NCBI RefSeq assembly: GCF_035084215.1
Contig: NC_090363.1
Location: 12,214,001-12,278,000, forward strand
Length of the DNA: 64,000 bases
DNA from: Heptranchias perlo
Taxonomy: Eukaryota
Direction of reading: 5' to 3'
In this document: in pieces, positions 1 to 64,000 of the stretch
Layout of the letters: each line of letters begins with the position of its first letter
Numbering within the stretch: position 1 is the stretch's first letter
The notes under the pieces: generated by a model
The model's database searches: none
What the model saw: only the letters and a program-made list of their open reading frames with translations
Told to the model about the DNA's origin: nothing
Position numbers and translations under genes: made by a program

Positions 1-308
1 ATAAAACAGCGTGTAAAATGGGCGGATAATTTGATAACCCCTGTTTCATATCATCACCCAAAGTTAAAATTGCCCCCAATGATTCTATGCGATCCTTTTG
101 AGACACAGGTCTGAATCCACAGGGATTTCCAGTTTTAGTTTGATATTTGAATGCTTCGCAGCAACTTTCATCCTGAAGCCAGAAGCAATGCTGGGATATA
201 TCGGATCATTGGTAGCAATTTGCTATTTAAGGAGCGAGTGAAGATGTTTCAGGGAGCAAAGTTATTTGCAGGTACCGCACGGAAAACTTGTTTTGACTTT
301 TCCAGAAG

Positions 309-2765
309 AACATAAGACATAAGAACATAAGAAATTGGAGCAGGAGTAGGCCAATCGGCCCCTCGAGCCTGCTCCGCCATTCAATAAGATCATGGCTGAT
401 CTGATCCCAACCACAAATCTAAAGAACACAAGAAGTAGGAGCAGGACCCGGCCACACAGCCCCTGGGCCCTCTCCGCCACCCACAGGGCATTGACCGATC
501 CGAACTCAGCTTCATGTCCAATTTCCTGCCCGCTCCCCATAACCCCTAATTCCCTTTACTTCGAGAAAACTGTCTATTTCTGTTTTAAATTTATCTAATG
601 ATGTAGCTTCCACAGCTTCCTGGGGCAGCAAATTCCACAGACCTACCACCCTCTGAGTGAAGAAGTTTCTCCTCATCTCAGTTTTGAAAGAGCAGCCCCT
701 TATTCTAAGATTATGCCCCCTAGTTCTAGTTTCACCCATCTTTGGGAACATCCTTACTGCATCCACCCGATCAAGCCCCTTCACAATCTTATATGTTTCA
801 ATAAGATAGCCTCTCATTCTTCTGAACTCCAATGAGTAGAGTCCCAATCTACTCAACCTCTCCTCATATGTCCGCCCCCTCATCCCCGGGATTAACCGAG
901 TGAACCTTCTTTGTACTGCCTCGAGAGCAAGTATGTCTTTTCTTAAGTATGGAGACCAAAACTGTATGCAGTATTCCAGGTGCGGTCTCACCAATACCCT
1001 ATATAACTGCAGCAATACCTCCCTGTTTTTATATTCTATCCCCCTAGCAATAAAAGCCAACATTCCGTTGGCTTTCTTGATCACCTGCTGCACCTGCATA
1101 CCAACTTTTTGATTTTCGTGCACTAGGACCCCCAGATCCCTTTGTACTGCAGTACTTTCCAGTCTCTCGCCATTAAGAAAATAACTTGCTCTCTGATTTT
1201 TCCTGCCAAAGTGCATAACCTCACATTTTCCAATATTATATTGCATCTGCCAAATCTCCGCCCACTCACCCAGCCTGTCTATATCCCCCTGCAGGTTTTT
1301 TATGTCCTCCTCACTCTCTACTTTCCCTCCCATCTTTGTATCATCTGCAAATTTTGATATGTTGCACTCGGTCCCCTCCTCCAAATCGTTAATATAGATT
1401 GTAAAGAGTTGGGGACCCAGCACCGATCCCTGTGGAACACCACTGGTTACTGGTTGCCAGTCCAAAAATGAACCATTTATCCCAACTCTCTGCTTCCTGT
1501 TCGATAACCAATCCTCCACCCATGCCAGAATGTTACCCCCAATCCTGTGATTTTTTATCTTAAGTAATAATCTTTTATGTGGCACCTTGTCGAATGCCTT
1601 CTGGAAGTCTAAATACACTATGTCCACTGGTTCCCCTTTATCCACCCTGTACGTTATATCCTCAAAGAACTCAAGCAAATTTGTCAGACATGACTTCCCC
1701 TTCATAAAGCCATGCTGACTTTGTCCTATTAAATTATGCTTATCTAAATGTTCCGTTACTGTCTCCTTAATAATAGACTCCAAAATTTTACCCACCACAG
1801 ATGTTAAGCTAACTGGCCTATAATTTCCAGCCTTCTGCCTACTACCCTTTTTAAATAACGGTGTTACATTAGCAGTTTTCCAATCTGCCGGGACCTCTCC
1901 TGAGTCCAGGGAATTTTGGAAAACTATCACCAAAGCATCCACAATCCCTACTGCCACTTCCCTCAAGACCCTAGGATAGAAGCCATCAGGTCCAGGGGAT
2001 TTATCCGCTTTGAGTCCCATTATTTTACTGAGTACCATCTCCTGAGTGATTTTAATCGTATTTAGCTCCTCCCCCCGTAGAGTCCCCTGTTTGTCCAGTG
2101 TTGGGATATTCTTAGTGTCCTCTACTGTAAAGACTGAAACAAAATATTTCTTCAGCATTTTTGCCATCTCCATGTTTCCCACCATTAATTTCCCGGTCTC
2201 ATCCTCTACGGGACCTACGTTTGCCTTAGCCACCCTTTTTCTTTTTATATAACTATAGAAACTCTTGCTATCTGTTTTTATATTTTTTGCTAATTTCTTT
2301 TCATAATCTAACTTCCCTTTCTTAATCAATCCTTTAGTTAATTTTTGCTGTCTTTTGAAGAATTCCCAATCTTCTATCCTCCCACTAAGTTTGGCTACCT
2401 TATATGTCCTTGTTTTTAGTCGGATACTATCCTTGATTTCTTTACTTAGCCACGGATGGCTGTCATTTCTTTTACACCCTTTTTTCCTCAGTGGAATATA
2501 TTTATTTTGAAAGTTGTAAAATAACTCCCTAAATGAACACCACTGCTCATGTACCGTCTTACCCTTTAATCTATTTTCCCAGTCCACTTTAATCAATTCC
2601 GCTCTCATACCATCATAGTCTCCTTTATTCAAGCTCAGTACGCTTGTTTGAGAATCAACCTTCTCACCCTCTAATTGGATATGGAATTTAACCATGTTGT
2701 GGTCGCTCGTTCCAAGGGGATCCTTAACTAGGACATTATTAATTAATCCTGACTCATTACACAGA
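309..2765 (-). mobile_element. Young 5'-truncated CR1 LINE with uninterrupted ORF2 (end of APE domain + RT)
   Basis: ORF 512-~2765 with SDHN, KSPGPDG, NYRPVSLT, QHGF, LDFQKAFD, GVPQGSVLGP, FADD; 3' tail (TTCTTATG)n at ~309-332. Confidence 0.95.
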
Positions 2766-3721
2766 ATAGTAAAGCTTGGAAGAATTCTACATATATTCTG
2801 TGTGTCGAATATTGTGCATTTATCTGTTTGATGTTTAAGGAAATAGTCTGTTGACTTATAACCTGGCGGCAGGGCCATGTGAGCTATTCCAGTAACTCCC
2901 AGAATAGTTACACGGGTTCTCTGCTTAATTCTTGAGTTTGACTGCATTTACCTAAATATCGCGCTGGTTAAAGCACACTCTTGGAGGACATGAGGTTCGC
3001 TTAGGGGAATGGTAGCTGAGGCCGAACCCAAAAGTTTTTCAGGGTATAGCCCCCAAAAGGTAATTGTCACATCATTTACTGTAGAGTACATCGAATGTGA
3101 ACCTGTTATCCATTGGTTGTTCATTTCGACTGTAATTAACTGTTGTTAATTCTCTCAGCGTGCTAAGCTTAACGAAATTATCAACTCGTTCGGAAATACC
3201 GCATTCACCATTTTGCCGAGGTAGCGCAGAGAGGAAATCTTCCCTGATTTAAGATAGGAAATCGAAGCAGTGTCAGTTATGTGCAATGGACTGGCCCACG
3301 TGCATTATAAAATGAAGTGATTGCACGATTAATTTCCCACTTCACGGAGCTCTGCGCTTTGAGGTTTGCTCTAATGTCTGTAACCCGTCCCCAGCAGAGT
3401 GACTCGCATTTCTTGCAATGGTTACATTTTCCTACAGTAGGATTGTCGCTTCTCACTGACCCTTGATGACTGCACCGGGGGAAAATAGAACTGAATGGAC
3501 ACGGTTCCTCTTTTCTGCACTCTGTCAAATTCGGAACGGGCAGTTGCCAAGGCACCCCATATAACATACATAATCGCGGGGAATTCCAGTGCAACTGCAG
3601 AGGCCCAATCACAGATCCTCAGTGCGGCAACTGTAACTCATCCAATGAAATACTGTCTTTAAGTTCAACACTATTCTTTGGAGCACTTCGCGCTGAAGTC
3701 ATCACTTGGACTTTACTTCTT

Positions 3722-4415
3722 CATAGAATCATAGAATCTTACAGCGCAGAAGGAGGCCCTTCGGCCCATCGCTCCTGCGCCGGCTCTTTGAAAGAGCTAT
3801 CCAATTACTCCCACTTCCCCCTGCTCTTTCCCTGTAATCCTGCAAATTTGTATGTATCGAATTCCATTTTGATAGTTACGATAAATGTAGTTCCATCACC
3901 CTTTCAGGCGGTGCATTCCAGATCATAATAACTTGCTGCATAAAAAAAAATTATCCTCATTTCAATCCTCTGATTCTTTTTGCCAATTATCTTAAATCTG
4001 TGTCCTCTGGTTACCGACCCTCTGGCCACTGGGAACAGTTTCGCCCTATCTACTTTACCAAAACACTTCATAATTTTGAGCACCTCAAGTAATTCTCCCC
4101 TTAGCCTTCTCTGCTCTAAGGAGAACGATCCCAGCTTCTCCAGTCTCTCCACATAACTGAAGTCCCATATCTCTTGTAGCATTCTAGTAGATCTCCTCTG
4201 CACCCGCTCTGCAGCCTCCCGAAAGAGTGGTGCCTGGAATTGGACACAATACTCCAGCTGAGGCCTAACCAGTGAGTCATAAGAGCTTGGCATAACTTCC
4301 TTGTGTTTGTACTCAATGCCTCTATTTACAAAGCCCAGTATCCGTATGTTTTTTTAAAAGCCTGATCAACTTGTCCTGCCACCTTCAGAGATTTGTGTAC
4401 ATGGATCCCCAGGTC
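3722..4415 (-). mobile_element. CR1 LINE 3' fragment (degraded)
   Basis: RPQLEYCVQF, LEQRRLRG; (TTCTATGA)n tail. Confidence 0.9.
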
Positions 4416-4608
4416 TTCAATGGACAATATCTAAGCAGTATATAAATATGAATGGATTTTCCTCAATCATACATGCATCAACTTGAGGCAATTTATGCTT
4501 TAAAGCCTGCTGTCGACTTCTATAACTTTCCCTAATTCTTTATTTGCACATATTACTTTACTTTTAACTATATCCGAATCTGCATCTATTTTTGCTCGCT
4601 TGGCTTAC

Positions 4609-4735
4609 CATCCCGAACTACTGAGGTGTCGACATTCGAAATAAAAGTCAGTCCAGCATCCATGAAAACATTAACGCTGTTAGCACCACCTCCAAAACTG
4701 CACCCAAGATCGTACGAATTCATCTCTTCAAAGAC
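4609..4735 (-). CDS. C4: C4 exon 15 (VFEEMNSYDLGCSFGGGANSVNVFMDAGLTFISNVDTSVVRD)
   Basis: Acceptor tgtctag, donor GTAAGC; 127 nt; DLGC..GGG linker motif. Confidence 0.93.
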
Positions 4736-7700
4736 CTAGACAAAGAAACATGCACAGTTTGCATAAAAGTAACGAAAAAGGACGGTTAGTTTTATTATAA
4801 GAAACAGAAACACAAATTAGTTTTTATTCTGAGACATACCTAAAGTTTTCTATGGACCATTCTCGGGCATCTAAATGAAATGCACCTTCTCTGTATAAAA
4901 AGTCATACGTTGGAGCAACCATGTTTCACTATTATGTTGCTATGTGGGAATTAGATAGATTGCTTTCAGAAAGTAACATTATGGGATAGAGTGTGTGAGT
5001 AATTTGAGACATGAGGAGGTTGAAATTGGACGCACCCAGGGACACAACACTGGCAGAATCACATTTGACGACTCTTGGTCAACGGAACTGCATATCGGAT
5101 GGAATGTATAATGGGCAGCAGATTCAATTCTGCCTGGTTTGCATCCCGTCTCATGTCCAAATTTAACCCCCGATGCATTGCAGGCTTGGAAGGTACAGGT
5201 GACTTTGAGCCTATGGTTCCCAAAGCTCTCCACCATTGGGGGTTTTCCTCGCCTCATGTCTGGGTCTGTTGTAAACTGTTTGATACAGATTGATTGCTAT
5301 GATTAGTCAACAACTCCATTATCATTGTATCATGCGACTATCAGGATGGTAAAAGACCAACTAGGTGGACATTGGTCTTTTTTTCGTCGAGCAATTCCAT
5401 TGTGCTGCTTTAGTTAATCTCAATGGGGAAATTGAATAAAGTGGCCGTTTTCAGTTCCAATGGCCTGGGGTCGGAGACAATCAGGATTTCAGAAGCTGCC
5501 CCGTGACCCATGATGGGTGTGGCATCGGTGTGGATGACCCATGGGGAATGAATCAGGATCATCTGTGATGCCTCTCAGCGCACACGGTATAACAGCCTTG
5601 AAACACCAACCCCACTGGGTTCACCTGTTAATCGGATGGTCGTTTTGACCCGATTGCCCCAGCATTGCTCCCTCAGTCCAGCTGTGCCCTTGTATCAGAC
5701 GCCGGCTCTGAGAAAGAAGGGAGCACATCTGGGAGGAAAGTGTCATGGGACACACCCCATAAACAGCAGTAGAATTTCCCCGTCAGCCCAATATAGGACG
5801 ATTTAAATTCATGTCGCCAAGCGAGAGGATGTGATCCCTAGACTACAGTGTATCTGAAACAAAAACTTAAGGAGATTAGTTTTCAAGTCCTGCCAAATCA
5901 CCACCTGTAAATCACTTACTTTATTGGGCGTAAGTTTATTCTTTTTGTTGAGGATATAAATTGCTGTATCCACCACAGCGATATACACACATCCGGAGTC
6001 TTCTGTCTCAACCCACAGTTTTGTTGTACTTCCTGGGGTATACTCCTTCGGCATGTCTTTGATTGTAATCTGGAGAAACATCAAAATGCAAGTGGAAATC
6101 AAGTAGTGAATTGTACGATTTTCCGGAATATGATGCGACTGTTTATTGACTGGCGATACCCAACTTGTCAACACTATCGTCTGAATATTAAGCGCTGCAA
6201 TTTTATAGGGACACTGACAGGATCGGGGGCGATGCTTGATTTACACCCTGTCCGATTCTACTCTCCACTGAAGTCAGGGGAGAATAATATTGGACGGAGT
6301 ATAAAACCAGCGTTCCATCTGATTCCGTGGGTTTACCGCCCAGTGAGTTAGGTTAAAATTACACCCTAAGAGAATACGTACCGACAATGGTTGATGCAGA
6401 GGTGCATGACAACCCATAAAAAAGAGTGTGTTAAGTGTTAAGAAACAATGATGAGAAATTAAGGTTTTGTTATTGGCTGATTTTGGGATATAAATGGGCA
6501 GAATTGTCCAAGGCGCCATGACACTGAGGGGGCCTCTCATGCAATGGGTGGCTTGTCAGAAAATCAGAGTGAGCTACTGTGCTGTTCCCGGAACACAAGT
6601 GATTGATGCGTGGAGTGAAACACCCTACTGGCATAGGGGTGCCTAGCAAAATGCCACCCTTTGCCACCTAGTTACCATCAATGGCAGGAGTCACTCTTGA
6701 TGCAGATCCTTTTTTGAAAGGGATGCCCAATTGGATAGGCCTATTGAAGACTACCACCACCCCTCCTCCATCGCCCTCCCCCTCCCGCCTCTTATATATG
6801 GGTCGCAGCTTTACAGAATAAAATCTTTGCTTACTATCTCGTCTCCTCTGTTGGAGGACAAATGCAACACGTGGACAGAAAGCAAAATCGCTTGTTACTG
6901 TAAGTGCCATTATAGTGCAGCACCAACCCTATGGCCATGAGCACTTCTCTTTGTACAGGATGGTTGAGCTGAGGGTCACATCACTGATGATCCAGATCTT
7001 CTGGACGGCACGAGCGCGAGGCAGTTTTGGTCCATCAATTTAATCACGCGCCCGTGAGGTAAATGGACATTGTTTCCATGTTTTCCTGTTTTATTTCTCA
7101 GCCTTGTGCATGAAGAAGACTTACATAGAAACATAGAAAATAGGAGCAAGAGTAGGCCAGTCGGCCCTTTGAGTCTGCTCCGCCATTCAATATGACCATG
7201 GCTGATTCTCTATCTCAAAACCATATTCCTGCTCTCTCCCCACACCCCTTGATGCATTTGTGTCTAGAAATCTATCTAGCTCCTTCTTAAATATATTCAG
7301 TGACTTGGCCTCCACAGCCTTCTGTGGTAGAGAATTCCACGGGTTCACCACCCTCTGAGTGAAGAAATTTCTCCTCATCTGAATTCCAAAGGTCCTACCC
7401 CGTATCCTGAGACTGTGACCCCTCATTCTGGGCCCTCCAGCCAGGGGGAACATCCTCCCTGCATCCAGTCTGTCTAGCCCTGTCAGAAATTGGGTGAAAT
7501 TGGACATGGTGCAGTGGGGGGGGGGGGGGGGAGGGGGGTGATGGATGTAGCACAGGTGGAATCGCATTTGTCGCCTGTTATATCACACGACCACTATTCA
7601 GTTCTATTCAAGTAAATGAAACTGAATATGGTGCGGGGTGTAAAACAGGCCACCAATGCAATCCCGTCTGTCTTGTGTCCCCGCCCATGTCCAATTTTAA

Positions 7701-10700
7701 CCCCAACACCCCCCCCCCCCCCCACACACACACACACACAAATGATTTCTGCTGCAAATATTCAAACTGGCTTGGGCAACGGCTGGCGTTGAGGTCTCTC
7801 TCTCAGGAAAATAGTTCGGCAGAGTTCTCCCAATGTGCCGCATAACCTCTGACGGAAGACGGGCGCAGCCTTACAGAAACCATATAAACAGTCGTTTACA
7901 CCATTTCTTCAGGGTTTCCATTCATCTCCACCCAATGTAAGGGAGAACCGCCCTGGAAATGCCAGGTGATTCAACGAGGGAAGCTATAAGGAATTCAAAA
8001 CAGAAACAAGTGGAGGGATGCACCAGTACACTATCCATTGAAAGCTGTTTGCCATTAAAAAAGAAAACTTTTTAGCTATTCCTGAGTGCTATTCCCAGCA
8101 GTAGGAGACTCATACAGGCACATACGGCTGCAAATAAACCAGGCTCTGAAATTCCATTGGGGTTCTTCCCATCTTCAGTGATAACTTCAGCCAAAACATT
8201 GAAAGAAACCTTGCAAAGGGTTAACGGGAGAACCCCCGGGGAATTTCAGAGCTGATTATTTCCCTGCTTTCAGCCGCTATTGCTGCCTGGGTCTGTTGAG
8301 GCACAATCAAGATTCCCAGAAGACAAGCGTAAGATTAAGCCTTTTACATGATGTTTTTCTAGTATATAAAACTTATGTTTAGATTAGGTGTTTTTAACAA
8401 TTCAAACATATGAACCACTCACTTTTGGGTTAGGCATTCTGATATACTTAACTAGCTCCACACTTATAGAAATTAGATTAAAACATAAACAGGCAAAGAG
8501 ACAGAAATAATCAAATTCAACTTGGCGTTGGGAGAGTTTGGACGCTGATAAGGGAGGCCTACACATTCCATAGTCTGGAACAAGTGAGATAAAAGACAGG
8601 CAGCTGTGAACAACAATGTGTGTGACAAGACCACTTAGAATGTGGCTTTAGAGAGCTTATGCTTGTAAATGTATAGGGCATGGAGCCATGACGTTACTGC
8701 CCTCGACCTGTGGAAAGAACGGGGTAATTGTCATTTCCTTTTTTGTATGCTGTTGCTCAAACATTGTGTATACTAAGACAAATGTTAAGACTTGTTGTCA
8801 CTCAATAAATGGACTAGTTGCAACCATATTTGGTGTCAGATTTGAATTTTCTTTCACAAGGAACAGTGAAAAACAGGAACACATACGGAATAAAAATTCT
8901 TCAGCATGGATACAATTGGTGATGGCAGTTTTCCGAGGGAAGAAATTGAAAAGAAGGCACGTTTGACTTCTAACATGTTCCACCAATCAATCAGGTATAA
9001 GGAGAAAATATCTGCATAGTCACATGAATCATTTCTCAATTTAATATTTCAGCATAAATTAGACAAGTCTGATGTTTTGTGTCAGCGTGTACTTTTCTCA
9101 CTTTTCCACCAATAATCTTTCCCACTACTTCATCTCGCTTCAGGACATTAGCATAAGCAGGCAACATCTACCAAACTTGCTGGGATTTTACTTTAGATTT
9201 TGAGTAAAATTAGTCCTGGAAGTCACTTTTGGCTAAGCTAATTGTTTATCAAAAGCAGTGGTGAAAATTTGTTCTTTTTCCAGAGTGTGGTTGTTCCTCT
9301 AATATATATTGCAGAAAAAGTCTCATTATCTATAATATTCTGATAACAGTTAAGAATATTCCTACCTTTCCTTCACAAACATCCTTAACATCAATCCACG
9401 CTGAATTTGCCACCATTTCGGTTTTGCCTCCAATGGTTATGTAATAGTAGAGCACAAGGCGGAACGTTGGAACCATGGCGATGGTCAGCGGGAAACTAAG
9501 TTTTGTCAATTCCGTTTTCAAAATTCTATCCATTTGTAGCACTTTGCCTTTGCTTATAATCTGCAGAAACAGGTACTCCAATGTCAGAATCGACACAAAC
9601 AACAATACGATAAAATATATAAAGTAAGACGGCCTGTGCATGTGTGCGGGTGTGCATCCATGTGTGTCTGCATGCGTGCGTGTGCCTGTGTGTCCATGCA
9701 CATGCATGTGTGCACGTGTATTTGTGTACGTGTGTGTGTACATGTGCGTGTATGTGTAGATGTGTGCATGTATGTGTATACGTGTGCGTGTATGTGTGTA
9801 CATGTGAGTGTGTGTGCCCGTGTGGATGGCCCCAAATACAGAAAGGCGCAATAAAAATGCAAGTTCTTTCCTTCTTTCTATTACTATTCATTTCATATTT
9901 GTACATAAATTGAGCTTCGATGTAATCATGGCATAACGATGTACGAACCAGATAATTATAGTATTTGACATCCCCGCTGCCTGTAGGAGTGACAGCCTTT
10001 ATATCCGCAGAAAATAAGCTATCTGGATCGAATACGCGGTTTGGTACATTAAGATGGAGGTAGCTCTCGCTCTTGGATTGGTAGAGATGGACAGTTTTCT
10101 TTGCTTCACTGATTTCTCTTCCAGGGGCCCCATCTCCAGCTGTCACCTGACAGACGAAGACAAACACAGATTAATGCAAGTTTTATGCAAAGAGTGATTA
10201 TATTTAGCCTATCCCATCCCATGTATTGACATTTCTTTATGAAGAAATTGGCTGAGAAACTTTTCAATGATTTGGTTAAAGGTCAAAGCATTGTGGTTAT
10301 ACTGTGCCATAATAGCATTTAACGCTTAAAGTCGTCCTATGATATTCCTATGATAATTTAACTGTCCATTATCACTTTTAAATTTAACAGGATAATCCCT
10401 TTTTTAATATAGCAGGCAAAGTGATGTGATATGAAGGCGTTAAGAATTCCTCCTATCGGGAATGCATATACAAAGGTCTGCTTCCCTGCATCTAAAAACT
10501 TCTATCAACCTCCCAGGAAATTCAAGGTACCATGTGCGCATCTTTAAAATGTTGCCCCCCCCTCCCGTGGGTGGAGTTATGCCACAGGCTATCGAGAGTT
10601 CACGCACTACGAGAGTTCACGCACTACGAGACTATCTGCTATAAGTAGGCCCCACAAGTCTTGCTTGGATGCGTTGGGAGAGTTCAGCTTACTGACATGA

Positions 10701-13700
10701 TACCTGAGTTACACTGCTTTGGCCAACGCCGAAAATTGATTTGATGGAAAAGTGGTCTTATAAGGCCAACCTAGAATGTGCTAAATCAGTAGCACTAATA
10801 ATCCAATGATTGTAGGAACATAGTAACAGGAGCAGGCCATTCAGCCCCTCGAGCCTGTTCCGCCATTCAATGAGATCATGGCTGACCTGTATCCTAACTC
10901 AATTTATCAGCTTTGGCTCTATATCCCTTAATAACCTTGGCTAGCAAAAATCTATCAATCTCAGCTTTAAAATTATTCATTGAACTCGCATCTAATGCTT
11001 CTTGTGGGAGAGAGTTCCACACTTTTACCACTCTTTGTGCGAAGAAATGTTTCCTAACATCTCTCCTGAGTGGCTTCGCTCTGATTTTAAGGTTATATCC
11101 CAATGTCCTATACTTCCCCCACCAGCAGAAAAAGTTTATTTCTATTTACACCATCAATTCCTTTCAAAATCCTAAAAACCTCAATCAAATCACCCCTTAA
11201 CTTCCGACATTCTAGGGAATTCGAGCCTAATTTGTGCAATCTCGCCTCATAATTTAACCCTTGGAATCCTGGTAACATTCTGGTGAATCTGCGCTGCACT
11301 CCTTCCAAGGCCAATATATCCTTTCTAAGGTGCGATGCCCAGAACTGTACAAAGTACTCCATAGAACTATAGCACCATAGAAAGGATACAGGACAGAAGG
11401 GGGCCATTCAGCCCATCATGTACACACCGGCTCGAAGAACAACCAGGTGCCCATTCTAATCCCACCTTCCAGCACCCGGTCCGTAGCCCTGCAGCTTACA
11501 GCACTTTAGGTGCAGGTCCAGGTACTTTTTAAAAGAGTTGAGGGTCCCTGCCTCTACCACCAATTCGGGCAGTGAATTCCATACACCCAGCACCCCCTGG
11601 ATAAAAAAGTTTTTCCTCATGTCCCGCTAATCCTTCCGCCAATCAGCTTAAATCTATGTCCTCTAGCTCTTGAACTGTCCGCTAGAGGAAACAGGTACTT
11701 CCTGTCTACTCTATCTAGGCCCCTCATAATTTTATACACCTCAATCAAGTCTCCCCTCAGCCTCCTCTGCTCCAAGGAAAATAACCCCAGCCTATCCAAT
11801 CTCTCCTCGTAGCTGCAATTTTAAAGCCCTGGCCACATTCTTGTAAATCTTCTCTGCACTCTCTCCAGAGCAATTACGTCCTTCCAGTAATGTGGTGACC
11901 AGGACTGCGCACAATACTCCAGCTGTGGCCTTACCAGCGTTTATACAGTTCTATCATTACATCCCTGCTTTTGTATTCTATACCTCGGCTAATAACGGAG
12001 AGCATTCCGTATGTCTTCTTCACAACCTTATCTACCTGTACTGCCACCTTCATGGACCTGTGCACATACACTCCAAGGTCTCTCACTTCCTCTACCTCTC
12101 TCAATATATTCCCGTTTACTCCATATTCCCTTTTACTGTTTGCCCTCCCTAAGTGCATTACACAACACTTCTCCAGGTTGAACTCCATTTGCCACTTTTC
12201 TGCCCACTCCGCCAACCCATTGATATCTTCTTGGAGTCTAGAGCTATCCTCTTCACTATCAACTACATGGACAATTTTTGTGTTGTCTGCAAATTTGCCA
12301 ATCATGCCCCCTACATTCAAGTCCAAATCATTAATATATACCACAAACAGCAAGGGACCCAACACTGAGCCCTGTGGCACATCACTGGAAACGGATTTCC
12401 ATTCGCAAAGACATCCATCGACTTTTACCCTTTGTTTCCTGTTACTGAGCCAATTTTGGATCCAATTCGCCATATTTCCCTGTATCCCATGGGCTTTTAC
12501 CTTTCTGACTAGTCTGCCATGCGGGACCTTGTCAAATGCCTTACTAAAATCCATGTAGACAACATCTACTGCATCCAACATCCAGATGTGGTCTAACCAG
12601 GGCATGGGATAACTGTAGCAAAACCATCTCCCATTATGGTGCATTGTGTCTATTGATGATAATAGCAAAATATGACGCTAAAAATTATAGTGTGCGGCAG
12701 ATATATATTTCATACTCGGGATAAGGGCTTTGTCGGCAAGGCCGGGGTTTATTGCTCATCCCTAGTTGCCCCTTGAGAAAGTGCTGGTGAGTCTTCTTCT
12801 TGAACCGTTGCAGTCCGTGTGGCTAAGGTGTCCCCCCAGTGCAGTTAGGTAGCAGGTTCCAGGTTTTTGATCCAGGGAAGAAGAAGGAACGGTGATGTAT
12901 GTCCAAGTCAGGATAATGTGTGACTTGGAGGGGAACTTGGAGGTGATGGTGTTCTCAAGCACCTGCTGCCCTTATCCTTCTAGGTGGAGGAGCTTGCCTG
13001 TTTGGGAGGTGCTGCGCCAGAAGCCTTGTCGAGTTGCTGCAGTGCATCCTGTGGAAAGTACACACTGCAGCCACGGTATGAGTGGAGATTTAGGGTGGTG
13101 CCAAAGAAGCGGACTGTTTTATCCTGGATAACGTCAAGCATCTTGAGTGTTGTTGGACTGTGTTATAATGGTAATATACTTAGTATACTCATATCGAATT
13201 CCATTGTCTCTTCAATTTAAAGGCATAATTGCAGTAAGTAATCGATACAAAGGCCTTGAAATTATGCCGTGAGTTGGCAGAGATCAATGCTTAAAATATT
13301 GGCGTAAAATACCGAACTGGCCTATTTTACGGGGAGGGTTCATAGCTCCTTCTAAATCCCAGGAACTTCAGGCGAACGAGGTACAATTTGGTAAGCTAAT
13401 TTCTCACAGCTTAATTTCCATTCCAGTTAAATTTCATATCAAGGGTGTTAAGCGTTTGCACGGTAATACGACAGCACGCAATTCCAAGGCTGCACTTTGA
13501 AGGTTGCAAAATTAAGGATCTGCAGACATTTTGTGTCCTGTCCAAGCGATGGAGACAGTTAGAGTGCTAAGCAGGGGGACAAGAGCGGGGAAGTAACTAG
13601 AGAAACCTGTTCTGGTATGATTCACCTTGCCTTTGTTAAGCATGTGTCCATTGTAGCTTTGATGTCACAAAACAATTTCTCGTGTTTTCTTCTATTCTAA

Positions 13701-16700
13701 ATCTTACCCGACCTCATTATTTGTGATTTTCACAACTTGATTCTTCAATGACTTGCACTGTAGCGCGCGTGTATTAAAATTACTCAATGTTCTTTTGGTA
13801 TCGACAAGTATAATTCACATCGTATCGAGAACTTTGTGCTTTACTTATTCAATACTTCGGAATTTTTTCATCTTAGAGCTCACTTTATGCAGTTAGTTAC
13901 CTCAATTTTTCCTATTTACAATAAAAAATGACAGCTTTGCAAAAATAAAAATTAAAAAAATCCTTAGAACTATTTGTTATTACCTTAATTTCAAAAGCAT
14001 TGGTACGTGGAGGGGGTTGCATTGTTAGCAAGACGTAGCCGTTTTCCTGTGTGTTTAGTGGTTGCTCTTTTCCTAACTTAACAGGAACACGTGAGGCAGG
14101 AACTCCATCAGGATACGTTACCCGGACCTACAAAGTGAAATAATAGCGGAGATAAACATCGTTATTCAGGAAGAAGGAATGTGATAATTGAGGTATTTAT
14201 CTTGGCCACGCTAACAGATCTCGTCCAATTTCCCTTCCACTGAAACTCCGTTGTGCTAATGTCTCACTCTGGAACCAAGAACTAGATGAAAATCGCAGCT
14301 GTTGCTTATAAAGTGTTGTGTGACATTTCTGAAAGGCATCGTAAGGCACTTTGTTATGCATGTCCTCTTTTTCAATTTTATCTGTTTCAGGAAACACGTC
14401 AAAACTTGAAGGACAGTGTAGAGAATCGAACTGGAAATTGATGCAATGTTTAGTTTTGGGATTAGACCAGTGTTCGATCACGATTTGCTCACAAAGGTGT
14501 TATACTCAACTCTTGGGTATCTGATGCAGGGAAGACAATGGTACTGGACCATTGAGTATTTTGGATGATTTGGTCCATTTTCCTGGGTCACCATTAAATC
14601 TCCATAAATGACCGTAAACTAGACACTTTTTCTACCAGTTACTTCCATTGAGGACTGATGGTGCCTTTTTTTTCTGAATGGACCAGTAAAAATGGTTGGC
14701 CTTTTCTCTCTAATACTATATTAAAAATGGAGTGTCCTTTTCATGTTGAGGTCTCACGCCTGGTCTAATCTTATTACACGGACCTGTAGAAATGCACAGC
14801 TGGAATTTTCACGTGTTCTTCTGATCTGCCACCATAACCTCGGCAGGCGGTAGCCGGAAATCCAGGAGAATGGCGCAAATGGCACCCGAATTTCCGGGGT
14901 TACGCTGATCTTCCGCCGAATTTATGGCGTGAGATTAAGAATCCCTGTGGAAATTCCACCCCGCGATGCTAATGGAGCTTAGAGTGGACACCGCTTCACA
15001 TCACAAGACTTTCTAATTCAGCACGAATTAACACTGAATTAACAATATTATTTAGGGACTCTATGTGGTCAGTGGAAGGCAAATGGAAATGTCACGCCGG
15101 AACATAGGAAAACATAGGAACATAGGAACAGGAGTAGGCCATTCAGCCCCTCTTGTCTGCTCCGCATTTGATAAGATAATGGCTGATCTGTGATCTAACT
15201 CCATATACCAGCCTTTGGCCCATATCCCTTAATACCTTAACAGATGGGACTCCACTTCTGAAGTGGAAGTTAATACGGATTTTAGGGCAGTGCTGGTAGG
15301 AATTCATACTACAATAATCCACGCTTTACCTGCCTATAAAAGTGCTCTATGTCGACAATATGGCTCAAAATTGGAAAATGTTTAATTTCACCCTGTTAAT
15401 ATCCCTTGCCTTACTGACAGCAAAATTCACAAATTAACCAAGAGTTACATTTCATCTGGTGGATTACATATCATTCCAACCCTCTGTGATGATACATACC
15501 AGTACATCAAAAGAAACTTTGGGAATGAAGTAGCTACTTGTCTTTGATAAATCGATCACATATGGTGAAGAAACAAACTTGATGCCGCTGAGTTCCAGTT
15601 CTTCCATTTCTCCACCTATAGGGAAAGATAAGTATTTATTTGTTCTATTTTATTTATTATTTAATTTAATTTACTTTAATGTAATTTCATTTGTTGTGAT
15701 TTAATGTAATTTAATTTTATTTAATGTAATTTTATTTCGTTGTATTTTACTTGTTAAAATAATAACGCCCAGTGACTTTTGATGGAAACTTAGAATTGGT
15801 GAAGTGACCATAATTAACCTGACGACCTGATAAGACTCCCTCCCTCTCTCAATATATATGCCGTTGGATGCCACGCTAACTGAGGCCAGCACAGATGATC
15901 AGAACCATATTGTTCTTGAGGAGACGACCGAATTTCTGCTTCAAAGATGACAAGAACATCACTGATGGAAATTAGTTATATTGTAGCCTGAGAATTGCAC
16001 CGTGTGATATTAACAACGCATTCATACTAAATTCTTCCCTCATGAAGGAGTCTGTAATCATCTAGTCTCGTGTAATAATGTCGCAAACGGTAACTCCCAA
16101 GGTTCTATAAATACCTCATACAACATTGCCCCGGATCCGATAATAATCACGGGGACATCAATATCTGCGAGTTCCCCTCCAAGCCACACACCATCCTGAC
16201 TTGGACCGATATTGCTCTTCTTTTACGATGGTTGGGAATCCCCTCAATGACATGGTGGTGGGACCGCCAACAGCACAAGGGTAGAAGGTGACCCACCCCC
16301 ATGTTTCCGGGACAATTATGGGTGGACAATAAATGTGAGCTCGCCAGCTTCTGAACCACTATTAAAAGACAGATCTAATATTGGATAGAGCTCCGTATGG
16401 TTCACTTACTGGATGTTTCAAAAACAGTTACAGCCATATACAGATGGTGTCCCACAAGATCATTCATACTTTTCAAAGGTTTGATTTTATCCAACAACTT
16501 TTGTGTTGCTAGGACAGACTCCACCACTCCGTTCTTGACCTAAAAGTGAGAACGAATATGCAATATTATCCGAATCTAAATCAGTGATTGCAATGTTTTA
16601 CTCTCAAAATATCACTGATCTGATGATTCAGTATTTAACCGTGGCCGTGAACCTAAACTAAGCTTAAAATAAATGATTAAAAACCTTGTTAAAATAGCAA

Positions 16701-19700
16701 AACGAAGAAATTCGGTTGGCACTGTTAAGCTTTGATAGCGGACTCTCCCTCTGTGTCAATTAGAAGTGATGTGGGATTCCAGTGCGGAAATTTTTAACAT
16801 AACTGGGTTAATACCTGGTAAAATAGGGGAAGAAGGAATTTCAAATAAACGCAAATTGCTTACTAAATCTTTCCTTGATTTCAAAATTGTGCTTGAAGCT
16901 TTAAACGTTGCAATAAAATGTGGCAAAATTATGTGCCCTGATTAAAATAAGTGGTGTGAAAGTTAAACTCTGTGGGATAGAAACTAATCTCTGGCGGGAG
17001 GGCAAAACGAACGATATCGCACTGGCCGCTCATTATACTGCCCGCCCGAAATTCAGGAGCATTATAGGAACAGCCGCTTGAGCCTGTTCCGCCATTCAAT
17101 CAGATCATGGCTGATTTGTATTTTCACTCCATTTACCCACTTTGGTTCAGTAATCCTTAATTTCCTTACCTAACATAAATCTATCAATGCCAGTTTTGAA
17201 ATTTTGTCTTAAACAGAGCTGAATGTCTGGGGGGGGAATATCACAGGCGGGGATTATAATGGGTGGGGAGTATTGCGGGCGTGGATTATAACGAGTGGGG
17301 AGTATCGTGGGTGGGAAATATAGGGGGTGGATAGTATAATGGGCGTAGAGTATAATGGGTGGGGAATATAACGGGTGGGGTGGCTGACAGGCGGGGAGTA
17401 GAACGGGCAGTTAATGCGATTCTGCCCGTTTTACACCACCACCCAAATTGAATTTCTACCCCAGGGGGTCTGTACATTTTACATGGTGTCGGCAAAAAAG
17501 AGGCATTTTTCTGCCCAGAATTATGATGCTGATTTCTGCCTCTTGATCAAAAAAGTCTCACTATTATCGCCTCTTTTGTATCGCAGAAACGTTCTTTATT
17601 GTTTTTAAATATCATGATTTCTAAAATTACTAAAACGGTAAAACTTGATAATATTAATCTTTCTCGGTCGAGCGTTAAAACAACATAATTCAACATTTAT
17701 CCAATAGGAAACTGAAAAATAATGAGTTACCCATTATTATGTAACACTTAATGCCAAACAACGCCAGTGATGATGGTGGACAATGGGGATATACTCACCT
17801 GCAGTTGTTGTTCTAGTCCTCGTAGATAGGTATTCTTGTTTGAAACGTCAATAATTCCGAATCTCACATATGCCATTCCTTCCACAGCTTGGCCGTACGT
17901 ATGGCTTTAACAAATAATCAACAGGTAGACAAATTGCTTAATAGAAACCATTATTTTTAAAAAACGCTTAGCAGAGCAACACAACCCAAACATTTACAAT
18001 TTTGGTACCTCGCTTGCACTGGGACAGGACTGGGTTGGAGGGGGGGGGGGAAGCGGGACGGTGGAGGGGCATGAGAGGGTGGGGACGGGGAAGAGAGTGC
18101 CGGGGAGGGGCAAGAGAGTGGCGGGGAGGGGGAGAGAGTGGCGGGGTGGGGAGAGAGGGGTGGGAGGGGGGGAAGAGGAGCGTGGAGGTGGAGAGTGTTG
18201 GCCGGGGGATGGGTGGAAGGGTACGGGGAGAGAGGGGGACGGGGAGAGGGTGGGATGGGGAGGGAGGGGGATAGGGTGCAAGGGGGACAGGGAGTGAGGG
18301 GCCAGGGAGAGAGGGATAGAGGTGGCAGGGGCTAGAGAGTGGATGGCGAGAGAGAGGGTCTTGGGGAGAGGGAGAGAGGCTGGTGAGAGAGAGATGATGG
18401 AGAGGAATACGAAGATGGGGAGAGACGGTTCGGGACAGAGAAAGGATGGGGAGAAAAAGGGACGGGGGAGAGAGAGATGATGGGGAGCGAGAGAGGATGG
18501 GGAGAGAGGGATTGGGGGGTGAGATGATGGTGAGATAGAGAGACTGGGCGAAAGAGAGAGAATGGGGAGAGAGAGTGACTGGAGGAGAGAGAGGGACTGG
18601 GGGAGAGAGAGAGGATGGGGAGAGAGGTACTGGGGGAGAGAGAGGATGGGGAGAGGGAGACACTGGGCGAGATAGAGAGGATGGGGAGAGACAGAGGATG
18701 GGGAGAGAGAGGGAATTGGGGGAAAGAGAGAGGATGGAGAGAGAGGGGGACTGGGGGAGGGAGAGGATAGGGAGAGAGAGGGAGAAAATGAGGAGAGAGG
18801 GGGACCAGTGGAGAAAGAGGATGGGAAGAGAGAAGGGTGGAGGGAAAGAGAGCGTAGGGAGAAAGAGGAGCGGGGGTGAGAGGGGATGCACAGAGTGAGC
18901 GACGTGGGTGGGGGGGGGGGGGTGGGGGGAGGAAGAGAGAGGATGGGGAGAGAGAGGGACGGGGGTGGGGGTGAGAGAGCTCTTTAATCTCTGCCAGGTA
19001 GGCGTGTTGCAATTGCCTGAGTGAAGCAGAGAAAGGCAGGGCAAAACAAGTCAGAGTTACCCCGCCTGATCACCTGCTGCAAAGTGCCCCTTGGAGGAAG
19101 GATTGGAATTCTCTGTATTCGCACGTTCGGTTCAGGAGTTGAAACAAACTTGCGGTCTGGAATCAGGCAAGGATTAGCTGCTTGGTGAATCGGCTTAGCT
19201 CCAGGAGGTACAATGCCAATGAAACGGAAAGCCACAGGTTCTACAGGCTAAGCGTAGAACTGGAGCGGGAGCTAAATCAGGCAGAATATTTCGGGAGTCC
19301 AATGTCACCTCAGCAGACTGCCACCGGGAAAATGACAATGTGCTGCTTGGGAATTTGCCTCCATTCACATTAAAGGTGCGGAAAATAGCGGGCATTGAAT
19401 CAGCAATTTTCTGATAAAACATGGGACACTCCCTATGGCCGTTGGCCTTGGAGAATGTGTTAAGTGGAATAGGGGAGCTGGGATTGTTCCCCTTAGAGCA
19501 GAGAAGGTTAAGGAGAGGTTTGATAGAGGTGTTCACAGTCGTGAAGGGTTTTGATAGAGTAAATAAGGAGAAACTGTTTCCAATGGCAGGAGGGTCGGTA
19601 ACCAGAGGACACAGATTTAAGGTAAATGGCAAAAGAACCAGAGGAGACATGTGGAAAATAATGTTTACGCAGCGAGTTGTTATGACCTGGAATGCTCTGC

Positions 19701-22700
19701 CTGAAAGGGTGGTGGAAGCAGACTCAATAGTAACTTTCAAAAAGCAATTGGATAAATACTTGAAGTGCAACAATTTGCAGGGTTATGGGGAAAGAGCAGG
19801 GGGAGTGGGACTAATTGGATATCCCTTTCAAAGAGCCGACACAGGCAAGATGGGCCGAATGGCCTCCTTCTGTACTGTATCATTCCATGATTCTATGATT
19901 AAAACGTTCTCCCGGTGTCACAACAGTGAAACTGGAAGAACGTAAGATCAGAAGTTGGAAAGGAGGTTAAAAGATAAACAGATCAGTTAGATTAAAGATA
20001 ATTACATTGTTAAAATATTGAAATTATTTTGCAGAAGTACACTACAGAGGGCAATTCTGGTTTGCTATTCGATATTTGTAGTGCTTCCAAAATCCATTTT
20101 GAAGTAAGTAAGAAAATTGCAGTTTTTAAGGTAAGGGACTTAAGACTGACCAATGTCCCGGATGAAATTGTACAGACCTTAAGCTGCTGCAGAAATCTAG
20201 GGAGGAACATTCTGATTAAAGGGATATCATCACGGAGGAGTCTCGGATACTGGTGCGTTTAGACAAGATAATAAACAGGCAAATATTTTGCCTACATTAA
20301 AAAATGGGGTCCAGGCAATTACAGGCTAGTAGCTTACTACCAATAACAGGCAAAATAACAGAAAGTATTCAAAGGATAATCTGGAGGGACATCTGAATAT
20401 CAGCATAATAAGGGTTTAACATGGGATGGTGTAGATAAAGTCTATATGTGCATCCTCTATTATCTATTCCAGTTAGTCTTACACGAGACTTTTGACAATG
20501 TCCCCAAGTGGTAGAACAGTAAAAGCCACAATAACACAGGAAAAACATGGGTAAGAAAGAAACAACAAAGGGTCAATCGAACTGAGCGAATTGCTGCCCG
20601 ATCCACCTCCTCTCAATCATCAGCAAAGCAACGGAGCAAGTCATCAGCAATGCTCTCCAATGGCTTCTATTCATCAATAACTTGATCACCAATGCGCAGT
20701 TCGGGTTCTATCAGAAACACTTGGCTGCTAACTGCATCACAGCCATGATCCAGGCAGGGACAACAAAAGTTGAAATACAGGGTGTAGGTCACAAGTAACT
20801 GTTTTCACTATCATGGCAGCATTGGACTGTATATGGTATTAAGGTGTACGATAAAAACTGCTGTCAATGGAGTCAAGAGGAAACCATTCATTGTCAGGAG
20901 CTATACCTGGAACAAAGGAAGATGATTTTCAGAAGACAATTATCACAGCCCCAGAACATGGCTGCAGGAGGTTCTCAAGGCTGCGTACTTTGCCTAAACA
21001 CCTTTAACTGCTTCATCAATGACCATCTGTCACCATAACGTCAGGAGTGGGTTGGATGTGCTGACGACTCCACGTTGTTCACCTCCATTCATAATTCTTC
21101 TAAAAGAGCAGCAACCCGTGCTGGACTACAGCAGGACCTGGACAATGTCGGGGCTTGGATAACAAATGGCATGTAACAGTCATGCCATGTAACTGCCAGG
21201 CAGTGACTACCTCCAAGAATGAAAGCCCAAACGGCCATCACTGATGTCCAATAACAGCAAAATCTCTGATTTCCCATAGTCAACATCTTGTGTTTACCAC
21301 TGACCAGAAGCACAAGTGGACCAGCTAGATCAGCAGCTTGGCTGGAAGACCAGGACAGAGGTTGGACAATTTGCAAGGAGTGGCTCACCTGCTGACCTCT
21401 TCATAGAATCACAGAAAATAAGAGCAAGAGTAGGTTATTCGGCCCTTCTGGCCTGCTCCGCCATTCAAAATGATCATGGCTGATCGTCTAACTCAGTCCC
21501 CTGTTCCCGCTTTTCCCCCATATCCCTTGATCCCTTTAGCATTAAGAAATATATCTTAACCCCACTTGGAAAAATATCCCCATTCATTGATCGTCAAAAC
21601 CCCGAATTTGCCCATCTGATACCATTGTGGGAGAAGCGTCAACACAAGAGCTGCATCAACTCGAGAAGAAAACCAATGGGCACCATCTCAAGGTACTTAG
21701 GGATGCTGACTTGCCATAATCACTTACAGAGCATTTATTAATAAGAAATCTAATTTGGAACAGGATGGCTTTCATTTTCAACTTGCTGCCCCGGTATAAA
21801 ACTGGTGTTGTGGATTGGATGCCCGTTTTAGAAACCGACCGAATTTCATTTCTATACCAATATTAATAGGAAAAGCAGTAATAGCAATCGTAAAGGTAGT
21901 ATTGTGTTAGATAACTATATTTTACTCACATTGCCAGGATTTTGAATTTGAATTCGTCCCTTGTTATCAGATAAAACATTTCTTCTGCCTTCACCTCGAC
22001 CTTGAAACTAGGGAGAACTTTGAAACATGATTTAATCAAATATAACCGAACATATTTTTAGCGCTTGTACATAATGGAAAATGCAATCCTTATATTGTAG
22101 CAGAGTTATTAGAATGATCAAGAACATGTGCAGAGCGTTTATATTCTGCAGTTGGAATACTTACGACAAAATTGCAAGGGGTAATTTTAACTTTTTGCGA
22201 TAACCTAAAGCAGGCCATATTGGAATGGATTGACCTCCCATTATACACATCCCTCGATTTTCCTTTCCATTGTGGGCAATGGAAAGCATAACGGGGGAGG
22301 TGTATAATGGGCGGCTCATCTGATATTGCCCAGTTTACATTATCATCAAAAGTTAAAATTACATAGAATTACATAGAATTTACAGCACAGAAATAGGCCT
22401 TTCAGCCCAACTGGTTTGTGCCAATGTTTATGCTCCACAGGAGCCTCCCCCCACCCTACTTCATCTCACCCTATCAACATATCCATCTATTCCTTTCCCC
22501 CTCATGTACTCATCTAGCTTACCCTTAAATGCATCTATGCTATTCACCTCAACTACTCCTTGTGGTAGCGATTTCCACATTCTCACCACTCTCTGGGTAA
22601 AGAAGTTCTTCCTGAATTCCTTATTGGATTTATTAGTGACTATCTTATACTTAAGGCTCTTAGTTATGGACTCCAGCACTAATGGAAACATCTACCTTAC

Positions 22701-25700
22701 GTCTACCCTATCATCCATCACAGCAGCAACCAGAGACAAAATTACCCCTGCAATGTGTTATTATCCACAGTATATGATGATATTCTAAGACGTCACGCAT
22801 TCTTACCGACATTCTCTGTGTGCTATTTTAATGATGGCATTAATCCCTCTGAAGTTACTTTGCACGGTATTTTAACAGACGGTGTGGATCATTTTAACTT
22901 TGGGCGGTGGAGTAAAACCAGTGATATCGAACTGGCCGCTCATTATACACTTCGCCTGATTTTCCTTTCATTTGGAAGGGAATATCGGGCGTTGTGTATA
23001 ATGGGCAGTCAATTCGATACTGCCCATTGTACACCATCGCTCCAAAGTTAAAATTATCCCGCTATGTTTCAAATGGGAAAGTGCTTCTCTTCATAAAACA
23101 GATATAAAAAATCTGATGCTAAAGCCATACACATTCCTTTCATGATATGACCCACACCAGTATTGACACCGCTGGACTTAAAATTGTATTGTGGGTTAAG
23201 CCTCTATGGAAACTTAACATATTGGTCTAAAATTCCTTTGTCTGCTGGTTTAGCGGTTGTGCTAATCCGTATAAAATATGCTATTATTTTATTATTGATT
23301 TACGAATTTAAAATTAGATAATTCTTCCAAAAAATCCCACTCAAATTTCAGATAAAACCAACTATTTTAGGACGATTCATTTTGAAAACATGCAAGAAAA
23401 ATCATTTACTAGCATACCAGTAGTTAGGGGTTTCCCAAGCGTATGATAAGACTGAAATGTACCTTGCCTTATTTACTTTAAAATGTAAACTGCATTCATG
23501 TGACTTGCATAATTGAAGCAATTTTACCAAAAAGCATATACCCTGTGCTGCTAAGCCAATGCTAGCTTTTTAATCCTGCACCTTCCATTAGGATTTGAAT
23601 ATTTTCTATGTACTTATATCCATCTAGTGTCGGAGAGATCGCCAGCCAATTATGGAGGTCTCCCGCTGTCAATGAAAACGAAGACCAGGCGAGGTGTAAA
23701 ACGGACATCTGATTTGCTATGAAAATTCACCCTGTGGACTTTAACCACCTTCCCACCGCCTCTAGCCCCAGGCAATGTAGTTGGAAATTATCCCCATACA
23801 TCGAAGTAAACAACTATTTCTTTCAATTAATCTCCCCTTTATCTTTATGGGCTGTGGATATAAATTCATTTGCGAGAAATGTGCCTCCATCAACAGTCTG
23901 ACGTAATCTTCCAGATATTTTAAAACCTTCCAAATATAACTGGAATACCCGGCAACTGAAAATGATTCATACATTCTTTTTCTCTGAGAATTTTTAATAA
24001 GATAATAAGTGTTACCAAATTCCTTGACTTCAAATTGTGCGGATACCATTGACATTGGTGAGTCGCTAAACACTGCCTCAATTCGCCAAATGCCCGGCCT
24101 GTCCAAGAAAGAAAAACGGAACATTTTCAGTGTTTTTTTCTCCACGTTATCTTACAATGGTTACACCCTGATGATAAAAATAGTGAAGAAAAATCTATTG
24201 GGGTGGTGCTCAATGGAAGATATGACATCGACCACCTGTTGTTAGCCTGGCACGATATTTAGACCTATTGAAGTGAATGTTACTGAATGGCGAGTGAGGA
24301 GTATAATAAGCAGCAGACATGATAGAGGAGTATAACAGGCAGCAGACATGATGGAGGAGTATAACAGGCAGCAGACATGATAGAGGAGTATAACAGGCGG
24401 CAGACATGATGGAGGAGTATAACAGGCAGCAGATATGATAGAGGAGTATAACAGGCAGCAGATATGATAGAGGAGTATAACAGGCGGCAGACATGATGGA
24501 GGAGTATAACAGGCGGCAGATATGATAGGGGAGTATAACAGGCAGAAGATATGATAGAGGAGTATAACAGGCGGCAGACATGATGGAGGAGTATAACAGG
24601 CAGAAGATATGATAGAGGAGTATAACAGGCAGCAGACATGATGGAGGAGTATAACAGGCGGCAGACATGATAGAGGAGTATAACAGGCAGAAGATATGAT
24701 AGAGGAGTATAACAGGCAGAAGATATGATAGAGGAGTATAACAGGCAGCAGGCATGATAGAGGAGAATAACATGAAGCAGATATGATAGAGGAGTATAAC
24801 AGGCAGCAGACATGATAGAGGAGTATAACAGGCAGCAGACATGATAGAGAAGTATAACAGGTAGAAGACATGATAGAGAAGTATAACAGGCAGCAGATAT
24901 GATAGAGGAGTATAACAGGCAGCAGATATGATAGAGGCAGCAGACATGATAGAGGGGTATAACAGGCAGCAGACATTATACCACCCGTTTTGCGCTCCCG
25001 ACAAAGACAAATTTCTACTCCATTAATTTTTGGGGATTTCTTCATTGGTTATAATTGTAACTTTTATTGCAGGGTGAGAAACAGCAGACCATTTTACACC
25101 ATACCCGATTTTCCATTGACATCAATGGAATATAAAATCAGGAGAGGTGTAAAGCTGGGATCTGGTTTGGTAAAAGCCATTTTTCGCGCAGTGTTAAAGT
25201 TCAAATTATCCACCACTCTTTCTTACACTAGAATGTTTGGCTTCTACCAATCAAACTGTTGAGCCTTTAGCGCTAAGTCCCCGAGAGGGTTTATCACTTA
25301 CCCAGGTACATAGGCAAGTTGTAGGTGCCCAGAGAACCAACTGAGTTCTCTGTTCTGTTTGTTTACCACGATGGTCTGATCACATGATCTCACATGATAC
25401 TCCTTGTTTTAAGAAGGCAATAAATAGCATTTACATTTTCCCTGATTGCTAAACTTAGTTAACTTCTCATGGGGATAGAAGATAAGAAATAGTTCACGAA
25501 TGGTGTGCCAAGATGGTGAAAGCTGTATTTTCAGATGCTACTCCTATTCTCTTGGCATTTAAGGAAGCTGTCTGACCGATCTATAGCTGGTGAAAGGTTA
25601 CAGAAAGATACTCTGGGGTAAATTTTCTATTTTCTAGCCCGGATAAAACTGGTGTAGTGGATCGGCCAAAATAAACTGATAAGTACCTTCAAGAAAGTGA

Positions 25701-28700
25701 GGGGACTGAACAAATTGAAATAATGGGAAATTCTGCCAGTCAATCACATATTTGAACAAATTCTACAAGATGTCTGTATTTGAATTGAATTGCATGCCCT
25801 CTGTCTCCTCATTGCGTTATTTCTGCATTATCTAGTTGAGCAAAACCCACAAAGTACAATGGGCAGTAAATCTGTAGAAACTGACTTTAAAAAAATAAGT
25901 AGAAGTGTTCCAAAAATGGTTATATTCCTATCAGAGTAAAAGGTTCATTTCTCAATTTTTTTTATTACTCACTCTGCGATATCCGGGATCTTTATATGCC
26001 GATTGATTACTTTGTTTGACTCCAAAGCCAAGCTGGGAAATTGCACATTTCTGGAATTCTAGTGGGAGAATTCAATGCATCAAATTTAGATTCATAGAGT
26101 TCCATTCGTCAATACTGTTCACATTTGACAGTGTTTATACAAAAAACTATATTCGATGATATGTAATTAACACAATCGTAGAATTATAGAATTTTACAGC
26201 ATAAGAGGAGGCCATTCAGCCCGTAATGCCTGTGACAGCTCTTTGAAAGAGCTATCCAGGTTAGTCCCACTCCTCCTGCTCTTTCCCCATGACACTGCAA
26301 ATTAGTCCTCTTCAAGTACATGTCCAATTGCCTTTTGAAAGTTCCTATGGAATCTGTTTCCACCCCCTTCAAGGTAGTGTGTACCAAATTTTAGCAAACC
26401 TCTGTGTGAAAAAAATCTCCTAATTTCCCCTCTAGTTCTTTTGCCAATTACCTTAAATCTGTGATCTCTGGTTACTGATCTATTTACCAGAGGAAACAGT
26501 TTCTCTCTACTCGCTCTATCAAATCCCCTTATAATTTTTATTACCTCTATTAGGACTCCCCTTAACCTTCTCGGCTCTAAGGAGAACAACCCCAGCTTCT
26601 CTAGTCTCTCCACATAACTGAAGTCCCTCATCCCTGATACCTTTCGAGAACATCTCCTCTGCATCTTCTCCATGGCCTTGACATCCTTTCTACAGCGTCG
26701 TGCCCAGAATTGGAAACAATACTCGAGCTGAGGCCTAACCAATGATTCACAAAGATATATAAATTCCCACGGAATCCTCCTAATATCTCCCTGTAACTTT
26801 GGTGGAAGGTCAGCTAAAACCTTAGTGAAATAGATTTAACGACCCATTATTCCGCTTGACCGAGTTTCCACCGACGTTACGTCAGGGGAATCAGGAGAAA
26901 ACTCTGCAGAAACTCCAGGCGAAAAACCAAGATACATGTTAAGTCTCTAATAATTAAGATCTCATAATTACTTGCTATAAGATCGATGGGTGAAATTTAG
27001 TAAGTCAGCATGTTAAATATCTGGTAAACAAGAATAGTAATGAAGAATCATAGAATCATAGAATCATAAAAGTTTACAACATGGAAACAGGCCCTTCGGC
27101 CCAACATGTCCTTGTCGCCCAGTTTATACCACTAAGCTAGTCCCAATTGCCTGCACTTGGCCCATATCCCTCTATACCCATCTTACCCATGTAACTGTCC
27201 AAATGCTTTTTAAAAGACAAAATTGTACCCGCCTCTACTACTGCCTCTGGCAGCTCGTTCCAGACACTCACCACTCTTTGAGTGAAAAAATTGCCCCTCT
27301 GGACCCTTTTGTATCTCTCCCCTTTCACCTTAAATCTATGCCCCCTCGTTATAGACTCCCATAACTTTGGGAAAAGATTTTGACTATCTACCGTATCTAT
27401 GCCCCTCATTATTTTATAGACTTCTATAAGATCACCCCTAAACCTCCTACTCTCCAGGGAAAAAAGTCTCAGTCTATCCAACCTCTCCCTATAAGTCAAA
27501 CCATCAAGTCCCGGTAGCATCCGAGTAAATCAGGGGGAAAAAAATCAAAATTGTAATTATTTGTGTTAATTAATATATCGGTGACCATTAACTGGAATAT
27601 AAAAAGTCATATGATCTGTGATTCCACTCTTTGTACAGAGACATGATTTAAATTGGCTTACCGTTACAGTTTCTGGCTTACGCCCTACATCATTAATTAC
27701 CAATTAAAAAGTACAGCACAACTAATATAGTTCACCAAGCAGAAAATTGGAAATGGAAGTAATTGTACCTGTTCCATCAAAACAAATGTAAAAGTGCACC
27801 TGATCACTACCAAATAAATACAAATGTACTCACGTATATAGTTATTTTAATATTCTCGCTCACTGGTCTCATATAATGATCCAGGGTAAAGATCCTATAA
27901 CGCACTGCACAGTGAAAGAAAATACATGGATATGCATCAACACTTTGATTTTAAAGGTTTAAATAAAGTGCATTTAAATGAGCCGTGGCATTAACTGAAA
28001 TAAAAAAAAAACATGGATTGCAATTAAATCAGATTCAGCTTTTTCCCATATTAGGAGGGATGACGTGTTATAAGTTCTCTGACTATAGGACGAGCGGACA
28101 CTTTATAAGCTTAACCAGGAATCTATTTATTAATATCAGGGCAGATGAGATGCTCTCTACGATGACAAACAATGAGCGCCCACTAGGAACAATTTTGACT
28201 TTTGTCAATAATGTAAAACGAGCGGTATCCGATTGGCCGCAACTCTCCTGATTTTATTTTCAGTGAAGTCAAGGAAAATTGGGAGCAGTGCACAAGGGGG
28301 CCGACGGAGGAGGACACAAGCAGATGGGCGAAAAGGGCAGACTCGTGCCAGATGAAATTTAACGCAGAGAAGTGTGAAATGAAGTGTTTTGGAAGGAAGA
28401 ATTGAGAGAGGTAATATAAACTAGAATGTATAATTTTAAAGTGGGTGTAGGAACAGAGGGACCTGGGAGTGCTCATACACAAATCTTTGAAGGTAGCAGG
28501 ACAAGTTGATAAGGCTGTTAAAAAAGTAGATGGAGTCCTGGGCATTATAAGTCAAGGCATAAAGTACAGAGCAAGGAAGTTATGCCAAACCATTATAAAT
28601 CACTGGTTAGGCCTCAACTGGAGGATTGCACCCAGTTCTGGACACCGCATTTTAGGAAGGATATTGAGGCCTTGGAGAGGGTGCAGAGGAGATTTACTAC

Positions 28701-31700
28701 AATGGTGCTGGGATGAGGGATTTTAGTTTTGTGAAGAGACTGGAGATGGTGTGTTGTTCTCCTTAGGGTGGAGTAACTTAAGAGGAGATTTAATAGATTA
28801 TGATGGGATTTGATCGTGTAGATGAGGGGAAACCTTTTAGTAATATGATATAGTATTATGGTAGGTACAGCACAGGAGGAGCCCACTCCTCATTGTGCCT
28901 GTGATGGCACTTTGAAAGAGCTATCCAATTAGTCCAGTTCCCCTGTACTTTCCCCATAGCCATGTAAATTTTTTCCCTTCAAGTATTTATCCAATTCCCT
29001 TTTGAAAGTTATGATTGATTCTGCTTCCACCACCCTTTCAGGCAGCGCATTCCAGATCATTACAACTCGCTGCGTAAAAAAATATTTCCTCATGTTGCCT
29101 CTGGCTCTTTTGCCGATCACCTTAAATCTGCGTCCTCTGGTTACTGACCCTTCTGCCACTGGAAACAGTTTCTCCTTATTTACTCTATCAAAGCAGTTCA
29201 GAACACCGCTATCAAATCTCCCCTTAATCTTCTCTGTTCTAAGAAGAACAACCCCAGCTTCTCCAGTCTCTCCACATAACTGAAGTCCCTCATGCCTGGC
29301 ATCATTCTTATAAATCTCTTCTGCACCCTCTCTAAGGCTTTGACATCCTTCCTAAGGTGTGATGCCCAGAATTGAACAAAATACTCCAGCTGAGGCTTAA
29401 CCCATGTTTTATAAAGGTTTAGCATAACTTCCTTGCTTTTGTACTCTATGCCTCTGTTAATATGCTTTTTTAACAGCCTTCTCAACTTGTCCTGCCACTT
29501 CAAAGATTTGAGTATGTGCACCCCTAGGTCTCTCTGTTCCTGCACCCCCTTTAAAGTTGTACCATTTAGTTTATATTGCCTCTCCTCATTCTTCTTACCA
29601 AAATGCATCACTTCACACTTCTCTGGGTTACATTTCATCTGCCGTGTGTCTGCCCGTTTCACCAGTGTGTCTATGTTCTCCTGAAGTTTGTTACTATCCT
29701 CCACATTGTTTATTACATTTCCGAGTTTCGTGTCATCTGCAAACTTTGAAATTATACCCTGTATACCCAAGTCGAGGTCATTAATATATATGAAAAAGAG
29801 CAGTGCTCCGAATACTGACCCTGGGGAACACCACTGTATACTTCCCTCCAGTCTGAAAAGCAACCGTTCACCATTACTGTCTGCTTTCTGTCCCCGAGTC
29901 AATTTTGTATCCACGATGTTACTGTCCATTTAATCCCATGGGGTTTAATTTTGTTAATAATTCTATTATGTGGTACTTTATCAAATGCTTCTTGAAAGTC
30001 CCTATACAAAACATCAACCGCACTATCCTCATCAACCCTCTTCGTTACTTCATCAAATAACTCAAACAAGTTAGTCAAATACGATTTTCCTTTAACAAAT
30101 TCATTTATTACCCCATATTTTTCCAAATGGCAATTAATTTTGTCCCGGATTATTTTCTCTAAAAGTTTCCCCAGCACCGATATTAGGCTGACTGGCCTAA
30201 CTGCTCGGTTCATCCCTTTCCCCTTTTTTGAACAGGGGTGTAACATTTGCAATCCTAAAGTCCTCCAACACCATCCCCATATCTAAGGAGGATTGGAAGA
30301 TTGTGGCCAGAGCCTCCGCAATTTCCATCCTAACTTCTCTCAGTAACCCAGGATGTATCTCATCTGGACAGGGTGACTTTTCTACTTTGAGTAATCTTTT
30401 ACCTATCTCCTCTTTATCTATTTTTTATCCGAACCAATATCACAGCTACGTCTTCCATTGCTTCCTCTGGCAGGAGGATCGGTAATCAGAAGACTCAAAT
30501 TTAAGATAATTGGCAAAAGAATCAGAGGGATGATGAGGATAATTTTTTTTTACACGGAGAGTTGTTATGATCTGGAATGTTCTGCCTGAAAGGGTGGTGG
30601 AAGCAGCTTCATCATTAACTTTCAAAAGGGAATTGGATTTTTACTTGAAAAGGAAAAGTTTGCAGGGCTATGGGGAAAGAGCAGGGGAGTGGGACGAATT
30701 GGATAGCTCTTCCAAAGAGCCAGTACAGGCACAATGAGCCAAATGCTATGATTGGTTATACATTGATTCCTACTGAATTGAACGAGGTAAGCTAGCTTTA
30801 TTGCATTCTACCTACTAAAATACCACACAAAATGCCTGTTAAAATCTAGCTTAGCGTTTAATTCTTGCTGCCATGTGAATGTAAACGTGATAGCTCTTAT
30901 TTATATATTTAGCTTTCTCTCAGCAACTGTAAGAATAATATGGAGTTCAGTCAATGTTTCCTAAAAACGTTGCCTTTGCAAAGTGCCACGAGATAATGTA
31001 TCCATGACATTAAAGGGTGTTCATTTTCAATCACTATGTTCTTTTTAATGTCGGTTCGTAGCAAGGTTTTCATAGCAACAACAACAACAACAACTTACAT
31101 TTATATAGCACCTTTAATATAGTAAAACATCCCAAGGCGTTTCACAGGAACGATTATCAAACAAAATTTGACATTGAGTTACATAAGGAGATATTGGGAG
31201 GAGTGACTAAAAGCTTGGTCAAAGAGGTAGGTTTTATGGAGCGTCTTAAAGGAGGAGAGAGAGTAGAGCTGCCGAGAGTTTTAGGGAGGGAATTCCAAAG
31301 CTTAGGGTCTAGATAGCTGAAGACACGGCCGCCAATGGTGGAATGATGAAAATCGGGAATGCGCAAGAGGCAAGAATTATTTGACCAACAGATGAAAGGC
31401 ATAGACCTCCGATTTCTATCTGAACATAGTCAGTGCCAATCCATTTGGCACGAGTTCCACTCGCCATTTTGATATTATTATATTAATGTAAACATTGAAA
31501 GGTGTAAATTATAGCAGCACTCACCAACCTCGTTGGGCGTGTATATTGGTTTGTCAGTCTGAATGAATATATAACCCTTTTTCGACGAGAGCAGGACGGG
31601 AACCATTTTTCTTTCTGGAAATAGTTCGTTGCATTCAGCAACAAGAGAGATGTATTTATCCTTACGTAACCAAATATGAGCATGCTTGATACGGTCAGGG

Positions 31701-34700
31701 AGAGCCTGTGGGTTTGATACCGTGGAGGTCAGCAGTGCTAAAACTGGTTAGTTTGCTTACATAGTTCATTGAGTCACATCATGGCCTCGTTCCAGTGTGA
31801 CATAATTAACATTGCAAGAATTATGGCGAACACCGTTCTTAATAGGAAAATCGGCCTGTAACTTGTGGCGAGGAAGAGATACCCCCATGAGTTGCGAATC
31901 ACGACATGTTGCTGGCCGGTTTGCACCTCTCCCCCGTTAACTTCACGAAAACAGCTTCTCGCCCTCAACCTCCCCGTGATTTTCACGATGTTGCTGCATT
32001 TGCACATTAATTGCCCATTAAGCTCGTCACAGGTTGTTCACGTGACCTTATTATCTGCCTTTTCATGGCCACGTCCACTCAGTTCAATATCACAATTTGG
32101 AGTGCACAATGACTCTTATATGTAAGATAAACGCGGTTCTACTGCGTGTTAAATCCTCAGCATATGCTGCTTAATTTCTATTCATTGATATTATCCAGTA
32201 TTAATTTTAAGTTCCAATTGGGAAGTAGTCATTGTAAAATATTGGTCAGTCAATAGTTATAGAAATGAACAATGAATTATTTCCTGGGCCAACACTATTT
32301 ATCTTAATTGTGAAATTAGCCCCCACCGCATTTAGAATATATGCCTCATATTCTTCAATACTTACAATGATAGCTTTAGGCAGCAAATAAAAGTTGATGC
32401 ATTATGAATTAATTCGCATTTATTACGGCTGCAAATTAATTTGGCAGCGAGAATTATATCCATTTAATTTAGAGAATAATAGTGTAAAACAGTTAGAACA
32501 TAGCTGATGGTGCTGCTCAATGCAACACAACATACATTATTTTGGTAACTCAAGAATCCTATAGACAATGGTTCTCAACACTGATATGAAAGGGACTCCG
32601 AAGGGATCAAGCTTTCCAACACAAATAACTAATTTCCACTGATTGATTTCGCACTAGCGTACGAATGGTTAATATATGAGGATAGAGTAACATGGCTTAT
32701 TAACGAACTCGGAGTTTACAATGAAACTGAAGTGTGCACTTCAATAAAAGGTTAAACTACAATAAAATAGCAGATTTCTTTACACTTCACTTTAAAACAT
32801 TGATCACGTTGGTAGTACTTACAATTATATCTTTTATTTGATGATAATTATTAGCTGCGTTTAGTTCAAACACAACTTTCTGTGAACACTCTGTGCGCGT
32901 TATCATATCTGATAAATAAACTGTGACCACGACAGGATTTTTTGCTCCCTCCAGCTGAATGGCGACACTCTCTTTCACCCCAGCATGAATAATGTTGGGG
33001 GCAGTAATTAAGTAGCTAGGAAAAGGAAAGGTCAAAGCAGGTTTTAATCAATATACAACACAGAACTCTTTACAACAACAACAACTTGCATTTATATAGC
33101 GCGTTTAACGTAGTAAAACGTCGCAAAGTGCTTCAAAAGAGTGATTATCTAACAAAATTTGATAGATAGAAACATAGAAAATAGGAGCAGGAGTAGGCCA
33201 TTCGGCCCTTCGAGCCTGTTCCGCAATTCAATATGATCATGGCTGATCCTCTATCTCAATACCATATTCCCCCTCTCTTCCCCATACCCCTTGATGCCTT
33301 TTGTGCCTAGAAATCTATCTAGCTCCTTCTTAAATGTATTCAGTGACTTGGCCTCCACTGCCTTCTGTGGTAGAGAATTCCACAGGTTCACCATCCTCCG
33401 AGTGAAGAAATTTCTTCTCATCTCAGTCCTAAATGTCCTACCCCGTATCCTGAGACTGCAGCCCCTCATTCTGGACCTAGCCAGGGGAAACATCCTCCCT
33501 GCATCTAGTCTGTCTAGCCCTGTCTGAATTTTATGTTTCAATGAGACCCCCTCTCATTCTTCTAAATTCGAGTGAATACAGACCAAGTCGACCCAATCTC
33601 TCCTCATACGACATTCCTGCCATCCCAGAAATCGTCTGGTGAACCTTTGCTGCACTCCTTGTATGGCAAGTATATCCTTTCTTAGGTAAGGAGACCAAAA
33701 CTGCACACAATACTCCAGGTGCGGTCGCACCAAGGTTCTGTATAACTGCAGTAAGACATCCTTGCTCCTGAACTCAAATCCTCTTGCAATGAAGGCCAAC
33801 ATACCATTGGCCTTCCTAACTGCTTGCTGCACCTGTATGTTTGCTTTGAGTGACTGGTGTACAAGGACACCCAGGTCTCTTTGCACATCAATGGAGCCAC
33901 ATAAGGAGATATTAGGACAGGTGACCAAAAGATTGGTCAAAGAGGTAGTTTTTAAGGAGCATTTTAAAAGGAGAGCGAGGTAGAAAGGATGAGAGGTTTG
34001 GGGAGGGAATTCCAGAGCTTAGGACCTAGGCAACTGAAGACATGGCCGCTAATGGTGCAGCGATTAAAATCGGAGTTACAGAAGAGGCCATAATTGGAAG
34101 GAGTGCAGAGATCTCGGAGGGTTGTAGGGCTGGAGGGGGTTACAGAGATAGGGAGGGGTGAGACCATGGAGAGATTTGATCAATAGGATGAGAATTTAAA
34201 AATCGAGGTGTTGCTGGACCGGGAGCCAATGTAGGTCAGGGAGTACAGGTGATGGATTTTAATGCAAAAGACACAGAGAATTATGGCGGTGAATGTCCGC
34301 AGGTGCTCTCCACATTGTCAGCCGTTTTCCAGGGTTTCCACAACACTTCCACCGAAGTTACAGTGGTCGATCGGGCGAATCCCCACAGAAATCTACCCCC
34401 TATATTCTTACAATGGTCTTTATGGGTGTGTGGAAATAAATGGGAAGAAGAGCGGACGAGTTGCCTCTCCCTCCCCTGTTTTCTAACGCTGCTCACCCTC
34501 CACTCTCTAACTGTGAGCCGAGAGTAGGTCACTGAATGTTCCCATTCATATTATTGCAAATGGTCCTCTATTGTTTGTTCCATAAATTGCAACTGTAAGG
34601 AACTATCGACTCCAACTTTCTTCTAAGTATTCATGAAAGATGCCAGGTAGTGAGTGGGTGGCTCAACCATTCATACATTGCAGTAACATAAGTCTTTGGT

Positions 34701-35676
34701 TAATCCCCTTTCTTGAGAATACCTGTCTGGACGCACTGCACAATGAAAATTTACTGATCAGCTGAGCTACTAACTGGCAATTGACAACATTTGGTGAAAT
34801 ATTTCGGGTGAACAGGATAAAGCGGCAAAAAGGTAATGGGGGTGATTTTAACCCCCAAAGAACAGGTGGGTTGGGGCGGGTGGGAGTTGAAAATAATTGT
34901 TTTTTGACGCGACAACAACCCAGCTTTATTTCCGGGTTTAACTTGGGCGCCTAAAAGTCCAGGCTTCCCACTGGGATTGCAAAGTCCGAAACCAATGGAC
35001 GCTGATCAGGGAAGGCCATCTCCCCTGAACACAGCAAGAGCCATATACACTAAACCTGGTGCTAAAATTCTAATGTAGCTGAGATCAGCTAAATCAGCAA
35101 AAGAAAGCCTTGCATTTATATAGCGCCCTCCACGACCTCAGCGCATCATAGCCAGCCAATTAAGTGCTTTTGAAGTGCAATCACTGTTGTAATGTGGGAA
35201 ACGCAGCAGCTGATTTGCGCACAGTAAGATCCCACAAACAGCAATGAGATAAATGACCAGATAATCTCTTTTAGTGATGTTCGTTGAGGGATAAATCTTG
35301 GCCAGTACACCCGGGAGAACTCCCCTGCTCTTCTTCAAAATTGTGCCGTGGGAAGGTTTACATCCACCTGAGATGGCAGAAGGGCCTCGGTTTAAAGTCT
35401 CACCTGAGACTCGAATGATCTGCACGGTGGAACAACCCACCGTCCTTTATTTATTGAAGAAGGCATACATTTGTAATTATACCTGTAGAGAAGCTCATTT
35501 AGCACCATTAAGAACGTTTGTAATGGTGAAAATTAATCCAGGTGAACGTTAATTTTTATACTGCGCCATTAGAAGCAGCGGTAAAGCATTCCCATTACAC
35601 TGTATACTCACGAAATTGATTGTTCGGCAGCAGGTATAACCACAGAGAACCATAGGAGGAACAGTAACTTTCCCAT
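4609..35676 (-). CDS. C4: Complement component C4 gene, coding exons 1-15 (signal peptide + beta chain, MG1-MG6/LNK); 3' part lies beyond the left window edge
   Basis: Fifteen GT-AG exons join in frame (65,193,181,71,86,83,88,106,130,116,144,198,195,150,127 nt = 1933 nt). C4-type motifs: CSQKVVFEL, GYIFIQTDKPIYTP, VRYRIFTLD, PGIWRIEAVFSD..QFEVKEFVLP, AYVRFG..RGLEQQ, GEMEELEL..FVSSPY.IDLSKT, VANSAWIDVKDVCEGK, VFEEMNSYDLGC. By recall these are closer to human C4 than to C3/C5. Confidence 0.92.
5920..6069 (-). CDS. C4: C4 exon 14 (ITIKDMPKEYTPGSTTKLWVETEDSGCVYIAVVDTAIYILNKKNKLTPNK)
   Basis: Acceptor tctccag, donor GTAAGT; 150 nt; VDTAIY.LN motif. Confidence 0.92.
7125..7488 (-). mobile_element. 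CR1 LINE 3' fragment
   Basis: MRRNFFTQRVVN..WNSLP; CR1 3' UTR and tail. Confidence 0.9.
9366..9560 (-). CDS. C4: C4 exon 13 (IISKGKVLQMDR...MVPTFRLVLYYY...VANSAWIDVKDVCEGK)
   Basis: Acceptor ttctgcag, donor GTAGG; 195 nt; contains the Cys equivalent to the beta-alpha interchain disulfide residue. Confidence 0.93.
9635..9825. repeat. Imperfect (TG)n/(TGTA/TGCA) microsatellite in C4 intron 12
   Basis: Alternating purine-pyrimidine tract; source of the spurious His/Thr- and Cys/Val-rich ORFs. Confidence 0.95.
9949..10146 (-). CDS. C4: C4 exon 12 (VTAGDGAPGREISEAKK...YQSKSESYLHL...VKYYNYL)
   Basis: Acceptor ctgtcag, donor GTTCGT; 198 nt; Y.S.S.SYL motif. Confidence 0.88.
10815..12605 (-). mobile_element. 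Two nested CR1 fragments (outer 10815-11360 resuming at ~12581; inner ~11361-12580)
   Basis: The outer element breaks at ...aagtactcca and resumes at tccagatgtggtctaacc; the inner element has its own tail and RT motifs (DFSKAFD, PQGSVLGP). Confidence 0.85.
12715..13160 (-). mobile_element. 3' fragment of a second LINE family (ORF end of the FKKAAHHHLLKGN type)
   Basis: gcccttgagaa.gtg.tggtgag..ttcttgaaccg.tgcagtcc motif, shared with 46420-46565 and related to 16150-16350 and 20580-21720. Confidence 0.7.
13984..14127 (-). CDS. C4: C4 exon 11 (VRVTYPDGVPASRVPVKLGKEQPLNTQENGYVLLTMQPPPRTNAFEIK)
   Basis: Acceptor tttgtag, donor GTAATA; 144 nt; PDG.PA..VPV motif of MG4. Confidence 0.9.
15103..15240 (-). 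mobile_element. CR1 3' UTR fragment
   Basis: (TTCCTATG)n tail plus ggagtaggccattcagcccc stem-loop. Confidence 0.8.
15500..15615 (-). CDS. C4: C4 exon 10 (SGEMEELELSGIKFVSSPYVIDLSKTSSYFIPKVSFDVL)
   Basis: Acceptor ccctatag, donor GTATGT; 116 nt. Confidence 0.92.
15645..15750. repeat. AT-rich (TTTAA/TTTAT)n pentamer repeat
   Basis: Direct inspection. Confidence 0.8.
16410..16539 (-). CDS. C4: C4 exon 9 (VKNGVVESVLATQKLLDKIKPLKSMNDLVGHHLYMAVTVFETS)
   Basis: Acceptor cttttag, donor GTAAGT; 130 nt. Confidence 0.9.
17228..17410 (+). repeat. Degenerate 16-17-bp tandem repeat (GGGGAGTATAATGGGY) inside a MITE arm
   Basis: About 11 diverged units. Confidence 0.8.
17799..17904 (-). CDS. C4: C4 exon 8 (HTYGQAVEGMAYVRFGIIDVSNKNTYLRGLEQQLQ)
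   Basis: Acceptor gttaaag, donor GTGAGT; 106 nt; YG..V.G.AYVRFG motif. Confidence 0.92.
18020..18980 (+). repeat. ~1-kb G/A-rich low-complexity satellite (GAGAGGATGGGGAGAG-type units) in C4 intron 7
   Basis: Strongly purine-biased strand with many G3+ runs. Confidence 0.95.
19465..19900 (+). mobile_element. CR1 LINE 3' fragment
   Basis: LGLFPLEQRRLR...TQRVVMTWNALP; ttctatga tail. Confidence 0.9.
20580..21720 (+). mobile_element. Old degraded LINE RT fragment with a CR1 3' UTR inserted at ~21402-21556 (minus)
   Basis: Decayed QFGF, G.PQG, INDL, ADDST, LQQDLD motifs. Confidence 0.65.
21930..22017 (-). CDS. C4: C4 exon 7 (VLPSFKVEVKAEEMFYLITRDEFKFKILA)
   Basis: Acceptor tttcaaag, donor GTGAGT; 88 nt; VLPxF motif. 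Confidence 0.9.
22178..22362. mobile_element. Palindromic MITE-like element (~180 bp; termini GGGGTAATTTTAAC...GTTAAAATTACCCC); related copies at 1-77, ~5010-5171, ~6180-6366, 7491-7704, 16975-17463, 22885-23061, ~24260-25021, ~25030-25213, 37418-37575, 43630-43778, 63834-63981
   Basis: Terminal inverted repeats, internal inverted arms and a central TTCCATTG..CAATGGAA hairpin; no ORF. Confidence 0.75.
22363..22715 (-). mobile_element. CR1 3' fragment inserted into a MITE terminal repeat
   Basis: FRKNFFTQRVVRMW; flanked by the duplicated octamer AAAATTAC (22355-22362, 22738-22745). Confidence 0.85.
24016..24098 (-). CDS. C4: C4 exon 6 (PGIWRIEAVFSDSPMSMVSAQFEVKEF)
   Basis: Acceptor ttggacag, donor GTAAC; 83 nt. 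Confidence 0.92.
24296..24975 (+). repeat. 29-bp minisatellite (GAGGAGTATAACAGGCAGCAGACATGATA) x ~23 in C4 intron 5
   Basis: Highly homogeneous units with a few variant positions. Confidence 0.97.
25973..26058 (-). CDS. C4: C4 exon 5 (NSRNVQFPSLALESNKVINRHIKIPDIAE)
   Basis: Acceptor ccactag, donor GTGAGT; 86 nt; ends in IPDI.E as in C4. Confidence 0.88.
26178..26745 (-). mobile_element. CR1 LINE 3' fragment
   Basis: VRPQLEYCFQFW...LEPRRLRG. Confidence 0.9.
27044..27530 (-). mobile_element. CR1 LINE 3' fragment
   Basis: (TTCTATGA)3 tail; intact C-terminal ORF2 fragment. Confidence 0.9.
27834..27904 (-). CDS. C4: C4 exon 4 (VRYRIFTLDHYMRPVSENIKITIY)
   Basis: Acceptor tgtgcag, donor GTGAGT; 71 nt; phase 1 to phase 0. 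Confidence 0.9.
28315..30750. mobile_element. Plus-strand CR1 (28315-28835, resuming ~30460-30750) interrupted by a minus-strand CR1 (~28860-30440)
   Basis: RT and C-terminal motifs on both strands; the plus element continues collinearly after the insertion. Confidence 0.85.
31076..31380 (-). mobile_element. L2-type LINE 3' end
   Basis: (TTG)n tail, atttatatagc motif, GGRVFS..PKLWNSLP. Confidence 0.75.
31525..31705 (-). CDS. C4: C4 exon 3 (ALPDRIKHAHIW...SSKKGYIFIQTDKPIYTPNEV)
   Basis: Acceptor cacag, donor GTGAGT; 181 nt; hallmark FIQTDKPIY motif of the thioester-protein family. Confidence 0.92.
32823..33015 (-). CDS. C4: C4 exon 2 (YLITAPNIIHAGVKESVAIQLEG...ECSQKVVFELNAANNYHQIKDII)
   Basis: Acceptor ttttcctag, donor GTAAGT; 193 nt; MG1 start typical of C3/C4/C5. 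Confidence 0.92.
33072..34250 (-). mobile_element. L2-type 3' fragment with a nested CR1 fragment (~33165-33891)
   Basis: L2 tail at 33072; L2 sequence resumes at gagccacataagg (~33894); inner RPHLEYCVQFWSP. Confidence 0.85.
35100..35410 (-). mobile_element. Deu-domain SINE (SacSINE1/AmnSINE1-like), C4 intron 1
   Basis: Recognised from recall of the Deu core (gtcactgttgtaatg...gatcccacaaacagcaatg...gttgagggataaat...ctcccctgctcttc) and an L2-like tail. Confidence 0.7.
35612..35676 (-). CDS. C4: C4 exon 1 (signal peptide MGKLLFLLWFSVVIPAAEQSI-S)
   Basis: ATG at 35676, hydrophobic leader, donor GTGAGT at 35611; 65 nt, phase 2, fits exon 2. Confidence 0.85.
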
Positions 35677-35749
35677 TCTTGGAATGTACGCCCTACTCTC
35701 TGTTGGTAAAATAGTTTGATAGCTGATCTTTCCCTGTCAACCTGACTGT

Positions 35750-35885
35750 GCTGGGGAGCAATCTTCCGCAACTTTTTGTAGATATATTCGGTAAACAATA
35801 TTGATTTGAAGTTACTTATTGACGTTGCCGCATATTTCAGCGGCAGTACTTGAGCAAAGCCAATTGTCCATTTTTCCCAGACGTT
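35750..35885 (-). promoter_or_regulatory. Putative liver-type proximal promoter motifs of C4
   Basis: About 90-200 bp upstream of the ATG: C/EBP-like TTGCGGAAG (~35763-35771), FOXA-like TGTTTAC (35791-35797) adjoining ONECUT-like TATTGATT, and CTGGGAA (35874-35880). Short motifs only. Confidence 0.3.
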
Positions 35886-36029
35886 CTTTCTCCTTCCCTG
35901 TCCTAAATGCGGAGCAGTATCACCGCGATTGACGTGGATCTTGCGCCAAAGTTGCGGCAGATAATTGAGAGAAGCCCCTTCAGAAATTCAACCCATAACT
36001 GTCATTATTTCAGACTGTTTACGTCTGTT

Positions 36030-36240
36030 CCTCCTCATTGTCCTGGTTAATGATTCATCTCTCAACCAACACCAGCAAAACAGATTAGCTGGTCATTGAT
36101 CTGATTGCTGTTGATGGGATCTTGCTGTGCGCAAATTGACGGCCGCATTTCTCTACATTACATCAGTGACTCGACTTCAGAAGTACTTAATTGCTTTGTG
36201 GCATGCTATGAAACGTCCTATATCAATGCAAGCTCTTTCG
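36030..36240 (+). mobile_element. Deu-domain SINE fragment upstream of C4
   Basis: Reverse-complement similarity to 35100-35320 (ctcaaccaacacc...gggatcttgctgtgcgcaaattg...). Confidence 0.7.
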
Positions 36241-37799
36241 TTCTCTGTATTGCTCGTTAAACCAACTCAACTGTTTACATGTCTCATTTGCACAGTAAGG
36301 CGCAGTCTTAACTTTAGTCCCCAGTCTTGCACGTCTAACATCTTTGTAGATAAGAAAGTGATCTTTTGATTGAAACTTAATGATAGTGATAATATACTTG
36401 AATTGTAATCATTTAAGCTGGGACTAATGATTAGGTCACAACTAGCAATGCAACGTTGCAGTTTCATTTCTGTTTTTGTAGCACAGAAAAGTGCAGTGAA
36501 CTTCCATGTTATGGCAATAACAGGGTGGGGGGACTGTTTCAATAGAGTATGAAGCAAGCATCGTATTATTTGCGAGTTCGAGGTGAAGTGGCGTTAATAA
36601 GTTACTTGGTATTTGCAGAAATGACATTATTCCATGCCAGTGTGTGGTAAATAATCAGCAGATAGCCGTCTCTTGAATCCTTGCAGATAATGTCAACAGA
36701 GAATTAGGCATTATTAGATTGTGGAATGCAAATGATCCAGTTATCACCGAATTAAAACACAAAACCATTGCATAAATAACCCAAAACATAAGATTGTACA
36801 TCTCAAACGTTTTTTTCCCTTTTACAATCTCATTATGAATTCGTGTCACTTAACTGGTCTGTTGCGATGTCCGAGAAGATTGAAAAAATGTATGATGCCA
36901 TGACCTGGCGTGAAACAGAAAACGTTATATAAAAAGATCATTATGGTCAGAGGTCAATCATGGATTAAAATGTGCAACGTCCCGCTGAACACAATGGCTC
37001 TCTGGTGCAGAGACGGAGAGAGGAATGCTTATGGAGGACCCCAGATTAGATTCGTATGGTAGAGATCTCCTAATGTTTGACTATCTCTGGAAACTAAAGG
37101 GTGTTTTTTCACTTTCGGGAACTGTACATTCCTAGTCAGTTGTTTCCCGTCCATGAACACGAGTTCCCAGAAAATAAGACTGAGCAGTTTCACAATATTT
37201 GCTGCCGACCTGCTCCTGGAGTGCAGGAGAGGAACATTTACCATTACTAAACAGATGGTAGGGGGGAATGACGGGATATAGTTACATGATCTGTGGGAAG
37301 AACTGGAGCGATAGCCAGCTTGATACCTCCTGCCCAGTCTGCAGCAGGAGATACCATGGACACAAACCAAAATCATTCAACTGATCCAAGGCGAAATGTC
37401 CTATTCAAGTACCGTGCGGGTAATTTTAATTTTGGGGGCTAGTGCAAAATAGGCGATGTCGAATTGGTCACATATATACCACGTCCGAATTTTCCTTCTA
37501 TTGACTTCAATTGAAATATTGGGCGACTAATTCGATAACGCCCATTTTATGCTATCGCCCAAAGTTAAAATCATCCTTTTGTTTGATGGCAGTTTTGTCC
37601 CCACACAATTACTGGTAGCACTCATTTACATTAGCTTCTTGAAATTAAGTTTTCAATATTAACGTATTAAATGTCTTTTTCGGGTTAATTCACGACAGTA
37701 ATTTTGTGTATGTGTGAGTCTGTGGCGAGGTGAGAGGTAGCACTTTCGGCTTTGCATTAACGATGAACTTTTCTGCTGTTATATGGTGCCCCCTGATGA

Positions 37800-40230
37800 C
37801 ATTATTCGAAAGCACAACGTCAGGTTCCATATCTACGCTGCCGGCTCCTAGCTCTACCTCACCAACATCTCTCTGGACACCTCCACTGACTTTGATTTGT
37901 CACACTGCTTGTCCGATATCCAGCATTAAATGAGCAGAAATTTCCTCCAATTAAATATTGGGAAGACCGAAGGCATTGGTCAAGGCAAAAAAGGAAAGCT
38001 AATCTCACACACCGAGAACTCAATACTACAGAAAGCCTAGAGGAGTAGAGAAAGTGCAGGGGTGAAATTAAAAAAGAAATTAGAAAGCAAAGAGAGGGCA
38101 TGAAAAAAATATTGGCAAGTAAAATCAAGGAAAACCCAAAGATGTTTTATAAATACATTAAGAGCAAGAGGATAACTAAGGAAAGAGTAGGGCCTATTAG
38201 AGACCAAAAGGTAACCTATGTGTGGAGGCGGAAGATGTTGGTCTGGTTCTCAATGAATACTTTGCATCTGTCTTCACAAAAGAGAGGGACAATGCAGGCA
38301 TTGTAGTTAAGGAGGAGGAGTCAGAAATATTGGATGGGATAAACATAGTGAGAGAGGAAGTATTAAGGCGAATAACATCTTTGAAAGTAGATAAATCGCC
38401 AGGCCCGGATGAAATGTATCCCAGGTTGTGAAAAGAATCAAGGGAGGAAATAGTGGAGGCTCTGACCATCATTTCCAATCCTCCCTGGATACAGGCGTGG
38501 TGCCAGAGGATTGGAGGACAGCTAACATTGTACTGTTGTTTAAAAAGGGAGAAAGGGATAGACCTAATAATTACAGGCCAGTCAGTTTAACCTCGGTGGT
38601 GGGCAAGTTATTGGAATCAATTCTGTGGGACAGGATAAACCGTCACTTTAGAAAGGCATGAATGAATCAAGGACAGTCAGCATGGATTTGTTAAGGGAAG
38701 GTCGTGTCTGACTGATTGATTGCATTTTTTGAGCGGGTAATAAGGAGGGTCGATGAGGGTAGTGTGTTTGATGATATGGATTTTAGCAAGACTTTTGACA
38801 AGGTCCCACATGGCACACTGGTCAAAAAAGTACAAGATAATGGAATCCAAGGGAAAGTGGCAAGTTGGATCCAAAATTGGCCGAGTTGCAGGAAGGAAAG
38901 GGTAATGGTCGATGGGTGTTTTTGTGACTAGAAGGCTGTTTCCATTGTGGTTCAGCAGGGCTCAGTACTGGGTCCCCTGCTTTTTGTGGCATATATTAAT
39001 GATTTAGACTTAAATGTAGTGGGCATGATTAAGAAGTTTGCAGATGATACAAAAATTGGCCGCTTGGTTGATAGTGAGGAGGAAAGCTGTAGACTGCAGG
39101 AAGATATCAGTGGATTGGTCAGGTGGGCAGAAAAGTGGCAAATGGAATTCAATCTGGAGAAATGTGCGGTAATACATTTGGGGAGGACAAACAAGGCAAA
39201 GGAGTACACAATAAATGGGAGGATACTGAGAGGTGTAGAGGAAGTGAGGGACCTTGGAGTGCATGTCCACAGATCCCTGAAGATATCAGGACAGGTAGAT
39301 AAGGTGGTTAAGAAGGCATACGGGATAATTTCCTTTATTAGCAGAGGCATAGAATATAAGAGCAGGGAGGTTATGCTAGAACTGTATCAAACACTAGTTA
39401 GGCCACAGCTTGAGTACTGTGGACAGTTCTGGTCACCACATTACAGGAAGGATGTAATTGCACTAGAGAGGGCACAAAGGAGATTTATGATGATATTGCC
39501 AGGACTGGAGAATTTTAGCCATGAGGAAAGATTGGATAGGCTGGGGTTGTTTTCTTTGAAATGGAGGAGGCTGAGGGGTGATTTAATTGAGGTGTAGAAA
39601 ATTATGAGGGGCCTAGATAGAGAGGATAGGAAGGACCTATTTCACTTAGCAGATCGATCGAGAACAAGGGGTTCATAGATTTAAAGTGATTCGATGAAAG
39701 ATTAGAGGGGAGCTGAGGAAAATAATTTTCACTCAGAGGTTGTTGGTGGTCTGGAATATCTGTTTGAAAGGGTGGTAGAGGCAGAAACCCTTATCACAGT
39801 TAAAAAGTGCTTGGATATACACCTGAAGTACCATAACCTACAAAGCTATAGACCAACTGCTGGAAAGTGGGATCACGCTGAGTGGCTCATTTTCGGCCAG
39901 CGCAGATACAATGGGCTGAATGGCCTCCTTCTATGCTATAAATTTTCTATGGTTCTATGATTCATTGTCTTCAGTCCCCGCCACAAGTTCCATTCCCTAG
40001 CCACCGACTCCATCTCATCCTTGCTTTTAATTCCTTCCATGGCCTCGCTCCTCCCTATCTTTGTAACCTCTTCTAGCCCTACAACCTTCCGAGATCTCTG
40101 CATTCCTCCAATTCTGGCTTCTTGCACATCCCGGATTTCAATCGCTCCACCATTGGCGGCCGTGCCTTCTGTTACCTCGGCCTTAAGCCCTGGAATTCCG
40201 TCCCTAAACCTCTCCGCCTCTCTCCTCCTT
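37800..40230 (+). mobile_element. L2 fragment interrupted by a ~2-kb frameshifted CR1 (~37980-39960)
   Basis: CR1 ORF2 pieces in several frames (KSPGPD, NYRPVSLT, FADD); L2 resumes at ttcattgtcttcagtcccc (39961). Confidence 0.85.
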
Positions 40231-40992
40231 TACGATTATCCTCTGTGCCATTATAAAACGTGTTTAACGACGCATACTTATCTTTGCAAGTTGTGTTGCT
40301 TAATAAATTGATGTTATAGCTGGATTGCTTTCAGTAACCAACTGTTTGCTGAGAATGTGCGTAAATATTCCGATTACCTGCCAAATAAACATTGCAATAT
40401 ATTTTCTGTTACTTCTGTAAACGCTTTGCTATTTATTAACATCACTCTACCTTGAACCTGTGAAGAAAGGGGAGTTCAGTCGTGCTTTTCTCTTTAAAAA
40501 AAAGTTGCATTTGCAGGAGGTTTCGAGAATCCGTTTTCTGAAATTCAATCGCACGAAAGGATTTACAAAGAAAATAATGCAGCCCTGTCTCCTCCACCGA
40601 ACTCTCCCACAGCAAACGAAAGATAACGCCAATCAATCAGTTCTTCCCATATTGACAATGAATAACGAGAAGACCATGGGGATGGTTGTTGGTGTCATTG
40701 TTATTATCAGTGTCAGACTGACGTTGATATAAAACAGGTAGCGTTTCTTCACGAATAAACCTGGAAAATATTTCACGGCGCAGACACGATGGGTCAATGG
40801 CCTTCTTTTGTTCTGTAAGATTCTATGATGTTTATAAACGTAAAGTGCGTTGTACAAATATTTTTACTTCTACACATAGACGCACTTCCGCTCAACTCGT
40901 GTCTGATCACTGAAACGAATGTGATTAAATTATTTGTAAATGATTCTCATGACTATCCGATGACTCATGTTCAAAACCGTACCTGCATCACT

Positions 40993-42400
40993 AACAACAG
41001 CAACAACTTGCATTTATATAGCGCCTTTAACATAGTAAAACGTTGTCAGCAGCGGAGACAACTTAAATTTGACACCGAGCCACACAAGGAGATATTAGGT
41101 GACCAAGTTCTTAGTCAAAGAAGTAGGTTTTAAGGAGCATCTTAAAGGAGGAGAGAGCAGTAGAGAGGCTGAGAGGTTTATGCAGGGAAATTCAAAGCTT
41201 GGGGCCGAGACAGGGCCACCAATGGAGGAGCAATGAAAATCGGGGATTCTCAAGAGGCCAGAATTGTAGGAGCACAGATATCTCAGTGGATTATAGGGCT
41301 GGAGGACGTTACAGAGATTGGGAGGGGCGAGGCGATGCAGTGATTTGAAGAGGATGAAAATTTTAAAATGGAGGCGTTCCCGGATCTGGAGCCAATGTAG
41401 ATCACGAACACAGGAGTAATGGGTGGACGGGCGTTGCTGTGATTAAGGATATGGGCAATTAAGTTTGTGTGAGCTCAAGTTTATAGAGGTTGCAAGGTGG
41501 GAGGCCGACCAGGAGAGCATTGGAATAGACGAGTCCAGAGGTAACAAAGGCATGGATGAGGGTTTCAGCAGCAGAGGGGCTGAGGCAGCGGCAGAGGGGG
41601 CGGATGTTGTGGAGGTGGAAGTAGGCGGTCTTCGTGATGGAAATGATATGAGGTCAGAAGCTCAGCTCAGGGTAAAATAGAATGCCAACGTTGTGAACAG
41701 ACTGGTTCAGCCTCAGATAGTGGCCAGGGAGAGGGATGGAGTCATTGGTTAGAGACGGGAGTATGTGGCGGGGACCAAAGATAAAGGCTTCAATCTGCCC
41801 ACTATTTAATTGAAGGAAATTGCTGCCCATCCAATACTGGATGTCAGACAAACAACCTGAAAAATCAGAGACGGTGGACGGGTCGAGAGAGGTGGTGGTG
41901 AGGTAGTGTTGGGTGTCATACACGTGGAATCTGAAATCGTGATTTTGGATAATATCACTGAGGGGCAACATGCAGATGAGAAATAGGAGTGGGCCAAGGT
42001 TAAAACCTGGGGACTCCAGAGGTAATGGTGCCAGAATGGCAAATGAAGCCATTGCAGGTGATTCTCTGGCTACGACTGGATAGATAGGAATGGAAACAGG
42101 CGAGGGCATTTCCACCCAGCTGGACAACGGGGGAGAGGCTTTGGAGGAGGATGGTGTGGACCCCATAATGCTTTATGTGGTCCAACCATAATGGCGATTA
42201 ATGGTAAAAGCAGTTGTCTGCCATAAACGTTCAAGGCTGGGTCCTTTGGAGTTAACGGGGTGGAGATGGGGCTGTACTACGGGGAACCAACTGGGTGAGA
42301 GAGTAATGGTTTTAATGGAGGCAAGGGCATCAAAGGTAGAGGTGAGGGTGTGTTTGAGCAGATCGGTGGCCATTAGATACAGTGGAAATATTTTATATTG
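40993..42400 (-). mobile_element. L2-type LINE with internal deletion, at the start of duplication unit 1
   Basis: (TTG)n tail at 40993; LGPLLFLIC.LPL, LSDIQYWM..NFLQLN motifs; homologous pieces at 52190-52600 and ~61325-62525. Confidence 0.8.
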
Positions 42401-42933
42401 ATCAAAATGACCATTCAGGGCACGACAGTGACCAACGGTCACTCAATCGCCGACCATGGTGAAAAAGTGTTAATCGCCCTCACAATGGACTGAAAGATGC
42501 AGCCGGGTGATGACCTATTTTATATTCCACTCCCAGCTTCGATATTGGATGTCATGAAGTCAAAACGATTTACTCCATCACTCTTTCACTCTCACAGCTT
42601 TTTGATATCATTTACACTTTGTTAAGTGCTAACGGACGGGTTCACATTTTAATCCCCTTCTTCTCCATTTACCTTTTAGTTTTTATGACTGGAACCTTCG
42701 CAAAATTAATTAAAGCACCGTGTTATCAACGCGATCAAAGTGATGCAATGAGGTAACAGGTTCAGAGCGCGGCATTAATTAGCCTGAGAATGCCCATTGG
42801 AGCCTCGATTTTCTCAGTGCCTCATTAAGTGATCGTTTGGAAAATAAATATGTTCTAATGTGTTTGTTCTAAGAACCGTGGCTAATTCCAGGTCTTATGT
42901 AAAACCACTGCCTCCCTGTGGGACTGACTGGTG

Positions 42934-42940
42934 TATAAAA
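42934..42940 (+). promoter_or_regulatory. TATA box, GPCR copy 1
   Basis: TATAAAA 83 bp upstream of the ATG; same position in all three copies. Confidence 0.6.
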
Positions 42941-43016
42941 CAGCTCCTGTTTTAATGCATTGTCTTTGTGTCCAAACCAGACCCTTGCTTCCACGATTGT
43001 CTGGTTTAGTCAGGAA

Positions 43017-43086
43017 ATGGGAGGATCAGCAATTTTCTACGAATCAGTCATTTGCTATCCAATTCTTGCAATTATTGGTCTTCCCA
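43017..43086 (+). CDS. GPR139-like GPCR copy 1, exon 1 (MGGSAIFYESVICYPILAIIGLP)
   Basis: ATG at 43017, 70 nt, donor GTAAGT; supplies the first half of TM1 (YPILAIIGLP-TN). Confidence 0.85.
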
Positions 43087-43101
43087 GTAAGTAATAAATT
43101 A

Positions 43102-43227
43102 ATGAGGAAAGGTCATCGACCTGACACGTTAACTCTGCTTCTTTCTCCACAGATGCTGCCTCACTGAGTATTTTCGGCATTTTCTGATATTTTTCAGATT
43201 TCCAGGATCCGCAGTATTTTGCTTTTG
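43102..43227 (+). mobile_element. Penelope-like element terminal fragment with a degenerate hammerhead motif (copies at 53369-53492 and 63300-63425)
   Basis: TGANGA-A-AGGTC-ATC-GACCT-GAAAC-GTTA followed by acagatgctgcc...tgagtatttccagcattttctgtttttatttcag; recognised from recall of the fish Penelope-derived repeat. Confidence 0.65.
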
Positions 43228-44192
43228 AAGTAATAACAAGCATTTATTATTTGGACCATTGTTTAAATGCATTGTTGCTTTTTAATACATGCTGTTTGCC
43301 TCTACATCTTTGTTCTTTGGTTGCCCACCTTGTGGTAAGTTTATTGAACAGAAATGTCTCACTTATTTACTTCAAAATGACAACTTTTGTGATATTATAT
43401 AAGGCTCTCTAAACGTATACATCAAATGCAAGTTCTCCCCTTTGTTAAACGACTTGCAATCAGCTACCTGTAATAACTGTGGCCATCAGGTCTAAAATGA
43501 GGTTTCTCATGCGAAGTTTTAAACTGAGTTTCTATTCCAGATGTTAACAGGCCTGGTGCGGATCTTCAAGATTCTGTATTTCTGAATCACGTGCTTTCCT
43601 AAACGTTTGTCACGCTGTGAATTGACTTTGGGGGCAAATTTAACCCAACCCGTCCGTCGGGAAACTGATGGGATCAGGTGCGACGCTGGTTCTATAACCC
43701 ACCTGGTTTTACCCGCCATTGAAGTTAATGGGATGTAAAACCAGCGGTTCACCCGATCCGTGGGTTAAAATTACCCCCTCTGTGTCGGAATTTGAAGGAA
43801 ATCAATGGCTATTTTCCTAAACACCGATCATTACCCTCACATGATGACAAGCCTTCTCATCAGTAATGTGTCTCTCAGAAGATCATCGACAAAATCGTGA
43901 AACTGTCACAGTAAATCACGTGTGTCAAAGGAGGGGCCAATTTCCAGCAATTCGTTATTGGCACGTATTTTATTCTCGAAAGAGGTCAATTAAATCAGCA
44001 GAGTAGTGAGTGAACTTGGCATCGTCCAGATCTGGTTGTCTCAGTAACACACCCAGTGAGACTGGGAGGAATCCGTTTCAGTAACAAGCCTCCTGTCTCA
44101 CAGCTACGAAACATTCAATTCCAAGGGAGTGTGATTTTATATCGCTAATCTATTTCTTCGTTAATTCTCCTGGTTTTTCCAATTTCTTACAG

Positions 44193-45091
44193 CGAACCTG
44201 ATGTCAGTTGTGATCCTGTCACGGGGAAAGTGCGGTCTCTCCAAAGGAATCACTCGTTACATGGCGGCCATGGCAGTAGCAGATCTAATGGTTTGCATGT
44301 TTAATGTAATTTTGCAAAACATCTTTAGGTATCATTTTCTAAATTCATGGTTGAGCTACACTTACGTGTGCCGTTTCAATGCTTTTATACAAGTATTCAG
44401 TATTCAACTCTCTGTCTTATTCACAGTATCATTCACGTTTGACCGCTTCATATCCATTTGTTGCCAGAAACTAAAATTGAAATATTGCAACGAAAGAACT
44501 GCCACTGTAGTTTTAACGATTGTGTGTATACTCAGCTTTTTGATGATTATTCCTGTTTATTTCCGTTATGAGCCCTACTCTATTATTGACGATATACCGT
44601 GGGGCTGCCGTACAGTATCAGGATATTATTCTTCACTGGCACGGGTAGCTTACAAATGGATTAGCAATCTCTCATCCCCAATTCTCCCATTCCCTTTGTT
44701 ATTGCTGTTAAATTCTCTCACTGCCAGGCACATCTTAGTGGCCAGTAGATCTCGCAGAGCCCTGAAGAGCCGAAACAATGGGGAGAACAGCAGTGATCCC
44801 GAGATGAAGAACCGAAGAACATCCATCATTCTGCTCTTCGCTATCTCGGGGAGTTTTTTTGTGTTGTGGACGCCGATTACTGTAATAAACATCTGTATCG
44901 GTGTGACGGAGACACCTACTTTCAAAGGTTCAAACTCACTTTATTTGGCAATTAGAATCGCACTTCTGCTGATGTATTTGAGCTCCTGCACGAACACGTG
45001 CATTTATGCATTGACCCAGAGGAGATTCCGAGAGGAGATGAAGAATATGGTGAAATATCCGGTTACTCTCATTACTAAATTATTTAAATAA
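44193..45091 (+). CDS. GPR139/GPR142-like class A GPCR copy 1, exon 2 (full protein 322 aa)
   Basis: Acceptor ttcttacag. 7TM motifs: GLPTN (TM1), AMAVADL (TM2), C3.25, FTFDRF (TM3), ECL2 GC, ILPF (TM5), LWTP (TM6), NTCIY (TM7), RRFREE (helix 8). Intact ORF. Confidence 0.9.
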
Positions 45092-45559
45092 TTAAATTTT
45101 AATTCCTCGTATTTTCCTGGTATCCAGGTTCGTTGTTGCTACTTGAAGTGTTCGGCTGAGGCCAAATATTGCACCCATTGGTTCTCAACCTTCCACAACA
45201 CCAGTTGGCCATTTTCCTACCTCACAAGGTGATGGTAGTTACGCTGCTGTTCTAAAACTCGCAATACCGATATCAGAAAACAAACCACACCGAATTTTCC
45301 AAACATATTGCTGAAATAATGTTTTAACATAAACTTCACAACGTTTCACAATTGTTCATTTTTTGAGGTGAAAGCACAGCGAGCAATGGTGCCCACCGGT
45401 TCTCAATGATTTGCAGAAGATTCCCTTTGGCTGCTACTATGAAGATATCAGATACACAACGTGAAGATTCCATCTGGTCTGTACGTGTGAGGGCATCAGA
45501 AACTCATCGGGAATGCTTCTTTTGTATCCAGTCTTAAAGGATGTCAGTTTGGTTCCTGT

Positions 45560-46165
45560 GTGTAAGGGGTTGGAAGTTATGCTACAGCTATAGAAAGCCC
45601 TGGTTCGACCTCACCTGATATACTGTGTACAGCTCTGAGCACCGCACCTTAGGAAGGTGATATTGATCTTGGAGGGGGTGCAGCATAGGTTTACTAGAAT
45701 GATAACTGGAATCCAAGGGTTAAATTAGGTGAGATTACACAAACTATGGTTGTATTCCCTAGATTTTAGAAGATTAAGGTGCGAGATGATCAAAGTTTTC
45801 AAGATATTAAGGGGAACTGAAGGGGTAAATATAGAGAAACAATTTCCGCTGGTCGGGGAGTCTCGGACCAATGGGATACCGCCTAAAAATCGAGCCAGAA
45901 CCTTCAGGAGTGAAGTCAGGAAACACTTCTACTGGGGTGGTAGAAGTTTGGAACTCTGTTCGGCAATCGGCGGTTGATGCTAGCTCGATTGTTCATTTGA
46001 AATCAGAGATTGATCTATTTTTGTTATTCATAGGTATTAAAGGATTTGGGGCAAAGCCGGGTATATGAAGTTAATTCACAGATCAGCCATGAACTCATTG
46101 AACGGCAGAACCGCCTCCAGTGGCTAAATGGCCTACTCCTGTTCCTATGATGTTATGTTCCTATG
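45560..46165 (+). mobile_element. CR1 3' fragment (duplicated at ~55260-55870)
   Basis: LYSLDFRRLR, WNS; ttcctatg tail; present in both units. Confidence 0.85.
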
Positions 46166-48759
46166 ATATCAGAAACACAACAATATATGTATTTCTGCAA
46201 AAAGGGACAGAAATTTTGTTTCTTTGTGATAAGCTCCACAACTGTCTCCTGACTGGAGATTAATAGACACGGGAAGTCACATCACTGGGTGTGCGAGATT
46301 ATATAACAATTGGACCATATTGTAAAATAACGGGACTTATTTATTTCATTTATTCTTTGAATGTGGGCATCCCTGGATAGGCCGGACTTTATTGTCCATC
46401 GCTAATTGTCCTGTGAACCTTTTGTTTTATTCGTTCATGGGTTGTGAGCGTCGCTAGCAAGGCCAGCATTCATTGCCCATCTCGAATTGCCCTTGAGAAG
46501 GTGGTGGTGAGCCGCCTTCTTGAACCGCCGCAGTCCGTGTGGTGAAGGTTCTCCCACAGTGCTGGTGATGGCAGGCCTTCTGCCTTGAATCACTGTCAGT
46601 TGTTTGAAACAAATGTGTGGATTGTGTGGCCACTTTACAGCGTAGCGAACCATTACACTACCGTAGCCATGACTTCATTATAACGCAGTGTCCAGCTGGC
46701 CCAATCCGTGAATCTGAGCCTTGCTTGTAAATGATCCGTTCCAATCATGATTTGATTTTTGGCGTTAGGAGCTCAACAATTCGCTTCAATGCTCAAGGAC
46801 TGGGGATGTGTAAAAGTTGGGCGTGGTCCGCTCTCCTGGTCAAATTTAAATGACCCCTCTGCGAAAGTGTGCCTGTCTGGATTCAAGGAAGAGCTCAGCT
46901 TGAATTAACCCAAGGTTATATCTCATGTCGAGAATCACAGTGCATCCTCACAGGCAATGGAAGATCATACCCTCTGTACCATGTGTCAGAATTAGCGGAA
47001 AGCTTCCGTCGATGTTTTCCTGCGAAATCCCTTACATTTTGCAGAAATACATATCATATTGTATTGCAGATGATATCCGTGCACACGGAGACCAAGGTAT
47101 TCCAGATCAGTTCTTGATGTCCTCAGACGCACAGTTCAGTTGCAATTTCAGTGTTCTGTCGCTGATATTTTTACTCATATGGACCAAATGCAATCTTTCT
47201 GTTCTGCAGATGATATGGTCAATCAGAGGGAGCAAATGAATCTTCCAGTTTTGTTTCAGATATCTTCACTATTGGGAACAAAGTTCATTTTCCCATTGTG
47301 TAGAAGATACATTTACTCAAAGCGATGAAAGGGAATCTTCCCATTGTGTATCTGACATCTTGACTGGTAGGGAAAAAAGGAATCTTCTATCCTTTGTCAA
47401 GCACTGATGGGAATCTTTCCCAACTGCGTTTTCATCTCAAAAATGAACAATTGTGAAAAATATTAAGGATTAAGTTACGCATGTGATCATCTAACGTTCA
47501 CCAGATTGAAACATCTGGATGAAAGTGTCCAATATGTCACTTGTACCTCAATGTTTTCTCCCAGTCTACATATATTGTAAATCTATCTTCAGAATTGATC
47601 GCAAGTGGGGCAATTCAAAAATCGAATTCATTGTCCGCATGCCTGATTGATTACTTTTTCTGTGCAGATCTGAATCAAATTGAAATGAATTTGTGATTTT
47701 AAAATATTTTAGAAAGCCAAATCTACAGAAATACTTTTCCATGCAATTTGATTTGATATAACTGTCCTGCTTAACGAGTCGGAGGCCATTTTATCAGGGC
47801 ATGAGTAATCTTCGAAGGGGCTGATGTGCAAATGACATCATTCATGGTTCCATGATTGGACGGTAATAAATTTCGGCAAGAAACATTGGCGGATTAAAAG
47901 AGGAAAGTTGATTATATCGGCCTGCTATCAACAAAATGGTGGATATAATTGCATGATGAATGATAAAAGTAATTATTTTGGGAAAGGAACGGAATGATGC
48001 AGCAAACAGACTGTGGGGAGGTCCTCAATTGAAAAAAAAAGACTCAGGCGAAGGGCCATGAGCAACCGCGCAAATAGAGGGACATACGGGAAGTTTGACA
48101 GCAATAAGCCAATCGTTCATTCAAAATCTTAGTATATTAGCTTGTTTAGTTGTTCAAATGTTAAACCCTGTCAATGGCTTTGAATATCAGGAAAGTAAAT
48201 TCCCAAATACTCACCAGTAGGAATCTGATGGTTTATGAAGGGGCTAAAAAGGGCATCAGTAGAACTGCCTCACCGAACTCCATACTGGTGATCAGAGATT
48301 AGAAGAGAACTTTCAGGTCGATGGATTAATTAAGTTTTAAAATTTGCCACCTAAATTTTGGAAAACACAGGGTTAAGTGCAATAGGCCCTTAGTTAGAAA
48401 GTCAGAGCAATCGACGTTCTTTGGGATCGAACTTTGACAAACAGCACTATAAGTAAAAAGGATATGAGGAATGAATGCAACCGACAGTGTGTAAACAGAA
48501 CAACGCGTGCCTGAGATTAGACACATGCATCTCGAGAACCATAGGAAGAATTCTACCAGAGTTGGAGGTTTTTGGAGTCAATGAAAGGCATAATCCAACA
48601 TACAGTTTATTATAATGTTGAAACATTACATAAAGTGACCGTGAGAATGCCTTGAAGACATTTTAGTGAAGTCTCACTATATGATTGGTATATTAATATA
48701 CTCCAATTTGGCTTTCGCAATATTAACCCACATTCAAACATGTGTATGGGGTAGGAAAT

Positions 48760-50690
48760 CAACATAGGAACAAGAATAAACAATTCAGTCCCTCGACCCT
48801 TTCCGCTGTTCAATGAGATCATGGCTGATCTGTATCCTAACTCCATCCACCCGCCTTGGTTCCTGATCCTTTAATAACCTTGGCTAGCAAAACTGTTATC
48901 GATCTCAGATTTAAAATTATGAATTGAAGTAGCATCTGTTGCTTTTAGTGGGAGAGAGTTCCACATTGCTACCACTCTATGTGTGAAGAAATGTTTCCTA
49001 ATTTCTCTCCTGAATGGCCTGGTTATGATTTTAAGGTTATGTCCCCTTGTCCGAAACTCCCCAACCAGCGGATTTTTTTTCCCTCCATCAACCCTAGCAA
49101 ATCCTTTCAAAATCCTAAAAACGTCAATTAAATCACCCGTTAACCTTCTATATTCGAGGGGCTACAAACCTGGTTTGTGTATTCTCACCATATAATCTCA
49201 CCCTTGGAGCCCTGGTAACATTTCTTCACTCAACGGGGTGGTGAACCTATGGAATTCTCTACCACAGAATGCTATGGAGGCCAAGTCACTGAATATATTT
49301 AAGAAGGAGCTAGATAGATTTCCAGACACAAAAGGCATCAAGGGGTATGGGAAGAGAGCGGGAATATGGTATTGAGATAGAGGATCAGCCATAATCATAT
49401 TGAATGACGCAGCAGTCTCGAAGGGCCGAATGGCATAATCCTGCTCCTATTTTCTATGTTTCTATGTTACATTCTGGTGAATTTGCACTGCACTCCTTCC
49501 AAGGCCAATATATCCTTTCTGAGGCGCAATGCCCAGAACTGTACACAGTACTCCAGATGTAGTTTAACCAGGGCTTTGTATCGCTGTTGCAATCCTTCCT
49601 CCTTTTTATATTCTGGCCCTCTAGTTATTAAGGCGAACATTCCATTAGTTTTTTTGATTATTTTTTGTACCTGATTACTACATTTTAGTGATCTGTGTAG
49701 ATGGACCATTAAATCTCTTTGGACCTCCACTGTTCCTAACTTTTCACCATTGAAAATTGCTCGGATCAATCCTTTTTTGGTCCTCGCACTTTTGGATGAC
49801 CTCACACTTGCCTGAATTGAAATTTCAATAACTTCTCCACATCAAATGTTAGACTCACAGATTTATAATTTCCTGGTACTCACTCTCGTCTTTCTTAAAT
49901 AATGGAGTTACATTTGCCGTATTCCAATCTAAAGACGCAATTCCAGAATCGAGAGAGCTTTGGAAGATTATGGCTAAAGCATCTGCAATTTCCTCACCTC
50001 CTTCCTTTAAAATCCTGGGATGGAAACCATCAGGTCCTGGGGATTTGTCAGTCTATACTGCCCTTATTAATCCTAATTTTGTTGTCTTGCTTACATTAAC
50101 GTCAGTGAGTTTCAGTCCTTGATTCATTATTAGCTTCCCTGGAGTGTTCGGTATATTATCCTTTTCCTCTACTGTGAAGATTGACACAAAATAATTATTC
50201 AACAAGTCTGCCACTTCCTTATTTTCATTTGCAATATTACCAGCGTCTGTTTTGATTACCGTTTTTCTTCTAATATAATCGTAAACACCTTTTGTGTTGA
50301 TCTTGGTATCCCTCGCAAGGCTCTTTTCGTATTCCGTTTTTTGCAGGCATTTTTATCTGTTTTGGCTTCCTTTGCTGTTCTTTATATCACCCCCAGTCCC
50401 CTGGATCTACACTATTCTTTGTACTCTTTTATGCCCTTTCGTTTAGTTTTATGTTGTCTCTCATCTTTTTATTCTGCCATGACTGTTTTATTTGGTACGT
50501 CGAGCTCTTGTCCCTTCTGGTTATATACTGGTCCTGTATCAAATTAAATTCTTCTTTGAACACCGCCCACTGTTCGTCTGCAGTTTGACTCGACAACAGT
50601 TTTGATAAGATTGATTTCGTCAGTCTCTGTCTCACCGCTTTAAAGTTAGCCATATCAAAATCTGGAATCTTAGAAATTGTGTTACGTTTC
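48760..50690 (-). mobile_element. Degraded CR1 with a nested plus-strand CR1 3' end (~49223-49468); duplicated at ~58585-60470
   Basis: RT motifs with deletions; in unit 2 the nested insertion is flanked by a GTAACATT duplication (59039, 59290). Confidence 0.85.
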
Positions 50691-50759
50691 TCCTCAGGGA
50701 GTGAATCATTCCTTTTTAAACACTGTGTATTGTACATGTACAGGACTGACACTGAGACA

Positions 50760-51025
50760 CTGTTTCTATTTCTCTCTCTCCATCTTTATCCCTCTATATC
50801 TCTCTACCTCACTCTCCGTCCTCTCTGTTTCTCTGTCTCTATTTCTCGCTGTCTGAATCTCTTTTGTTCATTTCTCTCCCCCACTCGCTGCCCTTTCTCT
50901 TTCCCTCTCTCCTTCTTTCACTCTTCTGCTCACTCTCTATTTGTATTTCTCTCTCTATCCCTTTTCCCCTGCCCCTATCACTGTTCCTCTCCCTTTCTTG
51001 CTGTCTCCCTTTCATTGTTGTCTCT
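50760..51025 (+). repeat. CT-rich low-complexity tract
   Basis: Direct inspection. Confidence 0.85.
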
Positions 51026-51607
51026 GAAATGTTCTTCATTGAGATGTACTCTGAAATATTTCAGTCTCACTGGTAAATAACAACAAATCACAATTCTATA
51101 GCTTTTCTATACATTAAAGATTCAATTAGGCGTTGCAAATCTGTCAGGAAGTTCTGGTTTCTCAACTTAAAACATTTTAGTGTTTAAAATTTTACAGGGA
51201 CCTGAGATCAAAAGCTGTTTCCCATTCAGACATTCCAGCATTTGGAAGTCCCTGTTATCTTTACAGAGACAAGAGATGGAATTGTTCAATAGAGATTGAA
51301 GATTTGATCAATTGAGTAGTGTCAGAATTAGATTGAATCGCTCACATCTACACTGGATTCAAGCTGTTTCCAGTAAACACCCTGAGGCAATGAAATGGGT
51401 AAACCATGTCTGAGAAATTTCAAAGTGACGAAACACACTGGAACAGGAAATGGGAGAATATACAAAACCGGAGGCCCAGAACAGAGCAGAAGGAAGGTGT
51501 TAGCATCAATTGCAGTTTTTGCATCTGTTGTGTATTTGGACCAGATGCTGTTTAACTTTAGTTCTTTAATGTAGTCGCTGGACAGTGAGGGCTGTGCCTG
51601 GGGAGCC

Positions 51608-51808
51608 TGGGGTGCTTGGGCACAAGGAGAGTAGGAGATAGGCGGTGAGGGGACCCTGGGGTCATTGGGCAACAGTGGGAAGGGGAGACAGGCTGCGAGG
51701 GTACCCTGCGGTGCTTGTGCAATGGAGGAGGGGAAGACAGGTGTTGAAGGAACCCTGGAGTGCTTGGGCACAGAGGGAAGGGGAAACAGGCTGCGAGGGA
51801 ACCCTGGA
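51608..51808 (+). repeat. Degenerate ~50-bp G-rich tandem repeat x4
   Basis: Units like GGTGCTTGGGCACAGAGGGAAGGGGAGACAGGCTGCGAGGGAACCCTGG. Confidence 0.75.
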
Positions 51809-51967
51809 TTATATTATGCGACCAGTGACACTGAGAAACACATACGTTGAACAGTTAGTGACAAATGTCCCGTGTATGTGCTGATCCATTTGTGACACAT
51901 TTTTAATGTCGAATCAAATATTCCTGCGTACGACAGAGACTGTCCGTCAATAATTCCCTTTTACTCA

Positions 51968-52182
51968 CAGTGTACTTGTGCGTATACAGAAGCTGAAACT
52001 GAGACATACGTGTGCCATACAGTACCAGACGGGAGTGAATCGGTCCCTTAAACACGCTGTGTACTGTACATGTACAGGAGCAGAAACTGAGACATACACG
52101 GCCATACAGTACCAGAGGAGAGTGAATTGTTCCCGTGTGCCCGCTGTGCGCTGTACATGTAGAGCAGCTGACATTGAGACAA
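51968..52182 (+). repeat. ~87-bp satellite-like repeat at duplication junctions (also 50697-50760 and 60476-60765)
   Basis: Units GTGTACTGTACATGTACAGGAGCTGACACTGAGACATACACGGCCATACAGTACCAGACGGGAGTGAATC... Confidence 0.8.
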
Positions 52183-53200
52183 GCATGGTCTCTCAGTAAT
52201 CTTAGTGATAACGAAGTCCATCAGCTCGTCGCACTTGTTGTTGGAGATGACTGTAGAGGGGCAGTGGTTAGAGGTTTAAGAAGACCGTTTGCAGTGGAGA
52301 AAAGAAGACGGGGTTTATGTTTTCATTCCAGGATGATCCTGCAATAGTGAGCAATTTCGACAGAGGAGAACAGGACCCGATAAAGCTGTATGTGGTCAAG
52401 CCAGATCTGGCAATGAATTGATAAACCAGTTGTCGGCCATAAATTTTAAAGTCTGGGGCCCTTGGACTTAAGCAAGCGGAGGTGGGAGCTGTGCCAAGGG
52501 CAAGGACCAGTGTGAGATGGAGTAATGGTTTTAATGGAGCAAGGGCAACAAAGTTGGAGGTGCGGGTGTGATTGAGCAGATCAGTAGCCATTAGGTACAG
52601 TGCAGATATTTTATATTGATCAGAATAACTCTTCAGGATAGGACAGTGACCAACAGTCACTCAATCGCCGACCATGTTATGCTGGTGAAATTGTGTCAAT
52701 CGCACTGGCACCTGATTGAACGGTGCTGCCGGGTGATGACCCATTTTATATTCCACTTCCAGCTTCGAAATTGTATGTCATGAAATCAATGCGATTTACT
52801 CCATCACTCTTTCACTCCCACAGCTTTTTGATATCATTTACACTTTGACTGTTATGTGCCAACGGACGGGTTCACATTTTATTCCCCTTCTTCTCAATTT
52901 CATTTTTAGATTTTACAACTGGAACAACGGAGCCTTCTCAGAATTAATTAAAGCATCGTGTTACTAACAGCAGAATCACAAAAGAAGCTGCTTTGAGGTA
53001 ACAGTTTCAGAGCGGGGGATGACTGAGCCTGAGAGTGCCCAGTTGAACCTCGATTTTCTAACTGCCTCATTAAGTGATCGTGGAGCGCACTTTACTCATT
53101 GATTTGGAAAATAAATATGTTCTAATGTGTTTGTTCGAAGACCCGTGGCTAATACCATCTCTTATGTAAAACCACGGTGTCCCTGTGGGACTGACTGGTG

Positions 53201-53207
53201 TATAAAA
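53201..53207 (+). promoter_or_regulatory. TATA box, GPCR copy 2
   Basis: TATAAAA in the same context as copy 1. Confidence 0.6.
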
Positions 53208-53283
53208 CAGCTCCTGTTTCAATACGTTGTCTTAGTGTTCAAACCAGACTCTTGCTTCCACGGTGGTCTGAATTAGGCAGGAA

Positions 53284-53353
53284 ATGGGACGAGCAGCAAT
53301 TTTCTACGAATCAGTCATCTGCTATCCAATTCTTGCAATTATTGGTCTTCCCA
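53284..53353 (+). CDS. GPR139-like GPCR copy 2, exon 1 (MGRAAIFYESVICYPILAIIGLP)
   Basis: ATG at 53284, 70 nt, donor GTAAGT. Confidence 0.85.
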
Positions 53354-53908
53354 GTAAGTAATAAATTAATGATGAAAGGTCATCGACCTGAAACGTTAAC
53401 TTTGCTTGTTTGCCACAGATGCTGCCTCACTGAGTATTTCCAGCATTTTCTGTTTTTATTTCAGAGTTCCAGCATCCGCAGTATTCTGCTCTTGCATGAA
53501 TAACAAGCATGTATTAAGTGAAACATAAATGCATTGTTGCTTTCACGTTTTGCTGTTTGCCTCCATCTCTTTGTTCCTTGGTTGCCCATTTTATGATAAG
53601 CTGATTGAATAGAAATCTCTCACTTATCCTTATTTTCTTCAAAACGATAACTATTGTGATATTATAGAGTGCTCTCGAAACGTATACATCAAATGCAAGT
53701 TCTCCCCTTTGATAAGCGCCTTGCAATTAGCTACCTGGAATACCTGTGGCCATCAGGTTTATCGTGAGGATCATTATGCGGAGTTTTAACCAGATTTCTC
53801 TGGCCTCCTTTCTCATAAATGATAAACAGCCAATGCTAAAGGAGTGTGATTTTATATCGCTGATCTATTTCTTTGTGATTCTCCTGCTTTCTTTCCAATT
53901 TCTTTCAG

Positions 53909-54804
53909 CGAACCTGATGTCAGTTGTGATCCTGTCCCGGGGAAAGTGCAGTCTCTCCAAAGGAATCACTCGTTACATGGCGGCCATGGCAGTAGCAGAT
54001 CTAATGGTTTGCATGTTTAATGTCATTTTGCAAAATATCTTCAGGTATCATTTTCTAGATTCATGGTTGAGCTACACTTACGTGTGCCGTTTTACTGCTT
54101 TTATACAAGTATTTAGCAGCCAACTCTCTGTCTGGTTCACAGTATCATTCACGTTTGACCGCTTCATATCCATTTGTTGTCAGAAACTAAAATTAAAATA
54201 TTGCACAGAAAGAACTGCCACTATAGTTTTAATGATCGTGTGTGCGCTCAGCTTTTTGATGAATATTCCTGTTTATCTCCGTTATGAGCCCTACTCTATT
54301 ATTGACGATATACAGTGGGGGTGCCGTACAGTAACAGGATATTATTCTTCATCCGCATGGGTAGCTTACAAATGGATTAGCACTCTCTCATCCCTAATTC
54401 TCCCATTCCCTTTGTTATTGCTGTTAAATTCTCTCACGGCCAGGCACATCTTAGTGGCCAGTAGATCTCGCAGAGCCCTGAAGAGCCGCAACAACGGGGA
54501 TAACAGCAGTGATCCCGAGATGAAGAACCGAAGAACATCCATCATTCTGCTCTTCGCTATCTCGGGCAGTTTTATTGTGTTGTGGACGCCGATTACTATA
54601 ATAAACATCTGTGTCGGTGTGACGGAGACACCTACTTTCAAAGGTTCAAACTCACTTTATTTGGCAATTGGAGTCACACTTCTGCTGATGTATTTGAGCT
54701 CCTGCACGAACACATACATTTATGCATTGACCCAGAGGAGATTCCGTGAGGAGATGAAGAATATGGTGAAATATCCATTTACTGTCGTTAAGTTATTTAA
54801 ATAA
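53909..54804 (+). CDS. GPR139/GPR142-like GPCR copy 2, exon 2 (full protein 321 aa)
   Basis: Acceptor tctttcag; same 7TM motifs (NTYIY in TM7); ~90% identical to copy 1 by manual alignment. Confidence 0.9.
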
Positions 54805-56927
54805 TTATATTTTAATTCCTCGCATTTTCCTGGCATCTAGGTTGTTTTTTGCGACTTGAAGTTTTTGGCTGAGGCCAGTTATTGCACCCATTGGTTCTCA
54901 TCCTTTCACAACATCAGTTGACCATTTTCCCACCTCACAAGGTGATGGCAGTTACGCTGCTGTTCTAAAACTCGCCATACCAATGTCAGCAAACGAATCA
55001 CACCGAATCCTCCAAACATATTGCTGATAGGATAAACTTCACAATGTTTCACAATCGTCTATTTTTTGAACAATTGAGCGAGCGAAGTTCCCAATCGGTT
55101 CCCGACGATTTGCGGAAGATTCGCTTTGGCTCCCATTGGTGAAGATATCAATTACATAACATAAAGATTCCATCTGGTCTGTACGTGCGAGGGCGTCAGA
55201 TACTCATCAGGGATACTTCTTCTGCGTCCAGTCTGTAAGGATGTCACTGTCGTCCCTGTGTGTAAGGGTTTGAAATTGATGCAACAGCTATACAAAGCAC
55301 TGACTAAACCGCACCTGGAATACTGTGTACAGCTCTGAGCACCGCACCATCGGAAGGAAATATTGATCTTGGAGGGAGTGCTGCCTAGGTTTACGAGAAT
55401 GATACCTGGACGCCAAGGGTTAAATTAGGTGAGATTACACAATCTAGGTTTGTCTTCCCTGGAATTTACAAGATTAAGGTGTGAGTTGATCGAAGTTTTC
55501 AAGATATTAAGGGGAACTGATAGGACAAATAGAGAAAAACTATTTCCGCTGGCCGGTGAGTCTCGGACAAGGGGATACAGCCTAAAAATAGAGCCAGAAC
55601 CTACAGGAGTGAAGTTATGAAACACTTCTACACCCAAAGGGAGGTGGAATTTGGAACTTTCTTCGGCAATCGGCAGTGGATGCTAGCTCTATTGTTAATT
55701 TTAAATCTGAGATTGACCTATTTTTATTAATCAAAGGGAGTAAAGGATTTGGTGCTGAGGCGGGTATAGGAAGTTAGTGCACAGATCAGCCATGAATTCA
55801 TTGAATGGAAGAACAGCCTCGAGGGGCTAAATGTCCCACTCCTGTTCCTATGATCCTATGTTCCTATGATATCAGAAACACAACAATATATGTATTTCTT
55901 CAAAGAGTAAGGGACAGAAATTTTGTTTCTTTGTGATAAGCTTCACACTGCTGTCCTGACCGGAGATTGATAGGCAAGGGAAGTCACATCACTGGGTGTG
56001 CAAGACTATCTCACAATTGGACCATATTGGAAAATAGCAGAACCTTTTTGTTTCATTTATTCTTCGAATGTGGGCATCCCTGGCTAGGCCGTCCTTTATT
56101 GCCCATCCATAGTTGCCCTGAGAACGTGATGACGGGCTTTCTTCCTTGAATCACCGTAAGTTTTTTGAAACAAATATGTGGCTTGCGTGGCCACATTTGA
56201 GTGTAGGAAAGAGTCAACCAAGCACCTCTGCGCCAGAATGGATGGCTGATTTCCTTCCCGAAAGGACATCATTGAAACGATTGGGTTTTTTAAAGTATCG
56301 GACTGCTTTATGATCACTTTTATTGGCTTTTATTTCCATAGAAACAGAATAAAAATTCTCATAAAGTGATGGTGCAATTCACAGCATCTGGATTACTAGC
56401 CCAGCAATATAACCATTGCATTACCATACCCATAACTTCATGATAATGCAGTGTGCAGTTGGCTCAATCCGCGAATCTGAGCCTTGTTTCTAAACAATCC
56501 GTTCCAATTAAAAGCTCATGTTTTGATGTTTTTGGCGTTAGGAGCTCAACAATTCACTTCAATGCTCAAGGATTGTGGACGTGTAAAAGTTGGGCGGGGT
56601 CCGCTCTCCTGCTCAAATTTAAATGACCCCTCTGTGAAAGTGTGCCTGTCTGGAAGCTGGGAACAGCTGAGCTTTGATTAATCCTAGAGTACATCACATG
56701 TCAAGAATCACAGTGCATCCTCTCAGATACTGGAAGATCATACCCTCTGGACCATGTGGCAGGCTTAGCCGAAAACGTCCGTCAATGTTTACCTGTGAAA
56801 GCCCTTACATTTTGCAGAAATACATATGATAATGCATTGCTTATGGTATTCGTGCACACTGAAACCAAAGGTATTCCTCATCATCTCCTGATGTCCTCCG
56901 GCGTACAGACCAATTGCAACTTCTCTG

Positions 56928-57220
56928 TTCTGCAGCTGATATTTTCACTCATATGGACCAAAGGCAATCTTTCCGTTCTGCAGATGATCTCGTCACTCAT
57001 CGGGACCAGATGGAATCTTCCAGTTATGCATCTGATATCGTCACTCATAGGAACCAAAGGCAATTTTCTCAATGTGTCGATTATATATTTACTCATAGCA
57101 ATGAAAGGGAATCTTCCCGTTGTGTAAATAATATCTTCACTCATAGGGACCTGGTGGAATCCTGCCATTGTGTATCTGACATCTTGACTCGTAGGGGAAA
57201 AAAAGGAATCTTCCCCCCTT
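56928..57220. repeat. Degenerate 48-bp tandem repeat (~6 units; ~5 units at 47153-47390)
   Basis: Units like TTCTGCAGATGATATCTTCACTCATAGGGACCAAAGGGAATCTTCCCG. Confidence 0.8.
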
Positions 57221-60200
57221 TGTCAAGCACTGATGGGAATCTTCTCCATCTACGTTTTTATCTCAAATATGAAATGTTTTAAGCTTTAAGTTACACATGT
57301 GATCATCTAACGTTCACCAGATTGATACATCTGGATGAAAGTGTTCAATATGTAACTTGTACTTCATTGCTTTTTCCCCGTCTACGTATGTTGTGAGTCT
57401 ATCTTAAGAATTGATCGCAACTCAGGAAATGCAAAAATGTAATTCATTGCCCGCATGACTGATTGATTACTTTTTCGCTCTGCTGAGCACATCTGAATCA
57501 AAATTGCAATGAATTTATGTGATTTTAAAATATTTTTACTGAGCCAATTCACCAGAAATACTTTTCCATGCAATTTGATTTGATATAACTGTCCTGCTTA
57601 ACGAGTCGATGGCCAATTTATCAGGGCATGAGCTATCTTCGAAAGGCCTGATGTGTAAATGACATCATTCATGATGCAATGATTGGACGGTGATAAACTC
57701 AGACAAGAATCATTGGCGGATTAAAAGAGGAAAGTTGATTATATCGGCCTGCTATCAACAAAGTGGTGGATATGATTGCATGATGAATGATAAAAGTAAT
57801 TATTTTGGGAAAGGAACGGAGTGATGCAGAGTACAGATTGTGGGGAGTTCCTCAGTCCTAAAAGACTCAGGCGATGGGCCATGAGCAACTGCGCAAGTAG
57901 AGGGACATAAGGGGAAGTTTGACAGCAATAAGCCAATCGTTCGTTCCAAATCTTATGATATTAGCTTGTTTAATTGTTCTATTATCATCCCTATCAATGG
58001 CTTTGAATATTTGTAAATTAAATTACCAAAACACTCACCAGTCGGAATCTGATGGTGTATAAAGGAGCCAATGAGGTCATCAGTAGAACTGCCTCACCGA
58101 ACTCCATACTGGTGATCAGAGATTGGAAGAGAACTTTCATGTCGATGGATTAATTAAGATTTAAAAATTACCTCCTTAATTTTGGAAAGCACAAGGTTAA
58201 GTGCAATAGGCCTTTAGTTAGAAAGTCTGAGCAATCGACGTTCTTTGGGATAGAATGTTGGCAAACAGCTCTATAAGTAAAAAGGATATGAGGAATGAAT
58301 GCAACCGACAGTGTGTAAACAGATCAACACGTGGCTGAGATCAGACACATGCATCTCGAAAACCATAGGAAGAATTCTACCAGAGTTAGAGTTTCTTGGA
58401 GTTAATGAAAGGCATGATCCAACATACAGTTTATTATAATGTTGAAACATTACATAATGTGGCCGTGAGAATGCCTTGAAGACATTTTAGTGAGGTTTCA
58501 CTATATGATTGGTATATTAATATATTCCAATTTGGCTTTCACAAGCTTAATCCACATTCAAACATGTGCCTGGGGCAGGAAATGAACACAGGAACAAGAG
58601 TAAACCATTTAGTCCCTCGACCCTTTCCGCTGTTCAATGAGATCATGGCTGATCTGTATCCTAACTCCATCCACCCGCCTTGGTTCCTGATCCTTAAACA
58701 ACCTTGGCTGGCAAAACTTTAATCGATGTAAGATTTATAATTATTAATTGAAGTAGCATCTGTTGCTTTTTGTGGGAGAGAGTTCCACATTGCTACCACT
58801 CTATGTGTGAAGAAATGTTTCCTAATTTCTCACCTCAAAAGCCTGGTTATGATGTTAAGGTTATGTCCCCTTGTCCGAGACTCCCCAACCAGCGGAATTT
58901 TTTCCCCTCCACCGACCCTATCATATCCTTTCCAAATCCAAAAAAAGTCAATCAAATCACCCGTTAACCTTTTATATTCGTGGGACTACAAGACTGGTTC
59001 GTGTATTCTCAGCATATAATCTAACACTTGGAGCCCTGGTAACATTTCTTCACTCAGAGGGTGGTGAACCTATGGAATTCTCTGCCACAGAAGGCTGTGG
59101 AGGCCAAGTCACTGAACATATTTAAGAAGGAGCCAGATAGATTTCTAGACACAAAAGACATCAAGGGGTATGGGGAGAGAGTGGGAATATGGTGTTGAGA
59201 TTAAGGATCAGCCATGATCATATTGAATGGCGGAGCAGGCTCAAAAGGGCGGAATGGCCTACTCCTGCTCCTATTTTCTAAGTTTCCATGTAACATTCTG
59301 GTGAATTTGCGCTGCACTCCTTCCAAGGCCAATATATCCTTTCTGAACTGCAGTGCCCAGAACTGTACACAGTACTCTTGATGTAGTCTAACCAGGGCTT
59401 TGGAAAGCTGGAGCAAACCTTCCTCCCCTTTATATTCTAGCCCTCCACTTATAAAGGCTAACATTCCATTAGTCTTTGTGATTATTTTTTTTTACCTGAC
59501 TACAACATTTTAGTGATCTGTGTAGATGGACCATTAAATATCGTTGGACCTGCACTGGTCCTAACTTTTCACCATTTAAAAATACTCGGATCAATCCTTT
59601 TTTGGTCCAAAATGGATGACCTCACACTTGTCTGAAATTAAATTTCAATAACTTCGCCACAACAAAAGTTAGACTAACAGATTTTTAATTTCCTGGTACT
59701 TCTCTCTCGCATCTTTCTTAAATAAAGGTTTTACATTTGCAGTATTCCAATCTAAAGACGCAATTCCAGAATCGAGAGAGTTTTGGAAGAGTATGGCTAA
59801 AGCATCTGCAATTTCCTCACCGACTTCCTTTAAAATCCAGGCGTGGAAACCATCAGGCCCTGAGGATTTGTCAGTCTATACTGCCCTTATTAATCCTAAT
59901 TTTGTTGTCTTGCTTACATTAACGTCAGTGAGTTTCAGTCCTTGATTCATTATTAATTTCCCTGGAATGTCAGATATATTATCCTTTTCCTCTACTGTGA
60001 AGATTGACACAAAATAATTATTCAACAAGTCTGCCACTTCCTTATTTTCATTTGAAATATTACCAGCGTCTGTTTTGATTACCGTTTTTCTTCTAATATA
60101 ATCGTACACACCTTTTGTGTTAATCTTGGTATCCCTCGCAAGTTTCTTTTCATATTCCGTTTTTGCAGCTCTTATTATCTCTTTTTGTTTCCTTTGCTGT

Positions 60201-60779
60201 TCTTTATATCACCACCAGTCCCCTGGATCTACACTATTCCTTGCACTTTTTAAATGCTCTTTCGTTTAGTTTTATGTTACCTCTCATCTTTTTATTCTGC
60301 CATGGCTCTTCATTGGTACGTTACATTATTTTTTGAACACCGCCCACTGATCATCGGTAGTTTTACTCGTAAACAGTTTTGATAAGTTTGCTTTCGTCAG
60401 TCTCTGTCTCACCGCTTTAAAGTTAGACATATCACCATCTAGAATCTTAGTAATCGTGTTAGGTTTCTCCTTCGGGAATGAATCATTCCCTTTTAACCAC
60501 TGTGTACTGTACATGTACAGGACTGACAATGAAACACACACGGGCCGTACAGTACCAGATGTGAGCAAATCATTCTCTTTTCCCCTTGTGTACTGTACTT
60601 ATAAAGGAGCTGACATTAGGACGCAAACACAGGCCGTACAATACCAGAAGGGCGTGACTCAGTCCCTTTTTCCCGCTGTGTGCTGTCCATGTGCAGAAGC
60701 TGACACTGAGACATACACGGGCCATACTGTCCCAGACGGGAGTGAACCATTCCCCTTTAATATGTAACGTGTTACATTG

Positions 60780-61320
60780 TGTTACATAGCATTTACAACA
60801 GAGAAACAATCCATTCGGACTTTCTCCGACATGAAGTTATCATGCTTCCCCTTAACTACATTTATAGCTTCCGCCTTAACTTCTCCATGTGGTAGCAAGT
60901 TCCATTCTCTAACAACTCTGTGGGTAAAGACGTTGCCCCTGAATTTTTTATTGGATTTATTAGTGACTATTTTATTTTCATGGCCCCTCGTTTTGGACTC
61001 CTCCACAACTGGTAACATCTTCTCTACTTCTACCCTCTCAAACACCTTCATAATCCTGAAGACCTCTATTAGGTCACCCATCAGCCTTCCCTTTTCTTGA
61101 GAAAAGATGTCCAGCCTGTTTGGTCTTTCTTAAAATTTTGATATCATCCATGTAATGTTTTTTGGAATCTTCTCTAGTGCCTCGATACCCTTTTGTAACA
61201 TGGAGACCGCAGTACTCAAAGTTTGGTCGAACCAACGTTCTATTTTGGTTTAACATAACTTCTCTGCTTTTCAATTCTATTCGTTTCGAAATGAACCCCT
61301 GTGTGTTGTTTGTATTTTTA
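60780..61320 (-). mobile_element. CR1 3' fragment, not seen at the equivalent position in unit 1
   Basis: GDLIEVFRIMK...FTHRVVREWNLLP. Confidence 0.8.
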
Positions 61321-63131
61321 TGGCCTTGTATGGAGCAGGATGGTGCGCTCAAACGTGTCAAAGTCTGAGGTCATGTCGAGAAGGGTGAGGAGGGATGGTT
61401 CACCACGGTCACAGTCACATGGGATGTCATTTGTGACTTTGATAAGTTCCGTTTCAATCCTGTGGCAGGAGCGGAAACCTGATTGGAGGGGTTCAAACAT
61501 GGAATAGGGGGAAAGATGGGCACGGATTTCGGGAGGAGACAACAACGTCAAGGACATTGGAGCGGAAATGCAGGTTGGAGATTGTAGTTTGCAAGGGCAG
61601 ATGGGCGAAGGTGTTCTTTTGAGCAGGGTTGTGATGACGACAGATTTAAAGGAGAGCGAGCCAGTAAAATAGCCATTGATTTGCTTCAAATTCTGACACA
61701 AAAGAGTTCACAGCGTGAGAGAAGTTTTGGAATACACGTCAGTCAGAAATACAAAATCTTGGAGATGCTTAACAAGCCTGTTAACATGTGGAAGAGAAAC
61801 TCAGGTTAAAACTCTGCATGAGGATCCTCACGTTAAACCTGATGGCCACAGTTATTCCAGGCAGCTTAGGACAGGGAAACGTTAATATCATCAGCTAACA
61901 TGGGGCTAGGAAGTGAAGTTGGGTGGACAGCAGTTTGGTGGGAATAGGGTCGAGGTAGCAGGAGGTGGTCAAGACTAGCTCGGAGAGCGCATGAGGAGAG
62001 ACAGGCGAGAAAGTAGAGAAAGGAGGAAGTTCAAGGCTAGCGCAGGGAGGAACCTTGGGGTAAGTTTGGCTTCGTGGGTTAAGGGAAAGCAGGGAAGCGG
62101 CAGAGGCAGCAGAACGGATGGTCTCAATCTTAGTAATAACGAAGTCCATGAGCTCGTCGCACTTGTTGTTGGAGCTGACTGCAGAGGGGCAGTGATTAGA
62201 GGTTCAAGAATACCGTTTGCAGTGGAGAAATGACGCCGGGGTTAATGTTATCATTCCAGGATGGTCCTGGAATATTGAGCAATTTTGGCAGAGGAGAATA
62301 GGACACGATAAAGCTTTATGTGGTCCAGCCAGATCTGGCAATGGATTGTTATACCAGTTGTCCGCCGTAAATGTTCAAGTCTGGGTCCCTTGGACTTCAG
62401 GGAGGGGAGATGTGGGCTGTAACGGGGGTAAGGACCAGGGTGAGAGGCAATAATTGTTTTAATGGAGCAAGGGCATCAAAGTTGGAGGTACGGTGTGATT
62501 GAGCAGATCGGTAGCCATTAGGTACAGTGTAGATATTTTATATTGAAAAAAATATGCATTCAGGGTACGATAATGACTAACAGTCACTCAATCGCCGACC
62601 ATGTTGCGCTGGTGAAATTGTGTTCGTCGCACCAGCACCTGATTGAACGGTGCTGCCGGGTGATGACCCATTTTATATTCCCCTCCCAGCTCCGATATTG
62701 TATCTCATGTTGTCAATGCGATTTACTCTATCACTCTATCACTCTCACAGCTTTTTGGTATGATTTGCACTTTGACGGTTAAGTGCTAACTGACAGGTTC
62801 ACATTTTATTCCCCTTCTTCTCCAATTCACTTTTAATTTTTAGAACTGGAACAACGGAGCCTTCGTAGAATTAATTAAAGCATCGAGTTACCAAGAGCTA
62901 AATAACGTCATCAAGAAACTGCTTTGAGGTCACAGTTTCAGCGCGGGGGATGACTGAGCCTCAGAGTGCCCAGTGGAGCCTCGATTTTCGCACTGCCTCA
63001 TTAAATGATCGTGGAGCGCACTTTACTCATTGATTTGGAAAATAAATATGTTCTAATATGTTTGTTCGAAGGCCCGTGGCTAATACCATCTCTTATGTAA
63101 AACCACTGTGTCCCTGTGGGATTGACTGGTG

Positions 63132-63138
63132 TATAAAA
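63132..63138 (+). promoter_or_regulatory. TATA box, GPCR copy 3
   Basis: TATAAAA in the same context as copies 1 and 2. Confidence 0.6.
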
Positions 63139-63214
63139 CAGCTCCTGTTTCAGTTCATTGTCTTTGTGTTCAAACCACACCCTTGCTTCCACGATTGTCC
63201 GGTTTCGGCAGGAA

Positions 63215-63284
63215 ATGGGACGGGCAGCAGTTTTCTCCGAATCAGTCATTTGCTATCCAATTCTTGCAATTATTGGTCTTCCCA
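63215..63284 (+). CDS. GPR139-like GPCR copy 3, exon 1 (MGRAAVFSESVICYPILAIIGLP); exon 2 expected just beyond the window
   Basis: ATG at 63215, 70 nt, donor GTAAGT; the following intron aligns to the long copy-1 intron up to 64000. Confidence 0.8.
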
Positions 63285-64000
63285 GTAAGTAATAAATTAA
63301 TGACGAAAGGTCATCGACCTGAAACGTTAACTCTGTTCCTTTCTCCAAAGATGCTGCCTCACTGAGTATTTTCAGCATTTTCTGTTTTTATTTCAGAGTT
63401 CCAGAATCCGCAGTATTCTGCGCTTGCAGTAATAACAAGCAATTATTATGTGGACCATTTTTAAAATGCATTGTTGCTTTCACAATGTGCTGTTTGCCTC
63501 CATCTCTTTCTTCCTTGGTTGCCCATTTTATGGTAAGTTTATTGAATAGAAAGCTCTCACTTTGCCTTACTTCTTATAAAAGGAAAACTATTGTGATATT
63601 ATATAAGGCTCTCTAAATGCATACATCAAATGCAAGTTCTCCCGTTTGTTAAACGCCTTGCAATCAGCTACATGGAATAACTGTGACCATCAGGTTTATC
63701 GTGAGGACCCTTATGCGGAGTTTTAACCAGAGTTTATCTTCCAAATGTCAACAGGCCGGTTACGCATCTCCAAGATTCAGTATACCTGACTCACGTGAAT
63801 TCCTAAACTTCTCCCACGCTGTGAATTGACTTTGGGGGCGAATTCAACCTAACCCGACTGTCGGGAAACTGACGGGATCGTGTGCATCGCTGGTTTAATA
63901 CCCCATCCCATTTTATCCACTATTGAACGCAAAGGGTTCTAAAACCGGCGTTTCACGCCATACTTGGGTTAAAATTACCCCTTCTGTCGCATAATTTGAA

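Follow-up and report, generated by a model that had tools for sequence, protein, structure and literature searches.

A tandem array of receptor genes beside complement C4 belongs to an MHC-linked subfamily of a large group of shark and ray GPCRs distantly related to GPR139

The window, a stretch of 64,000 nucleotides of Heptranchias perlo DNA, carries on its minus strand the first 15 coding exons of complement C4 (4607..35676, ATG at 35676) and on its plus strand the beginning of a tandem array of receptor genes. The C4 exons correspond to residues 1-645 of P0121, a protein annotated as complement C4-B-like and of the c4b-H type, with a GCAEQ thioester and the catalytic His. The first receptor gene and C4 are head-to-head, and the spacing of 7.3 kb between C4 and the array given in a preliminary description is accurate from ATG to ATG (7,341 bp) but not for the edge of the repeat, whose distance to the ATG of C4 is 6,482 bp. 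A decayed LINE reverse-transcriptase fragment (38103..39870, plus strand) sits in the gap, and Rfam and tRNA scans returned 0 matches.

Self-BLAST delineates three plus-strand repeat units starting near 42158, 52373 and 62301 and sharing 81-88% identity across kilobases: unit 1 (42158..52372, ~10.2 kb, edges approximate), unit 2 (52373..62300, ~9.9 kb) and unit 3 (62301..64000), which ends at the window edge. Windowed identity of unit 1 to unit 2 is 80-94% except at 50.7-52.1 kb, and the ATG-to-ATG steps are 10,267 and 9,931 bp. Each unit displays a TATAAAA box, a consensus match only, 83 nt 5′ of the ATG (42934..42940, 53201..53207 and 63132..63138) and a coding exon 1 of 70 nt with a GTAAGT donor (43017..43086, 53284..53353 and 63215..63284), pairwise identical at 65-67 of 70 nt. 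In unit 1, this exon encodes a short N-terminus and most of TM1 and is followed by a phase-1 GT-AG intron of 1,106 nt (43087..44192); the intron of unit 2, shortened internally, has half that length (555 nt; 53354..53908). In both units, AG acceptors lead into open second exons (44193..45091, from the end of TM1 to the stop, and 53909..54804), yielding proteins of 322 and 321 aa that agree at 291 of 321 residues. Exon 1 of unit 3 is likewise open; its exon 2 lies beyond the window end, where the array runs off as previously described, and tblastn of the window gave no further copy or fragment. Self-BLAST, ATG spacing and alignment thus agree with the earlier account of three ~10-kb units, each with a TATA box and a 70-nt exon 1, and the open frames and Pfam 7tm_1 matches (E~1e-24) with that of an intact 7TM exon 2 in both fully visible units. 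Exon 1 is further backed by homologues, with N1.50 at residue 23-25 in 41 of the 45 (out of the 120 best) in which the TM1 motif pattern is recognized. The aligned upstream regions of the three units contain conserved blocks, for which we claim no motif because the background identity is about 85%. Just 5′ of unit 3, an inverted piece of the receptor intron (61707..61866, minus strand; reverse self-BLAST matches to 43462-43621 and 63666-63825) is probably a rearrangement scar.

Both complete proteins are class A (rhodopsin-like) GPCRs, with Pfam 7tm_1 scores of 87 and 91 bits for units 1 and 2 (cut-off 30.5) and with N1.50, D2.50, DR at 3.49-3.50, P5.50, W6.48-x-P6.50, N7.49-Y7.53, C3.25 and the ECL2 Cys; they deviate in having DRF for DRY, T at 7.50 and no W4.50. 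In the Pfam scan, these proteins matched no domain but 7tm_1; there was no hit to 7tm_4, V1R or TAS2R, nor to Srw at E<=0.001, and OR, TAAR, V1R/ORA, V2R and TAS2R receptors are absent among the family and PDB matches listed. With N1.50 at residue 25, the extracellular N-terminus is likely to span roughly 5-8 aa, and sequons occur only at residues 182 and 222; hence, the N-terminus of ~10 aa previously described is indeed free of sequons but probably shorter. It had also been read as a hallmark of receptor repertoires, a reading we drop: in coelacanth, sturgeon, teleosts and catshark, GPR139-like genes present as single copies encode N-termini that are just as short (N1.50 at 26-28).

A homologue search retained 1,682 of 2,720 candidates at E<=1e-3. 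Our sampling of the family is based on the best 120 of the 1,682 matches, of which 118 come from 17 shark and ray species and one belongs to the window itself; copy number is estimated from the sizes of the clusters. These sequences constitute a large family, in this survey found only in sharks and rays and automatically labelled 'probable GPR139' in databases, in which the C3.25 and ECL2 Cys pair is present in 121/121 members. Sub-clusters at the species level in the tree show that copies arose in separate, species-level bursts. The closest paralogues are 86-94% identical to one another; the names mu-opioid, melatonin, cephalotocin and C5a receptor attached to them are therefore best-hit noise. 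The homologue search bears out the proposal of an expanded receptor family, and no description of it turned up in the literature searched. We regard it as previously undescribed and only distantly related to GPR139.

The affinity to the GPR139 lineage claimed earlier is recovered by the family profile, which retrieves GPR139 first in the PDB with 82 bits (E 2.9e-22), the next match scoring 61 bits. In trees with few outgroups and no true GPR139/142 sequence, the family groups with two GPR139-like lineages, B (coelacanth, fish, amphibians, reptiles and sharks) and C (teleosts), and three further sequences (support 0.997 and 98.9). We accordingly place it within the superclade of GPR139/142 and MIP/FMRFa receptors. 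That the genes are amplified true orthologues of GPR139 or GPR142 sensing Trp and Phe is nonetheless scarcely credible. Besides the top PDB match and the concurring database names, such orthology could draw on a similar TM1 motif and the shared absence of P7.50 in human GPR139/GPR142 (PDB 7VUG, 9M42), and on the position of the GPR139 intron in TM1, which may be the same as in the family. The two-exon gene structure is also common to both, but GPR139 and GPR142 are single-copy and highly conserved (PMC7318219), unlike the multi-copy shark and ray family. Orthologues are expected to be single-copy with ~70% or more identity across vertebrates; the genes here are multi-copy, and a single copy scores 38 bits against human GPR139, the same level as against CCK and motilin receptors, while the profile of the other GPR139-like lineages reaches 129 bits on GPR139, above that of the family. 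Residues of the GPR139 Trp/Phe pocket, as given in PMC8807744 and PMC7318219, are mostly lost in the family: E3.32 is kept in 2/121, F3.33 in 7/121, H5.43 in 2/121, R6.51 in 2/121 and N7.39 (7x38) in 0/121, with W6.48 alone common (84/121); at 3.32, 3.33, 5.43, 6.48, 6.51 and 7.39, unit 1 carries Q, V, N, W, I and L, respectively. In bamboo shark, moreover, gpr139 and gpr142 are distinct genes of their own, and their orthogroup contains no more than three genes per species (PMC13689627). On the strength of the 38-bit score, pocket counts, 129-bit profile and separate bamboo shark genes, we reject both orthology and an aromatic amino-acid site of the GPR139/142 type. The aligned human GPR139 sequence also lacks the Cys at 3.25.

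Lineages B and C, the closest vertebrate relatives in the trees, share with the family the short N-terminus, the C3.25/ECL2 pair and the automatic name. They appear to be single-copy (about one cluster per species), whereas the family is multi-copy, and unlike it they keep R6.51 (82/82 and 12/12) and a conserved pocket. Sharks possess their own lineage B gene, distinct from the array family.

The copies are not evolving neutrally: between units 1 and 2, dN is 0.046, dS 0.112 and dN/dS 0.41 (Fisher p=0.002), denoting purifying selection, with a non-coding divergence of 0.085-0.18. We compared site rates at 37 positions, placed by motif-anchored numbering, which we take to be the ligand pocket. 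Relative to other TM sites, the pocket evolves 1.45 times as fast within the window's clade (p=0.002) and 2.32 times as fast among the remaining 60 family members (p=9e-9), against a ratio of 0.67 for lineage B, which is single-copy; the same trend emerges from entropy. Cytoplasmic-half sites have the lowest rates (0.73 and 0.48). In the wider family, the pocket is faster even than other extracellular-half sites (p=0.001); in the window's clade, the excess over these sites is not significant (p=0.23; entropy p=0.065), nor are the differences between units 1 and 2 concentrated in the pocket (6/37 versus 12/164 elsewhere, p=0.11). Many intact paralogues with a variable pocket and a conserved G-protein face are what a receptor repertoire would be expected to display, and the pocket variation is strong in the wider family and weaker within the window's clade. 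As dN/dS is below 1, positive selection is not established, and relaxed constraint may account for the high rates in the pocket. Such relaxation is part of an alternative that we consider possible but rather unlikely, in which a receptor with an internal neuroendocrine or reproductive role, responding to an endogenous peptide, was amplified by unequal crossing-over in a stretch rich in repeats, with copy number or dosage drifting. The high mutual identity of the closest paralogues, the shortened intron of unit 2, the inverted intron fragment and the missing pocket excess in the window's clade would all fit this, as would the neuropeptides or aromatic amino acids bound by characterized members of the lineage (PMC8557429). 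It sits poorly with two complete copies kept intact under purifying selection, with the persistence of the subfamily in both sharks and rays, and with the faster pocket and strongly conserved cytoplasmic face in the wider family.

The link to the MHC suggested earlier is supported by the adjoining c4b-H-type C4, a shared C4 contig across species and positions in sawfish. All 36 of the 36 window-clade members on contigs of at least 10 Mb are on the contig of C4, in 11 species, although where chromosomes are very large this does not prove a position inside the MHC; among other family members on large contigs, 10/27 share the C4 contig and 17/27 are elsewhere. For sawfish, 13 such genes appear in a published table of the MHC, next to C4B-H and MHC-Ib genes, and the text of that paper is silent on them. 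Two of the 13 flank C4B-H, and ten lie between MHC-Ib genes in the vicinity of B2M and BRD2. The sawfish gene upstream of C4B-H has the same orientation as C4, unlike the head-to-head arrangement in the window, and white shark copies, assigned by length match alone, seem to be ~9 Mb from C4B-H. Coupling to complement, with the receptors co-regulated with C4 and sensing C4a or another anaphylatoxin, would account for the head-to-head array and the flanked sawfish C4B-H; we deem it very improbable given the LINE debris in the 7.3-kb gap, the co-oriented sawfish gene, the apparent white shark distance and the absence of a C3a/C5a receptor among the 60 PDB matches listed for the profile. The LINE debris and the differing sawfish orientation likewise leave a promoter shared with C4 unsupported. 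The adjacency to C4 itself looks incidental, and the genes would be passengers of a duplication-prone MHC class Ib/III region.

The MHC linkage could instead have been retained because it is functional, the array being an immune sentinel repertoire on leukocytes or barrier epithelia that senses microbial or damage-derived peptides. Formyl-peptide and MRGPR receptors detect ligands of this kind, and both the variable pocket and the MHC position suit such a role as well as a chemosensory one, the 36/36 linkage and the sawfish genes among C4B-H, MHC-Ib, B2M and BRD2 being in its favor. We nevertheless judge it unlikely, if worth keeping in view: the 17/27 non-clade members lie on other contigs, many non-immune genes also reside in the MHC, and the family name is absent from the supplements of two shark immune single-cell papers (PMC10529500 and PMC11372145), a weak point because one supplement runs to just 4,750 characters and genes may be listed there by bare IDs. 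The literature and supplements searched yielded neither expression nor ligand evidence for the family; a catshark brain and olfactory top-50 list has no GPCR, and V2Rs are missing from it too.

Taking together the location on the chromosome of C4 in both sharks and rays, the intact genes under purifying selection, the conserved cytoplasmic face and the variable pocket, we tentatively favor, while stopping short of calling it probable, a recent tandem amplification of an MHC-linked elasmobranch GPCR subfamily serving a chemosensory repertoire. The family would descend from the GPR139/142 and MIP/FMRFamide-receptor lineage. Because the receptor has almost no N-terminus, the ligand is predicted to bind inside the helix bundle, beneath an ECL2 lid held by the C3.25 disulfide. 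Differing pocket residues among paralogues may confer differing specificities, and the conserved cytoplasmic face could engage one common G protein, which would be Gq/Gi if GPR139 is a guide. Of the possible roles, the most likely would be the detection of peptides or amino-acid derivatives from outside by sensory cells in olfactory or taste organs, gill, skin or gut. Mammals have MHC-linked OR clusters, and the OR, TAAR, V1R, FPR and MRGPR repertoires of vertebrates are likewise compact genes in tandem clusters evolving by birth-and-death, with a variable pocket and conserved cytoplasmic face; they differ in ancestry from the window genes (7tm_1 only), whose coding region is split in TM1. Cartilaginous fishes are portrayed in PMC8455134 and PMC11979771 as having few GPCRs and olfactory receptors, and the tally for catshark comes to only about 8 OR/OR-like genes plus 32 canonical V2Rs (PMC11979771), leaving room for another chemoreceptor family. 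The genes here may thus be an overlooked smell-like or immune sensor set, bearing on how sharks sense many chemicals with few known receptors.

The nearest non-vertebrate-like relatives match Pfam Srw, and Srw-bearing clusters are atlas look-alikes. According to PMC3963977, srw chemoreceptors derive from peptide receptors and 29/90 Aplysia chemosensory-like genes are srw-type. Nematode srw and these Aplysia receptors thus belong to the same broad peptide-type class A branch and show lineage-specific expansion; the window proteins lack an Srw match and the shark and ray expansion is an independent, vertebrate one, so the likeness is one of analogy only. A bolder version, which we put forward as speculation, is an unrecognized shark and ray chemoreceptor family parallel to srw, probably with at least 100 genes in some species, whose old MHC subfamily predates the shark-ray split and reads peptides of immune identity or infection. 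If true, olfaction and the MHC would have been joined in the earliest jawed-vertebrate lineage. A large, intact and pocket-diversified family under the 'probable GPR139' label would revise the GPCR-poor view of cartilaginous fishes, and the text of the published ancestral-MHC account makes no mention of the subfamily tied to the MHC chromosome in 11 shark and ray species. Even if expression proved trivial, there would still be a family yet to be described and a fault in its annotation, as exon 1 and TM1 are absent from the nearest annotated gene models.

Self-BLAST of the window recovers three tandem units (starts at about 42158, 52373 and 62301; 81-88% identity), bearing out the ~10-kb units with a TATA box and a 70-nt first exon seen in the preliminary description. 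TATAAAA lies 83 nt upstream of the ATG in all three, each of which has the 70-nt coding exon and its GTAAGT donor. The second coding exons of units 1 (44193-45091) and 2 (53909-54804), likewise described as intact 7TM exons, are indeed open and spliced to exon 1, and the predicted proteins (322 and 321 aa, identical at 291/321 aligned residues) both match Pfam 7tm_1. Unit 3 is seen as exon 1 only, its exon 2 lying beyond the window end, and the 64-kb window holds no further receptor copy. Homologues support exon 1: N1.50 falls at residue 23-25 in 41 of the 45 sequences, among the best 120 matches, that have a recognisable TM1 motif. Because the ratio of dN (0.046) to dS (0.112) between units 1 and 2 is 0.41 (Fisher p=0.002), with non-coding segments diverging by 0.085-0.18, the copies are under purifying selection; the array is one of intact, conserved receptor genes. 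An inverted receptor-intron piece upstream of unit 3 (61707-61866) and the halved intron of unit 2 (53354-53908) are signs of rearrangement within the array. Upstream regions are closest between units 2 and 3 (62118-63739 versus 52185-53801; proximal 200 nt 92% identical), each standing at 84% against unit 1.

An exon 2 search returned 1,682 clusters with E<=1e-3 among 2,720 candidates, non-family matches included, and our description of the family rests on the best 120 of these. Heptranchias perlo by itself contributes 39 clusters, with 120 member sequences (isoforms may be counted) on 16 different contigs, and amplification at the species level has occurred repeatedly. Six clusters 88-100% identical to unit 1 hold 19 sequences, all on one 21-Mb contig, so the array may comprise up to about 19 copies. 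A profile built from the two window exons and 111 of the best 120 matches (A1) finds 143 representatives at E<=1e-30 in a 50%-identity library. Among the names listed for the exon 2 search there is no chimaera. Database models of the nearest paralogues (P0001-P0007) are 275-277 aa long, P0001 being identical to unit 1 except that it begins at an internal Met and lacks exon 1 and TM1. Five of the seven are named after unrelated best hits (opioid, melatonin, cephalotocin, C5a receptor), and name-based counts consequently miss family members.

The preliminary label of GPR139-like holds for the profile and fails for orthology. One copy alone matches human GPR139 at 38 bits, level with CCK and motilin receptors; the family profile ranks GPR139 first (82 bits vs 61 for the next), and a five-sequence profile, drawn mainly from lineages B and C, reaches 129 bits on GPR139. 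Lineages B and C, both GPR139-like and both from non-mammalian vertebrates, were reached via the nearest non-family matches; the 120 matches listed for them include no mammal, and sharks own a separate lineage B gene. Trees by FastTree (192 sequences) and IQ-TREE (62), both excluding true GPR139/142 sequences, place the family in one clade apart from lineages B and C (support 0.984 and 98, respectively). With published GPR139 pocket residues as reference (PMC8807744, PMC7318219), most are lost in the family: R6.51 (2/121), E3.32 (2/121), F3.33 (7/121), H5.43 (2/121) and N7.39 (0/121), with W6.48 in 84/121. In contrast, R6.51 is present in 82/82 lineage B and 12/12 lineage C sequences. C3.25 with the ECL2 Cys, and T7.50, are found in all 121 family members. 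In the supplementary data of PMC13689627, gpr139 and gpr142 of bamboo shark belong to an orthogroup that holds <=3 genes in any species. The family therefore behaves as part of the GPR139/MIP/FMRFa superclade (PMC8557429) without being orthologous to GPR139 or GPR142. Orthology was rejected on the lost pocket residues and the separate bamboo shark genes, and that these are true GPR139 is exceedingly improbable. Lineage B and C genes (P0249, P0258, P0285 and relatives) are apparently single-copy and keep R6.51; some lineage B models carry the name TMEM183A isoforms.

For pocket positions we used what we take to be the class A set, numbered from conserved motifs, and compared tree-based site rates as the ratio of pocket to other TM sites. 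The 61 sequences of the window's clade give 1.45 (p=0.002) and the remaining 60 family members 2.32 (p=9e-9), against 0.67 for lineage B (60 sequences sampled from 82 named ones, 25 unnamed rows dropped); the slowest sites lie in the cytoplasmic half. The family thus combines a variable pocket with a conserved cytoplasmic face. Three points speak against a repertoire: within the window's clade, the pocket shows no significant excess over other extracellular-half sites (p=0.23), differences between units 1 and 2 do not concentrate there significantly (6/37 vs 12/164, p=0.11), and positive selection is not shown. We read the variation as a candidate repertoire signature; an internal peptide receptor amplified by drift or for dosage is an unlikely alternative. 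The short unglycosylated N-terminus, earlier taken as repertoire architecture, was discarded as a mark since single-copy relatives share it. The ligand would bind within the helix bundle, beneath an ECL2 tied by a disulfide; tuning would differ among paralogues, all of which would signal via one G protein. By analogy with srw-type chemoreceptor expansions, which arose from peptide receptors (PMC3963977), an analogy also drawn via Pfam and atlas comparisons, and given the small known olfactory families of sharks (PMC11979771), we tentatively rank first, at somewhat below even chances, a chemosensory role in which the receptors detect external peptides or derivatives of amino acids. On expression, the supplements of PMC10529500 and PMC11372145 gave no name matches.

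While the genes are already auto-annotated, the family itself is apparently undescribed. It is not mentioned in main-text passages of PMC10620051, PMC8455134 (which describes cartilaginous fishes as relatively poor in GPCRs), PMC11979771, PMC12361510 and PMC12208981, or in the PMC3964593 supplement; we found no description in the accessible literature, a scope that leaves out most subscription papers, and other supplements may mention it. Tandem receptor repertoires are already known; what is new is a vertebrate example that derives from the GPR139 lineage and sits in part within the MHC.

The window genes fall inside a 61-member clade, supported at 1.0 and, in the reduced tree, at 99.8, whose contigs we compared with those of C4 matches by their longest-contig values. 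Of its 59 database members, 36 share the C4-bearing contig, none lies on another contig >=10 Mb, six are on small scaffolds and 17 fall outside the comparison; the corresponding figures for the 60 family members outside the clade are 10, 17 (other large contigs), 23 and 10 (Fisher p=8e-9, the sequences not being independent). Because of this non-independence, the species count is fairer: 11/11 testable species, sharks and rays, share the contig. In the sawfish chr34 supplementary table (PMC10751288), 13 of 417 rows are named probable GPR139, not necessarily all of the window's clade: two flank C4B-H (14 kb upstream and 12 kb downstream), ten lie together within 0.3 Mb, flanked by MHC-Ib genes close to B2M and BRD2, and the last is near SYNGAP. 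The main text of that paper contains no mention of GPR, G-protein, G protein or olfactory. Its white shark table has four unnamed genes (891, 894, 957 and 891 bp) between PBX2/NOTCH4 and ZBTB22, and 891 and 957 bp are the coding lengths of the family proteins P0017 and P0014; if this length match is right, the white shark subfamily sits in the class III region, ~9 Mb from C4B-H. The MHC link suspected earlier is thereby supported, and from the contig counts and the sawfish and white shark positions the linkage of the subfamily looks old and its contact with C4 incidental. We regard an immune sentinel role as rather unlikely. More distant subfamilies (P0066, P0083, P0115 and relatives) are found on the C4 contig too in H. 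perlo, Heterodontus and Carcharodon, which makes the MHC chromosome a possible hub or birthplace of the family.

From 62 candidates the C4 exon query gave 30 matches, of which 27 have C4-like names. P0121 (complement C4-B-like, H. perlo) ranks best; it aligns to 15 exons on the minus strand between 35676 and 4607 and has the GCAEQ thioester and catalytic His, the c4b-H type (PMC10751288). It lies head-to-head with the first receptor gene, and the 7.3 kb first estimated proves to be 7,341 bp from ATG to ATG, with a LINE fragment in the gap. That the array encodes anaphylatoxin receptors is highly improbable. Inside a C4 intron, a LINE ORF of 811 codons with an open reverse transcriptase (515-2947, minus strand; Pfam RVT_1) suggests a young insertion, and RT-like fragments total ~15 kb of the window. 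C4 introns also contain a long purine-rich GA/GGA low-complexity tract (18063-18804) and a minisatellite (24296-24937; 29-bp repeat, 22 copies, 91% matches) that creates long spurious minus-strand open frames.
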